A DNA stretch of 64,000 nt from Candidatus Latescibacterota bacterium (lineage in GTDB: Bacteria > Latescibacterota > UBA2968 > GCA-2709665), in the NCBI GenBank assembly GCA_965248435.1, contig OZ252100.1:928001-992000 (forward strand), given 5' to 3'. Below the pieces are notes generated by a model. That model worked only from the letters and a program-made list of their open reading frames with translations. It was not told the DNA's origin and searched no databases. The translations under genes were made by a program, and so were the position numbers. Shown in pieces: positions 1-64,000 of the stretch (its first letter is position 1; the number at the start of each line of letters is the position of its first letter).

Positions 1-1802
1 ATGTCTGGATCCCCTCTTCCTGCGAGCCAGGCCGCTCGATCTTTCTCCGTAACCAGCTCGTCCGGCGCGAACTCCAGGCTGTCCTCCCTGCCCCCATAGC
101 CGCGCGTCATCACCAGCCGTTGAACCGCCGGGAAGTCGGCGCTCCCTATCGGCACATCGATCAGCCAGCAGAGCGGCACGCCTTCGCCCACCACCTCCCT
201 TTGAAATGCCCGCAGCAGCGTTTCGTCTTCGCGGATCGCTCCGGGCGTCCTGCCCTGCTCGATCGCGAACGCGGCGACGAGTCCCGCCGCCTCGCCGATG
301 TTCCACTCGACCGGGTGCAGCCGGAAGCAGCCATTCGTGATGTGCGTCGTGCCGATGTTCTTGTTGGCCGCGATCAGGTTCTGGACACGCACGGGGATCA
401 ATGCGCCCAGGGGGATCTGGAACGGCTTCGTCCGCGTACTCGTGCCGACTTCATCATCGCTGACCTGATGGATGTCGATCGGATACCAGCCGACACCGAC
501 AGAGTCGTCGAAATGAGCGGCGCGCGGCCCCGGCTGGTGGGCGACGGCGACCTCCTGCTCGATGACCGTCTTGACCGCTTTGATCCTCCGGCATTCGCGG
601 ATGTAGGGAAACTTGCTCAGTCCGTCGCTGCTGCCCATGAGGTCGGGTCGCAGCAAGAGATTCGCGAATCCCGGAGCGCCGTCCGGATTCGGCGCGCCGG
701 TCTGCAGCCAGGTGACGAACCCCAGGCTCACCCGCTTTGCGCCCTGAAGCGCTGATGCCAGCGCCTCCGGCGATTGGTCCACGAGCGGCACGTCTCGATA
801 GTCGTTGCCCGGCCAGTTGAACATCGTCAGGTCGTGTGTGTAATGACCGGGAAACTGCGTCGCCTCGACGAGCCTGCGGTATTCCCAGAGCGGGCCTTTC
901 GTGTCCGGCGTGGCTTCAAAGACCTGGTAATCCAGCCACCCCGTCGTCTCGCCGTAGATCTCGCCGCCGTGCACGTGGATGCGCAGACCGTAGGGCTGGC
1001 GGTCGCGGTAATGCTCGTATCGCGTCGGCTTGGAAATGCGATGGTCTTCACCCACGGGCCTGCGTTCCAGAGCGAAGATGTAGGTGCAGCTCTGCACGCA
1101 GTGCGGCTTCGCTTCGTCCGGCTGTGCGTGCGGCTCGGTGGTCTGCGACACCGACTCCGCGCCCACCACATATTCCGTGCCCGTCAGCGGGAGCAGATCC
1201 CCCAGCTCCGTCGCGTCCAGGACGTACTCAAACGCGAATCGCACGGCGTCGCCGGTGTCGAGGTTGATCGCTCTGATGCTCGTGACGCGGTCCCCGTCCG
1301 TCTCAGCTTCGGTCGCCTTCGTGCGCAGAAAAACGCGCAGCCGCCCCGCCTCGACGTGCGGCGAAAGCAGATCGCCGATCACGCCGACCGCGACCCGCGG
1401 CTCGAACGCCAGGCGGCTGACCCAGCAGCGGCCCGGATTCAGGGGCTCCTGCGGCTCGTCCGCCAGCTTTCGATAATGGTCTCGGATCGCTTCGCAGAGC
1501 GCATAGTAGGACCGCGTGCCCCCGAACGCCTCGATATGTTCGTGCTCGTCGAGCGCCGCAACGCCCTGGCTGGCCATCTGCCCGCCCAGCCAATCGGTCT
1601 CCTCCAGCAGGCAGACGCGATGTCCGCGCCGCGCTGCCGCCCACCCGGCAGCGACACCGCCCATCCCGCCGCCGACGACGAGGATGTCGCACGACTCGTC
1701 GGAACAGGGCGCGTCGGGGTCGACCACCACGATCGCGCTTGACGGATCGCCCTCCGCGGGGACGCTCATGACGTCAATGACCGTCTCCAACTTCCTATTC
1801 AT
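1..1802 (-). CDS. FAD-dependent oxidoreductase (FAD_oxidored-like), 3' end runs off the window
   Basis: Manual translation from ATG 1802: DILVVGGGMGGVAA (Rossmann), EETDWLGGQ, NIGTTHITNGCFRLHPVEWNIGEAAG; same frame at position 1 with no stop, so absent from the ORF track. Confidence 0.85.
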   Translation of the reverse strand, partial: MNRKLETVIDVMSVPAEGDPSSAIVVVDPDAPCSDESCDILVVGGGMGGVAAGWAAARRGHRVCLLEETDWLGGQMASQGVAALDEHEHIEAFGGTRSYYALCEAIRDHYRKLADEPQEPLNPGRCWVSRLAFEPRVAVGVIGDLLSPHVEAGRLRVFLRTKATEAETDGDRVTSIRAINLDTGDAVRFAFEYVLDATELGDLLPLTGTEYVVGAESVSQTTEPHAQPDEAKPHCVQSCTYIFALERRPVGEDHRISKPTRYEHYRDRQPYGLRIHVHGGEIYGETTGWLDYQVFEATPDTKGPLWEYRRLVEATQFPGHYTHDLTMFNWPGNDYRDVPLVDQSPEALASALQGAKRVSLGFVTWLQTGAPNPDGAPGFANLLLRPDLMGSSDGLSKFPYIRECRRIKAVKTVIEQEVAVAHQPGPRAAHFDDSVGVGWYPIDIHQVSDDEVGTSTRTKPFQIPLGALIPVRVQNLIAANKNIGTTHITNGCFRLHPVEWNIGEAAGLVAAFAIEQGRTPGAIREDETLLRAFQREVVGEGVPLCWLIDVPIGSADFPAVQRLVMTRGYGGREDSLEFAPDELVTEKDRAAWLAGRGDPD

Positions 1803-1901
1803 TGGTGGCACCAAAGATCATAAAGAGGGCTCCGTTTAGGCATCGGAAAGCCTGTGCCGGTCCTCGGTTCTATCGAAAAGTGTGCACGCACCGTCGACGA
1901 C

Positions 1902-1950
1902 AAAAAAAATCGCCTGCGTTATGAACTCGTTGACGGAACACAGGCAATTC
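1902..1950 (-). terminator. putative intrinsic terminator after the DUF4258/DUF2283 pair
   Basis: Minus strand AATTGCCTGTGTT...AACGCAGGCGATT stem followed by a T run. Confidence 0.5.
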
Positions 1951-1984
1951 GTCTAGAGGGGCTAGCATCCTGAGGTTGCTCTCG

Positions 1985-2254
1985 CTAGGCTGCCTCCAGT
2001 GGGGCTAGTTCGTTCGACTCCATCGGTGGAAGTTTGAGCTTTGCGAGTGCAGCATTGATATGATCAAGTGTTATTTGAGAGGGAGTAGTGATTTCCAATC
2101 CGATGGGCTCACCGTCTGCACCGTAATCTATCAGTAGTCCGTCACCGATGGATTTAGTGTTCGCGCTCTTTGCGCTGGCCTTTCTCGGAAAGTAAAGGTA
2201 GGCAGCAAGAGGCTTTCCGCCCCGGAAGGTCACTTCCAAATATCGATCTTTCAT
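1985..2254 (-). CDS. DUF2283-like protein (putative antitoxin)
   Basis: 89 aa, AAYLYF...GLLIDYGADGEPIGLEI. Confidence 0.75.
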   Translation of the reverse strand: MKDRYLEVTFRGGKPLAAYLYFPRKASAKSANTKSIGDGLLIDYGADGEPIGLEITTPSQITLDHINAALAKLKLPPMESNELAPLEAA

Positions 2255-2263
2255 TTGTAACCC

Positions 2264-2512
2264 TTAGATTCGATAGGCTGTGACGACCACGAGCAGTTGC
2301 TCTTCGTCGTCTGGTTCGACTACGACCTCAAAGTTCCGATTGCGATGGCGTGTCTCAATGATCCATCGTCCTTCAAATTTGTCCTGTCTGAGTCCTCGTG
2401 CATCTTGGAGCATCTGCCTAAGATCAATCTGGGAAAAACCCCTTTGCTCCATCCGTTTTTCAATGTGAGGGGTAACTTCAATCTCCCAATCCCACCAGTG
2501 AGGCCAGTTCAT
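2264..2512 (-). CDS. DUF4258-like protein (putative RNase toxin)
   Basis: 82 aa, TPHIEKRMEQRGF...VVVTAY, directly upstream of DUF2283. Confidence 0.75.
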   Translation of the reverse strand: MNWPHWWDWEIEVTPHIEKRMEQRGFSQIDLRQMLQDARGLRQDKFEGRWIIETRHRNRNFEVVVEPDDEEQLLVVVTAYRI

Positions 2513-2718
2513 CCCTCCCCCAAGTGCGAGCTAGGATCGATTATTACAAAGATAAGCAAAACATAGCCACGATGAAATACCTTTAAATGATTGCCCTTTT
2601 GGGAATTTGTCTTCAAACTTGGCAATGGACCGGCATGGCTCATAACCACGGCACTAGCGAACCAGTTTGCAAAAACGTCTGACCAGTCTTTGTAATTATC
2701 CCGTATTTGTGAAGCAAG

Positions 2719-3009
2719 CTAAGAGACCTCAACCTCGTTTTTCTCAGGACGCGCTAAGTAGGCTGATCTGACGTATTCCGCCATCGCCCGGACACTGTCG
2801 AACAGCTCCGGGCGCAGGTCCTCATCCTCGATCTCGATTCCGAATTCCCCCTCCAAACCGACGATGATCTCTATCGTGGCTTCGGAATCCAGGCCCAATG
2901 CCCCTTCAAAGAGTTGATCCTCGTCACCAATCTCTTCAGGTTCGATCTCCAGAGAGAGGGTTCGCACGATCACTCGTTTTATGCGATCCTCTATCCGCTC
3001 TTCTTCCAT
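2719..3009 (-). CDS. acyl carrier protein
   Basis: Acidic 96 aa protein with LGLDS phosphopantetheine motif and EFGIEIEDEDL; ATG at 3009. Confidence 0.85.
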   Translation of the reverse strand: MEEERIEDRIKRVIVRTLSLEIEPEEIGDEDQLFEGALGLDSEATIEIIVGLEGEFGIEIEDEDLRPELFDSVRAMAEYVRSAYLARPEKNEVEVS

Positions 3010-3046
3010 CGACCCTCGCTCCCATCGGCCAGAATTATTCTTTGGG

Positions 3047-5005
3047 TTATGATGTGACTGCTGCCTCCTCGCGAAAGTATTCAATGACCGTCGTCACCAT
3101 CCTCTGCTGCCCTTCTTCAGAGGTGATCTCCACCGCGGGGAGCTCGAACTGCTCCTCCAGATGACGCAGCTTTTGATCGATCTCCGCCTGGGACATCTGA
3201 CGCGGCGTGACCAGAGTTCGCCCGTAGGCGGCCCGGATGTGTTTCTCCTTGTCGCTCATCGCCAGCATGATCGTGGGCGCCTTGCCCAGGGCACGGATGG
3301 CGTCGATAGTGTCACGGATGTAATCAACCGGGTCGATGCTGTTCACAACGAGGATGCAGGCATCTGGCTTCGTCCCCAGCAGAAACGCAAGGGTCGGCAG
3401 AGAATGCGTCGTGTGCTCGAGGATATCGTATGGAATCGTCCCGGATTGGGAGCCGACGAGGATGATCTCCGGCTTCTTACGGGAGATCGCACGCATCTCG
3501 TGATCCAGGTAGGGCAGGTAGACCTGAAGCGGCAGTTCCAGAGGGGACGCATATCCTATAGGAAAGGCCAGGTCCATCCCGAACATTTCGGCGTGATGTT
3601 CCGTACCGATCTGCCCGACCCTGTAGCCGATCTCCATCAGCTTTCGCCGGAGCGCGAGCTGAACCGTAAACTTGCCCTGCTGAGAGCTGGTCCCGAACAC
3701 GCCTATCACGGGGGCGTCAACTCTACCTTCTGTCCGGTAATGTCGAAGCGTTTCTTGAACTCCGGCCTGAGAGATCGAGGGGTAAACGATCTTGAGGCGC
3801 TTTCTGCGAGCTGCAACATAGAGGTCGCCGTAGACAGCGCGAGGCACCGGAAGGAAGCTGAACACGTGGACGTCCTGATTCAGGGCCTTCTGGATCGAAT
3901 CCCGAATCAGGTCTCGCCTCGTAATGCGTGCGATCTGGTCTACATAACCGAGGATGAGCGTATCCGCATCTTTGAGGGCATCTTCCAGGCGCGGCTTGAT
4001 CTTGATGCCCGCTGAAGGGATCCCGATGGCCTCTCCGGCGTCCTTGCCGACGAGTCCTTTTCCTACGGGATCCGCGATGCCCACGATCTCGAAATCGAGC
4101 AAGTCCCTGAAGCGGATGAAGGCGTGCATCTCCTTGTTATAGGGGTAGAGCGCTGCCTTTTTGATCCACTTGAATCCCGAGACCCGCTCCAAACGAACTG
4201 TCGGCGGTATCGTGGGAGGCGTTGACCGTCCCCTCAGAGACGCGTCCGTTTTACGGACCAGGTCGGGTTCCCCCTCCACGGCATTCGATCTCAGGATCTC
4301 TCTTACCTCTTCCAACGTCGCGCCCGGGTGGACTTCACGAATCAGGGCGATGAGACCCGCGATGTGCGGCGCGGCATAGCTCGTCCCCCCCATCATAATC
4401 TCCCGACCTTCCGACCAGCAGACCCGCTGCTCGTCTCCGCGGGCAACACACTCGATCATTTCGCCGGGCCTGTAGCTGTACCCATACCGTCCGTAAGCCC
4501 TTCCGCCCGTCACCCCGATGACTTCGGTCAGGCAGGCAGGATAGCTTTCAAGGCCGTCGTTATGCTCCGCGGAGACGAGGATCACACCCTCCTTTACGGC
4601 CTCACTGCATGCCTCCGCTATCGCATCTCGAAAAGAGACCTCGGTCGTCCCCAGACTCAGATTGACGACGTCCATTCCCTTCGCTGTGGCCCATCGGATG
4701 GCGGCGACGAGCGCTCGCCCGTCAGCGGAGAGGGACTCTCCGAAGATCCGGATGCTGTAGAGGTCCACCTCCGGCGCCTTCCTCCGGATAATACCCGCGC
4801 AGGCCGTGCCGTGTCCCGCGCCGTCGAACCTGTCCAACCCCTGGATCACCTGACCGTTGGGACCCATACAGAGCTCCACGCCCCCCGCGATGCGCCCGAT
4901 CTTCGGATGCGTGGCGTCGATCCCACTGTCCACGACTGCAACCTTGATCCCGCGTCCCGTCAGACGCGAGAAGGAGAATCGTTTTCTGAACTTGCTTTGT
5001 TCCAT
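3047..5005 (-). CDS. S8 (subtilisin) peptidase fused to DUF1611/TIGR04066-like P-loop domain
   Basis: VAVVDSGID, GHGTACAG, GTSYAAPH triad motifs; C-half YPYNKEMH..GLVGKDAG and FGTSSQQGKFT. Confidence 0.8.
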   Translation of the reverse strand: MEQSKFRKRFSFSRLTGRGIKVAVVDSGIDATHPKIGRIAGGVELCMGPNGQVIQGLDRFDGAGHGTACAGIIRRKAPEVDLYSIRIFGESLSADGRALVAAIRWATAKGMDVVNLSLGTTEVSFRDAIAEACSEAVKEGVILVSAEHNDGLESYPACLTEVIGVTGGRAYGRYGYSYRPGEMIECVARGDEQRVCWSEGREIMMGGTSYAAPHIAGLIALIREVHPGATLEEVREILRSNAVEGEPDLVRKTDASLRGRSTPPTIPPTVRLERVSGFKWIKKAALYPYNKEMHAFIRFRDLLDFEIVGIADPVGKGLVGKDAGEAIGIPSAGIKIKPRLEDALKDADTLILGYVDQIARITRRDLIRDSIQKALNQDVHVFSFLPVPRAVYGDLYVAARRKRLKIVYPSISQAGVQETLRHYRTEGRVDAPVIGVFGTSSQQGKFTVQLALRRKLMEIGYRVGQIGTEHHAEMFGMDLAFPIGYASPLELPLQVYLPYLDHEMRAISRKKPEIILVGSQSGTIPYDILEHTTHSLPTLAFLLGTKPDACILVVNSIDPVDYIRDTIDAIRALGKAPTIMLAMSDKEKHIRAAYGRTLVTPRQMSQAEIDQKLRHLEEQFELPAVEITSEEGQQRMVTTVIEYFREEAAVTS

Positions 5006-5013
5006 TATGACTA

Positions 5014-5730
5014 TCAGAATGAAATTGTGGGTGTTGTGAAAACAGACGCGACCCACGCGATTCCGGCGCCGAACGCCATCGATAGACCCCAGAAGGTTCC
5101 CACGACGCCCGCAGAACGAGCGCGACTGCAATCAGAGACCGTCGCGATGCCTATTGTCAGAAGACCATAATACCAGAGGTTGAAGGGATTCAGGCTCGTG
5201 AGCAGCACTTTCAAGGAGGGGTGAACGATACCCTCCACGAACAGGTCCGCCCCAAGGCTGATCTCCAGATCCTGAAGATCTATCTCACCTTTCTGAGCCT
5301 TCAACAGGACCAAAGCCGCTACAAGAACCGCAGAAATCAAAGAGACGACGCTGCCGTGCGAAACCACGGAGAATATGGCCGCAAAGCCGCTTCTGCCTTC
5401 GAAGACCTGAACAAGCAGCCAGATCAGAAATGCAGAGACGAACCAGAAGACAAGCGTTCCCAGGACTGCACCCCCGGCGTAGACGTACCTCATGGTCCGA
5501 TGCATCTGAGTGACCTGTTCCAGCTGATCAGAAGAGAGTGATTCGGAAAGGGAAGGAAGAAAGGCCTTCTGAAAGACGGGGAGGGTCATCCAGGCGATGG
5601 CAGATGTGCCGAAACTGACCACGAGAAAGGCACACAACCAGGTCGGCCTCTCCCGGATTTCTCCGAATGCCCGCAGCGGTGACCAGATCATGAGGGCCAG
5701 TCGTCCGACTGAACGGGAGAAGGCTGTCAA
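5014..5730 (-). CDS. Yip1-family membrane protein
   Basis: SPLRAFGEIRERPTW, about 5 TM helices, LNPFNLW. Confidence 0.75.
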   Translation of the reverse strand: MTAFSRSVGRLALMIWSPLRAFGEIRERPTWLCAFLVVSFGTSAIAWMTLPVFQKAFLPSLSESLSSDQLEQVTQMHRTMRYVYAGGAVLGTLVFWFVSAFLIWLLVQVFEGRSGFAAIFSVVSHGSVVSLISAVLVAALVLLKAQKGEIDLQDLEISLGADLFVEGIVHPSLKVLLTSLNPFNLWYYGLLTIGIATVSDCSRARSAGVVGTFWGLSMAFGAGIAWVASVFTTPTISF

Positions 5731-5734
5731 TTGT

Positions 5735-6271
5735 TCAGCCGCCCTGGAAAAGATTCCTGATCATTCCACGCATATTCCGAACCGACTGATAGCCGACAGC
5801 TGTTTGTCTCAGAATGCCTTCCTCGTCCAACAGGAACATCGCCGGGACGTTGGAGGTGCCCAACTGCTTATAAAGCCTCCGCTGGGGGTCGATCCAGATC
5901 GGGAATGAGGCAGGGAAGGCTTTGAAAAACTCAGCGGTCTCGGCCGGCGCATCTGTCGAGATAACGACCACAGCAAGTTCACCATCCCCGTATCGCTCCT
6001 CCCGCAGCTTCTCCAGGACCGACAACTGTGCTCCGCAATGACCGCATCCGACCTGTATAAAGGAGGCCAGCAGGATCTTCCCCCGGTAGGTGTCGAGGCT
6101 GACCGGATGGCCCTCCAAATCCGTAAGCGTTAAAGACGGGAAGGGACGGTCGATCACTGCAACATTTTCAGGTCGATAGGTGTCCCGCATTCCAAGAATC
6201 GCTCCTGTCCCACCCCCAACGATGGCGAGCAGGACAGCAAGAGCGATCCATCTGCGATTGCTCGAATGCAT
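5735..6271 (-). CDS. TlpA/AhpC-TSA-type redoxin, membrane anchored
   Basis: N-terminal TM, FPSLTLTDLEG, CGHC motif. Confidence 0.8.
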   Translation of the reverse strand: MHSSNRRWIALAVLLAIVGGGTGAILGMRDTYRPENVAVIDRPFPSLTLTDLEGHPVSLDTYRGKILLASFIQVGCGHCGAQLSVLEKLREERYGDGELAVVVISTDAPAETAEFFKAFPASFPIWIDPQRRLYKQLGTSNVPAMFLLDEEGILRQTAVGYQSVRNMRGMIRNLFQGG

Positions 6272-6373
6272 TCTTTTCCTCTCTTCCCACGACTATCCCT
6301 GCAATCGAATAGTCTGGGTGGACGGGATTTCATTTTCGTGGAGGCACGCGACAGACGACCAAGTCAAACCATC

Positions 6374-6817
6374 TCAATTCTTCTGTCGATCAAGAATACT
6401 ATCAAACAGAACTGTCAATACAGGCGCCCTCCGATACTCGAGCAACATCGCCTTCACACGGTGGGACGTGTCCGCCCCTTCACCAGGTGCTCCTGGCGAA
6501 CGGACTTCGATATCTGCAAGCAAATCGGGCCCTTCCTTCACCAGACATCCATTCACTTTTATGATCTGTCCGTACCATACCTTCTCTCCCTCTGACCCGA
6601 TGCGCACAAGACGACATCTACTCAGTAGACCCAGCCGCTCCCCGGGCACTCGAGTGCGAAGGTTCCACCCTTCCTGCGTATGGCTTATCTCCCCTTCGAC
6701 TTCCAGACCGACGTCCATGTGTGCGAGCGTCAGGACGATCAGCAGCCCGAGAAAAATCGCCGATACCCCGATTAAAATCGCACCGGCTCGCCACTCTATG
6801 TTCCGAGGAATCCTCAT
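6374..6817 (-). CDS. hypothetical membrane protein (possible ABC exporter accessory)
   Basis: Single N-terminal TM; overlaps the stop of the ABC transporter gene. Confidence 0.5.
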   Translation of the reverse strand: MRIPRNIEWRAGAILIGVSAIFLGLLIVLTLAHMDVGLEVEGEISHTQEGWNLRTRVPGERLGLLSRCRLVRIGSEGEKVWYGQIIKVNGCLVKEGPDLLADIEVRSPGAPGEGADTSHRVKAMLLEYRRAPVLTVLFDSILDRQKN

Positions 6818-8532
6818 ACCGCAGCGGCTGTCAGATCCTTCTGGTAATATGTGCTGAAGTGACCACCCTGCTCCAATAGCTCAGGAAACGTCCCTTCCTC
6901 AACGATCCGTCCACCGACGAGTAGGAAGATTCGGTCTGCTATCGATACAGTAGAGAGCCGATGGGCAATCAGCAGGGTTGTTCGCCCGGCTGCAGCTCGC
7001 TTCAAGGCATCCTGAATCAGACGCTCTGAGCAGGTATCCAGTGACGAGGTTGCTTCATCAAGCACCAGGATCTTGGGATCGCGAATCACCGCGCGGGCCA
7101 GAGCGACCCGCTGCTTCTGACCACCGGAGAGCTGCACACCGCCAGACCCGATCCGCGTGTCCAACCCACGAGGAAATCTCCGGATAAACTCGGCGCAGTT
7201 CATCGCCTCCGCTGCCGCTTCCACCTCCTTCTCCGTCGCGTCCAGCTTGCCGTACGCAATATTCTCCCGGATCGTCCCAGAAAAGAGCCGGATGTCCTGC
7301 TCGACCAACGCGATCTCCTTGCGCAATGCCCGAACGTCGAAAGTGGAAAACTCCTCCCCATCGATCAGAACTTGGCCAGAAATCGGTTCGTAGAAGCGGA
7401 GCAAGAGGTTGACCAGCGTCGTCTTGCCCGCACCCGTGGGCCCGACAACTGCAGAGATCCTTCCCCGCTCGAGAGTGAGGTTCACCGAATTCAGAATGGG
7501 CCGATGCAGATCGTATCCGAATCGGACTGCTCGAAATACAACCTCACCTCTCGGTATGGTGAAAACTCTGTTGCTGCGACCCACCTCTGCAGGGGCATCC
7601 AGGATGTCGAGGACGCGCCTTAGAATGCTCAAGCCCTGTTGGAAACTGACGTACAGACCCGAAAGCTGCCCCATCGGGCCGTAGACGTAGGCCATCAGCA
7701 TGTTGAAGCCGACGAACCGACCGAGCGTCAGCCTATCTGCCATGATCTCGTAAGCGCCGTACCAGAGAAGAAAGAGCCCGCCCGCACTGTAGAGGAGCAT
7801 CTGCAGTAGGCCCGCACCCGCCATCGTAACGTTCCGCCGCAACTTGGTATCCGCCTCTTTGTGCAGCTTCCCGGCCAGACGCCGGGCCTCCAGTTTCCCA
7901 CGCTCGAAGGCCCGAGCCACGTGAGCCGAGTCCAGAGATTCCACCCGGGTCGCGTTTGCAATCCCCTTCCGCTCCTGTAGCTGGTCGCTCTGCACGCTCA
8001 CAACGCGGCCGAAGTGGATATTGACCCACACAAACCCCGGGAGAACGACCAGCACGGCAACCGCCAGTCTCGGATGGATCGTCACCATCGCTGCCAGAGC
8101 AACGACGAGCAGAACCAGCCCGCTCAACCCATCGATGTAAGCGCCAGCCATCAGCGACCCGAGCTGCCTGACATCGTCACTGATCCGGGTAGCGATGTAG
8201 CCCGAGCCATGCTTCTTGAAAAAGGCGATCGGAATCGTGTGGACCTTCCTGAATAGCCGCATCTCCAGGTCGAAGAAGACCCTTCGCGTAAACACGAGCA
8301 GCAGGTAGCGCTGGAGGAAGCTCAACGCCAGGCCCAGGACCGTCGCGAGCGCAAGCGCCTCACACACCAGGTGAAGCACCTGCATCTGCCCGTTGGCGAT
8401 CACCCGATCGATGATGTAGATCGACAGCAGGGGCATCGGCAGGGCCAGCACGGTTGTGAACACCATGCAGACACCTGCCTCGAGCGCGCGGAGCCAGTAT
8501 GGTTTTAGGAATGAGAGAAGACGAAATAGCAT
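6814..8532 (-). CDS. ABC exporter, fused permease + ATPase
   Basis: TM domain, GPTGAGKT, LSGGQKQR, ILVLDEATS. Confidence 0.93.
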   Translation of the reverse strand: MLFRLLSFLKPYWLRALEAGVCMVFTTVLALPMPLLSIYIIDRVIANGQMQVLHLVCEALALATVLGLALSFLQRYLLLVFTRRVFFDLEMRLFRKVHTIPIAFFKKHGSGYIATRISDDVRQLGSLMAGAYIDGLSGLVLLVVALAAMVTIHPRLAVAVLVVLPGFVWVNIHFGRVVSVQSDQLQERKGIANATRVESLDSAHVARAFERGKLEARRLAGKLHKEADTKLRRNVTMAGAGLLQMLLYSAGGLFLLWYGAYEIMADRLTLGRFVGFNMLMAYVYGPMGQLSGLYVSFQQGLSILRRVLDILDAPAEVGRSNRVFTIPRGEVVFRAVRFGYDLHRPILNSVNLTLERGRISAVVGPTGAGKTTLVNLLLRFYEPISGQVLIDGEEFSTFDVRALRKEIALVEQDIRLFSGTIRENIAYGKLDATEKEVEAAAEAMNCAEFIRRFPRGLDTRIGSGGVQLSGGQKQRVALARAVIRDPKILVLDEATSSLDTCSERLIQDALKRAAAGRTTLLIAHRLSTVSIADRIFLLVGGRIVEEGTFPELLEQGGHFSTYYQKDLTAAAV

Positions 8533-8626
8533 AAATCTGTTCTCTATAGGTACTATGACGGACAGGATTATGATTTGGACGATCCCGGGGGATCTGACGA
8601 AAAGTTTGTCAACCGAGATACGGACT

Positions 8627-9319
8627 CTAGAACAAATTTGCTTCTTTCATGCTCAAGAACCGCTCGGAGCCAAGGATCACGTGGTCCAGGACCTCGATCC
8701 CCATAATCTCTCCGGCCTGGACCATTCGGCTGGTCAGTTCAATATCTTCTCGGCTCGGCGTCACGTCCCCGGATGGATGGTTGTGGCACAGAATGACACT
8801 CGCAGCGGATGAACCCACGGCAGGCTGGAAGACTTCCCGCGGGTGTACAAGGGAAGCGTTCAAGCTCCCGACTGAGACATCTTCTCTGCAGATGACCTGA
8901 TTCCGCGCGTTCAGGAAAACCGCCACAAAGTACTCCTTCCTGCGGTCCTTGATGTCGGACACGATCGGCACGAGATCCGCTGGGCTCGTGATCGTGGGCG
9001 CGATTCCGATTCCTTTTCCAAGTCCTCTGCGCGAGAATTCGAACGCCGCCATCATCCCTGCGGCCTTCGCGCGTCCGATCCCCTTGATCCGCGTCAGCTC
9101 GGCGAGGCCCATCTTCATCAACTCCTCTGGCGAGCGCTTCACGAGGATCTCCGAGGCGATCTCCAGTACGTTTTTCCCCTCATAGCCGGTTCTGAGCAAG
9201 ACAGCGAGCAGCTCCTCATTACGGAGTGCCTCTGGTCCCAACCGCTCCATCTTCTCGCGGGGCAGGTCTATGTCGGCAACACCGGGAAATCCCTCACGCA
9301 TACTCATACACAAAGCCAT
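8627..9319 (-). CDS. radC: RadC family protein (JAB domain)
   Basis: PREKM...ELLAVLLRTG, VHPREVF, HNHPSGD, LDHVI. Confidence 0.93.
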   Translation of the reverse strand: MALCMSMREGFPGVADIDLPREKMERLGPEALRNEELLAVLLRTGYEGKNVLEIASEILVKRSPEELMKMGLAELTRIKGIGRAKAAGMMAAFEFSRRGLGKGIGIAPTITSPADLVPIVSDIKDRRKEYFVAVFLNARNQVICREDVSVGSLNASLVHPREVFQPAVGSSAASVILCHNHPSGDVTPSREDIELTSRMVQAGEIMGIEVLDHVILGSERFLSMKEANLF

Positions 9320-9410
9320 TTGTCAATACGACCTGCTACCCGGTTCTGTAGTGTTGGGGATACTCCTTGTGTTTCCACTACGCGATCACAAATGTGATTC
9401 TAGAGTTTTG

Positions 9411-9570
9411 CAGTACTGGAGTGTTGGAAAAACCTGTTTTCTCATCCCTCCATTACTCCATTCCCCCATTACTCCAACACTCACGCTTTTTTCTCGGTTC
9501 CCATTACTCCATTCCCCCAAACACTCACGCTTTCCTCCTCGTCACTCCATTCCCCCCATTACTCCAGCAA
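9411..9570. repeat. intergenic cluster of CCATTACTCCA-type short repeats
   Basis: ccattactcca at ~9450, 9466, 9501, 9556; acactcacgcttt twice; tggagtgttgga at ~9417 in the opposite orientation. Confidence 0.7.
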
Positions 9571-9848
9571 TCAGGTTTTTGTTCATCGTTCCTCCCCCGC
9601 AAATTCCGTTCCGAAAACAAACAGGGGAAGATCCCCTTTTCCGAATTGGGATCTTCCCCTGTCGTTCCAAACCTCAGCAGCGAGGTTTGAACAGGCTTTT
9701 CAATCAATCAAGCAAGAGATTTTCAGAGATCAGGCTTCGACTGCCCTCGCCCACCGGACGCCGCCATCTTCACGGCTTACGCCCTCAGCCCGCTTGCAAC
9801 CTGACAAAACAAGATCACGGCCAGGTCGCCATTACCCAACAAAACAAG

Positions 9849-10232
9849 TCAACGCTTGACTGTACCACTCTGAAAATTGACCATGTTTCCGTCAGGATCT
9901 CGGAAATAGATGGAGGTTGTGCCCCATGGCTGAGTCGTCGGAGGTTTCACCCAGTCAATATCGAATCGCTGCAGTCGTTCGTATTCGGCTTTGGCACTTT
10001 GCACACGAAACAAGATCGACACCGTCCTATTTGACGCGCCCTCCATCGCCCCTGGCGCGAGCTTATCCTTTCCCTTCTTGCTGAAGAGTGCCAGGGTGCC
10101 AACAGGTGTGGGAAATTCAATCCACCCACCACTTCCTACCGGTTCGACTTGAAGAACATCCTGATAAAATTCTGTCAAACGCGGGAAGTTTTCAGTGATA
10201 ATGACAGTATGGCTGAGTTCTATTGGTTTCAT
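9849..10232 (-). CDS. VOC/glyoxalase family protein
   Basis: FYQDVL, QPWG..SIYFRDPDGN. Confidence 0.85.
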   Translation of the reverse strand: MKPIELSHTVIITENFPRLTEFYQDVLQVEPVGSGGWIEFPTPVGTLALFSKKGKDKLAPGAMEGASNRTVSILFRVQSAKAEYERLQRFDIDWVKPPTTQPWGTTSIYFRDPDGNMVNFQSGTVKR

Positions 10233-11203
10233 TATGACAAATCCTCAATGCGGCCAAAAGCCCTCAAGCTGATGAGGGTTTCTAGAGTCAGATGTCCGCG
10301 CCACTCATCTCTGGCTGCGGGCCACGCTTCAGGGAGGGTCTTGGACCAGTCCCAGGCCGGATCCCACGTGCCCTCGTCGCTCTGTGCTGCAACCGTATGG
10401 TCCAGGTGTGATTGTAGCTCCTCCCTTAACACACGTGCTGCCACAGATGTTGGGCTCGGTGCAGCCTTTAAAGGGGTAAGGCAGTACCCGGACCATTTCT
10501 CAGGCTCAAGCGTTATGACTTCTGGAAGCACCGCCTGAAGGTGCCGTTGCAGTCGCTCTCGATATCGAGACGACAACGCAGAAGCATCAGCGAGTTTAGC
10601 GGCATAGACAAACCCGTCTCCTCGAAGCGCATCGACCTGGGTTGTTTCTATGAAGTCTACACACGCTTCTGTCACATCCTCCAGCCAGTCATCAGATACT
10701 AAAGTCCGGAAGTGATGCAACGAGGCAAGAATCGATGCTCGGGGTATCACGCCGAAGCCAGAGAACATCCGGGCTACACTCCCATCTTCATCGTGCCACC
10801 ACCCGGCGTGTGGATAATTGTTTGCATCACCTGGTATGGCTCGCCAAACTTTTGAGATAGGCTCAAAAGTCCCAGAGAGGTAATTAACAGCTCCCGTAAC
10901 GATCGATGCGACTGGAGGACAGCAGACCTCTCTAAGGACCTCAAGAGCAATCCCTGTCGCAAGTGCCGACGAACTAGGCGTTCGCAGATCTGGCTCCAAT
11001 CCTCTACCAAATCCTCCGTCCTCGTTCTGGTATTCGGCAAGCACCTCGATTACCGCATCTTCTCGCCCACCTTCAAAACGATGCTTAAAGACCGCCCAAT
11101 CTACTGGCCTCGCCCTTCTTTCCAAGAATCCACGCGCTGCATCGTATCCGCTTTGAGTAAGCAGCTTCAAATTCACCACCTCCTGACACCTTTTGTTGGT
11201 CAA
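10232..11203 (-). CDS. hypothetical protein, prenyltransferase-like alpha/alpha barrel
   Basis: YQNEDGGFGRGLEPD and QSDEGTW repeats. Confidence 0.6.
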   Translation of the reverse strand: MTNKRCQEVVNLKLLTQSGYDAARGFLERRARPVDWAVFKHRFEGGREDAVIEVLAEYQNEDGGFGRGLEPDLRTPSSSALATGIALEVLREVCCPPVASIVTGAVNYLSGTFEPISKVWRAIPGDANNYPHAGWWHDEDGSVARMFSGFGVIPRASILASLHHFRTLVSDDWLEDVTEACVDFIETTQVDALRGDGFVYAAKLADASALSSRYRERLQRHLQAVLPEVITLEPEKWSGYCLTPLKAAPSPTSVAARVLREELQSHLDHTVAAQSDEGTWDPAWDWSKTLPEAWPAARDEWRGHLTLETLISLRAFGRIEDLS

Positions 11204-11832
11204 ATATCACGATAGACGTGGAACCGGTGACCATCGGTATCTCTAATTGTAAACTGCCTGGTCCCGTAAGGCATGTTTTCCAGGCCACTCACGATTTCGG
11301 CACCTGCTTTCTTGAATTCCTCATAGGTCGTATCGACATCTTCAGCATACATCCACTGAACAGTGGTCTGAAATCCCTTTTCCTTCCTGCTAAAGTAGAT
11401 GCTGGTCTCACCTCTTGTCACGCCACCAATGGACTTGTCTGGCGCGATCCACGCGATCTGGAATCCGAGCACATCGCGATAATAGGCTTGAGATGCTTCG
11501 ACATCAACGACGGGAAGCTGTGGAATTACGGGTGGGGCGTTGTGCACTTCATCTGGCGTGAGTGCTTCAACGTGCTGCTTGAGCTTTGTCCAACTGTCGA
11601 AACCATACTCCCTGGCGACGACCAGTTGGGCATCCTGCAGAACGAACCGATACGCTAGAACCTGATCTTCGGGTGCTGACTTCAGCTTTGGGAAGTGGGC
11701 CGAGATTCTGGTGACAGCAGTTCTGTCCCGGTCCTTAAACCCGTTGAGCAATTCTTTTGCCTGATTCTTCAGGTGCTCGACACTCGGGCGATCAGGAAGG
11801 GACTTCGGCGAGGAATTGTGAGGTGTAGGCAT
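11200..11832 (-). CDS. VOC family protein with N-terminal helical domain (LPDRPSVEHLKNQAK...AREYGFDSW)
   Basis: C-terminal YYRDVLGF...PYGTRQFTIRDTDG; N-terminal domain of the type seen ahead of ankyrin proteins. Confidence 0.75.
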   Translation of the reverse strand: MPTPHNSSPKSLPDRPSVEHLKNQAKELLNGFKDRDRTAVTRISAHFPKLKSAPEDQVLAYRFVLQDAQLVVAREYGFDSWTKLKQHVEALTPDEVHNAPPVIPQLPVVDVEASQAYYRDVLGFQIAWIAPDKSIGGVTRGETSIYFSRKEKGFQTTVQWMYAEDVDTTYEEFKKAGAEIVSGLENMPYGTRQFTIRDTDGHRFHVYRDI

Positions 11833-11959
11833 ACGAAAACCCTCTCTCTTTTGGGCCTGGCGTCCGCAACTCAGGCAAGAAAGAAGGTCTGAGAAGACCC
11901 TGCGAGGAGGTGGGCTAAGCCCTTCCCGCGGACTAGAAGCTGCCTATCAGCTCGACAGA

Positions 11960-11988
11960 AAAATAGCCCCTTATCCACAATTTGTCAA
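11960..11988 (-). promoter_or_regulatory. sigma70-type promoter with a DnaA box in the spacer
   Basis: TTGACA (11988-11983), 17 bp, TATTTT (11965-11960); TTATCCACA at 11971-11979. Confidence 0.6.
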
Positions 11989-12017
11989 GGGAAGGTTAAC
12001 ACAATAATTGACTCTGC

Positions 12018-12485
12018 CTACCGATTCAGATCAATCTCCATCACGACACGTTTCTCATCCAGGTACTCCACTTCTTCGTTCCCATGCCATCCGAGTTTCT
12101 CGTAGAAATTTGGTAAGGTACCTGAAGTATAGAGATACAGCTTCCGCCAATTCCGTCGTCTAGCTTCTTTTTCTACAGCACGAACCAGCTCAGACCCAAT
12201 CCCCCTTCCACGCGCTTCAGGATAGACATAAAGCTGACCCAACCACGGAGTCAGATCTTTTCGTACCGGCAAATCATTCGCAACTAGATTGACAGACCCA
12301 AGAACTCGCTCCCGCTCCAGTGCAAGTAGTGTGGCAGGCAGGCCATCGGTATTGATTCCACCTTGCAGGAACTCTTTATATCCCTCTAGGTCTTCCGAAC
12401 CTGTCAACGGTCCCCACAGCTCGAACTGTAGTGCCGCGAGCTGATCAAGGAACTGTTGGTGGCTCTTTAGGTAGTCGATTGTCAC
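12018..12485 (-). CDS. GNAT N-acetyltransferase
   Basis: LYVYPEARGRGIG, FYEKLGW. Confidence 0.88.
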   Translation of the reverse strand: MTIDYLKSHQQFLDQLAALQFELWGPLTGSEDLEGYKEFLQGGINTDGLPATLLALERERVLGSVNLVANDLPVRKDLTPWLGQLYVYPEARGRGIGSELVRAVEKEARRRNWRKLYLYTSGTLPNFYEKLGWHGNEEVEYLDEKRVVMEIDLNR

Positions 12486-12539
12486 AGTCTAATTTGCAGT
12501 CGGCAGGTCTTGCAAAGGTGACATCAGCCCGTCGGCGTA

Positions 12540-13715
12540 TCAACTGACGAGGTGGGTCGATTTTGCCTCTCTTGGTAACCACAAGATTGTGGCAAAGAAC
12601 GCAAGGAATGCAGGGGCTACTGCGATCAGGAACACTGGCGCAAAGATACCTGAATACTTGAAAACGGAAATCGCAATCAGGGGCCCAATGAACAATGACA
12701 GATCCATCATTGAATCGAAGGCACCCATAGAGGTGGCCATATACCTCTCATCGAAGTTATCCTTCGCGTAAACGAAAGCAAGAAGATATGTGACAGTTTC
12801 TCCAATACAGAATAGACCATAGTATGCAGCTAGTGAGAGAAAATTGTTACTGAATGCGAGGCCGATTCCTGCTGTAACAACGATCAGTTGAGATAGAATA
12901 ACAAAGACTCTTCGACCCAGCTTATCGGCAAGTATGCCAGTCAAATACGATGTGAGGCTAAATATGATCGCTCCCCCACTCAGAATTGCCCCGATTTCCC
13001 ACGCCTGCAGGCCGACATGCTGAGCCTTAGTGACCACAAAGCTGTAAAGGATTCCAAATGAGAACAATCCCGAAATCCCCATCAAGAGATAGAGATACAC
13101 CCGTGGATTCGAGAATGTCGAGCTAAGACCGCGAAATAGGCTCAGACCGTGAGGGGAAGCGACCTTTTCAGATCTACCTATGAGGTGAAAGACAGCAACG
13201 AATGCCAGCAGAGAAAGTATTCCATCTACAAGAAATGGGGTTCGGAGTGAGACAAGGGAGAACAAGCCCCCCAGTGCAGGAGCGACTGCAAATGAAAGAC
13301 CCTGGCTGCTCCTCAGAATCCCGAAAAACCTTCCAGGCCGGTCGGACCCAAGAGAAGCTGTTAAGGCAAGCAGAGCCGGCATTGCAATCGCATCAGCGAT
13401 ACCCCCGATCACGCGGAGAACGAGCAGTTGCACCCAGTCGGTGGCAACCACACACAACAACGACGATACGGCTCCTAACAGAGCACCAACCAGGATGAGA
13501 GCCTGCCTAGAATAGCGATCGGCTAAGATTCCAGTGAAAAATTGGACGAGGACCACTGTTGCCAAGGCTGCTGAAACTACAATTGGAACTCCCGCTGGTC
13601 CAGCCCCCAGTTCAACAGAGAGCTGCGGAAGCACGGGGACAGCAACCAAAGTACTGAGAAATAAGATGAATGCCATAACACCAACGGCATACATCTGGCC
13701 TAGATTTGTTCTCAC
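12540..13715 (-). CDS. MFS transporter
   Basis: About 12 TM; GILADRYSR and GILADKLGRR motif A. Confidence 0.9.
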   Translation of the reverse strand: MRTNLGQMYAVGVMAFILFLSTLVAVPVLPQLSVELGAGPAGVPIVVSAALATVVLVQFFTGILADRYSRQALILVGALLGAVSSLLCVVATDWVQLLVLRVIGGIADAIAMPALLALTASLGSDRPGRFFGILRSSQGLSFAVAPALGGLFSLVSLRTPFLVDGILSLLAFVAVFHLIGRSEKVASPHGLSLFRGLSSTFSNPRVYLYLLMGISGLFSFGILYSFVVTKAQHVGLQAWEIGAILSGGAIIFSLTSYLTGILADKLGRRVFVILSQLIVVTAGIGLAFSNNFLSLAAYYGLFCIGETVTYLLAFVYAKDNFDERYMATSMGAFDSMMDLSLFIGPLIAISVFKYSGIFAPVFLIAVAPAFLAFFATILWLPREAKSTHLVS

Positions 13716-13820
13716 TCTTGGCCGTCCTCTTGAGTGTAGGCAAGAAGAATGTTCTAAGAAGATTCTAACCTGATTGCTACCTGAACCAGGCGGTTACTGA
13801 ACAGTTTAATGTCACCCTAG

Positions 13821-14435
13821 TCAATTCCGTGCCTTAAACATATCTCTGGTGTTTCTCCTTGGGAATGGCTCATCTGGAACGCTATAACCCAGAAATTCAC
13901 ATAAGGGTCCCCAGCCCTGCGAGACCTCGTAGTCGAGCAGTCGCTCTTTACTGATGCTTCCCCGAACCTCGTCGCAGTATTGCCTATACCTTGCTATCGC
14001 GTAGTCCTTATCCTCGAATCGACCCTTGAAATAGCGTTCGAAGAAGACGCGCTTCACCATTGCCAATGCCGGCTCAGTCTCTCCCTTTGGCCCCATCACA
14101 ACTTGGTGAGTCGTGGAGAGCATGCTTTCGTACCAACTCTCTGGATCGCGCCTGAGCAGGAGCACCTTGGCGCTTGGAAAGCACTGCGCAAGTTCTCTCC
14201 AGTAGAGACAGGCCGGTGCGTCGAGTGTCGCCGCATACCCTGAGAATAGACTCTTCCAATCAGGCATCTTGCCGTCGCAGGTTGCATTCCAGATTTCAAT
14301 ATGCTCAGGGTTGAGGAACACCTCATGCATGTGGTAGCAGCGGCCTATGCCCAGATGTTCGAGGGCACTCTTTACAGACATTGTGCCCGTCCTTGGGAAG
14401 GCTGCGCCAACTAGCACCATTTTGTCATCTGTCAT
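13821..14435 (-). CDS. sulfotransferase family protein
   Basis: PRTGTMS, CYHM, RDPESWYES, GWGPLCEFLG. Confidence 0.85.
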   Translation of the reverse strand: MTDDKMVLVGAAFPRTGTMSVKSALEHLGIGRCYHMHEVFLNPEHIEIWNATCDGKMPDWKSLFSGYAATLDAPACLYWRELAQCFPSAKVLLLRRDPESWYESMLSTTHQVVMGPKGETEPALAMVKRVFFERYFKGRFEDKDYAIARYRQYCDEVRGSISKERLLDYEVSQGWGPLCEFLGYSVPDEPFPRRNTRDMFKARN

Positions 14436-14448
14436 TTAAGTGCTTCCT

Positions 14449-15401
14449 TTAAACCGAGCCTTCATCTGATTGTACAAAGTTCTCAAGTGCAGTGGCTTTC
14501 AGGTTGAATCGTCGAAAGTAACCTTCCTCGTATTTGGTGCCATCGTAATCTCTGATTGTGGAGCCCCCACTCTCAGATTCAGCACCTACGTGGATCATAT
14601 AGTGGTTTATCGCTAGATTGCGCCCGAAACGGTCTCTCAACTTGCTCGCCCATGCCTCAATTTGCTCCGTCTTGTGAGGTAACACCTCTTCGTATGCACC
14701 GACAAGCTCTTCGAATGCCCTTGACTCTCGAAATCCTCTGGTTAGCTCGACAGGCCTCCGAAGCAAGCACGACTCGACAGTTTTCAGGATTGTTGGGATG
14801 CCTTCGTTCTCGATTTGAATCAGATACAAGAAAGCCTGCCCGTCCTTCTCAAGCAAGGCTGGAATCTTGTTCAATAGTTGCTCAGCAGGACCGTTCCCAT
14901 CCACCCCAGCGTCGGAGTGCAGGGCTCCAACGACACCTTGGGGTGTGGCGACGAAGGGTGGGTTGGCGAAGATCGCATCAAACCTGCCAGGAGACTGAAA
15001 GCTGCTGAAATCTGAGACGGCTGTACAAACCCTGTTCGAAGGAAGGTTGTTTCTCTTAACATTCTTCAGAAGGAACTCCATTGCTCTTGGGTTGATGTCT
15101 ATGAAGGTGACCCTCTCGGCACCCAGCGATAAGGCGACCATCCCGAGTGGGCCCGACCCCGAAAACGGCTCCAGGATGTTTTGCCTCGGGCCAGCTCCGG
15201 ATGACGAGCCATATACCGCATCTGGATCCCACAGGCTTGTCCCAAAGCAATGACTCTGTTGCGGTCAGGTCGATCCAGCTTGTCCGTCTTGAAAATGAGG
15301 TTGCCAAATCTATAGACCCAAGAGTCTCCCTTCTCCCCAATGAACCTGAGTTTGGACACTTCATCCTGGCTGGTCAATGAGTTTTCATCCCTTTTTGACA
15401 A
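14449..15401 (-). pseudogene. class I SAM methyltransferase with a 1-nt frameshift
   Basis: PELARGK | ILEPFSGSGPLG join restored by one extra A in the AAAA run (15179-15182); NPPF motif downstream. Confidence 0.7.
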
Positions 15402-15470
15402 GTTTTCAGGCCCGATTTGCGTCTATCTTTATACAGCGCCAGACCCAAGGATTCATGAGAGTGATCTCAG

Positions 15471-16376
15471 ATGAAATTAGATGAAATTCTCGTTCAACGT
15501 GCTGCTAAGGGCTGCAGCCAAAGTTTCGACACTCTGGTGAAGAAGTATCAGACTGGGATTCTTTCACTCTGCTACGAGACCGTGGGCTCCTTTGCTGAAG
15601 CACAAGATTTGACCCAAGAAACTTTTGTGCGGGCATTTGAGCGGATTGATCAACTTAGGGAATCGAAAAGATTTGTTTGGTGGCTAAGGCGAATTGCTCT
15701 CAATCTGTGCTACTCTGCTACACGAAGCCAAGTCAGAACTGAGTCAGTTGAGCTTTTTTCTCATGACAGTCCTCCGGTTTCACTCAGATCTCAGGCCCGC
15801 CAACTAGAAGCACTGGAGGACGTCGAGAAGCGCAGGACCGTGATTGATCTCTTAGACATTCTTTCCGATAAGACTCGTATCACAGCAAGACTGTTCTACA
15901 TAGACGGGCTTTCCTACCAAGAAATCAGTGATCTTCTCAACATCACGGTTACGACCGTGGAGAGTCGCCTTCACAAGGCCCGACAGAAACTCAAGATTGA
16001 ATTTAGGGACGGATATTCTGATTCAAAGCGAAGAGGTGTTCTCCAGAGACTCACTGATATTGCAGGAGGTGACAGGAAAATGGACGAAGTCCGAATCGAA
16101 ATAGGCTGTGATCTTATTGCACACGCGAAGGACGAAAGCCCGGAGGGATTCTTGGCTCAAATTCGAGAATTGCGCAATGATCTGGCAAAAGCTCACAGAC
16201 TGGGGCTTCCGCCGGTTCGGATAATTGACAAGACCGGGTTACGACAAAGAGCCTTTGACATCCTAATTCGAGAGGTTCGGTGCAAGTCAGGAGAACTGAG
16301 TACGGAAGATTCTCACATAAAGGTCATTGAAGAATTGAGGGAGTCGATTCTGGAACAGCGAAATCTGTTTGACTAA
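15471..16376 (+). CDS. ECF sigma factor with C-terminal FlhA(FHIPEP)-like domain
   Basis: AQDLTQETFVRAF, VESRLHKARQKLK; tail IEIGCDLI...IRELRNDLA...LPPVRIID resembles the FlhA cytoplasmic domain start. Confidence 0.85.
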   Translation: MKLDEILVQRAAKGCSQSFDTLVKKYQTGILSLCYETVGSFAEAQDLTQETFVRAFERIDQLRESKRFVWWLRRIALNLCYSATRSQVRTESVELFSHDSPPVSLRSQARQLEALEDVEKRRTVIDLLDILSDKTRITARLFYIDGLSYQEISDLLNITVTTVESRLHKARQKLKIEFRDGYSDSKRRGVLQRLTDIAGGDRKMDEVRIEIGCDLIAHAKDESPEGFLAQIRELRNDLAKAHRLGLPPVRIIDKTGLRQRAFDILIREVRCKSGELSTEDSHIKVIEELRESILEQRNLFD

Positions 16377-16382
16377 TTAGCT

Positions 16383-18218
16383 CTAGACTTGCTGTTTTGT
16401 TTGATCTATCAGCCCGTCTAGACGGTTCACCAACTCGGCAAGGACGGCATATGTCTTGTCTATGGGTTCGGGGGTGGAGATGTCTATCCCACACAGTTTG
16501 AAAAGGTCCATGGTGTAGAGAGAGGAACCAGCTTTGAGGAAGTTGAGGTAATTTTCCCTGGCATCGTCCGAGCCCGACAGAACCCCTTCGGCCAGGGCAT
16601 GGGCGGCGCTGATGCCGACAGCATACTGGAAGGTATAGTAAGGCATGTAAAGATGGGCGAACTGGGCCCAGGTGATTTGAGTGCGATCAGGATCGTCGAT
16701 CATGGTGGCTCCATAACCTTCGGAAAAGAGGTCCTTCATAAGGCCGTTCAAGATGTCGGCAGTGAGGGGTTTGTTCTGTTCGGCTCGACAGTAGACTTCC
16801 CACTCGAAGCGGGCAAGCGTGGGCATGATAAAGAAGTAGCGGTGAAAATTGTCCATGGCTTCGTCGATGAGTGCCATCTGAAATGTGGGATCGTCAGCCT
16901 TTTCTTCCATCAGGTAGGCCCGGGTGACGGCTTGATTGAAATTAGATGCTGTTTCAGTGACCATGGCAATGGGAAACCCTTTATAGACGTCGGGCTGCGT
17001 CTGGTCAGCGAGGTACGAGTGCATCGCATGTCCAAGTTCGTGGGCCAGAACGCTCATATCCATCAGGGTATCGTTGTAGGAAGTAAACGCAAACGCGTAA
17101 CCATCAATCGAACCCGGGGCAGCTGCGCCCTGGCGCTTACCCTCGTTGGGGGCGTAGTCAACCCACCGGTCTTCGAGGCAGCCACGAAGGAGAATGGAAA
17201 CGTATTCATCACCCAAAGGGGCCATGCCCTTGCTGATCCAGTCTATGGCCTCTTCGTAAGGGACTTCCGTCTGATCTTCAACAATCGGTGCCCAGATGTC
17301 GTAAGGGTGAAGCGTTTCCACTCCCAAGGCCCGGCGCTTGACCTCCCAGTATCGGTGCCAGGTTGATAGGTTGGCTTTGTAGGAGTCGATCAGATTGTGA
17401 AAGACTTCGACGGGGACATTGCCGGGGAAGAGGCGCGACTCAAGGACAGAGTTGTAACCACGTACCCGAATGTTGAATGCCTGTTGTTTTACGAAGGTGG
17501 CGTAGTTGTTCGCCAAAGTATTTTTGAAGCTTAGGTAACCGTCGCTGAAATTTTCCCAGGCTGTGCGCCGCTGTTCACGGTCGGGACTCTGGATACCGGT
17601 GGGCGGAATGGTAGTCTGTCCCACGTGGTACAATCTACCACTGCTATCGATGGCCTCGGCGAATTTCAGGTCGGTGTTGGTGAGTTCGACCGCGGTCTGT
17701 GAAACACCCGAAAAAGGGTCGGCCAGCAGCCCTAGGATTTCTTCGACTTCTGCAGAGCGAAGGTGGGCTTTCTGGCGGAGCAGGTTGTCGAAGAAGTGCT
17801 TGTAAATGGCCAGACGCGGCTCTCGTTTGCACCACTGCAAGAGCGAGTCACCTATCTCAAGCATTTCGGGTTCGGCAAAGGCGGAGTTGGCAACAAACCT
17901 GGAGAACACACCAATAGCCAAGCCTTGCTTAGCTTTTGCAGTGATATCGTTGCTGTCCACGGAAGAAGACATGCTCAAGTAGATCCCTACCCGATTTAGC
18001 CGCCTGACCAAGGCGAAATAGGCGTCGAACCAGTCTGCCAGGACAGTGGGGCCGTCGCCTAGTTTACCGGCAAAGTCCGACAATGCAGGCAGGGCCTCTT
18101 CGACGGCATCCAGCTCCGTCTGCCACGTGTTCCAGGACTCAAACAGCGCCTCGGCGTTCCAGGTGCTTTTTTCTGGGACGTCTTTGCGTTTGAGGACTTG
18201 ACCCGTTTCCGACATCAA
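16383..18218 (-). CDS. pepF: oligoendopeptidase F (M3B)
   Basis: HELGHAMHS zinc motif, ETASNFNQ, YYTFQYA. Confidence 0.9.
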   Translation of the reverse strand: MMSETGQVLKRKDVPEKSTWNAEALFESWNTWQTELDAVEEALPALSDFAGKLGDGPTVLADWFDAYFALVRRLNRVGIYLSMSSSVDSNDITAKAKQGLAIGVFSRFVANSAFAEPEMLEIGDSLLQWCKREPRLAIYKHFFDNLLRQKAHLRSAEVEEILGLLADPFSGVSQTAVELTNTDLKFAEAIDSSGRLYHVGQTTIPPTGIQSPDREQRRTAWENFSDGYLSFKNTLANNYATFVKQQAFNIRVRGYNSVLESRLFPGNVPVEVFHNLIDSYKANLSTWHRYWEVKRRALGVETLHPYDIWAPIVEDQTEVPYEEAIDWISKGMAPLGDEYVSILLRGCLEDRWVDYAPNEGKRQGAAAPGSIDGYAFAFTSYNDTLMDMSVLAHELGHAMHSYLADQTQPDVYKGFPIAMVTETASNFNQAVTRAYLMEEKADDPTFQMALIDEAMDNFHRYFFIMPTLARFEWEVYCRAEQNKPLTADILNGLMKDLFSEGYGATMIDDPDRTQITWAQFAHLYMPYYTFQYAVGISAAHALAEGVLSGSDDARENYLNFLKAGSSLYTMDLFKLCGIDISTPEPIDKTYAVLAELVNRLDGLIDQTKQQV

Positions 18219-18234
18219 AACTCCGGTTACTCTG

Positions 18235-18263
18235 TGCGCCGAGCCGGGGGTACCGTGTTAGCG
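18235..18263 (-). repeat. attC-like remnant (one arm)
   Basis: gcgccgagccgggggtaccgtGTTAGCG just after the HIT stop. Confidence 0.55.
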
Positions 18264-18272
18264 GGCGTGCGT

Positions 18273-18749
18273 CTACGTTGACGACACTTCCGAGTCAGCT
18301 CGAATACGAGAACCAATCTCTTCCGCAATTTTCCCCAGTAACTCTTCAGAAACAGTCCTCCTGACTCCGGGAACTGCGTAATGGGCAGGATAGTCTGGAT
18401 CATCAAATTGGCATCCTGCAAATGTCCGGACTTTGCTGTAGCGGGGAATCAGATGGAAGTGAACATGCCGATCCTGATTTTGAAGAAAAGCGTAGTTGAA
18501 GTGATCTGGACTAAAGGCTTGAGTCAAAGCTCGAGAAGCTATGCGTATTTGCTGGTGCAAATCGACCCACTCATCCTCCAAAACCTCGCTGACGACTTCG
18601 GCGTGACGACGCAATACCAAGAAGCACTTACCCAGTAGGTTCTGATTCGTGTTGACAACAAGCATCCAACGCGAGCTTTGGGAGACTATGGGAGCCAATG
18701 CTGAATCACATAGTGCACATCCAGGTCTTGCATCAATGATATTTGACAC
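18273..18749 (-). CDS. HIT family protein
   Basis: HVHFHLIPRY; GTG 18749 (the ORF-track extension reads through an attC). Confidence 0.85.
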   Translation of the reverse strand: MSNIIDARPGCALCDSALAPIVSQSSRWMLVVNTNQNLLGKCFLVLRRHAEVVSEVLEDEWVDLHQQIRIASRALTQAFSPDHFNYAFLQNQDRHVHFHLIPRYSKVRTFAGCQFDDPDYPAHYAVPGVRRTVSEELLGKIAEEIGSRIRADSEVSST

Positions 18750-18774
18750 TGTCGATTTCCTAAAACCGCAAGGC

Positions 18775-18860
18775 GCGTAACGTTCTCGCCGTGCGTGAAC
18801 TGCCGAAGGCAAGTTGGGCGAGTGCCCGAATGGGCCGAGCCGGGCAACTGCTACTAGTGG
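18775..18860 (-). repeat. attC-like site, one core degenerate
   Basis: GCGTAACgttctcgccgtgcg..gaactgcc..ggcaagtt..gagccgggcaactgctactag. Confidence 0.65.
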
Positions 18861-18969
18861 CCGTGCGGCTCCGATGGGGCTTGCCAGATCATTGGAACTT
18901 TTCTATAAAGCTACTGGCGCCAAAATGGGTCTCTATACGTAGAAGGCCTTCTTTTAGTAAGGATGGGAG

Positions 18970-20121
18970 ATGGAAGAGCTAGATGCATTAGTAGTCCGGG
19001 CTCAAGCAGGCGATCTGGCCGCTTTTGACACAATTGTTCTGCGATTCCAGGACATGGCAGTGGCCTATGCCTGCTCGCAACTGAATGATTTCCAATTAGC
19101 CCAAGATGTCGCTCAGGAAGCGTTTATTTGTGCCTTCCTAAATCTAGAAAAGGTGCGAGACCCTTCCGCATTTCCAGGATGGTTTCGCCGAGCGATCTTG
19201 ACTCAGTGTGACCGACTTACTCGGAGAAAGCAACTTTCAACTGAACAGCTAGATGAGACCGGTGATGTGGCCTCCGACCAAAAACGCCCCGACGAACTTC
19301 TGGATGAACGGAATCTAAAAGAAGAGGTGCTGACCGCGATCGAAGCGCTTCCAGAGTCTGAGCGTGCTGTTGTTTTGCTTTTCTACATCGCCGAGCACTC
19401 TCAGAAGGAAATTGCCTCTTTCCTGGAAATTGCCGTAACGAAAGTCAACAATCGGCTCCACACTTCCAGGAAGCGGCTGAGAAAGGAGTTGAGGAAGATG
19501 GAAAGCAAGAACTTACGACCTTCGCGAGACCAGGAATTTAGCGAAAAAGTGCGGAAGCACTTGAAGGGCCTAGAGAAACTTCACAGCAAGTTGGCGAGTT
19601 TGATGGGAGCGCTCATTTCGGTTGGACTGGGAACTAGCACGCAAGTAAAAGTCGCATCAGTGAATCAAGAAACATATGTCGATTTCATCGAATCTTTGCC
19701 TAATCCCAGTTGCGCTTTGACATTCAGGCTAGCACCGTCAGAAGGTAGAGTAACATTCAATATCCCAATGTCACTTGCTTGGGGGCTTCTGGACCATCTG
19801 AATCATCCAGAGGCGGCCCAAAGATTTCACAGAGAACAGAAAGTAGTCTGGGAAGAGATACAGCCTCTGGTTCCTTTTTTTAAACAAGCGGTGAAAAATC
19901 TTAGTCCCACCTGGGAAATGGAGCTCGATGTGGAAGCTTCAAAGATTGTAGTAGACACAAATCCTTTGTTGTTATTGGCCCAACCGGAGATCCGGAGTGC
20001 CGACCCGATCGAAACGGTAGTCCACCTAAGGCTTGACGTGAAGACGGAGGGAATCTCAGTCATGCTTAGCTTGTGTTATCCACCAGACATTCTGAGGTCT
20101 CTACTCCCATATCTCAACTAG
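18970..20121 (+). CDS. ECF sigma factor with C-terminal FliM-middle-like domain
   Basis: AQDVAQEAF, VNNRLHTSRKRL; tail LEKLHSKLA...VASVNQETYVDFIESLPNPS...LSLCYP. Confidence 0.87.
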   Translation: MEELDALVVRAQAGDLAAFDTIVLRFQDMAVAYACSQLNDFQLAQDVAQEAFICAFLNLEKVRDPSAFPGWFRRAILTQCDRLTRRKQLSTEQLDETGDVASDQKRPDELLDERNLKEEVLTAIEALPESERAVVLLFYIAEHSQKEIASFLEIAVTKVNNRLHTSRKRLRKELRKMESKNLRPSRDQEFSEKVRKHLKGLEKLHSKLASLMGALISVGLGTSTQVKVASVNQETYVDFIESLPNPSCALTFRLAPSEGRVTFNIPMSLAWGLLDHLNHPEAAQRFHREQKVVWEEIQPLVPFFKQAVKNLSPTWEMELDVEASKIVVDTNPLLLLAQPEIRSADPIETVVHLRLDVKTEGISVMLSLCYPPDILRSLLPYLN

Positions 20122-20151
20122 AGCGGCCAACTTCGTTTTTCGCACAATGCA

Positions 20152-21153
20152 TCATCTGGCGGTCCCACCAATCCTTAGAAGCAGCCTGTCCTCTGTCTGG
20201 TACGCCTCCTCATCTACCGTGATTTTCCAGATCTCGTTCGGTTCCGGCGGGTTCTCCACCTGCCAGAGGACGGTTTCCCTGAGTGCTTCTTTTACGGCCA
20301 CAACGTCACGGAGGCCCAGATCCCTTGAAGCGCGGGAAAGATCATACTGGCCCAGGGGTCCACTGTATATATCTCCCTCCCAAACATCGTCTGGTATCTC
20401 AACCACTTCCCATTCGTGACCCAAGATCTTAGATATCTCCTCGGCTATCTCGGGAAGCGTTTGGCATTCCATATCAGAGAGATTATAGGCCTTACCCACG
20501 GCCGCATCTGTTTCTAGAGCTGATACGACACTCGCTGCCAGATTCTTGTTGTAGCCCCGAGCAGCTGGTATTCGAAACGCCTTCCCTGGGAGGGCCAATC
20601 TGTCTCGGCCGTCCAAGACTCGCCTGATGATAGGCCACTCGCGGTATCCACCGGATCGGCCGGGACCATAGATGACCGGATAGCGGATCACGGTCGCAGG
20701 AAAGTCCCCTTCTTGACACGCTGCCAGCACCGCCCTCTCCATTAAAACCTTGTCGTAGTTCCGTGGCTCTTCCTCATAAGTCGGAGGATCTCTTAACGGC
20801 GCATCCTCCGAAATCGGTTCTTCTCCGAAGTCCGGGGCGTCTGCATACACATCGCCAGAACTGATGTGTACAGACGCCCTGATTCGGCCTCTGAAAGCCT
20901 CGATCACAGGCTTAGAGTCCGCATCGATCATGCTGAGCATGTCGATCACAGCATTTGCCTTGATCTTCTTCAGCGCCTCCCCGAACGCATCGCGATCTTT
21001 CCGATCACCATGAATGTGCTCACAATCCGGCATAAACGGGCTCTCGTGCTCCCCACGATGGTAGACCACTACCTCGTGGCCACGGTTCTGTAGTTCACGC
21101 GCAATAAAAGGACCACTGAGCCCGGTTCCACCAAGCAGAAGCACTCGCATCAA
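20152..21153 (-). CDS. NAD-dependent epimerase/dehydratase
   Basis: VLLLGGTGLSG, ISSGDVY, RYPVIYGPG. Confidence 0.85.
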   Translation of the reverse strand: MMRVLLLGGTGLSGPFIARELQNRGHEVVVYHRGEHESPFMPDCEHIHGDRKDRDAFGEALKKIKANAVIDMLSMIDADSKPVIEAFRGRIRASVHISSGDVYADAPDFGEEPISEDAPLRDPPTYEEEPRNYDKVLMERAVLAACQEGDFPATVIRYPVIYGPGRSGGYREWPIIRRVLDGRDRLALPGKAFRIPAARGYNKNLAASVVSALETDAAVGKAYNLSDMECQTLPEIAEEISKILGHEWEVVEIPDDVWEGDIYSGPLGQYDLSRASRDLGLRDVVAVKEALRETVLWQVENPPEPNEIWKITVDEEAYQTEDRLLLRIGGTAR

Positions 21154-21914
21154 TCACCCACACGAATTTGACGATCGTCGCCTACAGGATGCCGCATCCA
21201 AACATTTGGATCGGCATAGTATCCCTGATCCCGCTCGCGATCTATTTCTACTGGCTGCAACGCCCCTGACACAATGTAAGAACCACTTTCTGGAAACTGC
21301 AACCCGGTCCACGTCTCCCACTCGGCTATTGCGCCGATAACCACTACTCCTTTGGGAATCACCTTCAGCCTTTTAGCCCCCAGACGCCAGTGAACCCGAA
21401 CCCAGGGATCAAACGGCGAACCATCTTCCCGAGTCCAGCTTAGATATGTCTCGAAGGGTGTAAGCTGATAGGAGGGCTTCAAGGTAGGTCGCACAGGGGC
21501 GATGAGCGCGCTCAATCCGCGTTCGGCCGCCATGTCTGCCATCGCCTGCACCATCGTTCTGCTGTGCCCTTTTCGTCGGTGAGCGGGTGCTACCATCACT
21601 GCCAAGGCCGAGAGCGCTGTTGCGGTCTGATGGCGTTCCACCACCTCTTTCGCGCGGACAAAAATCGTGTGGAGGTCAGGGGGCAAATCTGCGAGCGACT
21701 CATCCCATACGAGGGGCAATGTGTGGCCGACCGCAATCACATCCTGCGAAGCGTCGCATAGAACCAGCTGAAACTCAGCAAATTGCTCGAAGAGGAGGTG
21801 CCAAAAGAGGATATTGGTGTGACGAAGGAATTCCGGCCACGCAGCAACGCTTAAGCGGTGGATCTGGTCCTCAAGGTCTGGCTTCTTTTCGAGAGTGATA
21901 AGTCTGTACGACAC
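21150..21914 (-). CDS. GNAT-like acetyltransferase
   Basis: VAPAHRRKGHS, APVRPTLK, DPWVRVHWRLG. Confidence 0.75.
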   Translation of the reverse strand: MSYRLITLEKKPDLEDQIHRLSVAAWPEFLRHTNILFWHLLFEQFAEFQLVLCDASQDVIAVGHTLPLVWDESLADLPPDLHTIFVRAKEVVERHQTATALSALAVMVAPAHRRKGHSRTMVQAMADMAAERGLSALIAPVRPTLKPSYQLTPFETYLSWTREDGSPFDPWVRVHWRLGAKRLKVIPKGVVVIGAIAEWETWTGLQFPESGSYIVSGALQPVEIDRERDQGYYADPNVWMRHPVGDDRQIRVGD

Positions 21915-21951
21915 AGGTTGATCCTATTTGCGCTTTGCATTCAGAATCAGC

Positions 21952-22735
21952 TCACATTGCTGAGGCTGCGACGGTTAGCCACACGGGTAAACCGGCACGA
22001 GGATTCGCTTTCCAGTCTACCGAGGTTTCATCTGCTCCAAAGTCATATTGGCTTCCCTGCCAGAACCGGGAATCTGCACGACTTTCAACTATCCTCGTTA
22101 TCGTTAAGCCTGCTTCCCAGAGCGGATTCAGCAAGTCTGACAGAGTCCAATGAAATTCGTAGGATTCCTCTTCAGACACTCGAAATGGTCCGGTCTCCCA
22201 GTAAGACTTCTCCATTTCAATAGGCGATACTTGATCTTTCCACGGGCGCATGAATGGATGGATGTCGTAGAAGACATAGGACCCTCCCGGCTTCAGTATT
22301 CTCGATACTTCGCGGAATACTCCGGCAACATCAGCGATCCACACGAAAAAGCCATTCGTGGAGCAAACAAGATCAAAGGTCGAGTCGCCTGCGAACTCTA
22401 GAGATGCAGCATCGGCACGAACAAAATCGATCGACAAGCCGAGCTTCTCCGCCCTACGCGCAGACAGTTTCAATCGCTCCTCGGAGATGTCTGTCGAAGT
22501 CACCTCTGCCCCCAGCCCTGCGAAAGCGTACGCCGCAAGGTTATCCCCACTGCCAATGATGCACACCTGCTTGATCTCCAGCCATCTCTCGAATTGTCTC
22601 TAGAGCCCCGCCCTCAAATGCCAATTCCGGTTCCTTGTGACACCTTCGCCACCGATCGCTGCGATTTAGTCGGTCTTCCCATGTTGTTGCCTGCTCGTCC
22701 CAGATTCGACGGTTGGCTTCGTGCATTTTGTTCAT
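21952..22735 (-). pseudogene. class I SAM methyltransferase split by a frameshift near 22573
   Basis: MNKMHEANRRIWD...EMAGD | KQVCIIGSGDN; reads GAT C AAG CAG GTG. Confidence 0.75.
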
Positions 22736-22761
22736 ATCTGATCGGTTGTGCTGAACTGTTC

Positions 22762-23613
22762 TTAACGGAGAGATGCTATCAGCTGACTCGCTCTTTTGTG
22801 TACACCGTCGGGAGCACCATAAAACACCGATACTGTCTTGCCCTCGCGGTCAAACACAAAAATTGTCGGAACCACAACAAAGTCTCCAAAGGCGGCCAAG
22901 ACCTCTTCTGTGCCAATCGCGATGGGAACTGAATTGTCCAAGGAAGCTGCAAATTCTCTGACGTCCTTTTCTTCAGAATCCACTGCCAAGGCCAGAACCC
23001 CTACATCATCACCATACTCACGCGCAAGGTTACCAAGCCACTTCATTGATCTACGGCATGGCGGACACCATGTCGCCCAGAGTTCGACCACCGCAATCTT
23101 TCCCGACAGATCGCCCGATCTGATAGACTCACCTTTCAGATTGTGGATGACGAATTTCGGCATCTCGTCGATCTCGCTATCTTCTTCCACGCTTTCAGGC
23201 TGCCCAAGAACATCCTCACCGCGGAGCGTAAGATCGATCATTTGCTTGAGGTCCCTTCGATACAGATCATAGCTCCCCGGGATCTTCCAGGAATACTTTC
23301 CCTCTTTCTTCCAGCTGAAATCCTTACGCCGTGCGAGAAGGGCCTCATTCACAAAGACAGCCGGGTACTTCATCACACCGTAGCGTGTAGCAAGTTCAGA
23401 TTCTCCAAAATTCTCGCTGGAAAACACGACCTGCCCACCATATTCACGCACCACTTCCTTAGTCAGCAAACTTGCTGGATCGGAAACGCCTCACGTATCG
23501 GGCCAGCGCACCAGAGTTACAGTAATTGGAGACATTCCCTGGCCTGCGGAGCTCAATGATTGTGGTATGAATCCGCAAGCCACTAACAGAAAGATCCCGC
23601 TCAGCCGTTTCAT
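22762..23613 (-). CDS. secreted TlpA-like thiol oxidoreductase, probable selenoprotein (UGA at 23493-23491)
   Basis: Signal peptide from ATG 23613, in frame via VRWPDT-U-GVSDPA into the WATWCPPC domain; hairpin after the UGA. Confidence 0.72.
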
Positions 23614-23661
23614 CTTTCAACCTCCTCTACAAAGGTGAAATAGCGGGGCAAAATATCTTCA

Positions 23662-24716
23662 GCTGGATTCAATGACTAAGTGCAACACTTGGACTTGAAG
23701 ACTTCAGCTGGTGTTTTGAAGTTAAGACATTTTCTTGGTCGGTTGTTGATCCGGTTCTGAATTTTCTTTAACTCGTGTTTGCTGACCTTTGAGAAGTCTG
23801 TCTTCTTGGGGAGGTATCTGCGGACCAGACCGATAGCGTTTTCCACAGCGCCTCGCTCCCAGCTGTGGAACGGTTTGCAGAAATAGGATTTGGTGCCAAG
23901 CACCTCGTTGACCCGTTGATGTTGGCCGTTTTCGGATCCGTTGTCATATGTGATGCTCTTCCTCATGTGGGGAGGATGTCGCCCAAGGCGTCGATTAATC
24001 GCTTCGGCGACCTCCGAGGGTCCGTTCTTTGCCAGCTTAGCCAGGTGTAGGTATCTCGACGATCGCTCAAGACAAGCGCCAACGGCCTGTTTGCTCTCAC
24101 GAGAGATGATGGTGTCGGATTCCCAGTGGCCAGGTTGTTTCCGTTTTTCGATGTAACGGGGACGTCGATCGATCGAAATACGGCCTGGAATGTGGCTTTC
24201 CCGGTGTTTTCGGGTATGCCACCGCGGCTTTCGTTTTTTGTGAGCTCGGGATAAGCAAGCAACCAGATCCCGCTGCTTGTGCACCTTTGGATCGTAGATA
24301 TACTGGTAGATGGCTTCGTGGCTGATACCCGCGCTCGGACGCTCCTCGGGAAGCCTCCCAGCGATCAACTCGGGAGACCATCCTTGCTTGAGTTTGGTCT
24401 CGACATATCGCCGGATAACCGGATTCTTCAGCCGTTTCCGCTTGCCGGCCTCCCGCTTACGTTTCTCAGCCCTTCTGTGAGCCTGGAGGCCCGAGTAACT
24501 CTCAGCTATCGGGGACGGATTACGTTTCAACTCTCTTGAAATCGTGCTGGCGCTCCGGTCAAGGGCCTTGGCAATATCTCTAAGGCTTGCACCAGTGGCT
24601 CGACAAAGCGCAATCTGCTCGCGTTCGTCTATCGTAAGATGCTTGTAATTGTTTCCCATACACTTAGGATAGGACAGTTGCTACCCTAAGTGTTGCACTT
24701 CCTTATTGAACTCGGG
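23662..24716 (-). mobile_element. IS30-family insertion sequence
   Basis: Imperfect IRs sharing ttcaat..aagtgcaacactt; TCA duplicated at 23659-61 and 24717-19. Confidence 0.9.
23676..24659 (-). CDS. IS30-family transposase
   Basis: STISRELKRN, WSPELIAG, GHWESD, DNGSE, WERGAVEN, NNRPRKCL. Confidence 0.95.
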   Translation of the reverse strand: MGNNYKHLTIDEREQIALCRATGASLRDIAKALDRSASTISRELKRNPSPIAESYSGLQAHRRAEKRKREAGKRKRLKNPVIRRYVETKLKQGWSPELIAGRLPEERPSAGISHEAIYQYIYDPKVHKQRDLVACLSRAHKKRKPRWHTRKHRESHIPGRISIDRRPRYIEKRKQPGHWESDTIISRESKQAVGACLERSSRYLHLAKLAKNGPSEVAEAINRRLGRHPPHMRKSITYDNGSENGQHQRVNEVLGTKSYFCKPFHSWERGAVENAIGLVRRYLPKKTDFSKVSKHELKKIQNRINNRPRKCLNFKTPAEVFKSKCCT

Positions 24717-25742
24717 TCAATGATTACCGCCGCCAGTTTGAGGTCCTTATCGTTCTGATCGCCGAGGCCTGACCTGTCGAGCGCTGCCTTCCCTATTTGA
24801 AGATACAGCTGACCGATACTCTGATCGATCTCGCTTGAAGATAAACGCGCCTTGGCCAACTCATACGCTTCAAGCAGGGGGGCAACTGCAGAAGTGTCAG
24901 GTGATGCGCGAACCAACTCCCCGAATCGGAGGTGTGCTTCTAAATACTTGTAGAATGCGCCGTAAAGCAGTCCTTTCTGATCTAACTCGCGTGCAGTCTT
25001 CAACGTAGAATTTACCACATTGTAGGGCACGTGTCCTTCCGGGTCTTTATCCTCAAGCTCTCGATTTCGATCGATTAGCGCGCCCTCCAGTATGGCCAGC
25101 TCAGGTTCCATAGACCGAAGCGTAAGCGAAGCAGATCCGTCGTCGAACTCAAGACCCTGACAATAGATAGCAAAGTCGAGGTCCGGCTCGGACATGCCTA
25201 TGTAGTAAAGGCCTGGGGAAATTCTGAATCTCATACCATAAAATCCCCCACCTGTATAGTGCCTGTCGCTCAAGAAACGGGAGACCTGTGCCAACGCCTT
25301 TACGGCCGAAGGGAGACTCACCTCTGAAACATCCACGAGCAGCTTCTGCTTCGCCTTCAACCTTTCGCCAAGCTTCTCCCACTCGCGTTGAAAGGCGGCA
25401 ACTCCTTGATTCTCCGAATCCCGTTCAGGATCATAGATCGTCTTTCGGTGGTCAAGATGCGTCGGAGTCATCACGTTGACCCATCCACGTCTCAGCTCTT
25501 GCAAGCTCAAATAGAGATGGCCAGACGCTAACGCCGTTTCCACATCGGTCAATCGCGCCAAACCCTTCTCCTTCGTCTTGCGCCACCAATTCTCACCTGA
25601 TTTGTCAAGATCCGTCTGCTGCCTGAGCTGGTCTATCTGGACAGCGATCTGATCCCCCACGCGCGGCTTCTGACAGGAGCCCGCTAGGACCAGGAGCAGG
25701 GAACATCCAATAGCACGCAATCTCAATTGATATCGTCTCATC

Positions 25743-26483
25743 TCACTCCTGGCTCCGAAGTTTCTCGATCTGTTTCGCGACGAATTTCGCTCGAGGCATG
25801 ATCTCTAGGGCCTTTTCAAAGCTTTGAAGTGCACTCTCCCGATCTCCCCCCCTCTCGAGGAGGAATCCAAGGTTCAGATGGGTCCCGAAAGATTCAGGAA
25901 AGTGCTCCAGATTCACCTTTAAGAGCGCTTCCGCCAATCCGGCCTCACCCAATTCCTCAAAGTGATGAGAGATAGGCCAGAGAGCCTTCTCGCCGAAGTC
26001 GTAACCGGCGCGTCCGTAGTATTTTTTTCGAAGCTGCCGGTACCTTGTCAACGTAGAGTCTTCTCCTCCTGCTGCCATCGTTTCTTCCAAAACCTGCATC
26101 AGGGTCTGGGGTCGCGTGTGTCCGCGGTGACAGGTCTCGCAGGTGACATCGAGCAAATCGGTGCGCCCTGTCTTCGTTAACAGTTCAGTGTTGATCGCCA
26201 GGGTCATTCGCATCATCGCCCGAGCGACCTTCTTGGTCTCCTTCTCGTCCAAAGCATAAGCCATCTTTCTTGGGTTGCTGGGGTCTTTGACGTGGCAGTG
26301 TGAGCAGTTCACGCCGAGCCCCTGAGTGAATGCATTCATCACCTTATGGATTATCTTGAGGTCTGTACCGGCTGGAATAACTTCAAGGTTGGTTGCCACG
26401 TAGTCTTCTGATGCGTTGACAGGCACCCACACTAAGGCAACGAGAACTCCGATGTTAACAAAACGAGCCAAGTTGCTCATCAT
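25743..26483 (-). CDS. diheme c-type cytochrome with C-terminal TPR
   Basis: Signal peptide, CSHCH and CETCH, TPR-like tail. Confidence 0.82.
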   Translation of the reverse strand: MMSNLARFVNIGVLVALVWVPVNASEDYVATNLEVIPAGTDLKIIHKVMNAFTQGLGVNCSHCHVKDPSNPRKMAYALDEKETKKVARAMMRMTLAINTELLTKTGRTDLLDVTCETCHRGHTRPQTLMQVLEETMAAGGEDSTLTRYRQLRKKYYGRAGYDFGEKALWPISHHFEELGEAGLAEALLKVNLEHFPESFGTHLNLGFLLERGGDRESALQSFEKALEIMPRAKFVAKQIEKLRSQE

Positions 26484-26513
26484 ATTCCTCCTTACCAGTA
26501 ATATGCCTCGTCT

Positions 26514-27056
26514 TTACTTGACGAGTGAGCTAAACAACCGAAGCTCGTTCCTTTGGGCCTCTGACAACCGCAATTCTTTGTTCGCCTGGTCAGGGTATAT
26601 CTCTGCTTGATCCCACTGTTCATTAATAATGCTGGTGGCAATCCCGATCTTGACTCCTCTATTTCGAAGCTCTGCCACGAGTTCTTGTGCATTTAAAAGA
26701 AACACCCAATCAATGTGCCAGGGTCGAGCTTCTCCGCGCGAAGTCATCGATTCTGCCTTCGGACCCGTGAATACCAGATAGTAGTCGGGCAAGGCATCTT
26801 CTCGTATATCGAGCAGACCTTCTCGCTTTGCGTAAAACTTGATATTTACTGTCTTTCCATTGAGGGAACCTTCTTCGAACACACCATCGATGCCCTTGAC
26901 TGTGGCAGACTCCTCAAGTCGAATGTTAAAGACTTTCGAAGCTACATACTCTCCGACATGACCGATCTGAGCAGGCCTACCGATGATTCGGGTGGTTTCT
27001 CGAGCGACCTGATTGCGCTGCCTAATGAGATCTGCAAGCTCCTCGATATCGCTCAC
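26514..27056 (-). CDS. hypothetical protein, possible PD-(D/E)xK-like nuclease fold
   Basis: GHVGEYVA...GIDG...VNIKFY. Confidence 0.5.
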   Translation of the reverse strand: MSDIEELADLIRQRNQVARETTRIIGRPAQIGHVGEYVASKVFNIRLEESATVKGIDGVFEEGSLNGKTVNIKFYAKREGLLDIREDALPDYYLVFTGPKAESMTSRGEARPWHIDWVFLLNAQELVAELRNRGVKIGIATSIINEQWDQAEIYPDQANKELRLSEAQRNELRLFSSLVK

Positions 27057-27318
27057 TCAACCTCTCTCCTTGAACGTTCCTCTCCTCTGTAGAGCTGATG
27101 GGGGCCTCGATTCAACTTGCTGAGGGCCAAATCTCAAATCCGCTCAGATTTCGTCATTCTGAGACCTCTACCCGTCACTAGAATCAAAAAGACCTTGAGC
27201 CAGAGGTCATAAAACGCGGAAATTTCGTCGTTCTCGACGCAATCTATATCTGAACAGGGGCACCCTGGAGATCTCACGGGAGAGAACGAGAATCTGTCGC
27301 TAAGCATTGATGGCCTGA

Positions 27319-27942
27319 TTAAGGAACGAACCCAAACGTGTTCTCGACCACTCCTGGAGTCAAGCTGTAGATAGAACAACCAATGGCTTCTTCAAAATCC
27401 TTCTGGATTTGAAAAATCGCCTTCCATTTCGTGATCATTTGATCAGACCCCCAATTACCATCAGACCGAATCGCTCCATCCACCATTCTTTTCTCAAGCA
27501 GACAGAAGCCCGTTGGCAATGCAAGATCGTCACATAGTTGTAGCAACCTGTCATAGTCGTTATACTCAATCTCATCCAAGAAATCTCGCACCACCTTGCA
27601 GTCGGCCTCCGTGCAATCCCATTTCGCGAAGTCAAGCCTCACCTCCTTGCATGGAAACGAGTGAGTCAGACAGACGCGAGCGGCGTCCGCAAAGCCTTCG
27701 CCAGTCAAGAATTTGTAACCCTCCACAATGTGACGCATCCCCACCCGACCCACGCGCCGCCCTATGTCGTGCAGAATCCCCAGAATGTGAGCAGTTTCTG
27801 AATTAAGGTCTTCGTGTTTGGCTGCGATGGCTCTGGCAGCTTTGGCTACAACCATAGAGTGGTCCACCCACTTTCCGGGATTGAGCCTTTCTGCTTCTCT
27901 GAGGTAATTCTGTGCTTGATCCAGAGTTGGCACGCGAGTCAT
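27319..27942 (-). CDS. HD domain phosphohydrolase
   Basis: HS..VA, LHDIGR; ATG 27942. Confidence 0.85.
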   Translation of the reverse strand: MTRVPTLDQAQNYLREAERLNPGKWVDHSMVVAKAARAIAAKHEDLNSETAHILGILHDIGRRVGRVGMRHIVEGYKFLTGEGFADAARVCLTHSFPCKEVRLDFAKWDCTEADCKVVRDFLDEIEYNDYDRLLQLCDDLALPTGFCLLEKRMVDGAIRSDGNWGSDQMITKWKAIFQIQKDFEEAIGCSIYSLTPGVVENTFGFVP

Positions 27943-27955
27943 TAGCACTCCGATG

Positions 27956-28037
27956 AAATAACGTTCCAGGCACTTGCGCGAACCCCGGAGGGGTTGGTCG
28001 AGGCCGGACGGCCTGAGCCGCAAGTGCTATGTTATAA
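27956..28037 (-). repeat. attC-like site
   Basis: AAATAAC..gcacttgcg...cgcaagtgc..GTTATAA. Confidence 0.85.
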
Positions 28038-28157
28038 GCCGTGCCGGTTATCAATCATTACTCCTGCAAGTAACAGAAATATCTTCATAAAGAAAGATTT
28101 TCTTGGCATAATGGTGCTTTAGTTATAGAAGGCCTTCTGAGCTGCTAAGGATGTGAG

Positions 28158-29315
28158 ATGGAAGAGCTGAAAGCACTGGTCAAACTGGCGCAAGCTGGTG
28201 ATCTGAAGGCGTATGACAAGATTGTCGATCGCTTCCAGGACATGGCTATGGGATATGCCTACTCACTACTGGGAGACTTTCATCTGGCTGAGGATGCATC
28301 TCAAGACGCCTTTGTTGAAGCGTATCTGTACCTGGCTAAGTTACAAGATCCTTCAGCCTTTCCGGGTTGGTTTCGACGCATTGTGTTCACACGCTGTAAC
28401 CGGATAACTCGTAAGAAGCGGATTGCCATGGTGGATCTGGAAGTCGCTAGCGAGACTTTGTCAGATGAAAAGGGACCTGAGCAGCTTCTGGAAGAGCAAG
28501 TACTGAAAGACCAGGTCCTACAGATTATCCGCGCTTTGCCAGAGGCTCAACGTACTGTTGTGATGCTCTTCTACATCTCCGAACTCTCTCAAAAAGAGAT
28601 TTCTGCTTTTCTGGAGATACCCATAACTACGGTCAACAACCGGCTCAACGTCTCCAGGAAACGACTGAAAGAGGAGATACTGAATATGGCAACCGAAGAC
28701 TTACAAGCACAGAATCCCTCCAGGGATCGAATATTCGCGGAAAAGGTACAGAATCACCTGCAAGTCATTAGGAGCATTCACAATGAATATGCTTCGCGCC
28801 TAACAGATCTTTTCTCTCGTTCGCTAGGTAGAAAAGTGGATCTTACAGCATTAGCCGTGGAGCAGTCCACCTACGATGCGTTCATCCAATCACTGCCAAA
28901 GCCATGTTGCGCATACACCTTCTCGTTCAACATACCGACTCAGAAGGATGGCGGATGGGTCATCCTTGATTTGTCGAGACCCTTTGGTTGCGCGCTTGCA
29001 GGCAGAACTACCGAATCGGGGAATACACCTACGGAATTAAGCATTAATGAACGCAATAGGCTTGGCCCGATTATCACCAATTTGGTGGCCAACTTTGGCA
29101 TAATTTGGAAATTTCCACCCGGTGTCCTATCAGACGCCTATATACATGAGGACCCAGAAGAACTACCGTCGTATCCTCACGCAGATCGGGAAGAACCTAT
29201 AATCCAGGCAAAACTGATGATCGAGGCCGATGGGCTTTCGGGTATTGCCGGACTATGTTATCCAGCCAACACAATTGAAAAGGTGATTTTGCCCTATCTT
29301 GATCAAAGAGTATAG
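28158..29315 (+). CDS. ECF sigma factor with C-terminal FliM-middle-like domain (inverted cassette)
   Basis: Paralog of 18970; tail IHNEYASRLTDLFSRSLGRKV...VEQSTYDAFIQSLPKP...GLCYP. Confidence 0.87.
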   Translation: MEELKALVKLAQAGDLKAYDKIVDRFQDMAMGYAYSLLGDFHLAEDASQDAFVEAYLYLAKLQDPSAFPGWFRRIVFTRCNRITRKKRIAMVDLEVASETLSDEKGPEQLLEEQVLKDQVLQIIRALPEAQRTVVMLFYISELSQKEISAFLEIPITTVNNRLNVSRKRLKEEILNMATEDLQAQNPSRDRIFAEKVQNHLQVIRSIHNEYASRLTDLFSRSLGRKVDLTALAVEQSTYDAFIQSLPKPCCAYTFSFNIPTQKDGGWVILDLSRPFGCALAGRTTESGNTPTELSINERNRLGPIITNLVANFGIIWKFPPGVLSDAYIHEDPEELPSYPHADREEPIIQAKLMIEADGLSGIAGLCYPANTIEKVILPYLDQRV

Positions 29316-29343
29316 ATTCCATAATCGTCTAAAACCGGCTGGC

Positions 29344-29426
29344 TTATAACGTGTTCCCCGAACCTGGCGAAGCCAGGTTGTAGCGAAGGCGCGTATGCGC
29401 CGAAGCCGGGTGTACTCGTGTTAAGC
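29344..29426 (-). repeat. attC-like site
   Basis: TTATAAC...gaacctggc gaa gccaggtt...GTTAAGC. Confidence 0.75.
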
Positions 29427-29978
29427 GCTGGTGCAGCCCTACTGCGGAGCTTTAGGTAGCTTTCTCAGTTCAATTCTGAGGCGCTCCAGGCTGTCCTGAG
29501 GCCATGCCTTGTTTCTGTCGTATCCTTCTTCAAACTGGGGGACATGAGCCGGCAGCTCAAGCCAGGCGTGCTTTTCTTTGGTCCAAATGTGTGCATTTAT
29601 CTCAAGAACCCTCATGTCGTCCAACGTTCGCGATCTCAATAGAGCAGTGGCCGGGTGATTAGTAGCAGTCCTGTAGATAACATCCTCGCAGGATTCGCAG
29701 AGGAACGTCGTTCGATGCGCCGCAATACGCTCCGAGACAAGTTTGCCCTGATCGAATCTAAGATCGCTTTCAAGAACGATGGTCGTAATCCCGAAGGCGG
29801 AACCGGAAGCCTTCTGACAGTCTAGGCAATGACATGCGTGCACAAAAAGAGGCGGGTTCCCAAGTCTGTATCGCACCTCTCCGCAGCTACAGCCACCGGA
29901 GAACTGGCAGTTCTTAGTCATACGCTCCTCCAGGTCAAGCCTGTCCCGCCATCAATCCGCTCTACGCGCGGGTTTGCC
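29388..29978. repeat. 591 bp direct repeat of 36254-36844
   Basis: Offset 6866 bp; two substitutions seen. Confidence 0.92.
29439..29921 (-). CDS. GFA family protein (copy 1)
   Basis: GGCSCG, CHCLDCQK, CESC. Confidence 0.88.
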   Translation of the reverse strand: MTKNCQFSGGCSCGEVRYRLGNPPLFVHACHCLDCQKASGSAFGITTIVLESDLRFDQGKLVSERIAAHRTTFLCESCEDVIYRTATNHPATALLRSRTLDDMRVLEINAHIWTKEKHAWLELPAHVPQFEEGYDRNKAWPQDSLERLRIELRKLPKAPQ

Positions 29979-30034
29979 CGAATCCCCCCCTCACATCCTT
30001 CGATTAGCCGTGCGTTGTCAAGTTGAGCGATATG

Positions 30035-30927
30035 TTATACCGACCACTCGATGCCATCGAATGCTGCCCGCTGCGCATCGAAGAAGTGCCACCACTTGTC
30101 TAGCCACGGTTCATCAATCCCGCTACCCTTCGCGCAATCCACAATGACAGCTCTTATATTTCTCAGTTGAGTTGAGATCGCGTTCTCTTTCTCAGGTCCC
30201 ATCAACGATTCCGGGTCTGATTGAACGAGGTCAAGGATTCGGTCGACGCCCTCGAGCACCCGTGACCCGGTCGGCGAGAGCGCAGCAGCGACGTAAAGCC
30301 ACTTTGAGTATGGGAAGACTCTTCCATCTATCACAAGAGCGCAACGAATCGAATAGTTGATGGTCTCGAGTACACTGCTGAGAGCTGACAGCCGGTCGTT
30401 TCGATCCATGGGGTTATCTGCGTTACGATGAAAGCCTCTCATCTCAACATAGTTGAACAGCAGTGCTGCCCGTCGTAATTTCTCGTGCATTGGCAGACAA
30501 GCTCGGCTTTGGATTGCATCAAATCGACCGCTCGGATCGAGAACAGCCACTGCGTGTTGGAGTTCGTAGATGCTCTCAAGCTCTGGTGTGGCAAACGCAT
30601 TGTGGATGTCCGCAAACGACGTGACGTTGAGGTGACCGGGCTTGCCGTTGATGATCACGCCTACAAACCTGGATGGTGAAAGCGAATCGAATCGAGTTGC
30701 ACTTTCGTCATCCATCAGTAGGTAGAAGTCGAGGTCCGATGAAGGATCATCAACGTTGCGGGTGGTCGATCCATGAAGCACTACACATCATCACCAAAAG
30801 CTGAAAGGACGGGCGGTCGCTCTTTCGAGGCGAAGAATTTGCGCGACTGGGCCACCCACTTGGATCGGTTCTCGCCGGTGCCGTTTTCGCGATACGAATT
30901 GATTAGCTTCCCGAATGTATTGTCCAT
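30035..30927 (-). pseudogene. nucleotidyltransferase-domain protein, probable frameshift at ~30785
   Basis: MDNTFGK...FGDDV | VVLHGS...SDLDF; one extra base joins the frames. Confidence 0.6.
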
Positions 30928-31049
30928 GATGTGCGATTACGCCACGAAGCTGTGGTCGGTATAACTAGTGTTTGAACGGCGAATATGCAGCACATCTCGC
31001 GATATTCTGGAGATATACTGCAAGGTTCTGATTTCACTTTTCCCATTTC

Positions 31050-31184
31050 ATCTAACGTTCCGCAGGTTGCCGAAGCGGCTGTACATCAACAATATAGTAA
31101 AATGCCTCCCGGTAGGGGAGGCTGGTGACCTACAGCCGCTTTGGCGAAGGTCGTACGACCTGAGCCGGCAACCTGCTGTTATAA
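31050..31184 (-). repeat. attC-like site (long variant)
   Basis: ATCTAAC..gcaggttgcc..aagcggctgta...tacagccgctt..ggcaacctgc.GTTATAA. Confidence 0.85.
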
Positions 31185-31276
31185 GCCGTGCCGCCGTAAA
31201 TTAGTAAAACAAAGAGAAGCCGCCCAGAGGGGGCTTTCCCTGTGCGGTATTACCGTCTATGACTGGTTGTCCGTCG

Positions 31277-32122
31277 TCAGTCAACCAAAGAAGGCCGAAT
31301 GGTGCCAGCCCTCTGTAGATCGTGGATAGTCTTCAAAATCGTCGTGCGCGATGTATCAATCTCAGCCTCTGATGGTGACCTCTCTTCAATCATGTGTTGC
31401 ATGATTCCTTGAACACGCTTTGAAATGTTCCGCATGATCTTGTCTTCAACCCGGCGTGCGGCGTTGTCTTTCCTCACCAGGGCAATCGCGAGATCCTCGG
31501 TAAAGGTCTTCCTGAGCGTGGCCACCATCTCCTCATCTGTCAGCTTTGACCAGTCCGCGAAGGATTCTACATCCACTCTATCTGATTTCTCATCCATAGC
31601 GATCAACTCCTGTCTTAGTCTCTGCCGGCCACGGTGCAGGCGGACTTTCACGGCGTTTTTCGAGATAGCGAGTGATTCACTCACAGAATCCACACGCATC
31701 CCAAGAAGGTAGTAGAGGACGACAGCCTCCCTTTCTCCTTCCGGCAGGCAGTCCAGCACATCAAGAATCTGGCGCCTGCGCTCCTCCCGTTCGTATACCT
31801 CATCTGGAGAAAGGTCTAGTGCCGGCGTCCCGTCAGGGTCAATGCCATTCTCCTCGACCTTGGGCCGTCGCAGTTGCATTTTGCAGAGATTAATGGCTAT
31901 TGAACAGACCCAGTTCCTAAACTGGTCAGCGTCCCTGAGGCTCGGCAGGTCGGTAAAGGCCGCAATGAACGCCTCCTGTGCGACATCATCGGCCAGGCCA
32001 ATGTCCTTTAAATACCCCGTTGCCAGCCCGCGCACCGTGCCATAGTGACGCTTCACTAGGATGCCGAAGGCATTTGTATCACCCTCAAGCGACCTAGTCA
32101 CGAAAACATTGTCATTCATCAA
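31277..32122 (-). CDS. ECF sigma factor with C-terminal FliG-C-like domain
   Basis: ADDVAQEAF, VKVRLHRGRQRL; tail FADWSKLTDEEM..LR...DLAIAL...KIMRNISKR...ILKTIHDLQRAGTI. Confidence 0.87.
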   Translation of the reverse strand: MMNDNVFVTRSLEGDTNAFGILVKRHYGTVRGLATGYLKDIGLADDVAQEAFIAAFTDLPSLRDADQFRNWVCSIAINLCKMQLRRPKVEENGIDPDGTPALDLSPDEVYEREERRRQILDVLDCLPEGEREAVVLYYLLGMRVDSVSESLAISKNAVKVRLHRGRQRLRQELIAMDEKSDRVDVESFADWSKLTDEEMVATLRKTFTEDLAIALVRKDNAARRVEDKIMRNISKRVQGIMQHMIEERSPSEAEIDTSRTTILKTIHDLQRAGTIRPSLVD

Positions 32123-32213
32123 CTCTCCGCTTGTTGAAGGCCCTCACAAGGTAGGATGCTGACTGGTGTGGTTTGGTTACATGGGTTTCCGAGATTTCCC
32201 CCGGCGGCATGGC

Positions 32214-32305
32214 TTGTAACGTTCTGGCCACTTGCGAACCCGCCGCAGGCGGGTTGCCGTAGGCCAAGGCGCGTATGCGCCGCAGGGCAAGTGGACGTGT
32301 TATAC
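32214..32305 (-). repeat. attC-like site
   Basis: TTGTAAC..ccacttgc...gcaagtgg..GTTATAC. Confidence 0.85.
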
Positions 32306-32325
32306 GGCTTTTGTGCCTTCAAACT

Positions 32326-32802
32326 CTAGTCCAGCCTCGTCTTTAGCCAAGCTCGGAGCTTTTCACTGTAGGGCTTACGCTCTTCTGGAGTTGTGGTGCG
32401 GCGGCGTTCGGCGTACAGCTGATCTCCTTCCCACCGAGGGAAGACGTGCAGGTGATAGTGCCAGACATCCTGGTTGCCAGCGGGTTCATTGTGCTGCCTC
32501 GATGACACGCCATCGCATTCATATAGCTGTTTGAATCCGATAGAAATCTCTCTTGCCACCTCCTGGATTCTGGCCAGCAAGTGGGTCGGCATGGAGTAGA
32601 CATTCTCGATATGCTTATTGGGGATAACGAGAACGTGCCCGTGATTCCCGGGCCACCACGCCGAAGAAATGAAAGCCGTAACGGTTCCGTCCCGAAAGAC
32701 AACGTCGTCTTGTTTGGTCCTGGTGTGCTCGTTCTCGACCCCATCCACGACTAGGCAGAATGGGCAGGTGTATTCAGCAGGAGCGTGGGAGTTCGTTTCC
32801 AT
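32326..32802 (-). CDS. HIT family protein
   Basis: CPFC, HYHLHVFPR. Confidence 0.9.
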   Translation of the reverse strand: METNSHAPAEYTCPFCLVVDGVENEHTRTKQDDVVFRDGTVTAFISSAWWPGNHGHVLVIPNKHIENVYSMPTHLLARIQEVAREISIGFKQLYECDGVSSRQHNEPAGNQDVWHYHLHVFPRWEGDQLYAERRRTTTPEERKPYSEKLRAWLKTRLD

Positions 32803-32837
32803 TGGCGCGGACCTTTACACCCAAGGGCGGACGTGCC

Positions 32838-32912
32838 GTATAACGGTCTAGGGGTGTGCGAACCCCCGCAGGGGTTATGCGACCGAAGGGAGCCGCACAC
32901 CCCCTGTTAAGT
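32838..32912 (-). repeat. attC-like site
   Basis: GTATAAC..ggggtgtgcg...cgcacacccc.tGTTAAGT. Confidence 0.85.
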
Positions 32913-32935
32913 GTAGTTGCGGCTAATCTGGTAAC

Positions 32936-34138
32936 CTATTTCAGTCTAAAGACTAGCTGGGAGCAATTGCGCTTTACCAGCCAACCATTCTTTGGCGCTT
33001 TCGTTGTAAGACTCCTGGGCAAAACTTCCACGCGATAAGAATCCCTCCGTGGGGCACCGAGTTTTATCCACTTTCGGAGTGCTTTGTCGAACTTCTCATA
33101 GCATTCATCACCACCATAAACGTCAATGTGATTTTGTTCAGCGATGCAAACACTATTAGTGTCGTTTGTGGAGAGAACGTAATGCTTTCCAACTGGTTCA
33201 CCGGATAAGTGGTCCCTTCCTACGGGCTCAATGGATAGACCTTCCAAATAAGCGAAGAAGAATAGGTCGCGCCTAAGCCATTCTCTATGCCCAGGATTCC
33301 AGCTCTCCCACGGGGCAGCCTTCCGAGTAGGTTTGCGACCCGCTTTGATCATTTCCAACCGCCTGTGTGCCTGCTTTGGCGGCATTAGGTCTACGCCGTA
33401 CTTTCCATGCAGTGTCATAAACCCGGGCAAACCAACTACCTTTCCTTTTAGACAACCGTTTCTTTTCCACAATTCAATTAAGAGACACCAAGTCTCGCCG
33501 GGAATATCCTGAAGGGTAATCAACATCATTCCATCTTCCTTCAATTGGTCCATCCATTCTGGTGGAATATCTGGGCTGCTTACGGTCGTAATAATCCGAT
33601 CGTAGGGAGCGTGTTTTCGGTGACCCCTGCCCCCATCAGCCGTAAGGATTGTTAAATTCTGACATCCTTGTCTGCGAATATGTCTTCTTGCCCGTCTTGC
33701 AACATCTGCTTGAATGTCTATACTCCACACGTGCCCTTCGTGACCCACCAGATGCGCCATTAAGGCAGCATTCCAGCCCGTCCCAGCACCGATTTCAAGG
33801 ATCTTCAAACGTGGTTTGAGCTGGAGCTTCTCCAGCATGTCAGCAACAAGACAGGATTGAGACGTCGAACTAGGAGGATTCCGATGGCTCAACAAAGCGA
33901 CATCGCTATAGATCTTCTTCAACTGTGCTGTCGTTGGAGCCTTGGGGTCAACCCTTATCAGTCGCGACCTCTTTCCGTTCCCGCCCTGATAGTACTGATC
34001 GACAAATAAATGACGAGGCGTGGATCGAATCGCTTGCTCAACTTTCTTCGTTTTCAGGGTGCGGGCAACGTAGAGCATATCAATGAAGCTGTCCATTAGA
34101 GAACTTAACTGTTCATTGTGTTCTGTGGATTTTTTCAT
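32936..34138 (-). CDS. protein-L-isoaspartate O-methyltransferase-like protein
   Basis: PRHLFV, ILEIGAGTGWNAAL, APYDRII. Confidence 0.82.
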   Translation of the reverse strand: MKKSTEHNEQLSSLMDSFIDMLYVARTLKTKKVEQAIRSTPRHLFVDQYYQGGNGKRSRLIRVDPKAPTTAQLKKIYSDVALLSHRNPPSSTSQSCLVADMLEKLQLKPRLKILEIGAGTGWNAALMAHLVGHEGHVWSIDIQADVARRARRHIRRQGCQNLTILTADGGRGHRKHAPYDRIITTVSSPDIPPEWMDQLKEDGMMLITLQDIPGETWCLLIELWKRNGCLKGKVVGLPGFMTLHGKYGVDLMPPKQAHRRLEMIKAGRKPTRKAAPWESWNPGHREWLRRDLFFFAYLEGLSIEPVGRDHLSGEPVGKHYVLSTNDTNSVCIAEQNHIDVYGGDECYEKFDKALRKWIKLGAPRRDSYRVEVLPRSLTTKAPKNGWLVKRNCSQLVFRLK

Positions 34139-34236
34139 AAGTGCCGCTATTGGGTGTCGTCAGACACCGCCACTTTTAGCGTTCTCAGCGCCTGCCGAAC
34201 CTGCTGTGCGGTCCAAGGCTGCAAGATCCGAGCTAT

Positions 34237-34824
34237 TCACAAACCCAGCTTCGCCCTCAACTCTTTGCGGTCCCTTATCTCCTCTGGCGGAAACTGACCA
34301 CTCCGAATCAGATCGACGACATTCTGGGCACTTCTCAGGATCTGATCCATTTCATCGTTGTTCACAAGACCAATGCGTCGGGCCTCAGCTAGTTCATCTA
34401 GGTCTAGTATGCTATGGGTGCTCAAGTCATCCTTGACCGTGATGTCAACAAACCAGTCTTTGAAGATCCAGGCATCAAGGTCCGTGCGAAATTCTGTCAC
34501 ACCAATGTCGATGTACCAGGGCCAGTCCTTCCCAAGTGCGGGGAAGCATACATTCTCGTGGATGAAACAATTCCGGTCCAGCAGGTAATAGCAGAGGGTC
34601 TCCGGTCCGCATCCAAATTGGCCCTCGAACGGCTTCTCGACGATCAGGTCTTCAGAGATCTTGAACCATCTCCAGTCGCTCTCGTCGGTCGCTCGAAACT
34701 TAGAGACTTTCTCTTTAAGATAGGACTCCACGAGGTCGGGAGGATTGACCTGGAATCCACCCTCTCCAAGCTCTTTTCCGAGTCGATGCCAAGCGACAAG
34801 TGTTTGGGTCATGTTATTAAGCAA
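34237..34824 (-). CDS. DUF402-like protein
   Basis: WYIDI, DWFVDI, LDLDELAEA. Confidence 0.65.
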   Translation of the reverse strand: MLNNMTQTLVAWHRLGKELGEGGFQVNPPDLVESYLKEKVSKFRATDESDWRWFKISEDLIVEKPFEGQFGCGPETLCYYLLDRNCFIHENVCFPALGKDWPWYIDIGVTEFRTDLDAWIFKDWFVDITVKDDLSTHSILDLDELAEARRIGLVNNDEMDQILRSAQNVVDLIRSGQFPPEEIRDRKELRAKLGL

Positions 34825-34859
34825 TCAGTTCGTAAACAGCAAGTCCGAGCCTTAGACAC

Positions 34860-35408
34860 CTACCCTGACTCCCTTTGACGCTGCTGCCATTCCTGTTCAA
34901 GAATGCTCATCTGCACATTGTTCCACCAGTCTTTACCCATCCTTCGGGACTCTCGCTGCACACCTTCCCGAACGAATCCGCAAGCCTCGTAACACCGAAT
35001 CGCCTTGGTGTTGAAATCCCATACTCCAAGAGAGATCCGATGAAGGTTCAACTCCTCGAACCCATATCGAAGAACCTCCTGAACCATCCTTTTCCCCAGA
35101 CCCTCACCTCTCCTACTCGGATCAACTAGTACGCGACAGAGGGATGCCTTTCGGTCGTGGTCGTAGATGTTGTCTAGTTCGACATGCCCGACTACCTCAT
35201 CGCACTTTATTGCTTTCCATATCTTCCGTTTGTCCGGGTGCCTTTCAGCACATGAGAGGTGCTTTTCGAGTTGACTTTCAGTAAGTGGGAAGGTGAACAC
35301 AAGTCCCGTCCACTGCATTAGGAAGTCAGCTGTAGGTATCCATCCCACGAGGCGTTCAAAATCTGATCGTTCAAATGGTGTCAATTCAATCACATGAGCA
35401 TCTTTCAA
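34860..35408 (-). CDS. RimJ/RimL-type GNAT acetyltransferase
   Basis: RGEGLG, NTKAIRCYEACGF..EG. Confidence 0.88.
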   Translation of the reverse strand: MKDAHVIELTPFERSDFERLVGWIPTADFLMQWTGLVFTFPLTESQLEKHLSCAERHPDKRKIWKAIKCDEVVGHVELDNIYDHDRKASLCRVLVDPSRRGEGLGKRMVQEVLRYGFEELNLHRISLGVWDFNTKAIRCYEACGFVREGVQRESRRMGKDWWNNVQMSILEQEWQQRQRESG

Positions 35409-36223
35409 AAGAGATTCAGAAATCTATCAACTGCTTCGCTCAGAGTGATATCAGCCTCATCGGACCACTCCTTGTAATACCTTTGAAAAGGTGGAATCTG
35501 TGGGGTTGCGGTGGCTATTGACCGCATTTCGAGACGGCCCATAGGACCGGCCGCTTTGAGGTAGCCGCTTTCGCGGAACCGACGAAGTGTAGCATCCACA
35601 TCGTAGTCGACAGATTGGTGACGGATATGCCAGCCATTACTGTGTTGCTCCAGGAGGAGATACTGAGCAGTCGGATTGTAGTCAACCGGAATTCCGACAG
35701 AACCGCAGTTAATGATGATGTGATCCTCCCAAAGCCGTACCTGTGGGTTATGTTGATGCCCTCGTACGAGGTATCGTTCCGTAACACCGAGAAAAATTTC
35801 TTTGAGTTTATCCTCGGGTGTATAGGATCTGAGGGGCTCCTGATTGCTGCGTGGAGAAGAATGGAAAAAGAGCAAGTCTGATACTTCTGGAATTCGACAT
35901 GTGAGTGGAAGAGCACCAAGGGTCTTGCGCTCCTCCACTGAAAATTGTTGAGCTGCCCATTGCAGGGGACCAAACTTCTCCGTGCTCCAAATGGGATCTG
36001 CATCGGGGGTTCCATATCGGGCTATGTAGCTTTCTCCATTACCTTGCACGATAGGGCAGTCGAGTTCACAGGCCAGCTTCCAGCACGCAGCCGAATCTGG
36101 GGCACCGAGAACGATGTCGCCGACAATGATGATTTGATCTACGTTCTGCTTCTTGACGTGATCAAGTGCCGCCTCGAATGCAGGTAGATTCCCATGTATG
36201 TCGGACAGAGCCGCAATACGCAT
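35405..36223 (-). CDS. metallophosphoesterase
   Basis: SDIHGN, GD, GN, GHQH, NCGSVG. Confidence 0.88.
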   Translation of the reverse strand: MRIAALSDIHGNLPAFEAALDHVKKQNVDQIIIVGDIVLGAPDSAACWKLACELDCPIVQGNGESYIARYGTPDADPIWSTEKFGPLQWAAQQFSVEERKTLGALPLTCRIPEVSDLLFFHSSPRSNQEPLRSYTPEDKLKEIFLGVTERYLVRGHQHNPQVRLWEDHIIINCGSVGIPVDYNPTAQYLLLEQHSNGWHIRHQSVDYDVDATLRRFRESGYLKAAGPMGRLEMRSIATATPQIPPFQRYYKEWSDEADITLSEAVDRFLNLF

Positions 36224-36253
36224 GGAAGTTCCTTACGCTCTGAGAATCGTTAG

Positions 36254-36292
36254 GGCGCGTATGCGCCGAAGCCGGGTGTACTCGTGTTAAGC
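36254..36292 (-). repeat. attC-like remnant
   Basis: ggcgcgtatgcgccgaagcc...GTTAAGC; other arm missing. Confidence 0.6.
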
Positions 36293-36304
36293 GCTGGTGC
36301 AGCC

Positions 36305-36787
36305 CTACTGCGGAGCTTTAGGTAGCTTTCTCAGTTCAATTCTGAGGCGCTCCAGGCTGTCCTGAGGCCATGCCTTGTTTCTGTCGTATCCTTCTTCAAA
36401 CTGGGGGACATGAGCCGGCAGCTCAAGCCAGGCGTGCTTTTCTTTGGTCCAAATGTGTGCATTTATCTCAAGAACCCTCATGTCGTCCAACGTTCGCGAT
36501 CTCAATAGAGCAGTGGCCGGGTGATTAGTAGCGGTCCTGTAGATAACATCCTCGCAGGATTCGCAGAGGAACGTCGTTCGATGCGCCGCAATACGCTCCG
36601 AGACAAGTTTGCCCTGATCGAATCTAAGATCGCTTTCAAGAACGATGGTCGTAATCCCGAAGGCGGAACCGGAAGCCTTCTGACAGTCTAGGCAATGACA
36701 TGCGTGCACAAAAAGAGGCGGGTTCCCAAGTCTGTATCGCACCTCTCCGCAGCTACAGCCACCGGAGAACTTGCAGTTCTTAGTCAT
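36305..36787 (-). CDS. GFA family protein (copy 2)
   Basis: Identical to copy 1 except Q6K. Confidence 0.88.
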   Translation of the reverse strand: MTKNCKFSGGCSCGEVRYRLGNPPLFVHACHCLDCQKASGSAFGITTIVLESDLRFDQGKLVSERIAAHRTTFLCESCEDVIYRTATNHPATALLRSRTLDDMRVLEINAHIWTKEKHAWLELPAHVPQFEEGYDRNKAWPQDSLERLRIELRKLPKAPQ

Positions 36788-36817
36788 ACGCTCCTCCAGG
36801 TCAAGCCTGTCCCGCCA

Positions 36818-37510
36818 TCAATCCGCTCTACGCGCGGGTTTGCCTATCTGATCCTGCCTAAGCTTGTCCCACACCCGATCGTCCTCTAGATACGCTCTAA
36901 GCTTCTCCTTCGGTGAGACCAGTACAGGATGCCCATGTCCGAAGCAAATGGTGCTGAATGACAGATCCAACAAACTGCTGAGCGACTGTCTTGCCGCACC
37001 AAGGTCACGAATGTAGTTGGGGGCAATGATTCCAATCTCCCCTTCGGGTATTCCCATATCCATCCTGCCTCCAGAGAGTATGTCCCCAACTATGAGTACA
37101 CCTCCCGACTCCTTCACGAGGAGAGCTGTCTCCGGGAAATAGAGATCGGGCACGAAGATAAGATCAATGATATGCCACAGGCTTTCCCCACCCTTAAAGG
37201 TGCCACCCAACTCGACTTCGTACCGGTCAAGTTCGGCTTCATTGGCCAGTATCTTGCAACCCCATCGCTCTCGAAATTTCTCTGAGTTCCGAAGATGATA
37301 CTCACAAGTTAGCACGATATGTGATGGCTGGCCGATTCGCTCCACCTCGCGAAGGTCATCATCAGCTATCGGAAGAGGGTCAACAAGAGCTACAACACCT
37401 TCATAAGGAACATTGATAACAAAACTGTTCCAAGGATACGGTTCGTCTCTTGTCTCTCCGTGGATCTCGGACCACATCCAGACGTTGGGAGATATTCTCT
37501 GCATCGGCAT
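36818..37510 (-). CDS. metallo-beta-lactamase-fold protein
   Basis: LVDP, LTCEYHLR, VGD, FGHG. Confidence 0.7.
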   Translation of the reverse strand: MPMQRISPNVWMWSEIHGETRDEPYPWNSFVINVPYEGVVALVDPLPIADDDLREVERIGQPSHIVLTCEYHLRNSEKFRERWGCKILANEAELDRYEVELGGTFKGGESLWHIIDLIFVPDLYFPETALLVKESGGVLIVGDILSGGRMDMGIPEGEIGIIAPNYIRDLGAARQSLSSLLDLSFSTICFGHGHPVLVSPKEKLRAYLEDDRVWDKLRQDQIGKPARRAD

Positions 37511-37533
37511 TCTCTGAGGGTGTAGTGCGATAG

Positions 37534-37569
37534 GGCGGACGCACCGACCAGCGCACGGGCGTGTTAGCC
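37534..37569 (-). repeat. attC-like remnant
   Basis: gcaccgaccagcgcacgggcgtGTTAGCC. Confidence 0.55.
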
Positions 37570-37600
37570 GAAGTGGGATCTGTAATTCTCAACTGATTTT

Positions 37601-38320
37601 CTATGAGTCCGTTTTTCTCGATTTTACAATCAAATGGACTGGAACTATTCCCCTCCGAGGCTCATGAACATCCTCAACGCGGAAGCCATTGTGCGCAAGG
37701 GCATTTAGATAGGTTGAGATCATCCGATGATGGCTCCCAAACGTTCCGCACATGCCGGATCCGCCTGAGTACCACTTTCCTTCCTCGCTATACCTCGTTA
37801 CCCGAAGAGCGATGAGATTGCCTTCCTCATCGAATTCTTGATGAGGGTTGTCTACACTGAATGGCGCTCTGAAACAAGGATGCAGGATCAGGAAAACGAA
37901 CAGTCCATTGTTTTCTAGGATTCGCCATACTGTGCGAATCGTTGCATCAAGGCCTGGAATATCCATTAGAGCCATGTAGCAGACAATCGCATCAAAGGTT
38001 CGGTCATCAAATTTATCTAGGCGCTGGGCGTCATCCCTTATGTAGTTGATCCCAAGTCCAACTGATTGTCGTTCCGCGTGATGGAGCAACTTGACCGACA
38101 GATCAACCCCGGTAACCACAGCACCCCGCTTGGCCAACTCACGAGCGAGGTAGCCCTCGCCGCATGCGAGGTCACAGACCCTTGCTCCATCAATGTCTCC
38201 GAGCATTTGGAGAACAGCCTCCTCGGTTTGTCCGACAGATGGGCCGTTTCGAATTATGTAGTCGTAGTAGAAGTCCCATTCTTTATCGTACTCGGATTCG
38301 GGAAGTTCACTGGTGCTCAT
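37601..38320 (-). CDS. class I SAM methyltransferase
   Basis: VCDLACGEG, GVDLS; ATG 38320. Confidence 0.88.
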   Translation of the reverse strand: MSTSELPESEYDKEWDFYYDYIIRNGPSVGQTEEAVLQMLGDIDGARVCDLACGEGYLARELAKRGAVVTGVDLSVKLLHHAERQSVGLGINYIRDDAQRLDKFDDRTFDAIVCYMALMDIPGLDATIRTVWRILENNGLFVFLILHPCFRAPFSVDNPHQEFDEEGNLIALRVTRYSEEGKWYSGGSGMCGTFGSHHRMISTYLNALAHNGFRVEDVHEPRRGIVPVHLIVKSRKTDS

Positions 38321-38354
38321 AGGATGCGGTCTCCCAACTACCCCTGCGCGTGCC

Positions 38355-38447
38355 GCATAACGATCTCGGCACCCACGAACCTGCCGCAGGCGGGTTGCCG
38401 TCAGGCCCAGGCGCGTATGCACCGCAGCGCAAGTGGACGTGTTAGCA
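38355..38447 (-). repeat. attC-like site (chimeric arms)
   Basis: GCATAAC..ggcacccacg...cgcaagtggac..GTTAGCA. Confidence 0.8.
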
Positions 38448-38499
38448 GCCGTCGTGCCCTGAAGAGTCAATCAGATACCAAAGTTGATCACTCAATAAT

Positions 38500-39138
38500 T
38501 CACTCCAATCGAAGCGCTCTAACGAGATCGTGGAAAGAGTCGTAAATCTCACAATCCGCGGTGGCAAATCGAAATCTATCTTGGTGTCCTTGGAGAACGG
38601 CAAGTGGGCGGCAGCCCACGGCGCTCGCTACCTCAACATCATGGTCAGTGTCGCCTATGAAAAGTGTCGCGGATGGATCAAGATCGAAGTGTTCGATCAG
38701 GTCGCGACATCTCTGCTCCTTCGACGTAGCCAATCGATCAGAAAGCCCGTACACACCCTTGAAATGTCCCTGAACTCCGAGCATGTGCACCCATGATACG
38801 AGCATCTCTTCCTCAGCAGCCGACAACACGAACTGATCTATTCCATATTCTCCCAGGTACTCCAAAGCCTCCGTGATTCCCGGATTGAGTGAACAACACC
38901 CAATACCGGACTGGTACACCTTATGAAATTCATCAGAAATGTCGCAATGTTCTTCTCTGACCAGATCGAATCCCAAATGACGATAGTAATCAGATACGGG
39001 GAACCGAAAGATCTGTCTATGTTTTGCGCTGTCTATTGTTGGGAGACTCCTCTTGCGCAACAATTCGTTCATCGAACTTGCTGCCCATTCTAGATCATTT
39101 AAGATGGTTCCGTTGAAGTCCCAAATGACTGATTTCAT
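38500..39138 (-). CDS. HAD family phosphatase
   Basis: WDFNGT, IGDTDHD. Confidence 0.9.
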   Translation of the reverse strand: MKSVIWDFNGTILNDLEWAASSMNELLRKRSLPTIDSAKHRQIFRFPVSDYYRHLGFDLVREEHCDISDEFHKVYQSGIGCCSLNPGITEALEYLGEYGIDQFVLSAAEEEMLVSWVHMLGVQGHFKGVYGLSDRLATSKEQRCRDLIEHFDLDPSATLFIGDTDHDVEVASAVGCRPLAVLQGHQDRFRFATADCEIYDSFHDLVRALRLE

Positions 39139-39201
39139 GATTTTCTCACAAAAAACCGAGATCTTTAATGGGGCCCCAGAAACCTAGGAGCACGATGGCT
39201 G

Positions 39202-40074
39202 CTATAGCATCTGCTTGGCCCCAAGTCTGAGGAGTGGTCTTTCACGGGCAGCCTGTTCTGCGGAGATTTCCTGCCAGTTCTTTGCCACCTCGTGGGTTCC
39301 CAAGATGGCTGTGGTCATGCTCTTAGTCACGATGTCTCCAGTAATCTGATCTTCGAAACCTTTGATCTCAACGAGAGGCACTTCTCCCTTGTAGTAGGTC
39401 AGCTCAACTAGGAGGTTCACCGAGAGATTGACCTCGGACTGCATGTTACCAGACCTCGTGCAGACCGTATGTGCGAACAAGGGTATGTCGTTGTGTTCAC
39501 CTACATCGATAGGCAGATCACCATTGTTCCATGCGCGTGAGACATTCTCGTGGATAGATCCGAGGGATCCGCCGTGCTTGTCGTATAGAACCATTGAAGG
39601 CCAGTCACCTCCAGCAACTCCACCTGCACCGATTAACTTGAATGTTACCGAGTAACGCACGTTGACGAATTCGCAGATAGTTGGCAATGCAACGTATGTC
39701 TGCCAATCGTGCTTTTCAGCGTCAACAGTTCTGTAGAGTGTCAATCCAGCATCTGCCCCCCGCTTCTTGGCGGCGGCAGAAAAGCCTGAAGAAGAAACCA
39801 GCACCGCCTGGTTTGCCTGTATGTCTTCAGCCAATCCCATGAACGATTCGACAGCCTTTACATTTACAGGCCTTTTGAGATCCTTACATTCCATCGCGAC
39901 CAAAAGTTCAAATTGGCCAACTTTCTTTTTGATACATATGTCTACCTGACGCATGCGGCCAGATTTCTTTCCAAGAATCTTTTGGTCGGTTGTGATCTCA
40001 CAGTCAGGTGATAGGGTCTTTTGTATTTGGGAAACAAGCTGTTCAAAGCGTTTCCACTTCGGGGTCTGTTTCAT
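39202..40074 (-). CDS. Mrr-like restriction endonuclease domain protein
   Basis: FE, QVDI, ECKD, SSSGFS. Confidence 0.75.
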   Translation of the reverse strand: MKQTPKWKRFEQLVSQIQKTLSPDCEITTDQKILGKKSGRMRQVDICIKKKVGQFELLVAMECKDLKRPVNVKAVESFMGLAEDIQANQAVLVSSSGFSAAAKKRGADAGLTLYRTVDAEKHDWQTYVALPTICEFVNVRYSVTFKLIGAGGVAGGDWPSMVLYDKHGGSLGSIHENVSRAWNNGDLPIDVGEHNDIPLFAHTVCTRSGNMQSEVNLSVNLLVELTYYKGEVPLVEIKGFEDQITGDIVTKSMTTAILGTHEVAKNWQEISAEQAARERPLLRLGAKQML

Positions 40075-40098
40075 GCGATTTCCCTGGTCCGCAATTTC

Positions 40099-40185
40099 CT
40101 ATAACGTTCCCGGCACCCACGAACCTGGCGGAGGCAGGTTAGGCGGAGGCCCGAATGGGCCCAAGCCGAGGGTGCCGTGTTAAGC
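40099..40185 (-). repeat. attC-like site
   Basis: CTATAAC..cggcaccc...gggtgccg.GTTAAGC. Confidence 0.85.
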
Positions 40186-40222
40186 GCTGGTGCAGCTTTG
40201 AGGCGTGTCACCTCCACGGGGG

Positions 40223-41167
40223 CTACGCAATCGACACGATGCAGCGGAAGCCATGGTCATTGGTGTCACGGCTGTCGGGAGGGTAGAAGAGACGCTGTGC
40301 CCCTCGGCTCGTATACGCGGGGCTCAACCAGGCACCGCCTCGCATGACGCGAACAAAGTGGGCAGTTGGTGTCTCCGGTCCTTGCGGATCCCGGCTCGGG
40401 CTGCGCGTGTAGTAATTGGGGTCATGCCATTCGCGGCACCACTCGCGGACTTGGCCAGCCATGCCGACGACACCGCACCAGCTCTCGTCCTGTGGATATT
40501 CACTTGTTGGCGTCGGACCCTCAAGCTGCGCCACATGCTCTCCGAGCCAACAGGACTGGGGGAACGAGCCATCCGGGTTCCTGCTGCCTCCTCCATTGAG
40601 CCATTCCCGCCAATCGTCGTTGTCCGTGAAGTGCCGGCCTGCGAGTTCGTCAGCGCAGCGGCAAGTTCTCGGACGCCACTCGTTACCCCAGGGGAAAACC
40701 AGTCCTTCTGGCCCTCGGGCGGCGTACTCCCACTCTGCCTCGGTCGGTAGGCGCCCGCCGGCCCACTCGCAGTAAGCAGATGCGTCGTGCCAGTTGGCCG
40801 AACTGACCGGGAGCTCTTCGCTTCCAGCGATCGGGACACCGGCACTCCAGGCGCTGTTCCAGGGTCCATGCACCGTGGGATCGACTGGTGGCTCTCGATC
40901 CGTCTCTTGCATGAAGCGGTAGTATCGACCGATGGTGACGGGCTCGACGTACATCCAGAACCCACTGACCTCCACCGCGTGAAGGTCGAGCTCACCGACC
41001 CAACGATCGGTGCCAACCTGTGCGTCGAACCAACGCTTGTCCCAGTCGTACTTGGCCCAGAGGTTTTCCACGGCGTGACGCTCAGACCCCATGATGAACC
41101 TGCCATCGGGGACAAGAATCATTTCTGCCCCGTCTTGCGCGTTCACCCGCGTGCTAAACTCGTTCAC
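40223..41167 (-). CDS. formylglycine-generating enzyme (SUMF1) domain protein
   Basis: RLPTEAEWEYAARG, MAGQVREW, RGGAW, GFRC. Confidence 0.9.
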   Translation of the reverse strand: MNEFSTRVNAQDGAEMILVPDGRFIMGSERHAVENLWAKYDWDKRWFDAQVGTDRWVGELDLHAVEVSGFWMYVEPVTIGRYYRFMQETDREPPVDPTVHGPWNSAWSAGVPIAGSEELPVSSANWHDASAYCEWAGGRLPTEAEWEYAARGPEGLVFPWGNEWRPRTCRCADELAGRHFTDNDDWREWLNGGGSRNPDGSFPQSCWLGEHVAQLEGPTPTSEYPQDESWCGVVGMAGQVREWCREWHDPNYYTRSPSRDPQGPETPTAHFVRVMRGGAWLSPAYTSRGAQRLFYPPDSRDTNDHGFRCIVSIA

Positions 41168-41227
41168 TTAGGTTCTCCAGGCGGCGTGGGATGTTCTCGG
41201 GAGCCTTGTGATCAAAGCTGCACTTGC

Positions 41228-41272
41228 GGCTAACGTTCTCGCGGGCTGCGAATGCACCAAGCCGTGTTAGCC
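41228..41272 (-). repeat. internally deleted attC-like site (45 bp)
   Basis: GGCTAAC...GTTAGCC. Confidence 0.7.
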
Positions 41273-41347
41273 GCCGGCTGCACCTGCCCGCCTCTCTCGG
41301 CCCAAAAGATCAGGGCGCGAATGAAACGCGCACGATTACAATGGTTC

Positions 41348-42007
41348 TTACTTCTGCTTTCGCTGTGCAAAATGCTGACTGATCGCTGAAGCAGCTTCCT
41401 CTGCAAGCTCCTCTGGTGGTCGCAGGCCGTCCACCACCAAGTCTGCATTTGCACTTACCAGTTGCTGCCGAGAATAGAAATAGTGAAGTCCAACTTCCAA
41501 ATATCTACGTAGACTGGCAATAGCATCCGCGCCATTCGAGGCATCTCTCAATACCATTCGGGCAAGGGCGACATCTAAGGGAATGTCAATATGCACAACG
41601 TAGTCAATCAAAGAGCGAACTTCATCTCGGTCGCATCCCCAAGGCTCCTCTAAGAGAATGAATGGTGCTGGCTTGACACTTCTTCCTCCGTGATCTGGTG
41701 GTTGAACCGGCTTGCCCTCTTTCAGTGCTCGAAGGTCTTCGGCCAGTCGTGGACAAGTGAGACGCTGGTTTGGATCCCCACCATCCCCGAGCCAGCGCAG
41801 GAAACTCTTCTCCTCGGGTTCGCCGTCGTCATATGCCGAGAACCATTTTTGAGCCGAATCGTAGGTATCAAAGCATAGAAGCGTAGAGTCCCTTAGTCGC
41901 TGATGAATTTTCTCGACGAGAGTGGTCTTTCCTGCACCAGCTGGTCCACTTACCACAATTACGCGACTGTCGGCGTCCACTGATACATTCTCCGCAAAAG
42001 AGTTCAA
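41348..42007 (-). CDS. P-loop kinase (uridine-kinase-like)
   Basis: GPAGAGKT, ILLEEP, ALAR...RD. Confidence 0.75.
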   Translation of the reverse strand: MNSFAENVSVDADSRVIVVSGPAGAGKTTLVEKIHQRLRDSTLLCFDTYDSAQKWFSAYDDGEPEEKSFLRWLGDGGDPNQRLTCPRLAEDLRALKEGKPVQPPDHGGRSVKPAPFILLEEPWGCDRDEVRSLIDYVVHIDIPLDVALARMVLRDASNGADAIASLRRYLEVGLHYFYSRQQLVSANADLVVDGLRPPEELAEEAASAISQHFAQRKQK

Positions 42008-42134
42008 CTTACTTTTTGGGTTCTGCGCGTCCTCGCGTCTTTCTGGGTAGGGTGGGGCGATTTCTGCTAACGTTCCCGCCGTGCCGTTTCTATTATCAGG
42101 AAGGAGCTTGTTGGGTCTTCCTTCTTACTCTGAA

Positions 42135-43160
42135 TCAGACCTCCCGCTGCCGACTATTCTTGCCTCTCCAAGGCATTACCGGATGATCACCTCCGATTGC
42201 TGCCTTGACGACTGCATCCCAAATCTCAGACCCGTTCTGTCCGTTAGTCATTACCACAACTCCAGATCCGTTCTCCCTGGATGCTACAGCGAAATTCCTA
42301 AAGCCTTGAAACCATCCCCATTGCCAAAATGACTCACCGCTACAGCCGTGCTGAATACCCCACCCCAATCCCCAGGAAATGGTTTTGTTAATCCTCACAT
42401 GGGGCTGGACCATCATCTCTACATAGCCCTTGCCTAAGCCAGAGTTATCTCGCTCAGACGGGTGAATCATCTCCGCGAGGAAACGGGCATATTCCGAAGG
42501 AGTGGTGAATAGTGTGTTGGAAGCTAGGCTTCTGTCAGGCTTATAATCCTCCAGTGGTTTCCCCTTCTCATCGTGGCCTTTTGAGGCCGTGAGATTGTAG
42601 GTGTCTCTCCACAGGAAACTGCTGGAGGTCATTCTCAAAGGATCCAGAAATCGCTCCCTCATAAAATCTGCAAATCCCATGCCCGTTATGTGCTCCACAA
42701 CTCTTTGCATGTAGTCGTAACCTACGGATGAGTAAGAGAACTTAGACCCAGGTCTAAATCCAACGCTCCAGGGTGGCCGTCCGTGCGGAAGACCAGATGA
42801 ATGGGACAGCACCGTAGGTAGCGTGATCTGAGAGAGTAAAGGATCATCAGGGAGGAATGGGCTCGGAAGATACTCGTCGAGAGGCGTTTCAAGATTCAAC
42901 TGACCAGCCTCGCATAGAGTGAGTGCAGCATACGCCGCTGCAGGCTTGCTCAGCGAACAGGCGCAAAAGACGGTCTCGGGGGTCATCGGTTCGGCCGTAT
43001 GCGTGTTCTTGACTCCAAACCCCTCTGCCCAGACACATTCACCGTTCCTCAGGATTGCAACTGAGATTCCGGGAACATCGGTATCTTTGATAAACTTGAG
43101 GATTATCCGTTCAACTTCGCCCGCCAAATCTTGGATGGGCGTATCGAGCTTAGAACGCAC
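42135..43160 (-). CDS. serine hydrolase, beta-lactamase family
   Basis: SLSK, LSHSSG, YSS; GAGGAG RBS before GTG 43160; an attC arm at 43228 lies in the ORF-track extension. Confidence 0.85.
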   Translation of the reverse strand: MRSKLDTPIQDLAGEVERIILKFIKDTDVPGISVAILRNGECVWAEGFGVKNTHTAEPMTPETVFCACSLSKPAAAYAALTLCEAGQLNLETPLDEYLPSPFLPDDPLLSQITLPTVLSHSSGLPHGRPPWSVGFRPGSKFSYSSVGYDYMQRVVEHITGMGFADFMRERFLDPLRMTSSSFLWRDTYNLTASKGHDEKGKPLEDYKPDRSLASNTLFTTPSEYARFLAEMIHPSERDNSGLGKGYVEMMVQPHVRINKTISWGLGWGIQHGCSGESFWQWGWFQGFRNFAVASRENGSGVVVMTNGQNGSEIWDAVVKAAIGGDHPVMPWRGKNSRQREV

Positions 43161-43305
43161 AGGTCTCCTCTTGACTGAAAGATACTTACTAACCTTGTTG
43201 CTGAAATCTAGATCATAGAAGCATGCCGCATAACGATCCCGGCACGCGGAGCGTGGATCATCAGGAATCGGAGTCTGTCTGGGAACGATGCCACAAGTCC
43301 AGTCA

Positions 43306-43908
43306 TCAATCGGACTCAAGAAAGGGACGGTGATAGGGAATAGTGAGGAAGTCAGCGATTGCCTGCTCGTCCAGATCGACAGAATCGCCCTTTTCTAGAC
43401 GTTCGGTGATCTGAGACCCGCCAATGTTGAATGCGTCCACGAACTTCGGGGTTGTGCCGTCAAATAGGATGTTATCCGGATTCCAGTCCATGCCGGCGAA
43501 GTAGGGAAGACTGTCAGCCTGTCGCAGACCTTCTCTAAGAATATGGCAGAGCAGGCCTATTTCGGAGTCTGTCGCTTCGTCCTCCTCTAAGGCAGACCTC
43601 AGCATATCAAGGAATCCCTGGTACTCTTTTCGGTCACGTTTGGCGTACTTAGGCGTCTCGACAGTAAAGCCATTCCGCTGTAGCATTACTATGGATCGGA
43701 TTTGCGGCAGATTCCGATGGGGGTTCTCTCTGCATAGTCTAGCAAAGGTGAGATAGGCAGGATCGAATGGAGTGATCTTGACGACGTTGTCTGCGTGCGG
43801 AGTCTCGAAGACGAGCGACCAGTCGCCAGACGCGAGCTGCGTGTATCCCTCATCAAGGAGAGCGCGCGCGGCCTGCCTGTAGGTTAGTGACTCAAGATTC
43901 AATACCAT
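43306..43908 (-). CDS. hypothetical kinase-like protein
   Basis: VVKI, DWNPDNIL, FVD. Confidence 0.55.
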   Translation of the reverse strand: MVLNLESLTYRQAARALLDEGYTQLASGDWSLVFETPHADNVVKITPFDPAYLTFARLCRENPHRNLPQIRSIVMLQRNGFTVETPKYAKRDRKEYQGFLDMLRSALEEDEATDSEIGLLCHILREGLRQADSLPYFAGMDWNPDNILFDGTTPKFVDAFNIGGSQITERLEKGDSVDLDEQAIADFLTIPYHRPFLESD

Positions 43909-43953
43909 AATGTTTGGAATCTCGTGCGATGAAACAGCGATTTTCGGGCCTTG

Positions 43954-43983
43954 CGGCCTGAGCCGCGCACGGGCGTGTTAGGC
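43954..43983 (-). repeat. attC-like remnant
   Basis: ggcctgagccgcgcacgggcgtGTTAGGC. Confidence 0.6.
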
Positions 43984-43995
43984 GCCGGAGGTCCG

Positions 43996-44940
43996 TCAAT
44001 TATAGTCCAACAGTTCGACCGCAAGATCCTCAAGCGAAGCCGCCTTGGGGGGTCTAGGGGCTTGACGGATGAGCCAGTCAAGGGTGACATACCGATGAAG
44101 TAAGAAATTGGCGAGGAAACGGCACAGGAGTTGGGTTTTCTCAGCTTCTGCCGGTATACCATAGCCTCTGTAAAATGCACCTTGGCACCCGGGATCAAAC
44201 GTAGCGAAGAACTCCGCGTGAGAATCCCCGTAGAGTGCATCGCCAAAATCCAGAAGACCGACAACTCGCCATTGGTTTCCGCCTCCCTCGACCCTCCAGG
44301 CGCCCAGAGTCAACTCCGTATGCAGAACTCGCAAGTCGGAAGGGGTTGGGTTCGTGTATTCTTCCACAAACGTCGGAATCTGGCGAATCAAGGCGGGAGC
44401 TACCAGTGCCGTCTGATGCCTCTCAGAACATCTCTTGCTCTGCCTGGATACGAATCTACTCCAATCCTCGACAAGGGATGACAGTCCTCCAGGAGCCAAC
44501 TGGTGGACCGCCCGAACGATCCTCCCCATTTCTTCCAGCAGTTTCTTCTTTTCCCTGTCAGGTATCCTATTCCAACACTTGTCGAGAGATTCTCCCGGGA
44601 GGCGCTCAAGAAACAGATACCTCCATCCCTCCTCTTCACCATCTGCAACGAGTCGCGGCGTTGGGATCTCTGCATCATTAGCCGCCGCCAACAGTATCTC
44701 CTTCTCCACTTCGATCTTTTCGGGCCAAAGCGGCGGACACATCTTCAAGACAAGGCCATCACCCACGAAGTACGTGATTCCCGACTGACCCTCTGGAATC
44801 ATCCTGAGGTTATCCGAGTCTATGTCTCGACTTCGGCAGATTCCCGCAACGCCTTTCCGGTAATGCTCCTCACCGTGTGAAAAGGCATCGAACGCCTCAT
44901 CGCTTTCAAACATTGGGAAGATGCTTGCCATTGTGTTCAA
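43996..44940 (-). CDS. aminoglycoside/choline phosphotransferase-fold protein
   Basis: VLK, IPTPRL, LHTE, LLDFGD. Confidence 0.78.
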   Translation of the reverse strand: MNTMASIFPMFESDEAFDAFSHGEEHYRKGVAGICRSRDIDSDNLRMIPEGQSGITYFVGDGLVLKMCPPLWPEKIEVEKEILLAAANDAEIPTPRLVADGEEEGWRYLFLERLPGESLDKCWNRIPDREKKKLLEEMGRIVRAVHQLAPGGLSSLVEDWSRFVSRQSKRCSERHQTALVAPALIRQIPTFVEEYTNPTPSDLRVLHTELTLGAWRVEGGGNQWRVVGLLDFGDALYGDSHAEFFATFDPGCQGAFYRGYGIPAEAEKTQLLCRFLANFLLHRYVTLDWLIRQAPRPPKAASLEDLAVELLDYN

Positions 44941-44963
44941 GGACCTCTGGCGTAGATCGGGAT

Positions 44964-45458
44964 TCAGGATTCTTGCACGATACGCTTGATAAGATGAATG
45001 CTACGAATGGCCTCCTGAAATCCCACGGCTTTGTGAAACGCTTCACTCCCTCCATCTGTGAGCTCACAATCGCTGGCAATCTCTGAATAACCTTGGGCAC
45101 GAGCGTGAGTTTCAAGAGTCTGAACGAGCTGCGACCCAACACCAGATCCGCGCTCTTCTGGCCCAACATATATCCCCTCGATATACCAGATTGGAGAGCT
45201 TGTGGCCCCTTCGACGTAATCGGTTCTCAGTTCGGCATCCAGGAAGCCTACGTAACGACCATCCTCGGTCACACCCAAGAAAGTGATCGCCGTTCCTTCA
45301 CGCTGGCGCACTTTGTACCTTTTGAAATCCGCCCGATCTTTTGCATCGTCGTGTTCTTCCCAGAGGTCCTGTCGCATGACCGACCAAATCTTGAAGGTCG
45401 AACCGCTCAGCAACTCAGTCCCTATGTTCGTTTGTCTATGGGGCATGAAACCATCCAC
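44964..45458 (-). CDS. GNAT, aminoglycoside 6'-N-acetyltransferase type I-like
   Basis: LRTDYVEGATSSPIWYIEGIYV, EIASDC, FHKAVGF. Confidence 0.75.
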   Translation of the reverse strand: MDGFMPHRQTNIGTELLSGSTFKIWSVMRQDLWEEHDDAKDRADFKRYKVRQREGTAITFLGVTEDGRYVGFLDAELRTDYVEGATSSPIWYIEGIYVGPEERGSGVGSQLVQTLETHARAQGYSEIASDCELTDGGSEAFHKAVGFQEAIRSIHLIKRIVQES

Positions 45459-45502
45459 CTTGTGTTTCAGGCGCGACGGATTGGGAACCCCCTCGCCATG
45501 GC

Positions 45503-45523
45503 GTGTAACGTTCTGTGTTAGCA
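45503..45523 (-). repeat. collapsed attC-like site (cores only)
   Basis: GTGTAACgttctgtGTTAGCA. Confidence 0.55.
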
Positions 45524-45588
45524 GATAGCACGCGCCGGGGTCTGTTTTTCTTATTGTGTCTCACGATGGGCTTCACTTGCCGGAACTG

Positions 45589-48189
45589 TCACGCAGGATC
45601 CAGCAACGTTACGGTGCCCCGCGTTCCGTCTACATCGATCCGCCAGCCGTCGACCAGCCGCTTCATATCTGAGTGGGCGACCCTGACGATCGGCAGCCGG
45701 CATTCCCGCGCAATCTGCCCCACATGGTGCATCCACATCATCGGATGATCCAGAACAACAATCCCGCGAACTCGTAACATCAGCGAAAACAGGAACGGCA
45801 CCTCGGCGGCCCTCGACTGGATCGGCTCTACGATCACCACAACGTCCTCCGCACTGGCGTCATCTCCCTCCTTTAGTGTCTCGATCCGGCGTACGATTCC
45901 ATGATTTCGACCTGGACCGCCGGGCTTCCCGGTGATGACGGTGCCCCGATTAGTGTCGTCCACATCGGTGCTAGTCTCTGCCTCTACTTCCGACCCGTTC
46001 TGCGGAGGTGCCTTTCCCAGAAACGTCGGTGCGTCAAGGCGGTCCCAGCGCTCGTACTCCAACCGCCGCCGCTGCCACAACCGCCTTCCCGCTTCGATGT
46101 TGCCCGTTGCGCCGACGACCTTCAGATCCTCCACAGTGTAGTAGCCCACGTCTTCAAGGCTGTCGACGAGGTCAGCCCTCTGCAGGAACTTTTGCATCTC
46201 ACGAAAGAGCTGGGAGATTCGCCGTCCCGCTACAGTCGTCCAGGCTCGGTTGTTGAGAGCAGGACCCCAGAAGAGGGCCCAGTCATGGAGTCGCTTGAAA
46301 CGCTCAAGCGCCTCTGGCCGATCGGCCAGCCTCTTGCACACCTCGGCTGTGACGTGCTCCCGCCGTCGCGTGGCCTCCTCGTTCGCCTCCTTGATTCGTT
46401 GACCGCCCTTCAAAGCGTTCCGGATGAGCCTCAGAAAGTTAACCGTCTCCCACCTCTCATCGTGAGGGTCGGTCTGGAACTCACTAGGTGGTAACAACCC
46501 GTAGCGTCCGCAGTATTCATCGAGAGCTTCGATGAACGATGATGGTGCGTCTCCTGCCGTAAGGGCATTGACCCACTCCGACGAGCTTAGGTCTTCGAAT
46601 CGTTCGCGATCGGGTTCCAAAAGTTGAGCCATCTCCTCGGCCTCCGTTACCAGCATCTGCGGGAAGTAGGGATCCAGCTCTGCGTGATGGCCCAGCATCA
46701 GGTCGTTGACGTCGACGTCGGGCTGGTGCTGATCCACGAAACTGCGCAACAGATTCAGGCACGTACCGAACATCCCTTGCGAAGGTCCGCCCGTAATTGC
46801 GTAGATCTCCCACATCTCCTCGCGTGCCCAGAGCATCGTGTCGATCGCCTGCGCCAACGTATTTCCCTCGGTCGCCAGCCGCACGGCTTTCTGTTCAGAT
46901 GCGGGTAACCTGGTGTAGATGTCGTAGAGGTAGTCAGCTCGCATCCGCGGCTCGTAATCGATGAGATACTGCTCCCGCTGCGCTACCGGCACCTTTGGCC
47001 AGGCTTCATCCTGGATAACATAGCGATGCCCGTGGAAGTCCATTTCGGTTCCGGACGTCCGGTGCGTGGGCATCTCGACCGGACCCATTTGCAGGTACCG
47101 ATTGAACTTCTCCATGATCAGCGTGTCCCGGTAAAGGGGCGGCATCACCTTGCCTTTGATCGTGGAGAATGGGAAGTGCCACTGCTGAGCGGGGACCCAT
47201 GTCCGGTCCGCTAGGTGCGCCGGCAAATGATGCGGGAAGAATGGCGGCAGCGCCGTGATCGGCCGCACCTGCACGATGTGGATGTTATCCCCTTCCACAA
47301 CCCATTCGACATCGACACGGGCCTCGAAAGCACGATCGATCTGAAGACCTACCTGCGCGATCCGTGTCGCTATGTCGTTGGTGAGCGACGGCTCGGCTCG
47401 ACGTTCGGCGGGCACCGCAACGCTGTCTAGGCCATCGACAGATGGTACCAGAATCGTCCTTTTCAGCGCGATATGCCTTTCCAGGATCTCACCCGTATCC
47501 CACTCGAACGTGAAACGGTCGACTGGCATCGTACCCGTCGATGCCACGAGGTCACGGGCAAGACCAAATGACGACTCGACGGCAAACTGCCATGGGTTCC
47601 CTGTCTGTGGGTCAGCGGAGAACAGCACACCAGCACTATCGGCATTCACAAGCGTCTGCAGCAACACCGCCATCCCATCCATGTCAATGATGACCCCCAT
47701 CTTGCGGGCGTAGTCGATAGCCCGGGGCGACCAGGATCCGCACCAGCAGCGACGGATAGCCATCCAAACGTCTTCCTCGCACCGAAGCCCGAGAAAGCTG
47801 TCGTACACACCAGCGAAGCTCGCCACAGTTGAATCCTCGTGCACACCAGACGAGCGAACGGCCAGTCCGTAGGGGGCCTCGGCGAGTAGTGTTTCGACGA
47901 CTGGGCTAACTGCGTCGACCACGTTCGACGGGATGGGTGAGGTGAGCACTTGCTCGCAAAGTGCCTTATAGGCGCCAGCCTGCAACTCACGGCCGCGGTG
48001 GGGGGTACCGATCACACTTTGCGCCGCTTCCAGTAGGCCGGCTTCCTCGAGAAAGACACGGAGGACTTTTCTGGTGATGATGGCTCCCGCCGGGACGGAG
48101 AACCCGAGGTCTATAGCTCTGCCAAGATTGGCAGATTTCGCCCCGGTGAGTTCGGGATCAAGTCCCTTTTGGAGATCCATCGCGAGCAT
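45589..48189 (-). CDS. PEP-utilising/rifamycin-phosphotransferase-like enzyme
   Basis: GAKSANL, AVRSSGVHED..SFAG, QVRPIT, C-terminal HH..IARE swivel domain. Confidence 0.8.
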   Translation of the reverse strand: MLAMDLQKGLDPELTGAKSANLGRAIDLGFSVPAGAIITRKVLRVFLEEAGLLEAAQSVIGTPHRGRELQAGAYKALCEQVLTSPIPSNVVDAVSPVVETLLAEAPYGLAVRSSGVHEDSTVASFAGVYDSFLGLRCEEDVWMAIRRCWCGSWSPRAIDYARKMGVIIDMDGMAVLLQTLVNADSAGVLFSADPQTGNPWQFAVESSFGLARDLVASTGTMPVDRFTFEWDTGEILERHIALKRTILVPSVDGLDSVAVPAERRAEPSLTNDIATRIAQVGLQIDRAFEARVDVEWVVEGDNIHIVQVRPITALPPFFPHHLPAHLADRTWVPAQQWHFPFSTIKGKVMPPLYRDTLIMEKFNRYLQMGPVEMPTHRTSGTEMDFHGHRYVIQDEAWPKVPVAQREQYLIDYEPRMRADYLYDIYTRLPASEQKAVRLATEGNTLAQAIDTMLWAREEMWEIYAITGGPSQGMFGTCLNLLRSFVDQHQPDVDVNDLMLGHHAELDPYFPQMLVTEAEEMAQLLEPDRERFEDLSSSEWVNALTAGDAPSSFIEALDEYCGRYGLLPPSEFQTDPHDERWETVNFLRLIRNALKGGQRIKEANEEATRRREHVTAEVCKRLADRPEALERFKRLHDWALFWGPALNNRAWTTVAGRRISQLFREMQKFLQRADLVDSLEDVGYYTVEDLKVVGATGNIEAGRRLWQRRRLEYERWDRLDAPTFLGKAPPQNGSEVEAETSTDVDDTNRGTVITGKPGGPGRNHGIVRRIETLKEGDDASAEDVVVIVEPIQSRAAEVPFLFSLMLRVRGIVVLDHPMMWMHHVGQIARECRLPIVRVAHSDMKRLVDGWRIDVDGTRGTVTLLDPA

Positions 48190-48196
48190 GTGATCC

Positions 48197-48281
48197 TCTT
48201 GGCGTTCTCGGCACCCACGCGACTGCCGCAGCGGGTTGGGCGTAAGCCGAATGGCCTGAGCCGCGCACAGGCGTGTTATCT
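48197..48281 (-). repeat. attC-like site, one core mutated
   Basis: tggcgttctcggcacccacg...gagccgcgcacaggcgtGTTATCT. Confidence 0.75.
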
Positions 48282-48309
48282 GCCGTGCGCCTCAATTGCC
48301 CCAACGGCC

Positions 48310-48999
48310 TTATGAGACCTTCACGAACTCGGTCGCGAGTTGGAATGGGACTTGACGCCAGCGAGTGCGCCTGTGCTCGGATTCTTCTGGACCTGGTGGC
48401 GGCTCTAGAAGGGTGCGCAACATGAAACCAGAATCGGCAAATGCTTTCAAGTACTCGCTCATAGTCCGGTGGTAGTGGTACACCTTTACGCCTATCGTTG
48501 ACATCCCTTGATACATGACAACTCTGCCTGAGTCGAAGTACGTTTCGGCTTTTTCCCTCAAGACAGCGGAATAGGGATTGTTGAAGGATAGGACGGCGCG
48601 ACCTCCTGACTTCGTGACTGATCCCAGAGTGTTGATGAATCCCTTGTAGTCAGGCACGTCATTCAGCACGAAATGACTTGCGACCAGGTCGAAGTGACTT
48701 TCAAACTGTGGTAGTCCTTCACTGAGATCAGCGATCAAATACTCGACGGACCCTTCTTTCTTTTTGGCTTTTCCTACCAAGCTCGGAGAGATATCGACAG
48801 CTGTGACAGTCGCCCCCTTCTTCTCGAGCACCCGCGCAACGAATCCCTCTCCGCATCCAGCGTCCAACACGCGTAGCCCCTCAACGTCACCTATCAAGTC
48901 GAAGAACACTTCGTCTAGGTTCGACAGATGTTCCTCGTTTCGATACGAGATCATCGCCTCGTATTCTTCGGCGAACTCGTCGTACGTGTTCCGTTCCAT
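48310..48999 (-). CDS. class I SAM methyltransferase
   Basis: VLDAGCGEG. Confidence 0.88.
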   Translation of the reverse strand: MERNTYDEFAEEYEAMISYRNEEHLSNLDEVFFDLIGDVEGLRVLDAGCGEGFVARVLEKKGATVTAVDISPSLVGKAKKKEGSVEYLIADLSEGLPQFESHFDLVASHFVLNDVPDYKGFINTLGSVTKSGGRAVLSFNNPYSAVLREKAETYFDSGRVVMYQGMSTIGVKVYHYHRTMSEYLKAFADSGFMLRTLLEPPPGPEESEHRRTRWRQVPFQLATEFVKVS

Positions 49000-49048
49000 A
49001 TCTTCAATCTCACCTAAGAGGGGCCGCAACCTGTTTCAGGCGCATGGC

Positions 49049-49302
49049 AGGTAACGTTCTCGGCACCCACGAGCCTGGCGAACCCAGGTTTGGCGGAAAT
49101 GTCAGATCAGATCTTTAACCCCGCTCAATTTTCCCTGAATCCATCCCTATAGGTCGCTTCCTGAGGATCTCCTGGTAGTTCTCCTGAAATCTGACCCTTG
49201 ATATGGGTTGCGCGGAGATCGACCAAATTTCCCGATTTTGGCTGATATAGGGATGCTACCCGGGTTTTTGCCGGACCTGAGCCGCGCACGGGCGTGTTAG
49301 TG
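49049..49302 (-). repeat. attC-like site containing a ~170 bp insert
   Basis: AGGTAACgttctcggcacccacg...[insert]...gagccgcgcacgggcgtGTTAGTG. Confidence 0.75.
49124..49270. repeat. ~150 bp element, copy 1 (copy 2 at 59038-59185)
   Basis: Aligns with scattered substitutions; shared blocks such as gagatcgaccaaatttcccgattttggctga. Confidence 0.85.
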
Positions 49303-49363
49303 GGCGTGCTGTTGTTCCTCAGACTGAGAGCTGGGGAGTCTTTCGATGCCCAGGTCACCCTTG

Positions 49364-50071
49364 CTATGCTATCAGCAGCTCACAGATGTCATTGACGATG
49401 AGGTCAGGGTGAACTCGACCCATCGGTCTCTTCCGCTCCGGATTGTCCACCCAGATTGCGCTCATACCAAGCGACTTACTGCCTTCAACATCACGCCGAG
49501 GATGATCGCCGACGTAGACTATTTGTTTTGGTTCGACTTCGAAATGGTCGAGCGCAACTTGGAACAGGCGGGGGCTAGGTTTGAGACAGCCATAGTTCGA
49601 CGACCAAACCACGATCTCGAAACATTCGAGAATGCCTGCATCCTCAAGATTCTGTTCAAATCGCGGGGGACTTGCCCAGATATTGGATACAACCCCGAGC
49701 CTGTGCGTTTGAGCCAGTGAGTGCATGACTCGCCGATGGGGTTCTGAGATTGTCCCGGTCTCCTGAATCGCCACGAGATCATCCAGTAATGGCAACTCAG
49801 TCTCATGAATCTTGATGCCGTGCGGGATAGCCCGTACAGCCTCCTCAATTGACGGGAAGTTTGCCTCTCGCGACCGGGAGCTTTCAAGCATGTAGTGGCA
49901 AATCGTTTGGACGATTCGATGGAGCTCACCGGAAGATAGCCTGTTGCCCCCAAGAGACTGGTAGACTGACAGGTAATCTTCGTCTGGCCCAAATCGATCA
50001 TTCTCAAATATGAAGGTCTTACCCTGGTCGAAGAGGATTACATCGAAATCGTCCACAAATCTGTGAGCCAC
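49364..50071 (-). CDS. HAD family hydrolase
   Basis: FDQGKT, KPSP, VGD...D. Confidence 0.85.
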   Translation of the reverse strand: MAHRFVDDFDVILFDQGKTFIFENDRFGPDEDYLSVYQSLGGNRLSSGELHRIVQTICHYMLESSRSREANFPSIEEAVRAIPHGIKIHETELPLLDDLVAIQETGTISEPHRRVMHSLAQTHRLGVVSNIWASPPRFEQNLEDAGILECFEIVVWSSNYGCLKPSPRLFQVALDHFEVEPKQIVYVGDHPRRDVEGSKSLGMSAIWVDNPERKRPMGRVHPDLIVNDICELLIA

Positions 50072-50152
50072 TCACACACTCCTTCGGAACTGCTTCGGAA
50101 TCCGCGCCGGTCTTGCCCGCTATGACCGGCTTCTGGGTCTCATCTCAATGCC

Positions 50153-50181
50153 GCATAACGGTCTCGGCACCCACGAACCTT
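50153..50181 (-). repeat. attC-like remnant
   Basis: GCATAACggtctcggcacccacgaacc. Confidence 0.6.
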
Positions 50182-50190
50182 GTCTGACAG

Positions 50191-51159
50191 CTATGCAAAC
50201 GGCATTGCTTTGACAATTTCATCTGCTGAATGGCATAGATTCTGGATCTGTCGTTCGCTCAGTTCTGTAAACCCTAGTTGCTCTAACCCCTGTTTCAGTT
50301 CAAGAGGGAGCGAGTTGAGGTGATTCTCAAGGGACGCTTTATAGACACCCAAGATCACATCATATGCGTCTGCGTAAATCAATTCGTGCACTGACACAAA
50401 GTCTTGTCTTTGAATCTCACGGTCCACCTTTCGCGACAACAGAGCAGCATGTTCGCTGGCCACAGAAAATGCATCTTTATATCCGCTGCATTCTCTCAAA
50501 TGACGGCGATATTCATTCAAGCTACTCATTCTCAAACAAATTTCCTGCTCCTTGTCGCTGATGTCTAAGGGCCAATTGCGAGTTATCGCAGTGTAGATGC
50601 CTGGCAGATGCCTTAAATTCGAGATCGGTTTGCCCGTTTCCGTACTCCCGCATTCGAAGTAGCCATACATAAACGCAGCATCGGCCCAGGCCGCCATTGC
50701 TGCCATTGCTCCTGTATGATAGGTTTGTTTTGCAACACAGCTATCCGCCCACGCTTTTCTCGATTCAACCACTACCTTTGCCCCTTGATACAGTTTATCC
50801 TTACCCTCTTCTGATTGAAAAATCTGCATGGCCTCACTCTTAAGAGTAGCAAATCGTCGGTCCGGATCGTTTATAGCTCGGGCATCCTTTAGGAATCGGA
50901 ACTGCCAGGGATCAGAAGCTACTTTTTGGAGCGAAGGGAATTGGTGGATATGACGCTGGATCAATTCTCCCTCGAAATCAATGTTCTCATTGCTTTTCCC
51001 CCTGTGTTCGACATAGACCATCAGATCCAGATCGCTGTACTCGTCTGCCGTCCCCCTACCAACAGATCCTCCGGCATAGACGCAAACAGTACCGGGGACG
51101 GTATTCAACTTGACGTATTCCTTACCAACCTCAATCAACTGGCGTGTTTTTTCAGTCAT
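50191..51159 (-). CDS. nucleotidyltransferase-domain protein
   Basis: GGSVGRG.AD.YSDLDL. Confidence 0.78.
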   Translation of the reverse strand: MTEKTRQLIEVGKEYVKLNTVPGTVCVYAGGSVGRGTADEYSDLDLMVYVEHRGKSNENIDFEGELIQRHIHQFPSLQKVASDPWQFRFLKDARAINDPDRRFATLKSEAMQIFQSEEGKDKLYQGAKVVVESRKAWADSCVAKQTYHTGAMAAMAAWADAAFMYGYFECGSTETGKPISNLRHLPGIYTAITRNWPLDISDKEQEICLRMSSLNEYRRHLRECSGYKDAFSVASEHAALLSRKVDREIQRQDFVSVHELIYADAYDVILGVYKASLENHLNSLPLELKQGLEQLGFTELSERQIQNLCHSADEIVKAMPFA

Positions 51160-51177
51160 CTCTCAAATCTAGACTAC

Positions 51178-51202
51178 GAAGCCGCGCACGGGCGTGTTAG
51201 CG
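51178..51202 (-). repeat. attC-like remnant
   Basis: gaagccgcgcacgggcgtGTTAGCG. Confidence 0.6.
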
Positions 51203-51212
51203 GACGGCCAAA

Positions 51213-52037
51213 CTATATCTCGCTAATGATATTCTTGACTCTACTTACACCATCCTCGCTTATCTTCCAGGTCAATCCAAATCGTGAACTGATTTCCCTG
51301 CGTTGCTCCTCATGTAGCTCCACTAGGTTAGCGTAAGCCTTCTTGAGGGAGTCACGTGTTGGCTGGGGGAATAGGCTCGCAAATCGGCCAGCCAGGTCCG
51401 ATGGCATTCGCTGCTCGAGCTGCCTGGGCGTGAATCCGTGTTCTCCCTGTAGACAGGCATGCCATTTCTCCACGATGTCTCGTAGATCGGCAAACGACCA
51501 AGCTGCGGAGTAGTATTCACCACGTTTGGTGTGTAATGCAACATACACAAGCCACGCCCAGAGACGTTCGTCTTCATGAATCAACAGTTCTTCACAGCGA
51601 GTCGGTCTGCTCTCGCCGCGTGCCCTGGCTTCATCATTCGAACCCTGACACCATTCCTCAAGCCCGTCTGACTTCGTCCAGATAAGGTGAAAAGGCGCGC
51701 CTTCCAAACCGGGCAAGTCCTCTCGTACGTACAAATTGATGTCTACCTTGACACAAGGCTCGAAGAGATAGATTACGAAATACTCCTTGATGTGATCTGC
51801 ATCAAATCGGTGGAACCACGGTTCGGTAGCCCAATTCCACCTTTCAGACCAGACCGCATCTCGGATCTTCTGGGAATCAAGAACGACCCCCAAGTCAAGG
51901 TCGGATTGCTCGTCCATCTCCCCGGTAGCCTGACTTCCGCTGGCGAAGATGCCGATGATTCCGTCTATGTCCCGGAAGTGTCGCAGTAGACTGTCAAGAA
52001 CGCGTCTGTGCTCAGAGAGATGAACTGTATCGAACAC
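51213..52037 (-). CDS. nucleotidyltransferase (adenylyltransferase-like)
   Basis: SGS.A.G..DEQSDLDL, KVDI, RGEY. Confidence 0.75.
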   Translation of the reverse strand: MFDTVHLSEHRRVLDSLLRHFRDIDGIIGIFASGSQATGEMDEQSDLDLGVVLDSQKIRDAVWSERWNWATEPWFHRFDADHIKEYFVIYLFEPCVKVDINLYVREDLPGLEGAPFHLIWTKSDGLEEWCQGSNDEARARGESRPTRCEELLIHEDERLWAWLVYVALHTKRGEYYSAAWSFADLRDIVEKWHACLQGEHGFTPRQLEQRMPSDLAGRFASLFPQPTRDSLKKAYANLVELHEEQRREISSRFGLTWKISEDGVSRVKNIISEI

Positions 52038-52071
52038 CAGGAGAATCCTTTACCAACATTCTGTGGCTGTC

Positions 52072-52156
52072 CGCCAACGTTCTCGGCACCCACGATCCCG
52101 CGCAGCAGGTCGGGCGAGGGGCCGGATGGCCGGAGCCGTGGGTGCTCGTGTTTCAC
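52072..52156 (-). repeat. attC-like site
   Basis: CGCCAAC..gcacccacg...cgtgggtgc..GTTTCAC. Confidence 0.8.
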
Positions 52157-52176
52157 GCTGCCGTACGATCGAGACC

Positions 52177-53178
52177 TCATATCTCGAAGAGAAACGACTT
52201 CCTATCTAGAAACTTACGGCAGTAGTCTCTTGCGAATATAGGGATACGTTTCTTCATGGCATCGTGGGTTTCTGGATTTGGGATGTGGAACGAATAGCCG
52301 GAGAGGATGGCTACTATGGCAAATGCCTCTACCCACTGAATGACCTCCCGAGGTAGGGTCCGCAGGCGAGCGTAACCATCTAGGAAAGGCTTCCTCATTT
52401 CTGTCTTTAGGCAAGGAACGCTAACGCCGAAGTCGAACAATAGATGCCCAAATCCACACAGGGAAAAGTCAATGGGACGGACATCGTCTTCGTGTACAAG
52501 CACATTTCCACCCTGGAGGTCCGAGTGGATCAACCCCCAGCTTTCGTGACTTGCCCCAATTGAGTCCAAAACTGATTTGACCTCCTTCGCCGTTTCAGAC
52601 AATACTCGATACTCTTCGTCACTAAAGAGTCCAAGCTGCAAACCCGGTCTAAGCAATTCCAGTCTTCTTCGAATATAGTCCGTTTCGTATGCAGGTCTGA
52701 CGAAGTCGCTGGGGTGAGCCCACCTGTTCGAATGATCGTGGAGTTTTGCCAGCATCCGACCGAACGATTCTGCAAGATTGCAGACATTATTCGCTTCCTG
52801 AAACAGCGTTTCCCCGTCTATCCATTCCAAAATTGAGCAGGGAACCTCCTCTTGTTCTGAGTGAGCAAGAAAAGAGACAAGCTTGCCTTCGTTTGAACGG
52901 ATTGGTTTCTGAACTGTGATGTCTGTATCTCGTGCTATAGCGTCTAGCCACATCAATTCAGAGCTAATCATCCCCTCAGTGTATCTTTTCTTGTCAAAGT
53001 TCGTGGTCGCTGGAGAATGGATTCGCAGTAGCAGAGAACGGCCTTGAGTCCCTTCCCGGACTCTAAAAGTCATGTTCTCATTATGTCTTATAAACTCTGG
53101 CGTTGGATCTTTCAAATCATACTGGCTTAGCGCTTGGTTTGCGAGGCTAAGGGCATCTTTGAGCGAAATGGAATGCAC
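52177..53178 (-). CDS. phosphotransferase (APH/homoserine kinase type II fold)
   Basis: LLRIH, IHSDLQGGNVL, IDF. Confidence 0.85.
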   Translation of the reverse strand: MHSISLKDALSLANQALSQYDLKDPTPEFIRHNENMTFRVREGTQGRSLLLRIHSPATTNFDKKRYTEGMISSELMWLDAIARDTDITVQKPIRSNEGKLVSFLAHSEQEEVPCSILEWIDGETLFQEANNVCNLAESFGRMLAKLHDHSNRWAHPSDFVRPAYETDYIRRRLELLRPGLQLGLFSDEEYRVLSETAKEVKSVLDSIGASHESWGLIHSDLQGGNVLVHEDDVRPIDFSLCGFGHLLFDFGVSVPCLKTEMRKPFLDGYARLRTLPREVIQWVEAFAIVAILSGYSFHIPNPETHDAMKKRIPIFARDYCRKFLDRKSFLFEI

Positions 53179-53223
53179 TATGAACAGTCCTCATCTACTA
53201 TTGCTCTGCCATATGAAGCTCAA

Positions 53224-53811
53224 TCAGAGACTCTTCCTTGCACAACATCTGACCCACTTTTCATTCGACCATATGTCGAGAATGTGAAAACCTTCACCAC
53301 ATACTGCAGCACTCAACTGTTCCACACGCCAGTAGGTAAACCAACGTGGAGCGTTCTCATCGCCTGGTTCCCACCTCTCGCCAACACCTTTCTTCACGCT
53401 GATGAAGAGATTACCTCCTGGCTTAAGGACTCGGCAAAATTCTCTTAGCGTCCAAGGTATGGCCTCCCTTTCAATGTGAAGAAGAGAAGCGTTGACCCAT
53501 AACCCATCTATCTTCTGCAGAAAAGGCAGGGTTTCCATGTCTGCTTGTACAAAAGGGTAAGGAAACATGCGTCTTCCGATCTTAATCATCTGGCTGGAAA
53601 GGTCGAGGCCTATCACTCGAAATCCTTTCGCCAGCAGAAGATCTCCATCAAATCCGGGACCACATCCGATATCCAAGATCAGATCGTTTGCCTCACAGTG
53701 CTGAGCGAACTGATCGAGATTGCCCTCAATCTTGCTCCGATCCTTATTTCTCTCAAGAAAGCGTTCCGCAATCTGATTATAGGACTGGGTGGTACCCGCC
53801 TTGGTAGACAT
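53224..53811 (-). CDS. class I SAM methyltransferase
   Basis: ILDIGCGPG, ASLLH, LKPGG. Confidence 0.88.
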   Translation of the reverse strand: MSTKAGTTQSYNQIAERFLERNKDRSKIEGNLDQFAQHCEANDLILDIGCGPGFDGDLLLAKGFRVIGLDLSSQMIKIGRRMFPYPFVQADMETLPFLQKIDGLWVNASLLHIEREAIPWTLREFCRVLKPGGNLFISVKKGVGERWEPGDENAPRWFTYWRVEQLSAAVCGEGFHILDIWSNEKWVRCCARKSL

Positions 53812-53891
53812 TACTTTGGCTCTTTCCTAGTTCTGATTTTGTTCGCAATAGCGTTTCTGAGAATTCTGGGAGTTGGGGACCTGCCAATACC

Positions 53892-53948
53892 GCACAACGT
53901 TCTAGGCTCTACGGCGGATGCCACGAGCCGCAGCCGGTCGTGTTATGT
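53892..53948 (-). repeat. attC-like site
   Basis: GCACAAC...gagccgcagccggtcgtGTTATGT. Confidence 0.75.
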
Positions 53949-54021
53949 TGCAGTGCCAGCAGTTTGAGTTTAAGAGCTTGTCGTGGACTCTACGGAACAC
54001 CTCAGACGAAATATCCATTTC

Positions 54022-54936
54022 TTACTTCTCAAACATGGCCCTGTATTCTGGAATCATCCAGTCCCGATTGGTGAAATCGGGGAGACTGTTTCGGCGGAAT
54101 AAATCCAGCAGGTAAAGGCATTGCTCCTTTCGAATGCCTTTAGCGAGATTTGGGCCATACGATGCCCCGCCAAAATGAAGCACACCCCGGCTGGAGGTCA
54201 GATAGACCATCTCGTGGGTAGTCATCACAGCTGTCATCAGACCCATGGTGTCATAGTAGCCCGCGCCCTCCAAGGTGTCTTCATACATCCAGGCGCAGCT
54301 AAAACCTATACGATCAGCTACACGACGAAAAACCTTCGAGTTCTTGACCAAAGTGCAACACGGCAAACACCGTGGATGGTTCGTGCCCACCATTGTAGCC
54401 AAAGGCTCTCCAGTGTTCTCTGGAGTTGGAGCAAACAGGTTTCTTAGGTGATGAAGGTACAACTTATTCTTCTGGGCACGCTCTTTGGACCGGTATTGCG
54501 AAAGGTCCTGAGTAAAAACATTCCTATCGCCATGAAATAGACTCAAGCTATCTGGATCTTCATTGGCTTGAATCGCCCACGCTTCCTCCCGGTCTTCGAT
54601 CGCCAGAATCATTTGGTCGATCGTATCCGACATCACAAAGCAAATATCGGAGTCGACAAGGAGGTAGTAATCACAATCGGGGTCATCCATCACGAACTGT
54701 CGAAGAACCTCACCGTGCGAGTTGGCCTGTCTCCCCTCGGCCTCCCAGCCGCTTTGTCTGAACTCAATTCCGACGCTTTCGGCGTAATCCTTTAGATCCT
54801 CCGTTCGCTCTGTGGACGAATTGTCCATGATGACGAACTTCAGATCACTACGCGCACTGTGCATAGCGAAGTAGGATCTGGCCGCCAGCTCGGTGAAAGC
54901 GGAACTGTTGTGATTGATGATAACCGCGTTGATCAT
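54022..54936 (-). CDS. glycosyltransferase family 2-like protein
   Basis: VIINHN, MDNSS, LLVDSD. Confidence 0.7.
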   Translation of the reverse strand: MINAVIINHNSSAFTELAARSYFAMHSARSDLKFVIMDNSSTERTEDLKDYAESVGIEFRQSGWEAEGRQANSHGEVLRQFVMDDPDCDYYLLVDSDICFVMSDTIDQMILAIEDREEAWAIQANEDPDSLSLFHGDRNVFTQDLSQYRSKERAQKNKLYLHHLRNLFAPTPENTGEPLATMVGTNHPRCLPCCTLVKNSKVFRRVADRIGFSCAWMYEDTLEGAGYYDTMGLMTAVMTTHEMVYLTSSRGVLHFGGASYGPNLAKGIRKEQCLYLLDLFRRNSLPDFTNRDWMIPEYRAMFEK

Positions 54937-54988
54937 CGAACTAGAGGTCCTGATTGTCTACTCTGTTATCAGGAAAGGCCGGCACTTC

Positions 54989-55060
54989 CTATAACGTTCT
55001 CGGCACCCACGAACCTGCCACAGGCAGGTTACAGCGGAGCCGCAACACGCCATGTTATGT
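54989..55060 (-). repeat. attC-like site
   Basis: CTATAACgttctcggcacccacgaacctgcc...GTTATGT. Confidence 0.78.
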
Positions 55061-55114
55061 GCCCGTGCGGCCCTAGCCTGGCTTGCCAGGAAGGCGAGCC
55101 AGGTCCACAGGGAA

Positions 55115-55969
55115 TCAGGAATGCTCCACCAGAAACTCACGCAGGATCTTCTTGAGGTCTTCTGGTCTTTCCACCCATGGATAATGCCCGCTTTCTTCGA
55201 TCGCACGATAGCAGCCGTTCTGGACCAGAGATGACAGCTTCTCTATGAAGTGGGCGGGGCGAGAGTCTGCTGCTCCATGGACAAATAGGATTGGCATCCG
55301 CAACCGGTGAACGGCTTTGTGGAATGCCGGATCATTCTGGTAGGCACTCCAATCAGAGCCGACTTCTCGGTTTACATCGTTGCTTGTAGGATGGAGATCA
55401 TATTGGGGTAGCATTCCAATATGATCCGGGCTGCATACATCGGCCCTTCTGCTTAGTTCCGTGAGCCGTTTCTCCATTCGTTCGAGCTCGACCCCTTCGA
55501 CTTCCTCCCTCTCAGATCGAAGGCGAGTGTATTCGTTTCTTTCGGCCTCAGACAGAACAGCCAGCCGATTCTTCCGGTACTCTTCATGCCATTTGGGATC
55601 AATCCCCGTTCCGGAAATATGAATGACGGCAGTTGTGTGAGCCGGGAACCGGACCGCATGGGCGAGGGCAAGACCTGCTCCCCAAGAGTGACCGGCAACG
55701 ATCCAGCGTTCATGTGCATAGTGTTTTCTGAGGCTATCAAGATCCTCAACGAAGGTAGAAACATTATAGGGTCCTGATTCACTTGATCGTCCGCCTCCGC
55801 GCTGGTCATAACGAATCACCTGGCAGAGATCGTCAATCATTTCCGCTACGGGTTCTAGACAATCGTAAGCGCCAGGTCCGCCGTGACACAGTACGATCGG
55901 AAGGCCCCCTCCCTGCACCGTACTCCAAAGATTCACTCCGTTCACAGCGACCATCTGCTCCAAGCACAT
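55115..55969 (-). CDS. alpha/beta hydrolase (proline iminopeptidase-like)
   Basis: HGGPG, DQRG, GHSWG, SGH. Confidence 0.88.
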   Translation of the reverse strand: MCLEQMVAVNGVNLWSTVQGGGLPIVLCHGGPGAYDCLEPVAEMIDDLCQVIRYDQRGGGRSSESGPYNVSTFVEDLDSLRKHYAHERWIVAGHSWGAGLALAHAVRFPAHTTAVIHISGTGIDPKWHEEYRKNRLAVLSEAERNEYTRLRSEREEVEGVELERMEKRLTELSRRADVCSPDHIGMLPQYDLHPTSNDVNREVGSDWSAYQNDPAFHKAVHRLRMPILFVHGAADSRPAHFIEKLSSLVQNGCYRAIEESGHYPWVERPEDLKKILREFLVEHS

Positions 55970-56041
55970 ACTGAAATACTCTTCTTTCTGCGAGCTTGCG
56001 ATTAAAGGGTTGTCAAAAAAGGCTCTAACTTCGCAACCTCT

Positions 56042-56503
56042 TCAATTCAGATCGGTTCGAATATGAGAACCGAATTCTTTCGCGATTCTTCCTAGCAAAT
56101 CTTCAGATACAGACTTTGTGGCTCCCGGAACTGCATAATGAGCAGGATAGTCTGGGTCATCGAATTGGCATCCTGCGAAGGTCCGGACCTGACTATAGCG
56201 GGGGATCAGATGCAAGTGAACATGCCGATCCTGATTCTGAAGAAAAGCGTAATTAAAGTGATCGGGATTAAATGCTTCATTCAGTGCTCGAGTTGCAATA
56301 CGCAGTTGATGTTGTAATTCCGCCCACTCATCCGCTGAGAATTCGCTGACAACTTCGATGTGACGGCGCAATACCAAGAAACACTTGCCCAAAAGATTTT
56401 GATTTGTGTTGACGACAAGGATCCAATGCGAACTTTGGGAAACTACCGGAGCCAATGCGGAGTCACACAGCCCACATTCAGGGTTATTAATGACATTTGA
56501 CAT
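56042..56503 (-). CDS. HIT family protein (paralog of 18273)
   Basis: HVHLHLIPRY; ATG 56503. Confidence 0.87.
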   Translation of the reverse strand: MSNVINNPECGLCDSALAPVVSQSSHWILVVNTNQNLLGKCFLVLRRHIEVVSEFSADEWAELQHQLRIATRALNEAFNPDHFNYAFLQNQDRHVHLHLIPRYSQVRTFAGCQFDDPDYPAHYAVPGATKSVSEDLLGRIAKEFGSHIRTDLN

Positions 56504-56529
56504 TTTCGATTTCCTTAACCGCTCATGCC

Positions 56530-56615
56530 CGCTAACCTTCTCGCCGGCTGCGAACCTGCCGCAGGCAGTTGAGCGAAGGTGCGGCTGCACCGAGCCGCCC
56601 ACGGGCGTGTTGCAA
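56530..56615 (-). repeat. attC-like site
   Basis: CGCTAAC...GTTGCAA. Confidence 0.82.
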
Positions 56616-56628
56616 GCCGTGGCAATCT

Positions 56629-57432
56629 TTATTGGTCACGGTCACCCTTAGCGCCAGCGGTCCGATACAGCCAGATCGAATAACTCGACCAGTATCTTAT
56701 CCGATCTATATCTGTGTAATTTGTCTTCAGATTGTCTATAAACTCGACGTAGGCTCGGTCGAAGTCTTCTTGCGAATAGCGGTCGAACGTGGAGTAAAAC
56801 TTGTTGCGGGTCTGTTCACAGATCCAAGAGAATGTAGCCTCCCGAGGAAACCGAAATTCGTAGGTACCCTCCAAGATGAATCGAGGATCGAGGTCGGAGG
56901 CATTGTTCATAGTTGCCCTAGGTGGTACGAGGCTGTAATCGATGTATCCTGGAAACCATCGCCCCCAGACATGCTCTTCCTCTTGTTCTCTTAGCCTTGT
57001 GTAGACACCGAAGTGCCCACCGGTTTCGCAGATGCGATAGACTTCCGAAAACGTCTCAACCAACGGAAGATAGTGGATCGAATTGAAGGAGATCGAAAGT
57101 GATATGCTGTGCGAATCTATTCCAGTCTGCCCAGAAGTAGCTCCCATCCAGTCACACTCAAATTCGTAGTCGCTCGATTGTGCTGCCGCCTCCCTCAGCA
57201 TCTCTTGGCTTGTGTCTACCCCTACTAGCCTTTGCACAGGATAACCTGACTCCTTTAGTCTCGCTGCCAAAGCAAAGCCGTACCGGGCAGTACCACATCC
57301 AAGATCGCACACGGAATGCACACGCCGTGGAAGGGCCTTCACGAGCCAATTGATTGGCTCCAAATCTGTGGTCCTGTACTTGTCGTAATCACTTGCGACA
57401 GAATTGAAGTGATCAGCCGACTCTTGACTCAT
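56629..57432 (-). CDS. class I SAM methyltransferase
   Basis: VCDLGCGTA. Confidence 0.85.
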   Translation of the reverse strand: MSQESADHFNSVASDYDKYRTTDLEPINWLVKALPRRVHSVCDLGCGTARYGFALAARLKESGYPVQRLVGVDTSQEMLREAAAQSSDYEFECDWMGATSGQTGIDSHSISLSISFNSIHYLPLVETFSEVYRICETGGHFGVYTRLREQEEEHVWGRWFPGYIDYSLVPPRATMNNASDLDPRFILEGTYEFRFPREATFSWICEQTRNKFYSTFDRYSQEDFDRAYVEFIDNLKTNYTDIDRIRYWSSYSIWLYRTAGAKGDRDQ

Positions 57433-57510
57433 ATTTCATCCCATAGTGGAATCCGCTCATCACGCGGTGTTGCGTGTGTGCGCATATAAGAACCAGAGAC
57501 TGCCATGGCT

Positions 57511-57594
57511 TGTAAACGATTTGCCGTGCGCGAACTGCCGCAGGCAGTTGGGCGAAGGTGCGAATGCACCGAGCCGCGCACGGGCGTGTTATAC
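57511..57594 (-). repeat. attC-like site
   Basis: TGTAAAC..ccgtgcgcg...cgcgcacgg..GTTATAC. Confidence 0.82.
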
Positions 57595-57601
57595 GACCTG
57601 G

Positions 57602-58441
57602 TTAATCCTCACGACTCTCTTTCTCTGACCAGAATGTCATCCAAGGAGGTGCGAAATATTGGTAGTGCTCCCATGATCCGGGTTCGGCCTCGGGATCTCT
57701 CTCGCTCTCACCATCTTCATGTATTCGGAGGAGCATCAGCCCCCGGTCAATGAGTCCGTTGACAATTGTACTCAGAAGATGACGGTATTCCTGGGGGGCT
57801 GGAATGCGTTTTTGATTACCGTCAGCGTCGTGGAAGTTCCAATGAGGATCCAACGTAGAAATCTCCGCTCCCTCGACATAGGGAAGCCGAATCGGGTACC
57901 CAATGCCCTTCCAGAGATCTTCCTTTGGCCAAGAGCTGCCCCAACAACCATCGATCCACGACCCGTGCACAAACGGATTATGCGTTGAAAGCACATACTT
58001 CCCACCAGGTCGGAGAACCCGGGCAACACCGTCGAAGACAGGATCGATATCGCGAACGTAGTTGATCGAATACCCCTGCGAGACGAGATCGAACTCCTCG
58101 TCTGCAAAATCGGTCAGGTCGCGTATATCGCCCTCGACTGTTCGTATTTCGAAGCCATAGTGGTCAGCCGCAAGACGATCGGCTGCTAACTGCTTTGGCG
58201 AATGGTCAAAAACGGTAACTTGCGAGCCAAGGAAGGCGAAGGCTGCAGACTGTTTTCCTCCACCGTTCGCCAAGCAGAGCACCCTGCACCCAGACAGATC
58301 GCCCAAGATTCCTCCATGGTTGTCGGCGATCTCGGCAGCACGATCTGCCGTCAAGTCGAGAACAGGACGTGAACAGACAACCCCGGCTTCGGCGAGCGCA
58401 TCCCACTGTCTCCGGTTGTACTCGTTAATGTTCTCGCTCAT
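57602..58441 (-). CDS. class I SAM methyltransferase
   Basis: VLCLANGGG, RVLRPGG. Confidence 0.85.
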   Translation of the reverse strand: MSENINEYNRRQWDALAEAGVVCSRPVLDLTADRAAEIADNHGGILGDLSGCRVLCLANGGGKQSAAFAFLGSQVTVFDHSPKQLAADRLAADHYGFEIRTVEGDIRDLTDFADEEFDLVSQGYSINYVRDIDPVFDGVARVLRPGGKYVLSTHNPFVHGSWIDGCWGSSWPKEDLWKGIGYPIRLPYVEGAEISTLDPHWNFHDADGNQKRIPAPQEYRHLLSTIVNGLIDRGLMLLRIHEDGESERDPEAEPGSWEHYQYFAPPWMTFWSEKESRED

Positions 58442-58501
58442 TGGGCTTCCTTTGAATGGCGGCGTACGCTGCTGATAGTCTCAACGCAACTCAGCCATGC
58501 C

Positions 58502-58563
58502 GTATAACGTTCTCGGGCTTTTGCGAACCCTGCCGTCCCGAAGGGCTGGCATGCCGGTTGTGC
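58502..58563 (-). repeat. attC-like site
   Basis: GTATAACgttctc...GTTGTGC. Confidence 0.65.
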
Positions 58564-58571
58564 TCGCTATT

Positions 58572-58994
58572 TCACTGCAACCGTGCGAGCAACTCATCGA
58601 AACGTTCCTGAATCTCCGGATGAGGTGACCATTTGACATCTTGCCCGTCACCCTTGTGTCTAGGAACGATGTGGAAATGAAGGTGGAACACGTCCTGTTG
58701 TGCCTCGGGGCCAGAGCTGTTGACGATCTGTACGTTCTCGATGCCGAGTTTCTCGTGGTATAGGTTCACAACATGCTTCAAGGCTGAGATGACATGGGTC
58801 AGTTCGTAGTCAGGCACGTCGAATATGTTGGTGTAGTGACGTTTGGAGATTACCAGCGTATGGTACTCATTAACTGGGTGGATATCGAGGAAGGCATAGG
58901 CCAAGTCAGTTTCGTAAACCTTCCATGACTTGGCTGTTCCCGCCAAGACTTGGCAGAAAATACAGTCGCCGGTATTTGATTGTTCCTGAGTCAT
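58572..58994 (-). CDS. HIT family protein
   Basis: CIFC, HLHFHIVPR. Confidence 0.9.
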   Translation of the reverse strand: MTQEQSNTGDCIFCQVLAGTAKSWKVYETDLAYAFLDIHPVNEYHTLVISKRHYTNIFDVPDYELTHVISALKHVVNLYHEKLGIENVQIVNSSGPEAQQDVFHLHFHIVPRHKGDGQDVKWSPHPEIQERFDELLARLQ

Positions 58995-59037
58995 GGCCGT
59001 ATTCTCAGCGAACTGGGTTTATGTATGTTCAGCTCCA

Positions 59038-59216
59038 CTCAATTTTCCCTAAGTTCATTCCTATATGTCGCTTCCTGAGGATTTCCTGGTAGTTCTCCTG
59101 AAATCTGACTCTAGATATGGGTTACGCCGAGATCGACCAAATTTCCCGATTTTGGCTGACATAGGAATTCTACGCGGGTTTTCTGCCGGCCTGAGCCGCA
59201 GCTGGTCGTGTTGGGC
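59038..59216 (-). repeat. ~150 bp element copy 2 fused to an attC arm
   Basis: Insert followed by gccggcctgagccgcagctggtcgtGTTGGGC. Confidence 0.75.
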
Positions 59217-59238
59217 GAAGTCTTGCTTCTGAATGGCC

Positions 59239-59970
59239 TCAGGAGATGAGTTGAGGCAGTTCCGAAAGGCTTTCGACGATGAAGCCGTAGCTACGGTTAC
59301 TGGCCTTTCCTACTTTTACGGTCTTAGCCCCAGCCCTCTCCGCTGCGGCAAGTGCATCATCCTCGTCGTCCACGACAAAAACGTCCTTCGGATTAGCACC
59401 AATTTCTCCGAAAATCTTCGGATAGAAACTCTGACTTTCCTTCCGAACTCCTAGAAGATCCGAACCGAATGGTTTGCCGACGATATCCTGCAGGCCAAGA
59501 CGATCCAACACTGTCTGCACGATCCAAGAAGGGTTTCCAGATGCCATGTGGATATCGAAGCTGTTTCCTAATTCTGAAACCGCCTCCACCACGCCAGGGA
59601 ACACACCTCTCGTGTTCAGATAGAAGTGCGTTAGGACTCTCTCTGCAGCATCTACCTGCCCCTCTCGAGTCTTGGGTGCAGCCACTCCAACAGCAGCACA
59701 GGTTTCCACTATCCAATCAGCATGTAGACGGTCCCAGGTTCGAGCGAGATTCAAGCCTCGTAGCCCACCCTCATCATTGTAGTCCTGAAACCCTCTCACC
59801 CTGACACGCTGCCAAGTTTCCTCTTGGTGTCGGATCCACGAGGAGACTTCCCCGCCAAGTATCTCCACGAAAGCGGACTCAGCGAGACGTTCCCACTCTG
59901 GCAGCCATTGGTCGTTGTCGAGGATTACACCGTCCAGATCCAGCAAAACAAATGCGATGTTACTTGGCAT
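59239..59970 (-). CDS. HAD family hydrolase
   Basis: LDLDGV, VVDD. Confidence 0.85.
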   Translation of the reverse strand: MPSNIAFVLLDLDGVILDNDQWLPEWERLAESAFVEILGGEVSSWIRHQEETWQRVRVRGFQDYNDEGGLRGLNLARTWDRLHADWIVETCAAVGVAAPKTREGQVDAAERVLTHFYLNTRGVFPGVVEAVSELGNSFDIHMASGNPSWIVQTVLDRLGLQDIVGKPFGSDLLGVRKESQSFYPKIFGEIGANPKDVFVVDDEDDALAAAERAGAKTVKVGKASNRSYGFIVESLSELPQLIS

Positions 59971-60010
59971 TGATGAGTTCCGATGGTGTTGAATGTGATG
60001 GTTTGGTTTC

Positions 60011-60097
60011 GGCTAACGTTCCTGGCGCCCACGAACCTACCGAGCAGGATTCGGCAGAAGGCGCGAATGCACCGAGCCGCGAACGGGCGTGTTAGCA
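60011..60097 (-). repeat. attC-like site
   Basis: GGCTAAC...GTTAGCA. Confidence 0.82.
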
Positions 60098-60122
60098 GAA
60101 GTGGACCCGGTTTACCTCTGAT

Positions 60123-60617
60123 TTAAGGGAAGTCCAGGTGCGCTCGGATTCGGGATGTCATATCGCGAAGCTCCTCCATCGTCAGGACCTTCGGTTTCAC
60201 TTTCTCGAATTTCAGATTTTCCGCCCGAGCGATCTGAGGAGGAAACTTTCCAATCGGATTATCTGTTTTCCATTGCGGCACGAGATGTAAATGATAGTGC
60301 GGCACTTCCTGGTAGCTGGCGATGCCATTGTTCTGGTAAACCAGCAAACCCTCGGCGTCGACGGCCATGGAGATGGCTCTGCCGATGCGCTGGCTAACAC
60401 CTGCTATCTCAACAAGCTCAGCCTCAGTGAGGTCGAACACTGTGGGCGCATGTCTCCTTGGAATAATGACGCACTGTCCATCCAGGAATTGGCGGCCATT
60501 TACTCGGGCCAAGATAGTGTCAGTTTCGTAGACGAAGTCCTGAGCCTGCCCGTTGCGGACTGCATCACAGAAGAAGCACGGATCCTGGATGGGCAGGTCG
60601 AAACCTTCGAAGGTCAT
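60123..60617 (-). CDS. HIT family protein
   Basis: CFFC, HYHLHLVP. Confidence 0.88.
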   Translation of the reverse strand: MTFEGFDLPIQDPCFFCDAVRNGQAQDFVYETDTILARVNGRQFLDGQCVIIPRRHAPTVFDLTEAELVEIAGVSQRIGRAISMAVDAEGLLVYQNNGIASYQEVPHYHLHLVPQWKTDNPIGKFPPQIARAENLKFEKVKPKVLTMEELRDMTSRIRAHLDFP

Positions 60618-60633
60618 GATTCAATTCCATTTC

Positions 60634-60701
60634 TGCTAACGTTCTCGGCACCCACGAACCTGCCGAGCGGGTTGGGCGAAGTGGCGAATGCCGTGTTGTG
60701 C
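60634..60701 (-). repeat. attC-like site
   Basis: TGCTAACgttctcggcacccacg...GTTGTGC. Confidence 0.8.
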
Positions 60702-60733
60702 GCTGTGCCTGCCGGGGTGGAATCGGGGATGAT

Positions 60734-61621
60734 CTACTCCCCTGAGTCAACCTTATCGAGGTCAGGTAAAAGATTTACAACTTCCTTTATGAAGTGCGCG
60801 TGAATTACCACTGCCAAACCAAGCGGGTACTTCTGCTCCAGTTTGGAAAATGGGCCCCTAGCTCCGTATGTCAGGGACTTCTCCTGAGTAACCATGCCAA
60901 TTACATATTGTTGAGCTTCGGTTGCTTTAATGGTATCTCTCATAGCACGACCAATTTCATAGAGATATACGGGACCACCACTGTTGCCCTGAAACACTTC
61001 AAAGTCAAACAAGAACGTCTTGACGCTGTCAGCAGGTACCAGTGGATATGAGGCGATTTTCCCACTACGAAGAATAGGGAAGCCAGCCGCGCTCGCTTCT
61101 GCTCCAAATGGATATCCTAGACAAAACAGCTCATCACCAGGATGAATGTCAAGATGCACCAAGTCCCTATTGTTGGCTAAACGGTTTGTAGTAAGGAGCG
61201 GCACCTCAGTTTCAGGGGGAAGTATCAAATACATCGCGGCAATATCAATTTCGGGATCAGGATGCTGAGTCCAAAGAGGCTTCCCATCTTTCCGAATTGT
61301 GAGGAGAATTACTTTTCTTGAGAATGAATTAGGGCCGTGCTTCTCTCTCACATGAAGATTGGCGGTGTTCTCTGAAATGCCTTGCATGACATGCGCAGCA
61401 GTAATCAAGACATAATAGGCGGTTCCGGGAAATCTGTTGCTTGGACGACCCAGTACAAAGGCAGTGCCAACGGAGTTTCCTCCCTCTATCTTGAAAGTGG
61501 ACTCCATCATCACTGTATTGAAATCCAAAGAATAGCACACGGACCCCATGCCAAAAATCAAGACTGCCAAAAAACTCAAACCTAACGTCAAGCGATCGCG
61601 TCTTTGGTCAGAACAAAACAC
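60734..61621 (-). CDS. secreted trypsin-like serine protease
   Basis: TAAHV, DIA, GNSGGP; N-terminal hydrophobic segment. Confidence 0.88.
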   Translation of the reverse strand: MFCSDQRRDRLTLGLSFLAVLIFGMGSVCYSLDFNTVMMESTFKIEGGNSVGTAFVLGRPSNRFPGTAYYVLITAAHVMQGISENTANLHVREKHGPNSFSRKVILLTIRKDGKPLWTQHPDPEIDIAAMYLILPPETEVPLLTTNRLANNRDLVHLDIHPGDELFCLGYPFGAEASAAGFPILRSGKIASYPLVPADSVKTFLFDFEVFQGNSGGPVYLYEIGRAMRDTIKATEAQQYVIGMVTQEKSLTYGARGPFSKLEQKYPLGLAVVIHAHFIKEVVNLLPDLDKVDSGE

Positions 61622-61687
61622 TACAGAGCCTCAATATTGAGAGATCTCGTTCGAGTGGGGTTTCTTAGGGGCTCAGGCTGGCATGGC

Positions 61688-61750
61688 GCACAACGTTCTC
61701 GCGGGCTGCGAACCCCGAAGGGGTTGAGCGAAAGGCCGGATGGCCTGAGT
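61688..61750 (-). repeat. truncated attC-like site
   Basis: GCACAACgttctcgcgggctgcgaaccccgaaggggtt...ggcctgag. Confidence 0.7.
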
Positions 61751-61781
61751 CAATTCACCTCTATTTTGTTTTCGACGCCGT

Positions 61782-62270
61782 CTACTCCTCTCCAGTGAAA
61801 TACTCCACACCTTCGAGAGGCTGCCAGAATCTCCAGCCTTCGGGCATCGGTCCCCACAGCTTCTTTGAATCCGGCGCCAACTTGCCACTGTCGGGGTAGT
61901 AACAGGAATCCTGGGGTGGGTCGTTGGAAATCACCAGGTAAGCGAAGTCCGCATCGGAATCGTTGATGATCTGATGGGCGAGCCCCGGTCGGCAAAGGTA
62001 ACTGTCTCCCGCCTGGAAGTCGACGGTCTCCTCGTCCGTTCGCATGGTGGCCGTGCCGGACACGGCGTAGTACAATTCCCATAGAGACCCGTGCGTGTGG
62101 AAGGGGAAGTTTTTCTTCCCAGGTTTTAGAATCACGTGCTCGAGATCGAAGGGGCAGCCGGTATCTTCACAGCGGATGAGTTCGCGGTAAGTGATGCCGA
62201 AGCGACCCTTCGGGGATTCGAAGTCACCCGCCTCGATATCTGCGTGCCGTACTCTCATGTGTGCCTCCAT
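61782..62270 (-). CDS. cupin domain protein
   Basis: PFHTH...ELYY..SG, AHQI.N, YYPDS. Confidence 0.85.
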   Translation of the reverse strand: MEAHMRVRHADIEAGDFESPKGRFGITYRELIRCEDTGCPFDLEHVILKPGKKNFPFHTHGSLWELYYAVSGTATMRTDEETVDFQAGDSYLCRPGLAHQIINDSDADFAYLVISNDPPQDSCYYPDSGKLAPDSKKLWGPMPEGWRFWQPLEGVEYFTGEE

Positions 62271-62294
62271 AAAGGATATTACATAATCTATAAA

Positions 62295-63080
62295 TCATCC
62301 GCGCTTACGGCAGACCGAGATGATGCTTGGGCTATCAGCAGTCAGCGATTCCAGATTCCAATCGCCATACTGCCGTACGATGCTGAAGCCATTGTAGTAT
62401 AGCAGTGCTGCAAGCTCCTGCGGGAAGGTGTAGCGCAGCGCGATACGCGTGACCTTGGTGTGATCCTCCTCGCCCTCGTGCCAGCGTTTGAAGGTCGTCC
62501 AGTGGTGGATCTGAGCCATATGGTCATATACGTATGTTCTTGACACACGCACTTCGCGCCCGCTCGTATTGAAAGAAGAAGGCCAATCTTGCTCTTCCTC
62601 GTTCGTCTCAAAGGGCACAAACAGCCCTTCTGGGGTCTGGGAGATAGTGAAAAGTGGGTTGCGCGTTTCAAAGGCAAACAATCCTTCGTCGTGTAAATGT
62701 GCATGGACACGTTGCAGAAGCGCTTCTTGATCGGCGTTTGTTAGAAAAGCCTGGAAGGCGTTACCAGTCAAGAAGATGAGTCGAAATTGTTCGCCAAGAT
62801 CAAATGTGCGTGCGTCACCCACAATCCAGCGCATATGGAGGTCAGCAGATTTGCCACGTGCCTGCTCAATCATTCCAGGGACAATATCCAAGCCAGTTAC
62901 AGAAAAGCCCAAGCGGCCAATCGGGATGCTGACACGACCCGTACCACAGGCAATTTCGAATACCGAACCGCCAGTTTCTTGTGCCAGGGCAGCGTAGAAG
63001 GCAATGCCGGTATCGCTAGTATCCTCCATGTCATAGTTGGCTGGGTCGGAAAACTCCTCAAGATTGTCGTGATCAATCAA
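62295..63080 (-). CDS. class I SAM methyltransferase
   Basis: VFEIACGTGR. Confidence 0.88.
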   Translation of the reverse strand: MIDHDNLEEFSDPANYDMEDTSDTGIAFYAALAQETGGSVFEIACGTGRVSIPIGRLGFSVTGLDIVPGMIEQARGKSADLHMRWIVGDARTFDLGEQFRLIFLTGNAFQAFLTNADQEALLQRVHAHLHDEGLFAFETRNPLFTISQTPEGLFVPFETNEEEQDWPSSFNTSGREVRVSRTYVYDHMAQIHHWTTFKRWHEGEEDHTKVTRIALRYTFPQELAALLYYNGFSIVRQYGDWNLESLTADSPSIISVCRKRG

Positions 63081-63203
63081 TTCGCTAACTCCTAAATCTT
63101 TCAGGGGTAGAAAACCCTAGGTAGGCGCGCTCATTTCTCGGCCTGATCGACCGAAGGGAGGTATGGGTGGACCCGGGGACTGAGCGGGGTCGCGCCTTTG
63201 AAG

Positions 63204-64000
63204 TTATAGGCCGTGCCTGTGTAACGGAGTCCACAGCCCGTCATTCAAGAGTTGGCGCATGAAGTGTGGAACCCAACTCTGCACCTGGTTGATTGTCCAC
63301 GCGGCATAGGAATAATCCAAGACCTGACCACCATCTAGCTTCTCTTGAACCCTTCTGCATTGCTCTGTGAAGTGAAGTGCCTCCTGGAGCAGCTTTACGG
63401 GAGCAACTAGCTGGAGAAGGTCCCTTAGTTCCGGCAACGGTGCGTAAGCAATCCACTCTCCAAGATACGCGGCTCGGAGGATATCCTTCACTTCTGTATC
63501 CTTGGGGAAATCCTCATCAATGGAAAGGAAGGTCACCAAACCTGAAAATGGATGTGCAATGCAAGCCTCGGCCCAATCCGAAATCAGAACGCCGTCTGGT
63601 GTCATCCAGAAATTGTCACCATTCGCGTCGGAGTGCTCAAAGGTACAAGGCACCCCGTAAGCCTCTATCTTCCTGCATAGGGCCCACATGCGTGGTATCA
63701 ATCTTCGTAGGTTACTCAATTCGTTTTCATTAAGGGGAGTAGCATAGCTGCTCAACATGGTCGGCAATTGGTCAATCGCCCTCTCGAAATCCGGAACCAT
63801 CACCATTGGACTGCGGTCGTCGCATGCAGTGCAATCTGGGAGGAAGCTCACCATGCTCTGCTGCAACCGAGCATAATCTCTCAGAGCGTTCGCCCACGGA
63901 TCTATGTCAACAATAGAGTTTAGCTTTCTCCCTTCAATTTCTCGTATCAGTAACCAGTTTTCATCGTGGTTCACGGCGACCACCTCTGGAATCCGGCGAG
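63204..64000 (-). CDS. phosphotransferase (APH fold), 5' end beyond the window
   Basis: HSDANGDNF, ISDW. Confidence 0.7.
   Translation of the reverse strand, partial: RRIPEVVAVNHDENWLLIREIEGRKLNSIVDIDPWANALRDYARLQQSMVSFLPDCTACDDRSPMVMVPDFERAIDQLPTMLSSYATPLNENELSNLRRLIPRMWALCRKIEAYGVPCTFEHSDANGDNFWMTPDGVLISDWAEACIAHPFSGLVTFLSIDEDFPKDTEVKDILRAAYLGEWIAYAPLPELRDLLQLVAPVKLLQEALHFTEQCRRVQEKLDGGQVLDYSYAAWTINQVQSWVPHFMRQLLNDGLWTPLHRHGL

What the first reader, a model, noticed from the sequence alone, without database searches (positions are those of the whole stretch)
15471..32122. Family of ECF sigma factors fused to flagellar basal-body domains (FlhA-C, FliM-M x2, FliG-C), carried in and beside an integron array
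Seen: four ECF sigmas within 17 kb, none with an adjacent anti-sigma gene, each with a different-looking C-terminal extension. By eye 15471 ends in a FlhA cytoplasmic-domain segment, 18970 and 28158 in the FliM middle domain, and 31277 in the FliG C-terminal domain. Established: FliG, FliM and FlhA-C all face the cytoplasm at the flagellar C-ring/export gate, and FliM-M binds FliG. Known ECF extensions include SnoaL-like (ECF41), TPR (ECF42) and Cys-rich (ECF44); I do not recall flagellar ones. Inference: a modular system in which sigmas dock on, or are sequestered by, the basal body (coupling motor or export state to transcription), or pair with each other (sigma-FliM with sigma-FliG), or reuse these domains as built-in anti-sigma modules in a non-flagellated host. 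Three different subunits of one machine is unlikely to be chance.
Basis: partly seen in the sequence, partly recalled or inferred. Interest (0 to 1): 0.95.

Follow-up and report, generated by a model that had tools for sequence, protein, structure and literature searches.

The report
Sigma factors with borrowed flagellar tails
Four alternative sigma factors here really do end in single domains copied from flagellar motor and export proteins, and at least two of them belong to a large, apparently undescribed group of sigma factors that swap such tails among dozens of cellular machines.

Summary
All four ORFs have ECF sigma regions 2 and 4. Each also has a C-terminal flagellar domain scoring above Pfam's curated cut-off: FlhA SD1 piece, FliM middle domain twice, FliG C-terminal subdomain. 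Each tail is one whole domain cut at its natural border.

Two genes (sigma-FliM2, sigma-FliG) are single-gene cassettes between attC-like hairpins. Sigma-FliM1 sits at the array's truncated end and sigma-FlhA lies 2.4 kb outside. No integrase is in the window.

The host is flagellated. The tails are only 26-30% identical to its own proteins. They lack the FliM GGXG motif, and His replaces one torque-helix acid of FliG.

The main new result: the sigma-FliM genes belong to a wide ECF clade (1488 representatives at E<=1e-30). It has a conserved post-sigma4 linker, its own ECF-type promoter, and at least 50 unrelated tail types. These include ankyrin, FliM, FliG_C, PilC/PilB/PilM-like, Rho-like, PheRS, DNA polymerase III alpha, citrate synthase and SecA.

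Best reading: these are one-component sigma factors whose swappable tail is a protein-binding input module. Basal-body docking is one special case and is weakly supported. No term search of open literature found a description, but supplements were closed.

The parts
15471..16376 (+). sigma-FlhA(SD1): an ECF sigma (aa 1-180) followed by a roughly 105-aa tail. The tail is the end of the FlhA linker plus subdomain SD1, without SD2-SD4 and without the membrane domain. It lies outside the attC array.
   Evidence: Pfam; alignment to the host FlhA; PDB sequence match to FlhA 361-434; a second member in G161 (34% identical, FHIPEP 40.9 bits).
16056..16373 (+). The FlhA SD1-like tail of the gene above (aa 196-301).
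18970..20121 (+). sigma-FliM1: ECF sigma, then the conserved linker RPSRDQEFSEKV, then a complete FliM middle domain. It lacks the CheY-binding N-terminus, the GGXG motif and the FliN-like C-terminal domain.
19525..20118 (+). Linker plus FliM-middle-like tail of sigma-FliM1 (aa 186-383).
28158..29315 (+). sigma-FliM2, 46% identical to sigma-FliM1. It is the only gene of a cassette bounded by two attC-like hairpins, and it is oriented against the other cassette genes.
31277..32119 (-). sigma-FliG_CC: an ECF sigma of a different lineage, followed by the FliG C-terminal subdomain starting at the MFXF hinge position. It is a single-gene cassette. The ORF list gives a TTG start at 32122; the ATG at 32119 is more likely.
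31280..31564 (-). The FliG_CC-like tail.
18770..18850 (+). Leftmost attC-like repeat of the array. It is truncated (no 3' GTTA end) and lies 120 nt upstream of sigma-FliM1.
   Evidence: z -1.27
27955..28048 (+). attC-like hairpin bounding the sigma-FliM2 cassette on the left.
   Evidence: z -3.64
29340..29432 (+). attC-like hairpin bounding the sigma-FliM2 cassette on the right.
   Evidence: z -4.0
31053..31185 (+). Long attC-like element (TAACGTTCCGCAGGTTGCCG...CGGCAACCTGCTGTTATAA) just 3' of sigma-FliG.
   Evidence: Read directly; partial repeat match. Not folded and not found by nhmmer.
32210..32308 (+). attC-like hairpin 5' of sigma-FliG.
   Evidence: z -2.64
18927..18951 (+). Conserved upstream element of sigma-FliM1: a -10-like GGGTCTCTA followed by the palindrome GAAGGCCTTC (18942-18951).
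28113..28137 (+). The same element upstream of sigma-FliM2 (GGTGCTTTA ... GAAGGCCTTC at 28128-28137).
32136..32145 (-). One-mismatch copy of the palindrome (GAGGGCCTTC) upstream of sigma-FliG.

Best explanation
These genes encode 'one-component' ECF sigma factors. A normal sigma2-sigma4 core is followed by a C-terminal input module, and that module is a whole protein-binding domain copied from a cytoplasmic machine.

Shown here:
- The architecture itself.
- Each tail is a single complete domain cut at its border.
- Sigma-FliM1 and sigma-FliM2 belong to a large, multi-phylum ECF clade. The clade has a conserved linker after sigma4 (P-S-x-D-x-x-F-x-x-x-V) and tails of at least 50 unrelated kinds.
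- Clade genes stand alone, without conserved neighbours.
- Clade genes carry their own conserved ECF-type promoter (AACCTTT, a spacer, then GGGnCT), which in this family is followed by the palindrome GAAGGCCTTC.
- Two of the four genes are mobile single-gene integron cassettes.

Inferred:
- The tail, with the linker, gates the sigma. It either holds sigma2 and sigma4 in the closed, RNA-polymerase-incompetent form, or it tethers the protein to a partner.
- Binding or loss of a protein ligand of the tail frees the sigma.
- The freed sigma then transcribes its own gene (positive feedback) and a regulon that is still unknown.

For the flagellar tails, the ligand would be a protein that normally contacts FliM-M, FliG-CC or FlhA-SD1, or something that targets them. 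It would not use the canonical GGXG or torque-helix contacts.
For: Architecture and fold.

The fusions are real rather than assembly artefacts. The same architecture occurs in other assemblies: P0002, P0003, P0004 and P0006. In all, 23 of 140 clustered tails among the top 150 representatives are FliM-like, and FliM is seen by Pfam in 20 of 75. G161 has a sigma-FHIPEP protein. G058, G002, G065 and G063 have sigma-FliG_C.

Clade with swapped tails: 130149 hits at E<=1e-3 and 1488 at E<=1e-30. Most of the top 150 match only profile positions 1 to about 200, at 230-270 bits, with lengths of 203-968 aa. Pfam counts over 151 proteins: Ank_2 24, FliM 20, FliG_C 12, T2SSF 7, tRNA-synt_2d 5, BFN_dom 5, T2SSE 2. 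Single cases include Citrate_synt, PilM_2, DNA_pol3_finger/alpha, ATP-synt_ab, Rho_RNA_bind, Response_reg, HATPase_c and Clp_N. In each of the ten proteins examined one by one, the tail domain begins about 200-240 residues in, after the sigma4 match that ends near residue 172-186. SecA, PheRS and ATPase tails occur in 24 members from named Chloroflexota, Poribacteria, Acidobacteriota and others. The 140 tails fall into 50 BLAST clusters, 35 of them singletons.

Linker: the Phe is at least 90% conserved in A3 and A4 and invariant in A6.

Tails evolve faster than cores: 25% against 47% mean identity, with the tail lower in 228 of 231 pairs.

Promoter: AACCT/ACCTT/CCTTT occur in 13-15 of 27 upstream regions (shuffle maximum 11). 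The bipartite pattern occurs in 14 of 27 (shuffle mean 0.6, maximum 5). The palindrome lies upstream of the clade genes of four genera of the family.

No conserved neighbour was found across 27 loci.

In the model, the sigma part superposes on anti-sigma-bound ECFs (4cxf_A TM 0.70, rmsd 4.9 A; 5wuq_B TM 0.65). It does not superpose on RNA-polymerase-bound ones (rmsd 26-28 A).

The published precedent for regulation by C-terminal extensions covers 19 ECF groups (PMC7826278, passages read).
Against: Nothing here shows regulation. There are no expression data, no known regulon and no known ligand.

The closed sigma conformation in the AlphaFold model may simply reflect the anti-sigma complexes in its training set, and I could not inspect contacts.

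The -35 half of the promoter is degenerate upstream of sigma-FliM1 and sigma-FliM2. A genome scan with the strict pattern found only one site, upstream of an ankyrin-tailed paralogue, so targets other than the genes themselves are unknown.

Sigma-FlhA and sigma-FliG lack the clade's linker motif and have sigma cores only about 33% identical to it. Their membership in the same functional class is therefore by analogy. Sigma-FliG does share the palindrome; sigma-FlhA does not.

It is hard to see how very different folds (citrate synthase, ankyrin, FliM) could all gate one sigma core in the same way, unless the shared linker does that job.

The top-150 list was ranked with a profile that contained the FliM tail, so FliM is over-represented in it.
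Confidence: 0.5

Rival explanations
1. Basal-body docking. The FliM-, FliG- and FlhA-like tails insert into or bind the host's C-ring or export gate. The sigma is thereby sequestered at the flagellar base and released according to assembly, rotation or export state, much as FlgM export frees sigma-28.
For: The host has complete flagellar genes. Each tail is a whole, well-folded domain of the right kind. In the phylum sample, 5 of 6 genomes with sigma plus a flagellar tail have flhA, against 58 of the other 162 (Fisher p 0.028, or 0.064 without the window's genome). G000 is one of only 3 of 22 genomes of its family with flhA. An exact copy of the GAAGGCCTTC palindrome lies about 45 nt upstream of the probable flhA start.
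Against: GGXG, the FliM motif that binds FliG (PMC6700473), is absent from 22 of 22 sigma-FliM proteins, and the loop there is hypervariable. The FliG tail keeps the Arg of the torque helix but has His at the Asp-289-equivalent position. The tails are only 26-30% identical to the host proteins. G161 has a sigma-FlhA(SD1) gene, yet no flhA was found there (92% complete). The genes are accessory: none of the 21 other genomes of the family has sigma-FliM, and the genes sit in cassettes. The same sigma clade carries mostly non-flagellar tails.
Confidence: 0.15
2. Integrated bait or decoy. The tail mimics a host protein that phage proteins, toxins or antibiotics attack: flagellum and pilus bases, Rho, DNA polymerase III, PheRS, SecA. 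When the attacker binds the bait, the sigma is released. The sigma then amplifies its own gene, making more decoy, and possibly switches on defences.
For: A constant core carries fast-evolving, shuffled tails. Distribution is patchy even within a genus. Two genes are single-gene cassettes in an attC array. Sedentary integrons are reported as stores of anti-phage systems (bioRxiv 10.1101/2024.07.02.601686; only the title and start of the abstract were seen, in the listing). The genes have their own promoter and no partner genes, which suits a self-contained module. The tail repertoire is rich in essential machines and in cytoplasmic parts of flagella and type IV pili.
Against: No match to any PADLOC defence model was found for the sigma-FliM and sigma-FliG proteins, and only a 17-bit hit for sigma-FlhA. 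The tails are so diverged from the host's own proteins (26-30% identity) that mimicry of the host target is doubtful. Many tails (ankyrin, TPR, GNAT) are not obvious targets. No effector gene is linked. The idea rests on analogy alone.
Confidence: 0.2
3. Mutual pairing. The sigma-FliM and sigma-FliG proteins bind each other through their tails, as FliM binds FliG in the switch, forming a two-sigma switch.
For: The genes lie 2-11 kb apart in the window. Their 86%-identical relatives P0002 and P0006 come from one 50582-bp contig. The two share the upstream palindrome.
Against: The known contact is FliM GGXG with the EHPQR motif of the FliG middle domain (PMC6700473). The FliM tails lack GGXG, and the FliG tail has no middle domain.
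Confidence: 0.05
4. Evolutionary debris. The genes are chance chimeras made by cassette shuffling, with no selected function for the tails.
For: A second sigma-FliG copy in the genome is broken in two: its first 35 codons plus promoter are at C1:5348138, and the rest is at C1:5324457-5325197. The array holds an IS30-like transposase.
Against: All four window genes are intact. The sigma-FliM family spans more than 20 clusters at 50% identity and keeps the core residues of the fold (H205, W315, C369, Y370). Domain borders are precise. The model is confident.
Confidence: 0.05

Closest known systems
ECF sigma factors with C-terminal regulatory extensions (ECF41/56/294/295 SnoaL-like, ECF42 TPR, ECF238 Cys-rich, ECF264 DUF1835, ECF263 multi-TM)
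   Same: They share a sigma2-sigma4 core, an extension longer than 50 aa, no anti-sigma gene nearby, and the extension regarded as the regulator (PMC7826278, passages read).
   Different: Here the extension is a domain of a flagellar protein, or, in the wider clade, any of at least 50 families. In the published groups one extension type goes with one group. Here one sigma clade carries many types behind a constant linker. No flagellar, ankyrin, SecA or Rho extension was found by term search in the main text. Supplementary Text S2 and Table S2 could not be read.
FliA (sigma-28) / FlgM checkpoint
   Same: It couples a sigma factor's activity to the flagellar export apparatus (recalled knowledge). 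It is the nearest working analogy for the docking rival.
   Different: FliA is a group-3 sigma controlled by a separate, exported anti-sigma. Here the flagellar piece is fused to an ECF sigma. The host also has its own FliA-like gene, at C1:3523535-3524395 next to flhA.
FliM middle domain / CheC-CheX-FliY fold
   Same: The tail of sigma-FliM1 superposes on FliM-M (TM 0.80-0.84), and more weakly on FliY and CheC.
   Different: It has no CheY-binding N-terminus, no GGXG motif and no FliN-like C-terminal domain. The CheC phosphatase motifs were not examined.
Plant NLR 'integrated decoy' domains and target-like sensor domains such as BlaR1 (recalled concepts)
   Same: A copy of a cellular target is fused to a signalling core as bait.
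   Different: This is purely an analogy. No evidence of bait function was obtained here.
DdvS/DdvA, an ECF sigma controlling a CBASS-CRISPR defence island (PMC11506125; title and start of abstract seen in the listing)
   Same: An ECF sigma is used as the switch of a defence response.
   Different: That system uses a separate transmembrane anti-sigma and linked defence operons. Here there is no anti-sigma and there are no linked genes.

Membership tests
ECF (group 4) sigma factors | Sigma-70 regions 2 and 4 present, region 3 absent | tested here: met
   Sigma70_r2 and Sigma70_r4_2 score above cut-off in all four genes. No Sigma70_r3 was listed. TIGR02937 scores 75-98 bits against cut-off 42.9.
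ECF with regulatory C-terminal extension ('one-component' ECF) | Extension longer than 50 aa after sigma4, and no anti-sigma gene adjacent | tested here: met
   Tails are 100-200 aa. None of the 20 neighbouring ORFs has an anti-sigma Pfam family. No conserved neighbour was found in 27 clade loci.
ECF with regulatory C-terminal extension ('one-component' ECF) | The extension modulates sigma activity | not testable with these tools
   The only hint is a closed sigma conformation in the model.
ECF41 / ECF42 | SnoaL-like or TPR extension | tested here: not met
   No SnoaL or TPR hit was found in the four proteins.
FliM (flagellar switch protein) | Middle-domain fold | tested here: met
   Pfam FliM 57.6 and 31.3 bits. 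Foldseek TM 0.80-0.84 to FliM-M structures.
FliM (flagellar switch protein) | N-terminal CheY-P-binding peptide, GGXG FliG-binding motif, FliN-like C-terminal domain | tested here: not met
   The alignment with the host FliMs shows all three absent. GGXG is absent in 22 of 22 family members.
FliG (rotor protein) | N and M domains with EHPQR; C domain with the charged torque helix | tested here: not met
   Only the CC subdomain, from the MFXF position onward, is present. The Arg is kept, and the acidic residue seven positions later is His.
FlhA / FHIPEP export gate | Membrane domain plus cytoplasmic SD1-SD4 | tested here: not met
   Only profile positions 322-408 of 657 are matched, corresponding to FlhA residues 361-434. 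SD2-SD4 and the membrane part are absent.
Integron gene cassette | Gene bounded by attC recombination sites (imperfect hairpins with RYYYAAC/GTTRRRY-like ends) in a co-oriented array | tested here: met
   Met for sigma-FliM2 and sigma-FliG. Sigma-FliM1 has only a truncated attC on one side. Sigma-FlhA has none.
Integron | Integron integrase (IntI) next to the array | tested here: not met
   TIGR02249 gives no hit in or near the window. Six identical IntI-like recombinases elsewhere in the genome reach 104 and 93 bits in two pieces, below the cut-off of 265, and sit beside other arrays. The window's array is therefore a cluster of attC sites without an integrase.

The most novel reading that the evidence does not exclude
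The four genes are the flagellar members of a widespread class of 'bait-carrying' sigma factors. Each is a self-contained, self-amplifying, integron-mobile sensor. Its tail is a copy of a cellular machine part that invaders attack (flagellar and pilus bases, Rho, DNA polymerase III, PheRS, SecA), so that an attack on the machine is converted directly into transcription. This would be a bacterial counterpart of the integrated decoys of plant immune receptors.
Probability: 0.2. Interest if true: 0.95.

Novelty: new variant of a known kind. Interest (0 to 1): 0.8.

Why it matters
ECF sigma factors are one of the main bacterial signalling systems, and for most groups the input signal is unknown. 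Here the input module is a recognisable piece of a known machine, so the likely ligands can be guessed and tested directly.

If the tails report on their cognate machines, this is a simple, general way of wiring the state of flagella, pili, secretion, replication or termination straight to transcription. If they are baits, it is a new class of immune sensor. Either way, the constant core with a swappable tail is a natural modular design that could be reused for synthetic protein sensors.

The result also shows that integron cassettes can carry complete regulators with their own promoters.

Tried and rejected
First AlphaFold2 run of sigma-FliM1, with a 5-sequence alignment: poor (pLDDT 51). It was replaced by the 150-sequence run.

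Complex prediction of the sigma core (1-182) against the linker plus tail (183-383): the verdict was 'no answer' (score 0.00, controls not run). I draw nothing from it.

Regulon search. The strict promoter pattern found 1 site in the genome, upstream of an ankyrin-tailed paralogue. The -10-plus-palindrome pattern found 24 sites. Three of these lie upstream of clade genes, and the rest look like chance. Exact GAAGGCCTTC occurs 54 times in contig C1 (6.4 expected), but mostly inside coding sequence. Allowing one specified mismatch, only 7 of 91 sites lie outside every open frame of 110 aa or more. No regulon could be defined.

Conserved neighbours of clade genes: none beyond one group of 4 syntenic relatives.

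PADLOC: 0 families for 9 of the 10 proteins scanned, and one 17-bit CARF hit on sigma-FlhA.

Rfam: 0 matches in the window.

ESM Atlas: only plain ECF clusters of about 190-225 aa came up for sigma-FliG and sigma-FliM1, with no fused cluster of 50 or more members.

The look-up of sequencing runs: no RNA holder was listed. The 4 runs, all from one study, hold the DNA and are probably the source sample.

The search for related loci chose a pattern in the sigma core, so it returned clade members with other tails. None of the 80 loci gave a full-length sigma-FliM match.

A sigma-54 reading of the upstream element was considered by eye and dropped, because the spacing is off by one and it does not hold for sigma-FliM1.

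Literature. Searches found no paper describing ECF sigmas with flagellar, ankyrin or housekeeping-protein tails. Within-paper term searches of PMC7826278, PMC8999054 and PMC7671368 found none either. Supplements are closed, so Supplementary Text S2 and Table S2 of PMC7826278 may still list such a group. Subscription journals are not covered.

Full report
WHAT IS THERE.
The window holds exactly four matches to Sigma70_r4_2, out of 25 in the genome. Each has Sigma70_r2 and Sigma70_r4_2 and passes the NCBIfam ECF superfamily model. Each also ends in a flagellar domain above Pfam's curated cut-off:
- FHIPEP, 35.5 bits against 29.1 (15471-16376);
- FliM, 57.6 and 31.3 bits against 27 (18970-20121 and 28158-29315);
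- FliG_C, 40.1 bits against 23.3 (31277-32122).

PDB sequence searches agree. The first tail matches FlhA residues 361-434. The last matches the C-terminal domain of Thermotoga FliG. With a 150-sequence alignment, AlphaFold2 gives a confident model of sigma-FliM1 (pLDDT 88.7, pTM 0.84). Its tail superposes on FliM middle-domain crystal structures (TM 0.80-0.84).

ANATOMY OF THE TAILS.
Alignment with the host's own proteins shows that each tail is one complete domain cut at its natural border.
- The FliM tails run from the first helix of the middle domain to its last strand (LCYP...). They stop where the FliN-like domain would begin. They lack the CheY-binding N-terminus.
- They also lack GGXG. 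The host has FGGTG at that position; the tails have LNHPE, or a deletion. The loop is hypervariable and GGXG-free in 22 of 22 sigma-FliM proteins.
- The FliG tail begins at the MFXF hinge, so it is the CC subdomain only. It keeps the torque-helix Arg but has His where the conserved acid lies.
- The roles of GGXG, Arg-281/Asp-289 and MFXF are taken from PMC6700473 (passages read).
- The FlhA tail is the end of the linker plus SD1, followed by one helix. SD2-SD4 and the membrane domain are absent.
- Identity to the host FliM, FliG and FlhA is 26-30%.

SETTING.
The window is C1:928001-992000 of a 5.67-Mb genome. That genome has a full flhA, two fliM and three fliG.

A model built from the window's intergenic repeats finds 22 hits in the window, all on one strand. 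It finds 95 in the genome, in about ten arrays. The repeats begin ..TAAC and end GTTA... Those flanking sigma-FliM2 fold as bulged hairpins far better than shuffled sequence does (z -3.6 and -4.0).

Position of the four genes relative to the array:
- Sigma-FliM2 is the only gene between two such sites, and it points against the other cassette genes.
- Sigma-FliG lies between 31053-31185 and 32210-32308.
- Sigma-FliM1 follows the truncated last repeat.
- Sigma-FlhA lies 2.4 kb outside the array.

No integron integrase is in or near the window. IntI-like recombinases (Phage_int_SAM_4 plus Phage_integrase, below the TIGR02249 cut-off) sit beside other arrays.

HOW COMMON.
Word-seeded searches of 5.8 billion proteins with the tails found:
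- three other sigma-FliM proteins;
- one other sigma-FliG, plus a second copy in the same genome;
- no other sigma-FlhA.

An exhaustive profile search of 1.84 billion representatives found about 20 further clusters with the full sigma-FliM architecture.

In the 168 genomes held for the phylum:
- one other genome (G161) has sigma-FHIPEP;
- four (G058, G002, G065, G063) have near-full sigma-FliG_C matches;
- none of the 21 other genomes of the family has sigma-FliM.

THE WIDER CLADE.
The same profile search shows that the sigma core of the sigma-FliM genes is shared by a very large group. There were 1488 hits at E<=1e-30. Most of the top 150 matched only positions 1 to about 200, at 230-270 bits, and were 203-968 aa long.

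Pfam counts over these 151 proteins:
- Ank_2 24, FliM 20, FliG_C 12, T2SSF 7, PheRS core 5, BFN_dom 5, T2SSE 2;
- single cases of citrate synthase, PilM, DNA polymerase III alpha, ATP-synt_ab, Rho_RNA_bind, receiver, HATPase_c, Clp_N and others.

In each of the ten proteins looked at one by one, the tail domain follows the sigma4 match (which ends near residue 172-186) and begins about 200-240 residues in. Twenty-four members from named Chloroflexota, Poribacteria, Acidobacteriota, KSB1, Hydrogenedentota and others add SecA and more ankyrin, TPR, PheRS and ATPase tails.

After the shared linker is removed, the 140 tails form 50 BLAST clusters, 35 of them singletons. The ranking profile included the FliM tail, so FliM is over-counted. 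In the core-selected set of 24, none has a FliM or FliG tail.

A linker motif after sigma4 (P-S-x-D-x-x-F-x-x-x-V) is conserved. Within the sigma-FliM family, cores are 47% identical on average and tails 25%.

Sigma-FlhA and sigma-FliG have cores about 33% identical to this clade and lack the linker. FliG_C tails do also occur inside the clade.

PROMOTER.
Upstream of clade genes in several phyla there is an ECF-type promoter: AACCTTT, about 12 nt of spacer, then GGGnCT.
- The 5-mers of the first half occur in 13-15 of 27 upstream regions, against at most 11 in shuffles.
- The bipartite pattern occurs in 14 of 27, against a shuffle mean of 0.6. That pattern was chosen after looking at the sequences.

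In this family, the -10-like part is followed by the palindrome GAAGGCCTTC. It is exact before sigma-FliM1 and sigma-FliM2. It has one mismatch before sigma-FliG and before one ankyrin paralogue. It is absent before sigma-FlhA. No conserved neighbouring gene exists.

READING.
The genes are best seen as one-component ECF sigmas whose tail is the input module. This follows the published logic for 19 ECF groups with extensions (PMC7826278), but with a new and unusually interchangeable set of tails.

The sigma part of the model lies in the closed form seen with anti-sigmas, not the open form seen on RNA polymerase. That fits tail or linker gating, but it may be a modelling habit.

The docking idea keeps some support:
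- the host is flagellated, as one of only 3 of 22 genomes in its family with flhA;
- 5 of 6 carriers in the phylum sample have flhA, against 58 of the other 162.

It is weakened by several points:
- the docking motifs are missing;
- identity to the host proteins is low;
- G161 has the fusion but no flhA was found there;
- the genes are accessory and cassette-borne;
- most tails in the clade are not flagellar.

The bait reading fits the shuffling, the patchiness, the cassette location and the choice of machines. It has no direct support, and PADLOC gave nothing.

LIMITS.
There are no expression data, no partner and no regulon. The contact map of the model was not available.

Noticed in passing
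G000:C1:5348138 and C1:5324457-5325197 (outside the window): A second sigma-FliG_C gene, 91% identical to the window's, is split. Its promoter, palindrome and first 35 codons lie about 23 kb from the rest of the gene, so it is a disrupted copy.
   Followed up: partly
G000:C1, ten or so places (e.g. 1439398-1445618, 2058107-2088808, 3853476-3871860, 5334829-5340116): The genome has many attC-like arrays and six identical 314-aa-frame IntI-like recombinases, oriented towards their arrays. An ankyrin-tailed ECF of the same clade (gene start 5336247) also lies between attC-like sites.
   Followed up: partly
G000:C1:3186008-3186643, C1:2513186-2513917, C1:31617-33338: There are stand-alone FliM-middle-like (186 aa) and FliG-C-like (232 aa) proteins outside flagellar clusters, among NUDIX/SnoaL/BNR and HAD/methyltransferase genes. 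There is also a 573-aa protein with FliG M and C domains, a predicted membrane helix and a long C-terminal part, a layout reminiscent of membrane anti-sigma factors. Several ECF tails in other genomes match the whole 232-aa protein.
   Followed up: partly
Genomes G110-G116, G120, G121, G131: Short frames of 100-150 aa match only FHIPEP profile positions about 321-410. An FlhA-SD1-like domain therefore also exists as a small stand-alone protein in this phylum. Some of these frames have an internal stop.
   Followed up: no
G000:C1:3528480 (outside the window): An exact GAAGGCCTTC palindrome lies about 45 nt upstream of the probable flhA start. It may be chance: 54 exact copies occur in the contig, mostly in coding sequence.
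   Followed up: partly
window 29388-29687 and 36254-36553: There is a 300-nt exact repeat. The GFA-family cassette gene (29439-29921) is duplicated at 36305-36787 together with its attC end.
   Followed up: no
window 18273-18812 and 56042-56602: Two cassette ORFs of unknown function are 80% identical over 300 nt, one at the array's left end. The listed starts overlap the attC-like repeats, so the true starts are probably further in.
   Followed up: no
window 23676-24659 (-): An IS30-like transposase (HTH_38 plus rve) lies inside the 9-kb stretch without detected attC sites, between sigma-FliM1 and sigma-FliM2.
   Followed up: no
G000:C1:3216614-3217771 and 3218453-3220171: An ECF sigma with a 3-keto-disaccharide-hydrolase-like tail lies next to an ankyrin-tailed ECF. 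The genome also has a third ankyrin-tailed ECF at 2110314-2111762, which has the best copy of the clade promoter.
   Followed up: partly
family-level comparison: Only 3 of the 22 genomes of the window's family, and not the other genome of its genus, have flhA. Flagella are therefore patchy in this lineage.
   Followed up: no
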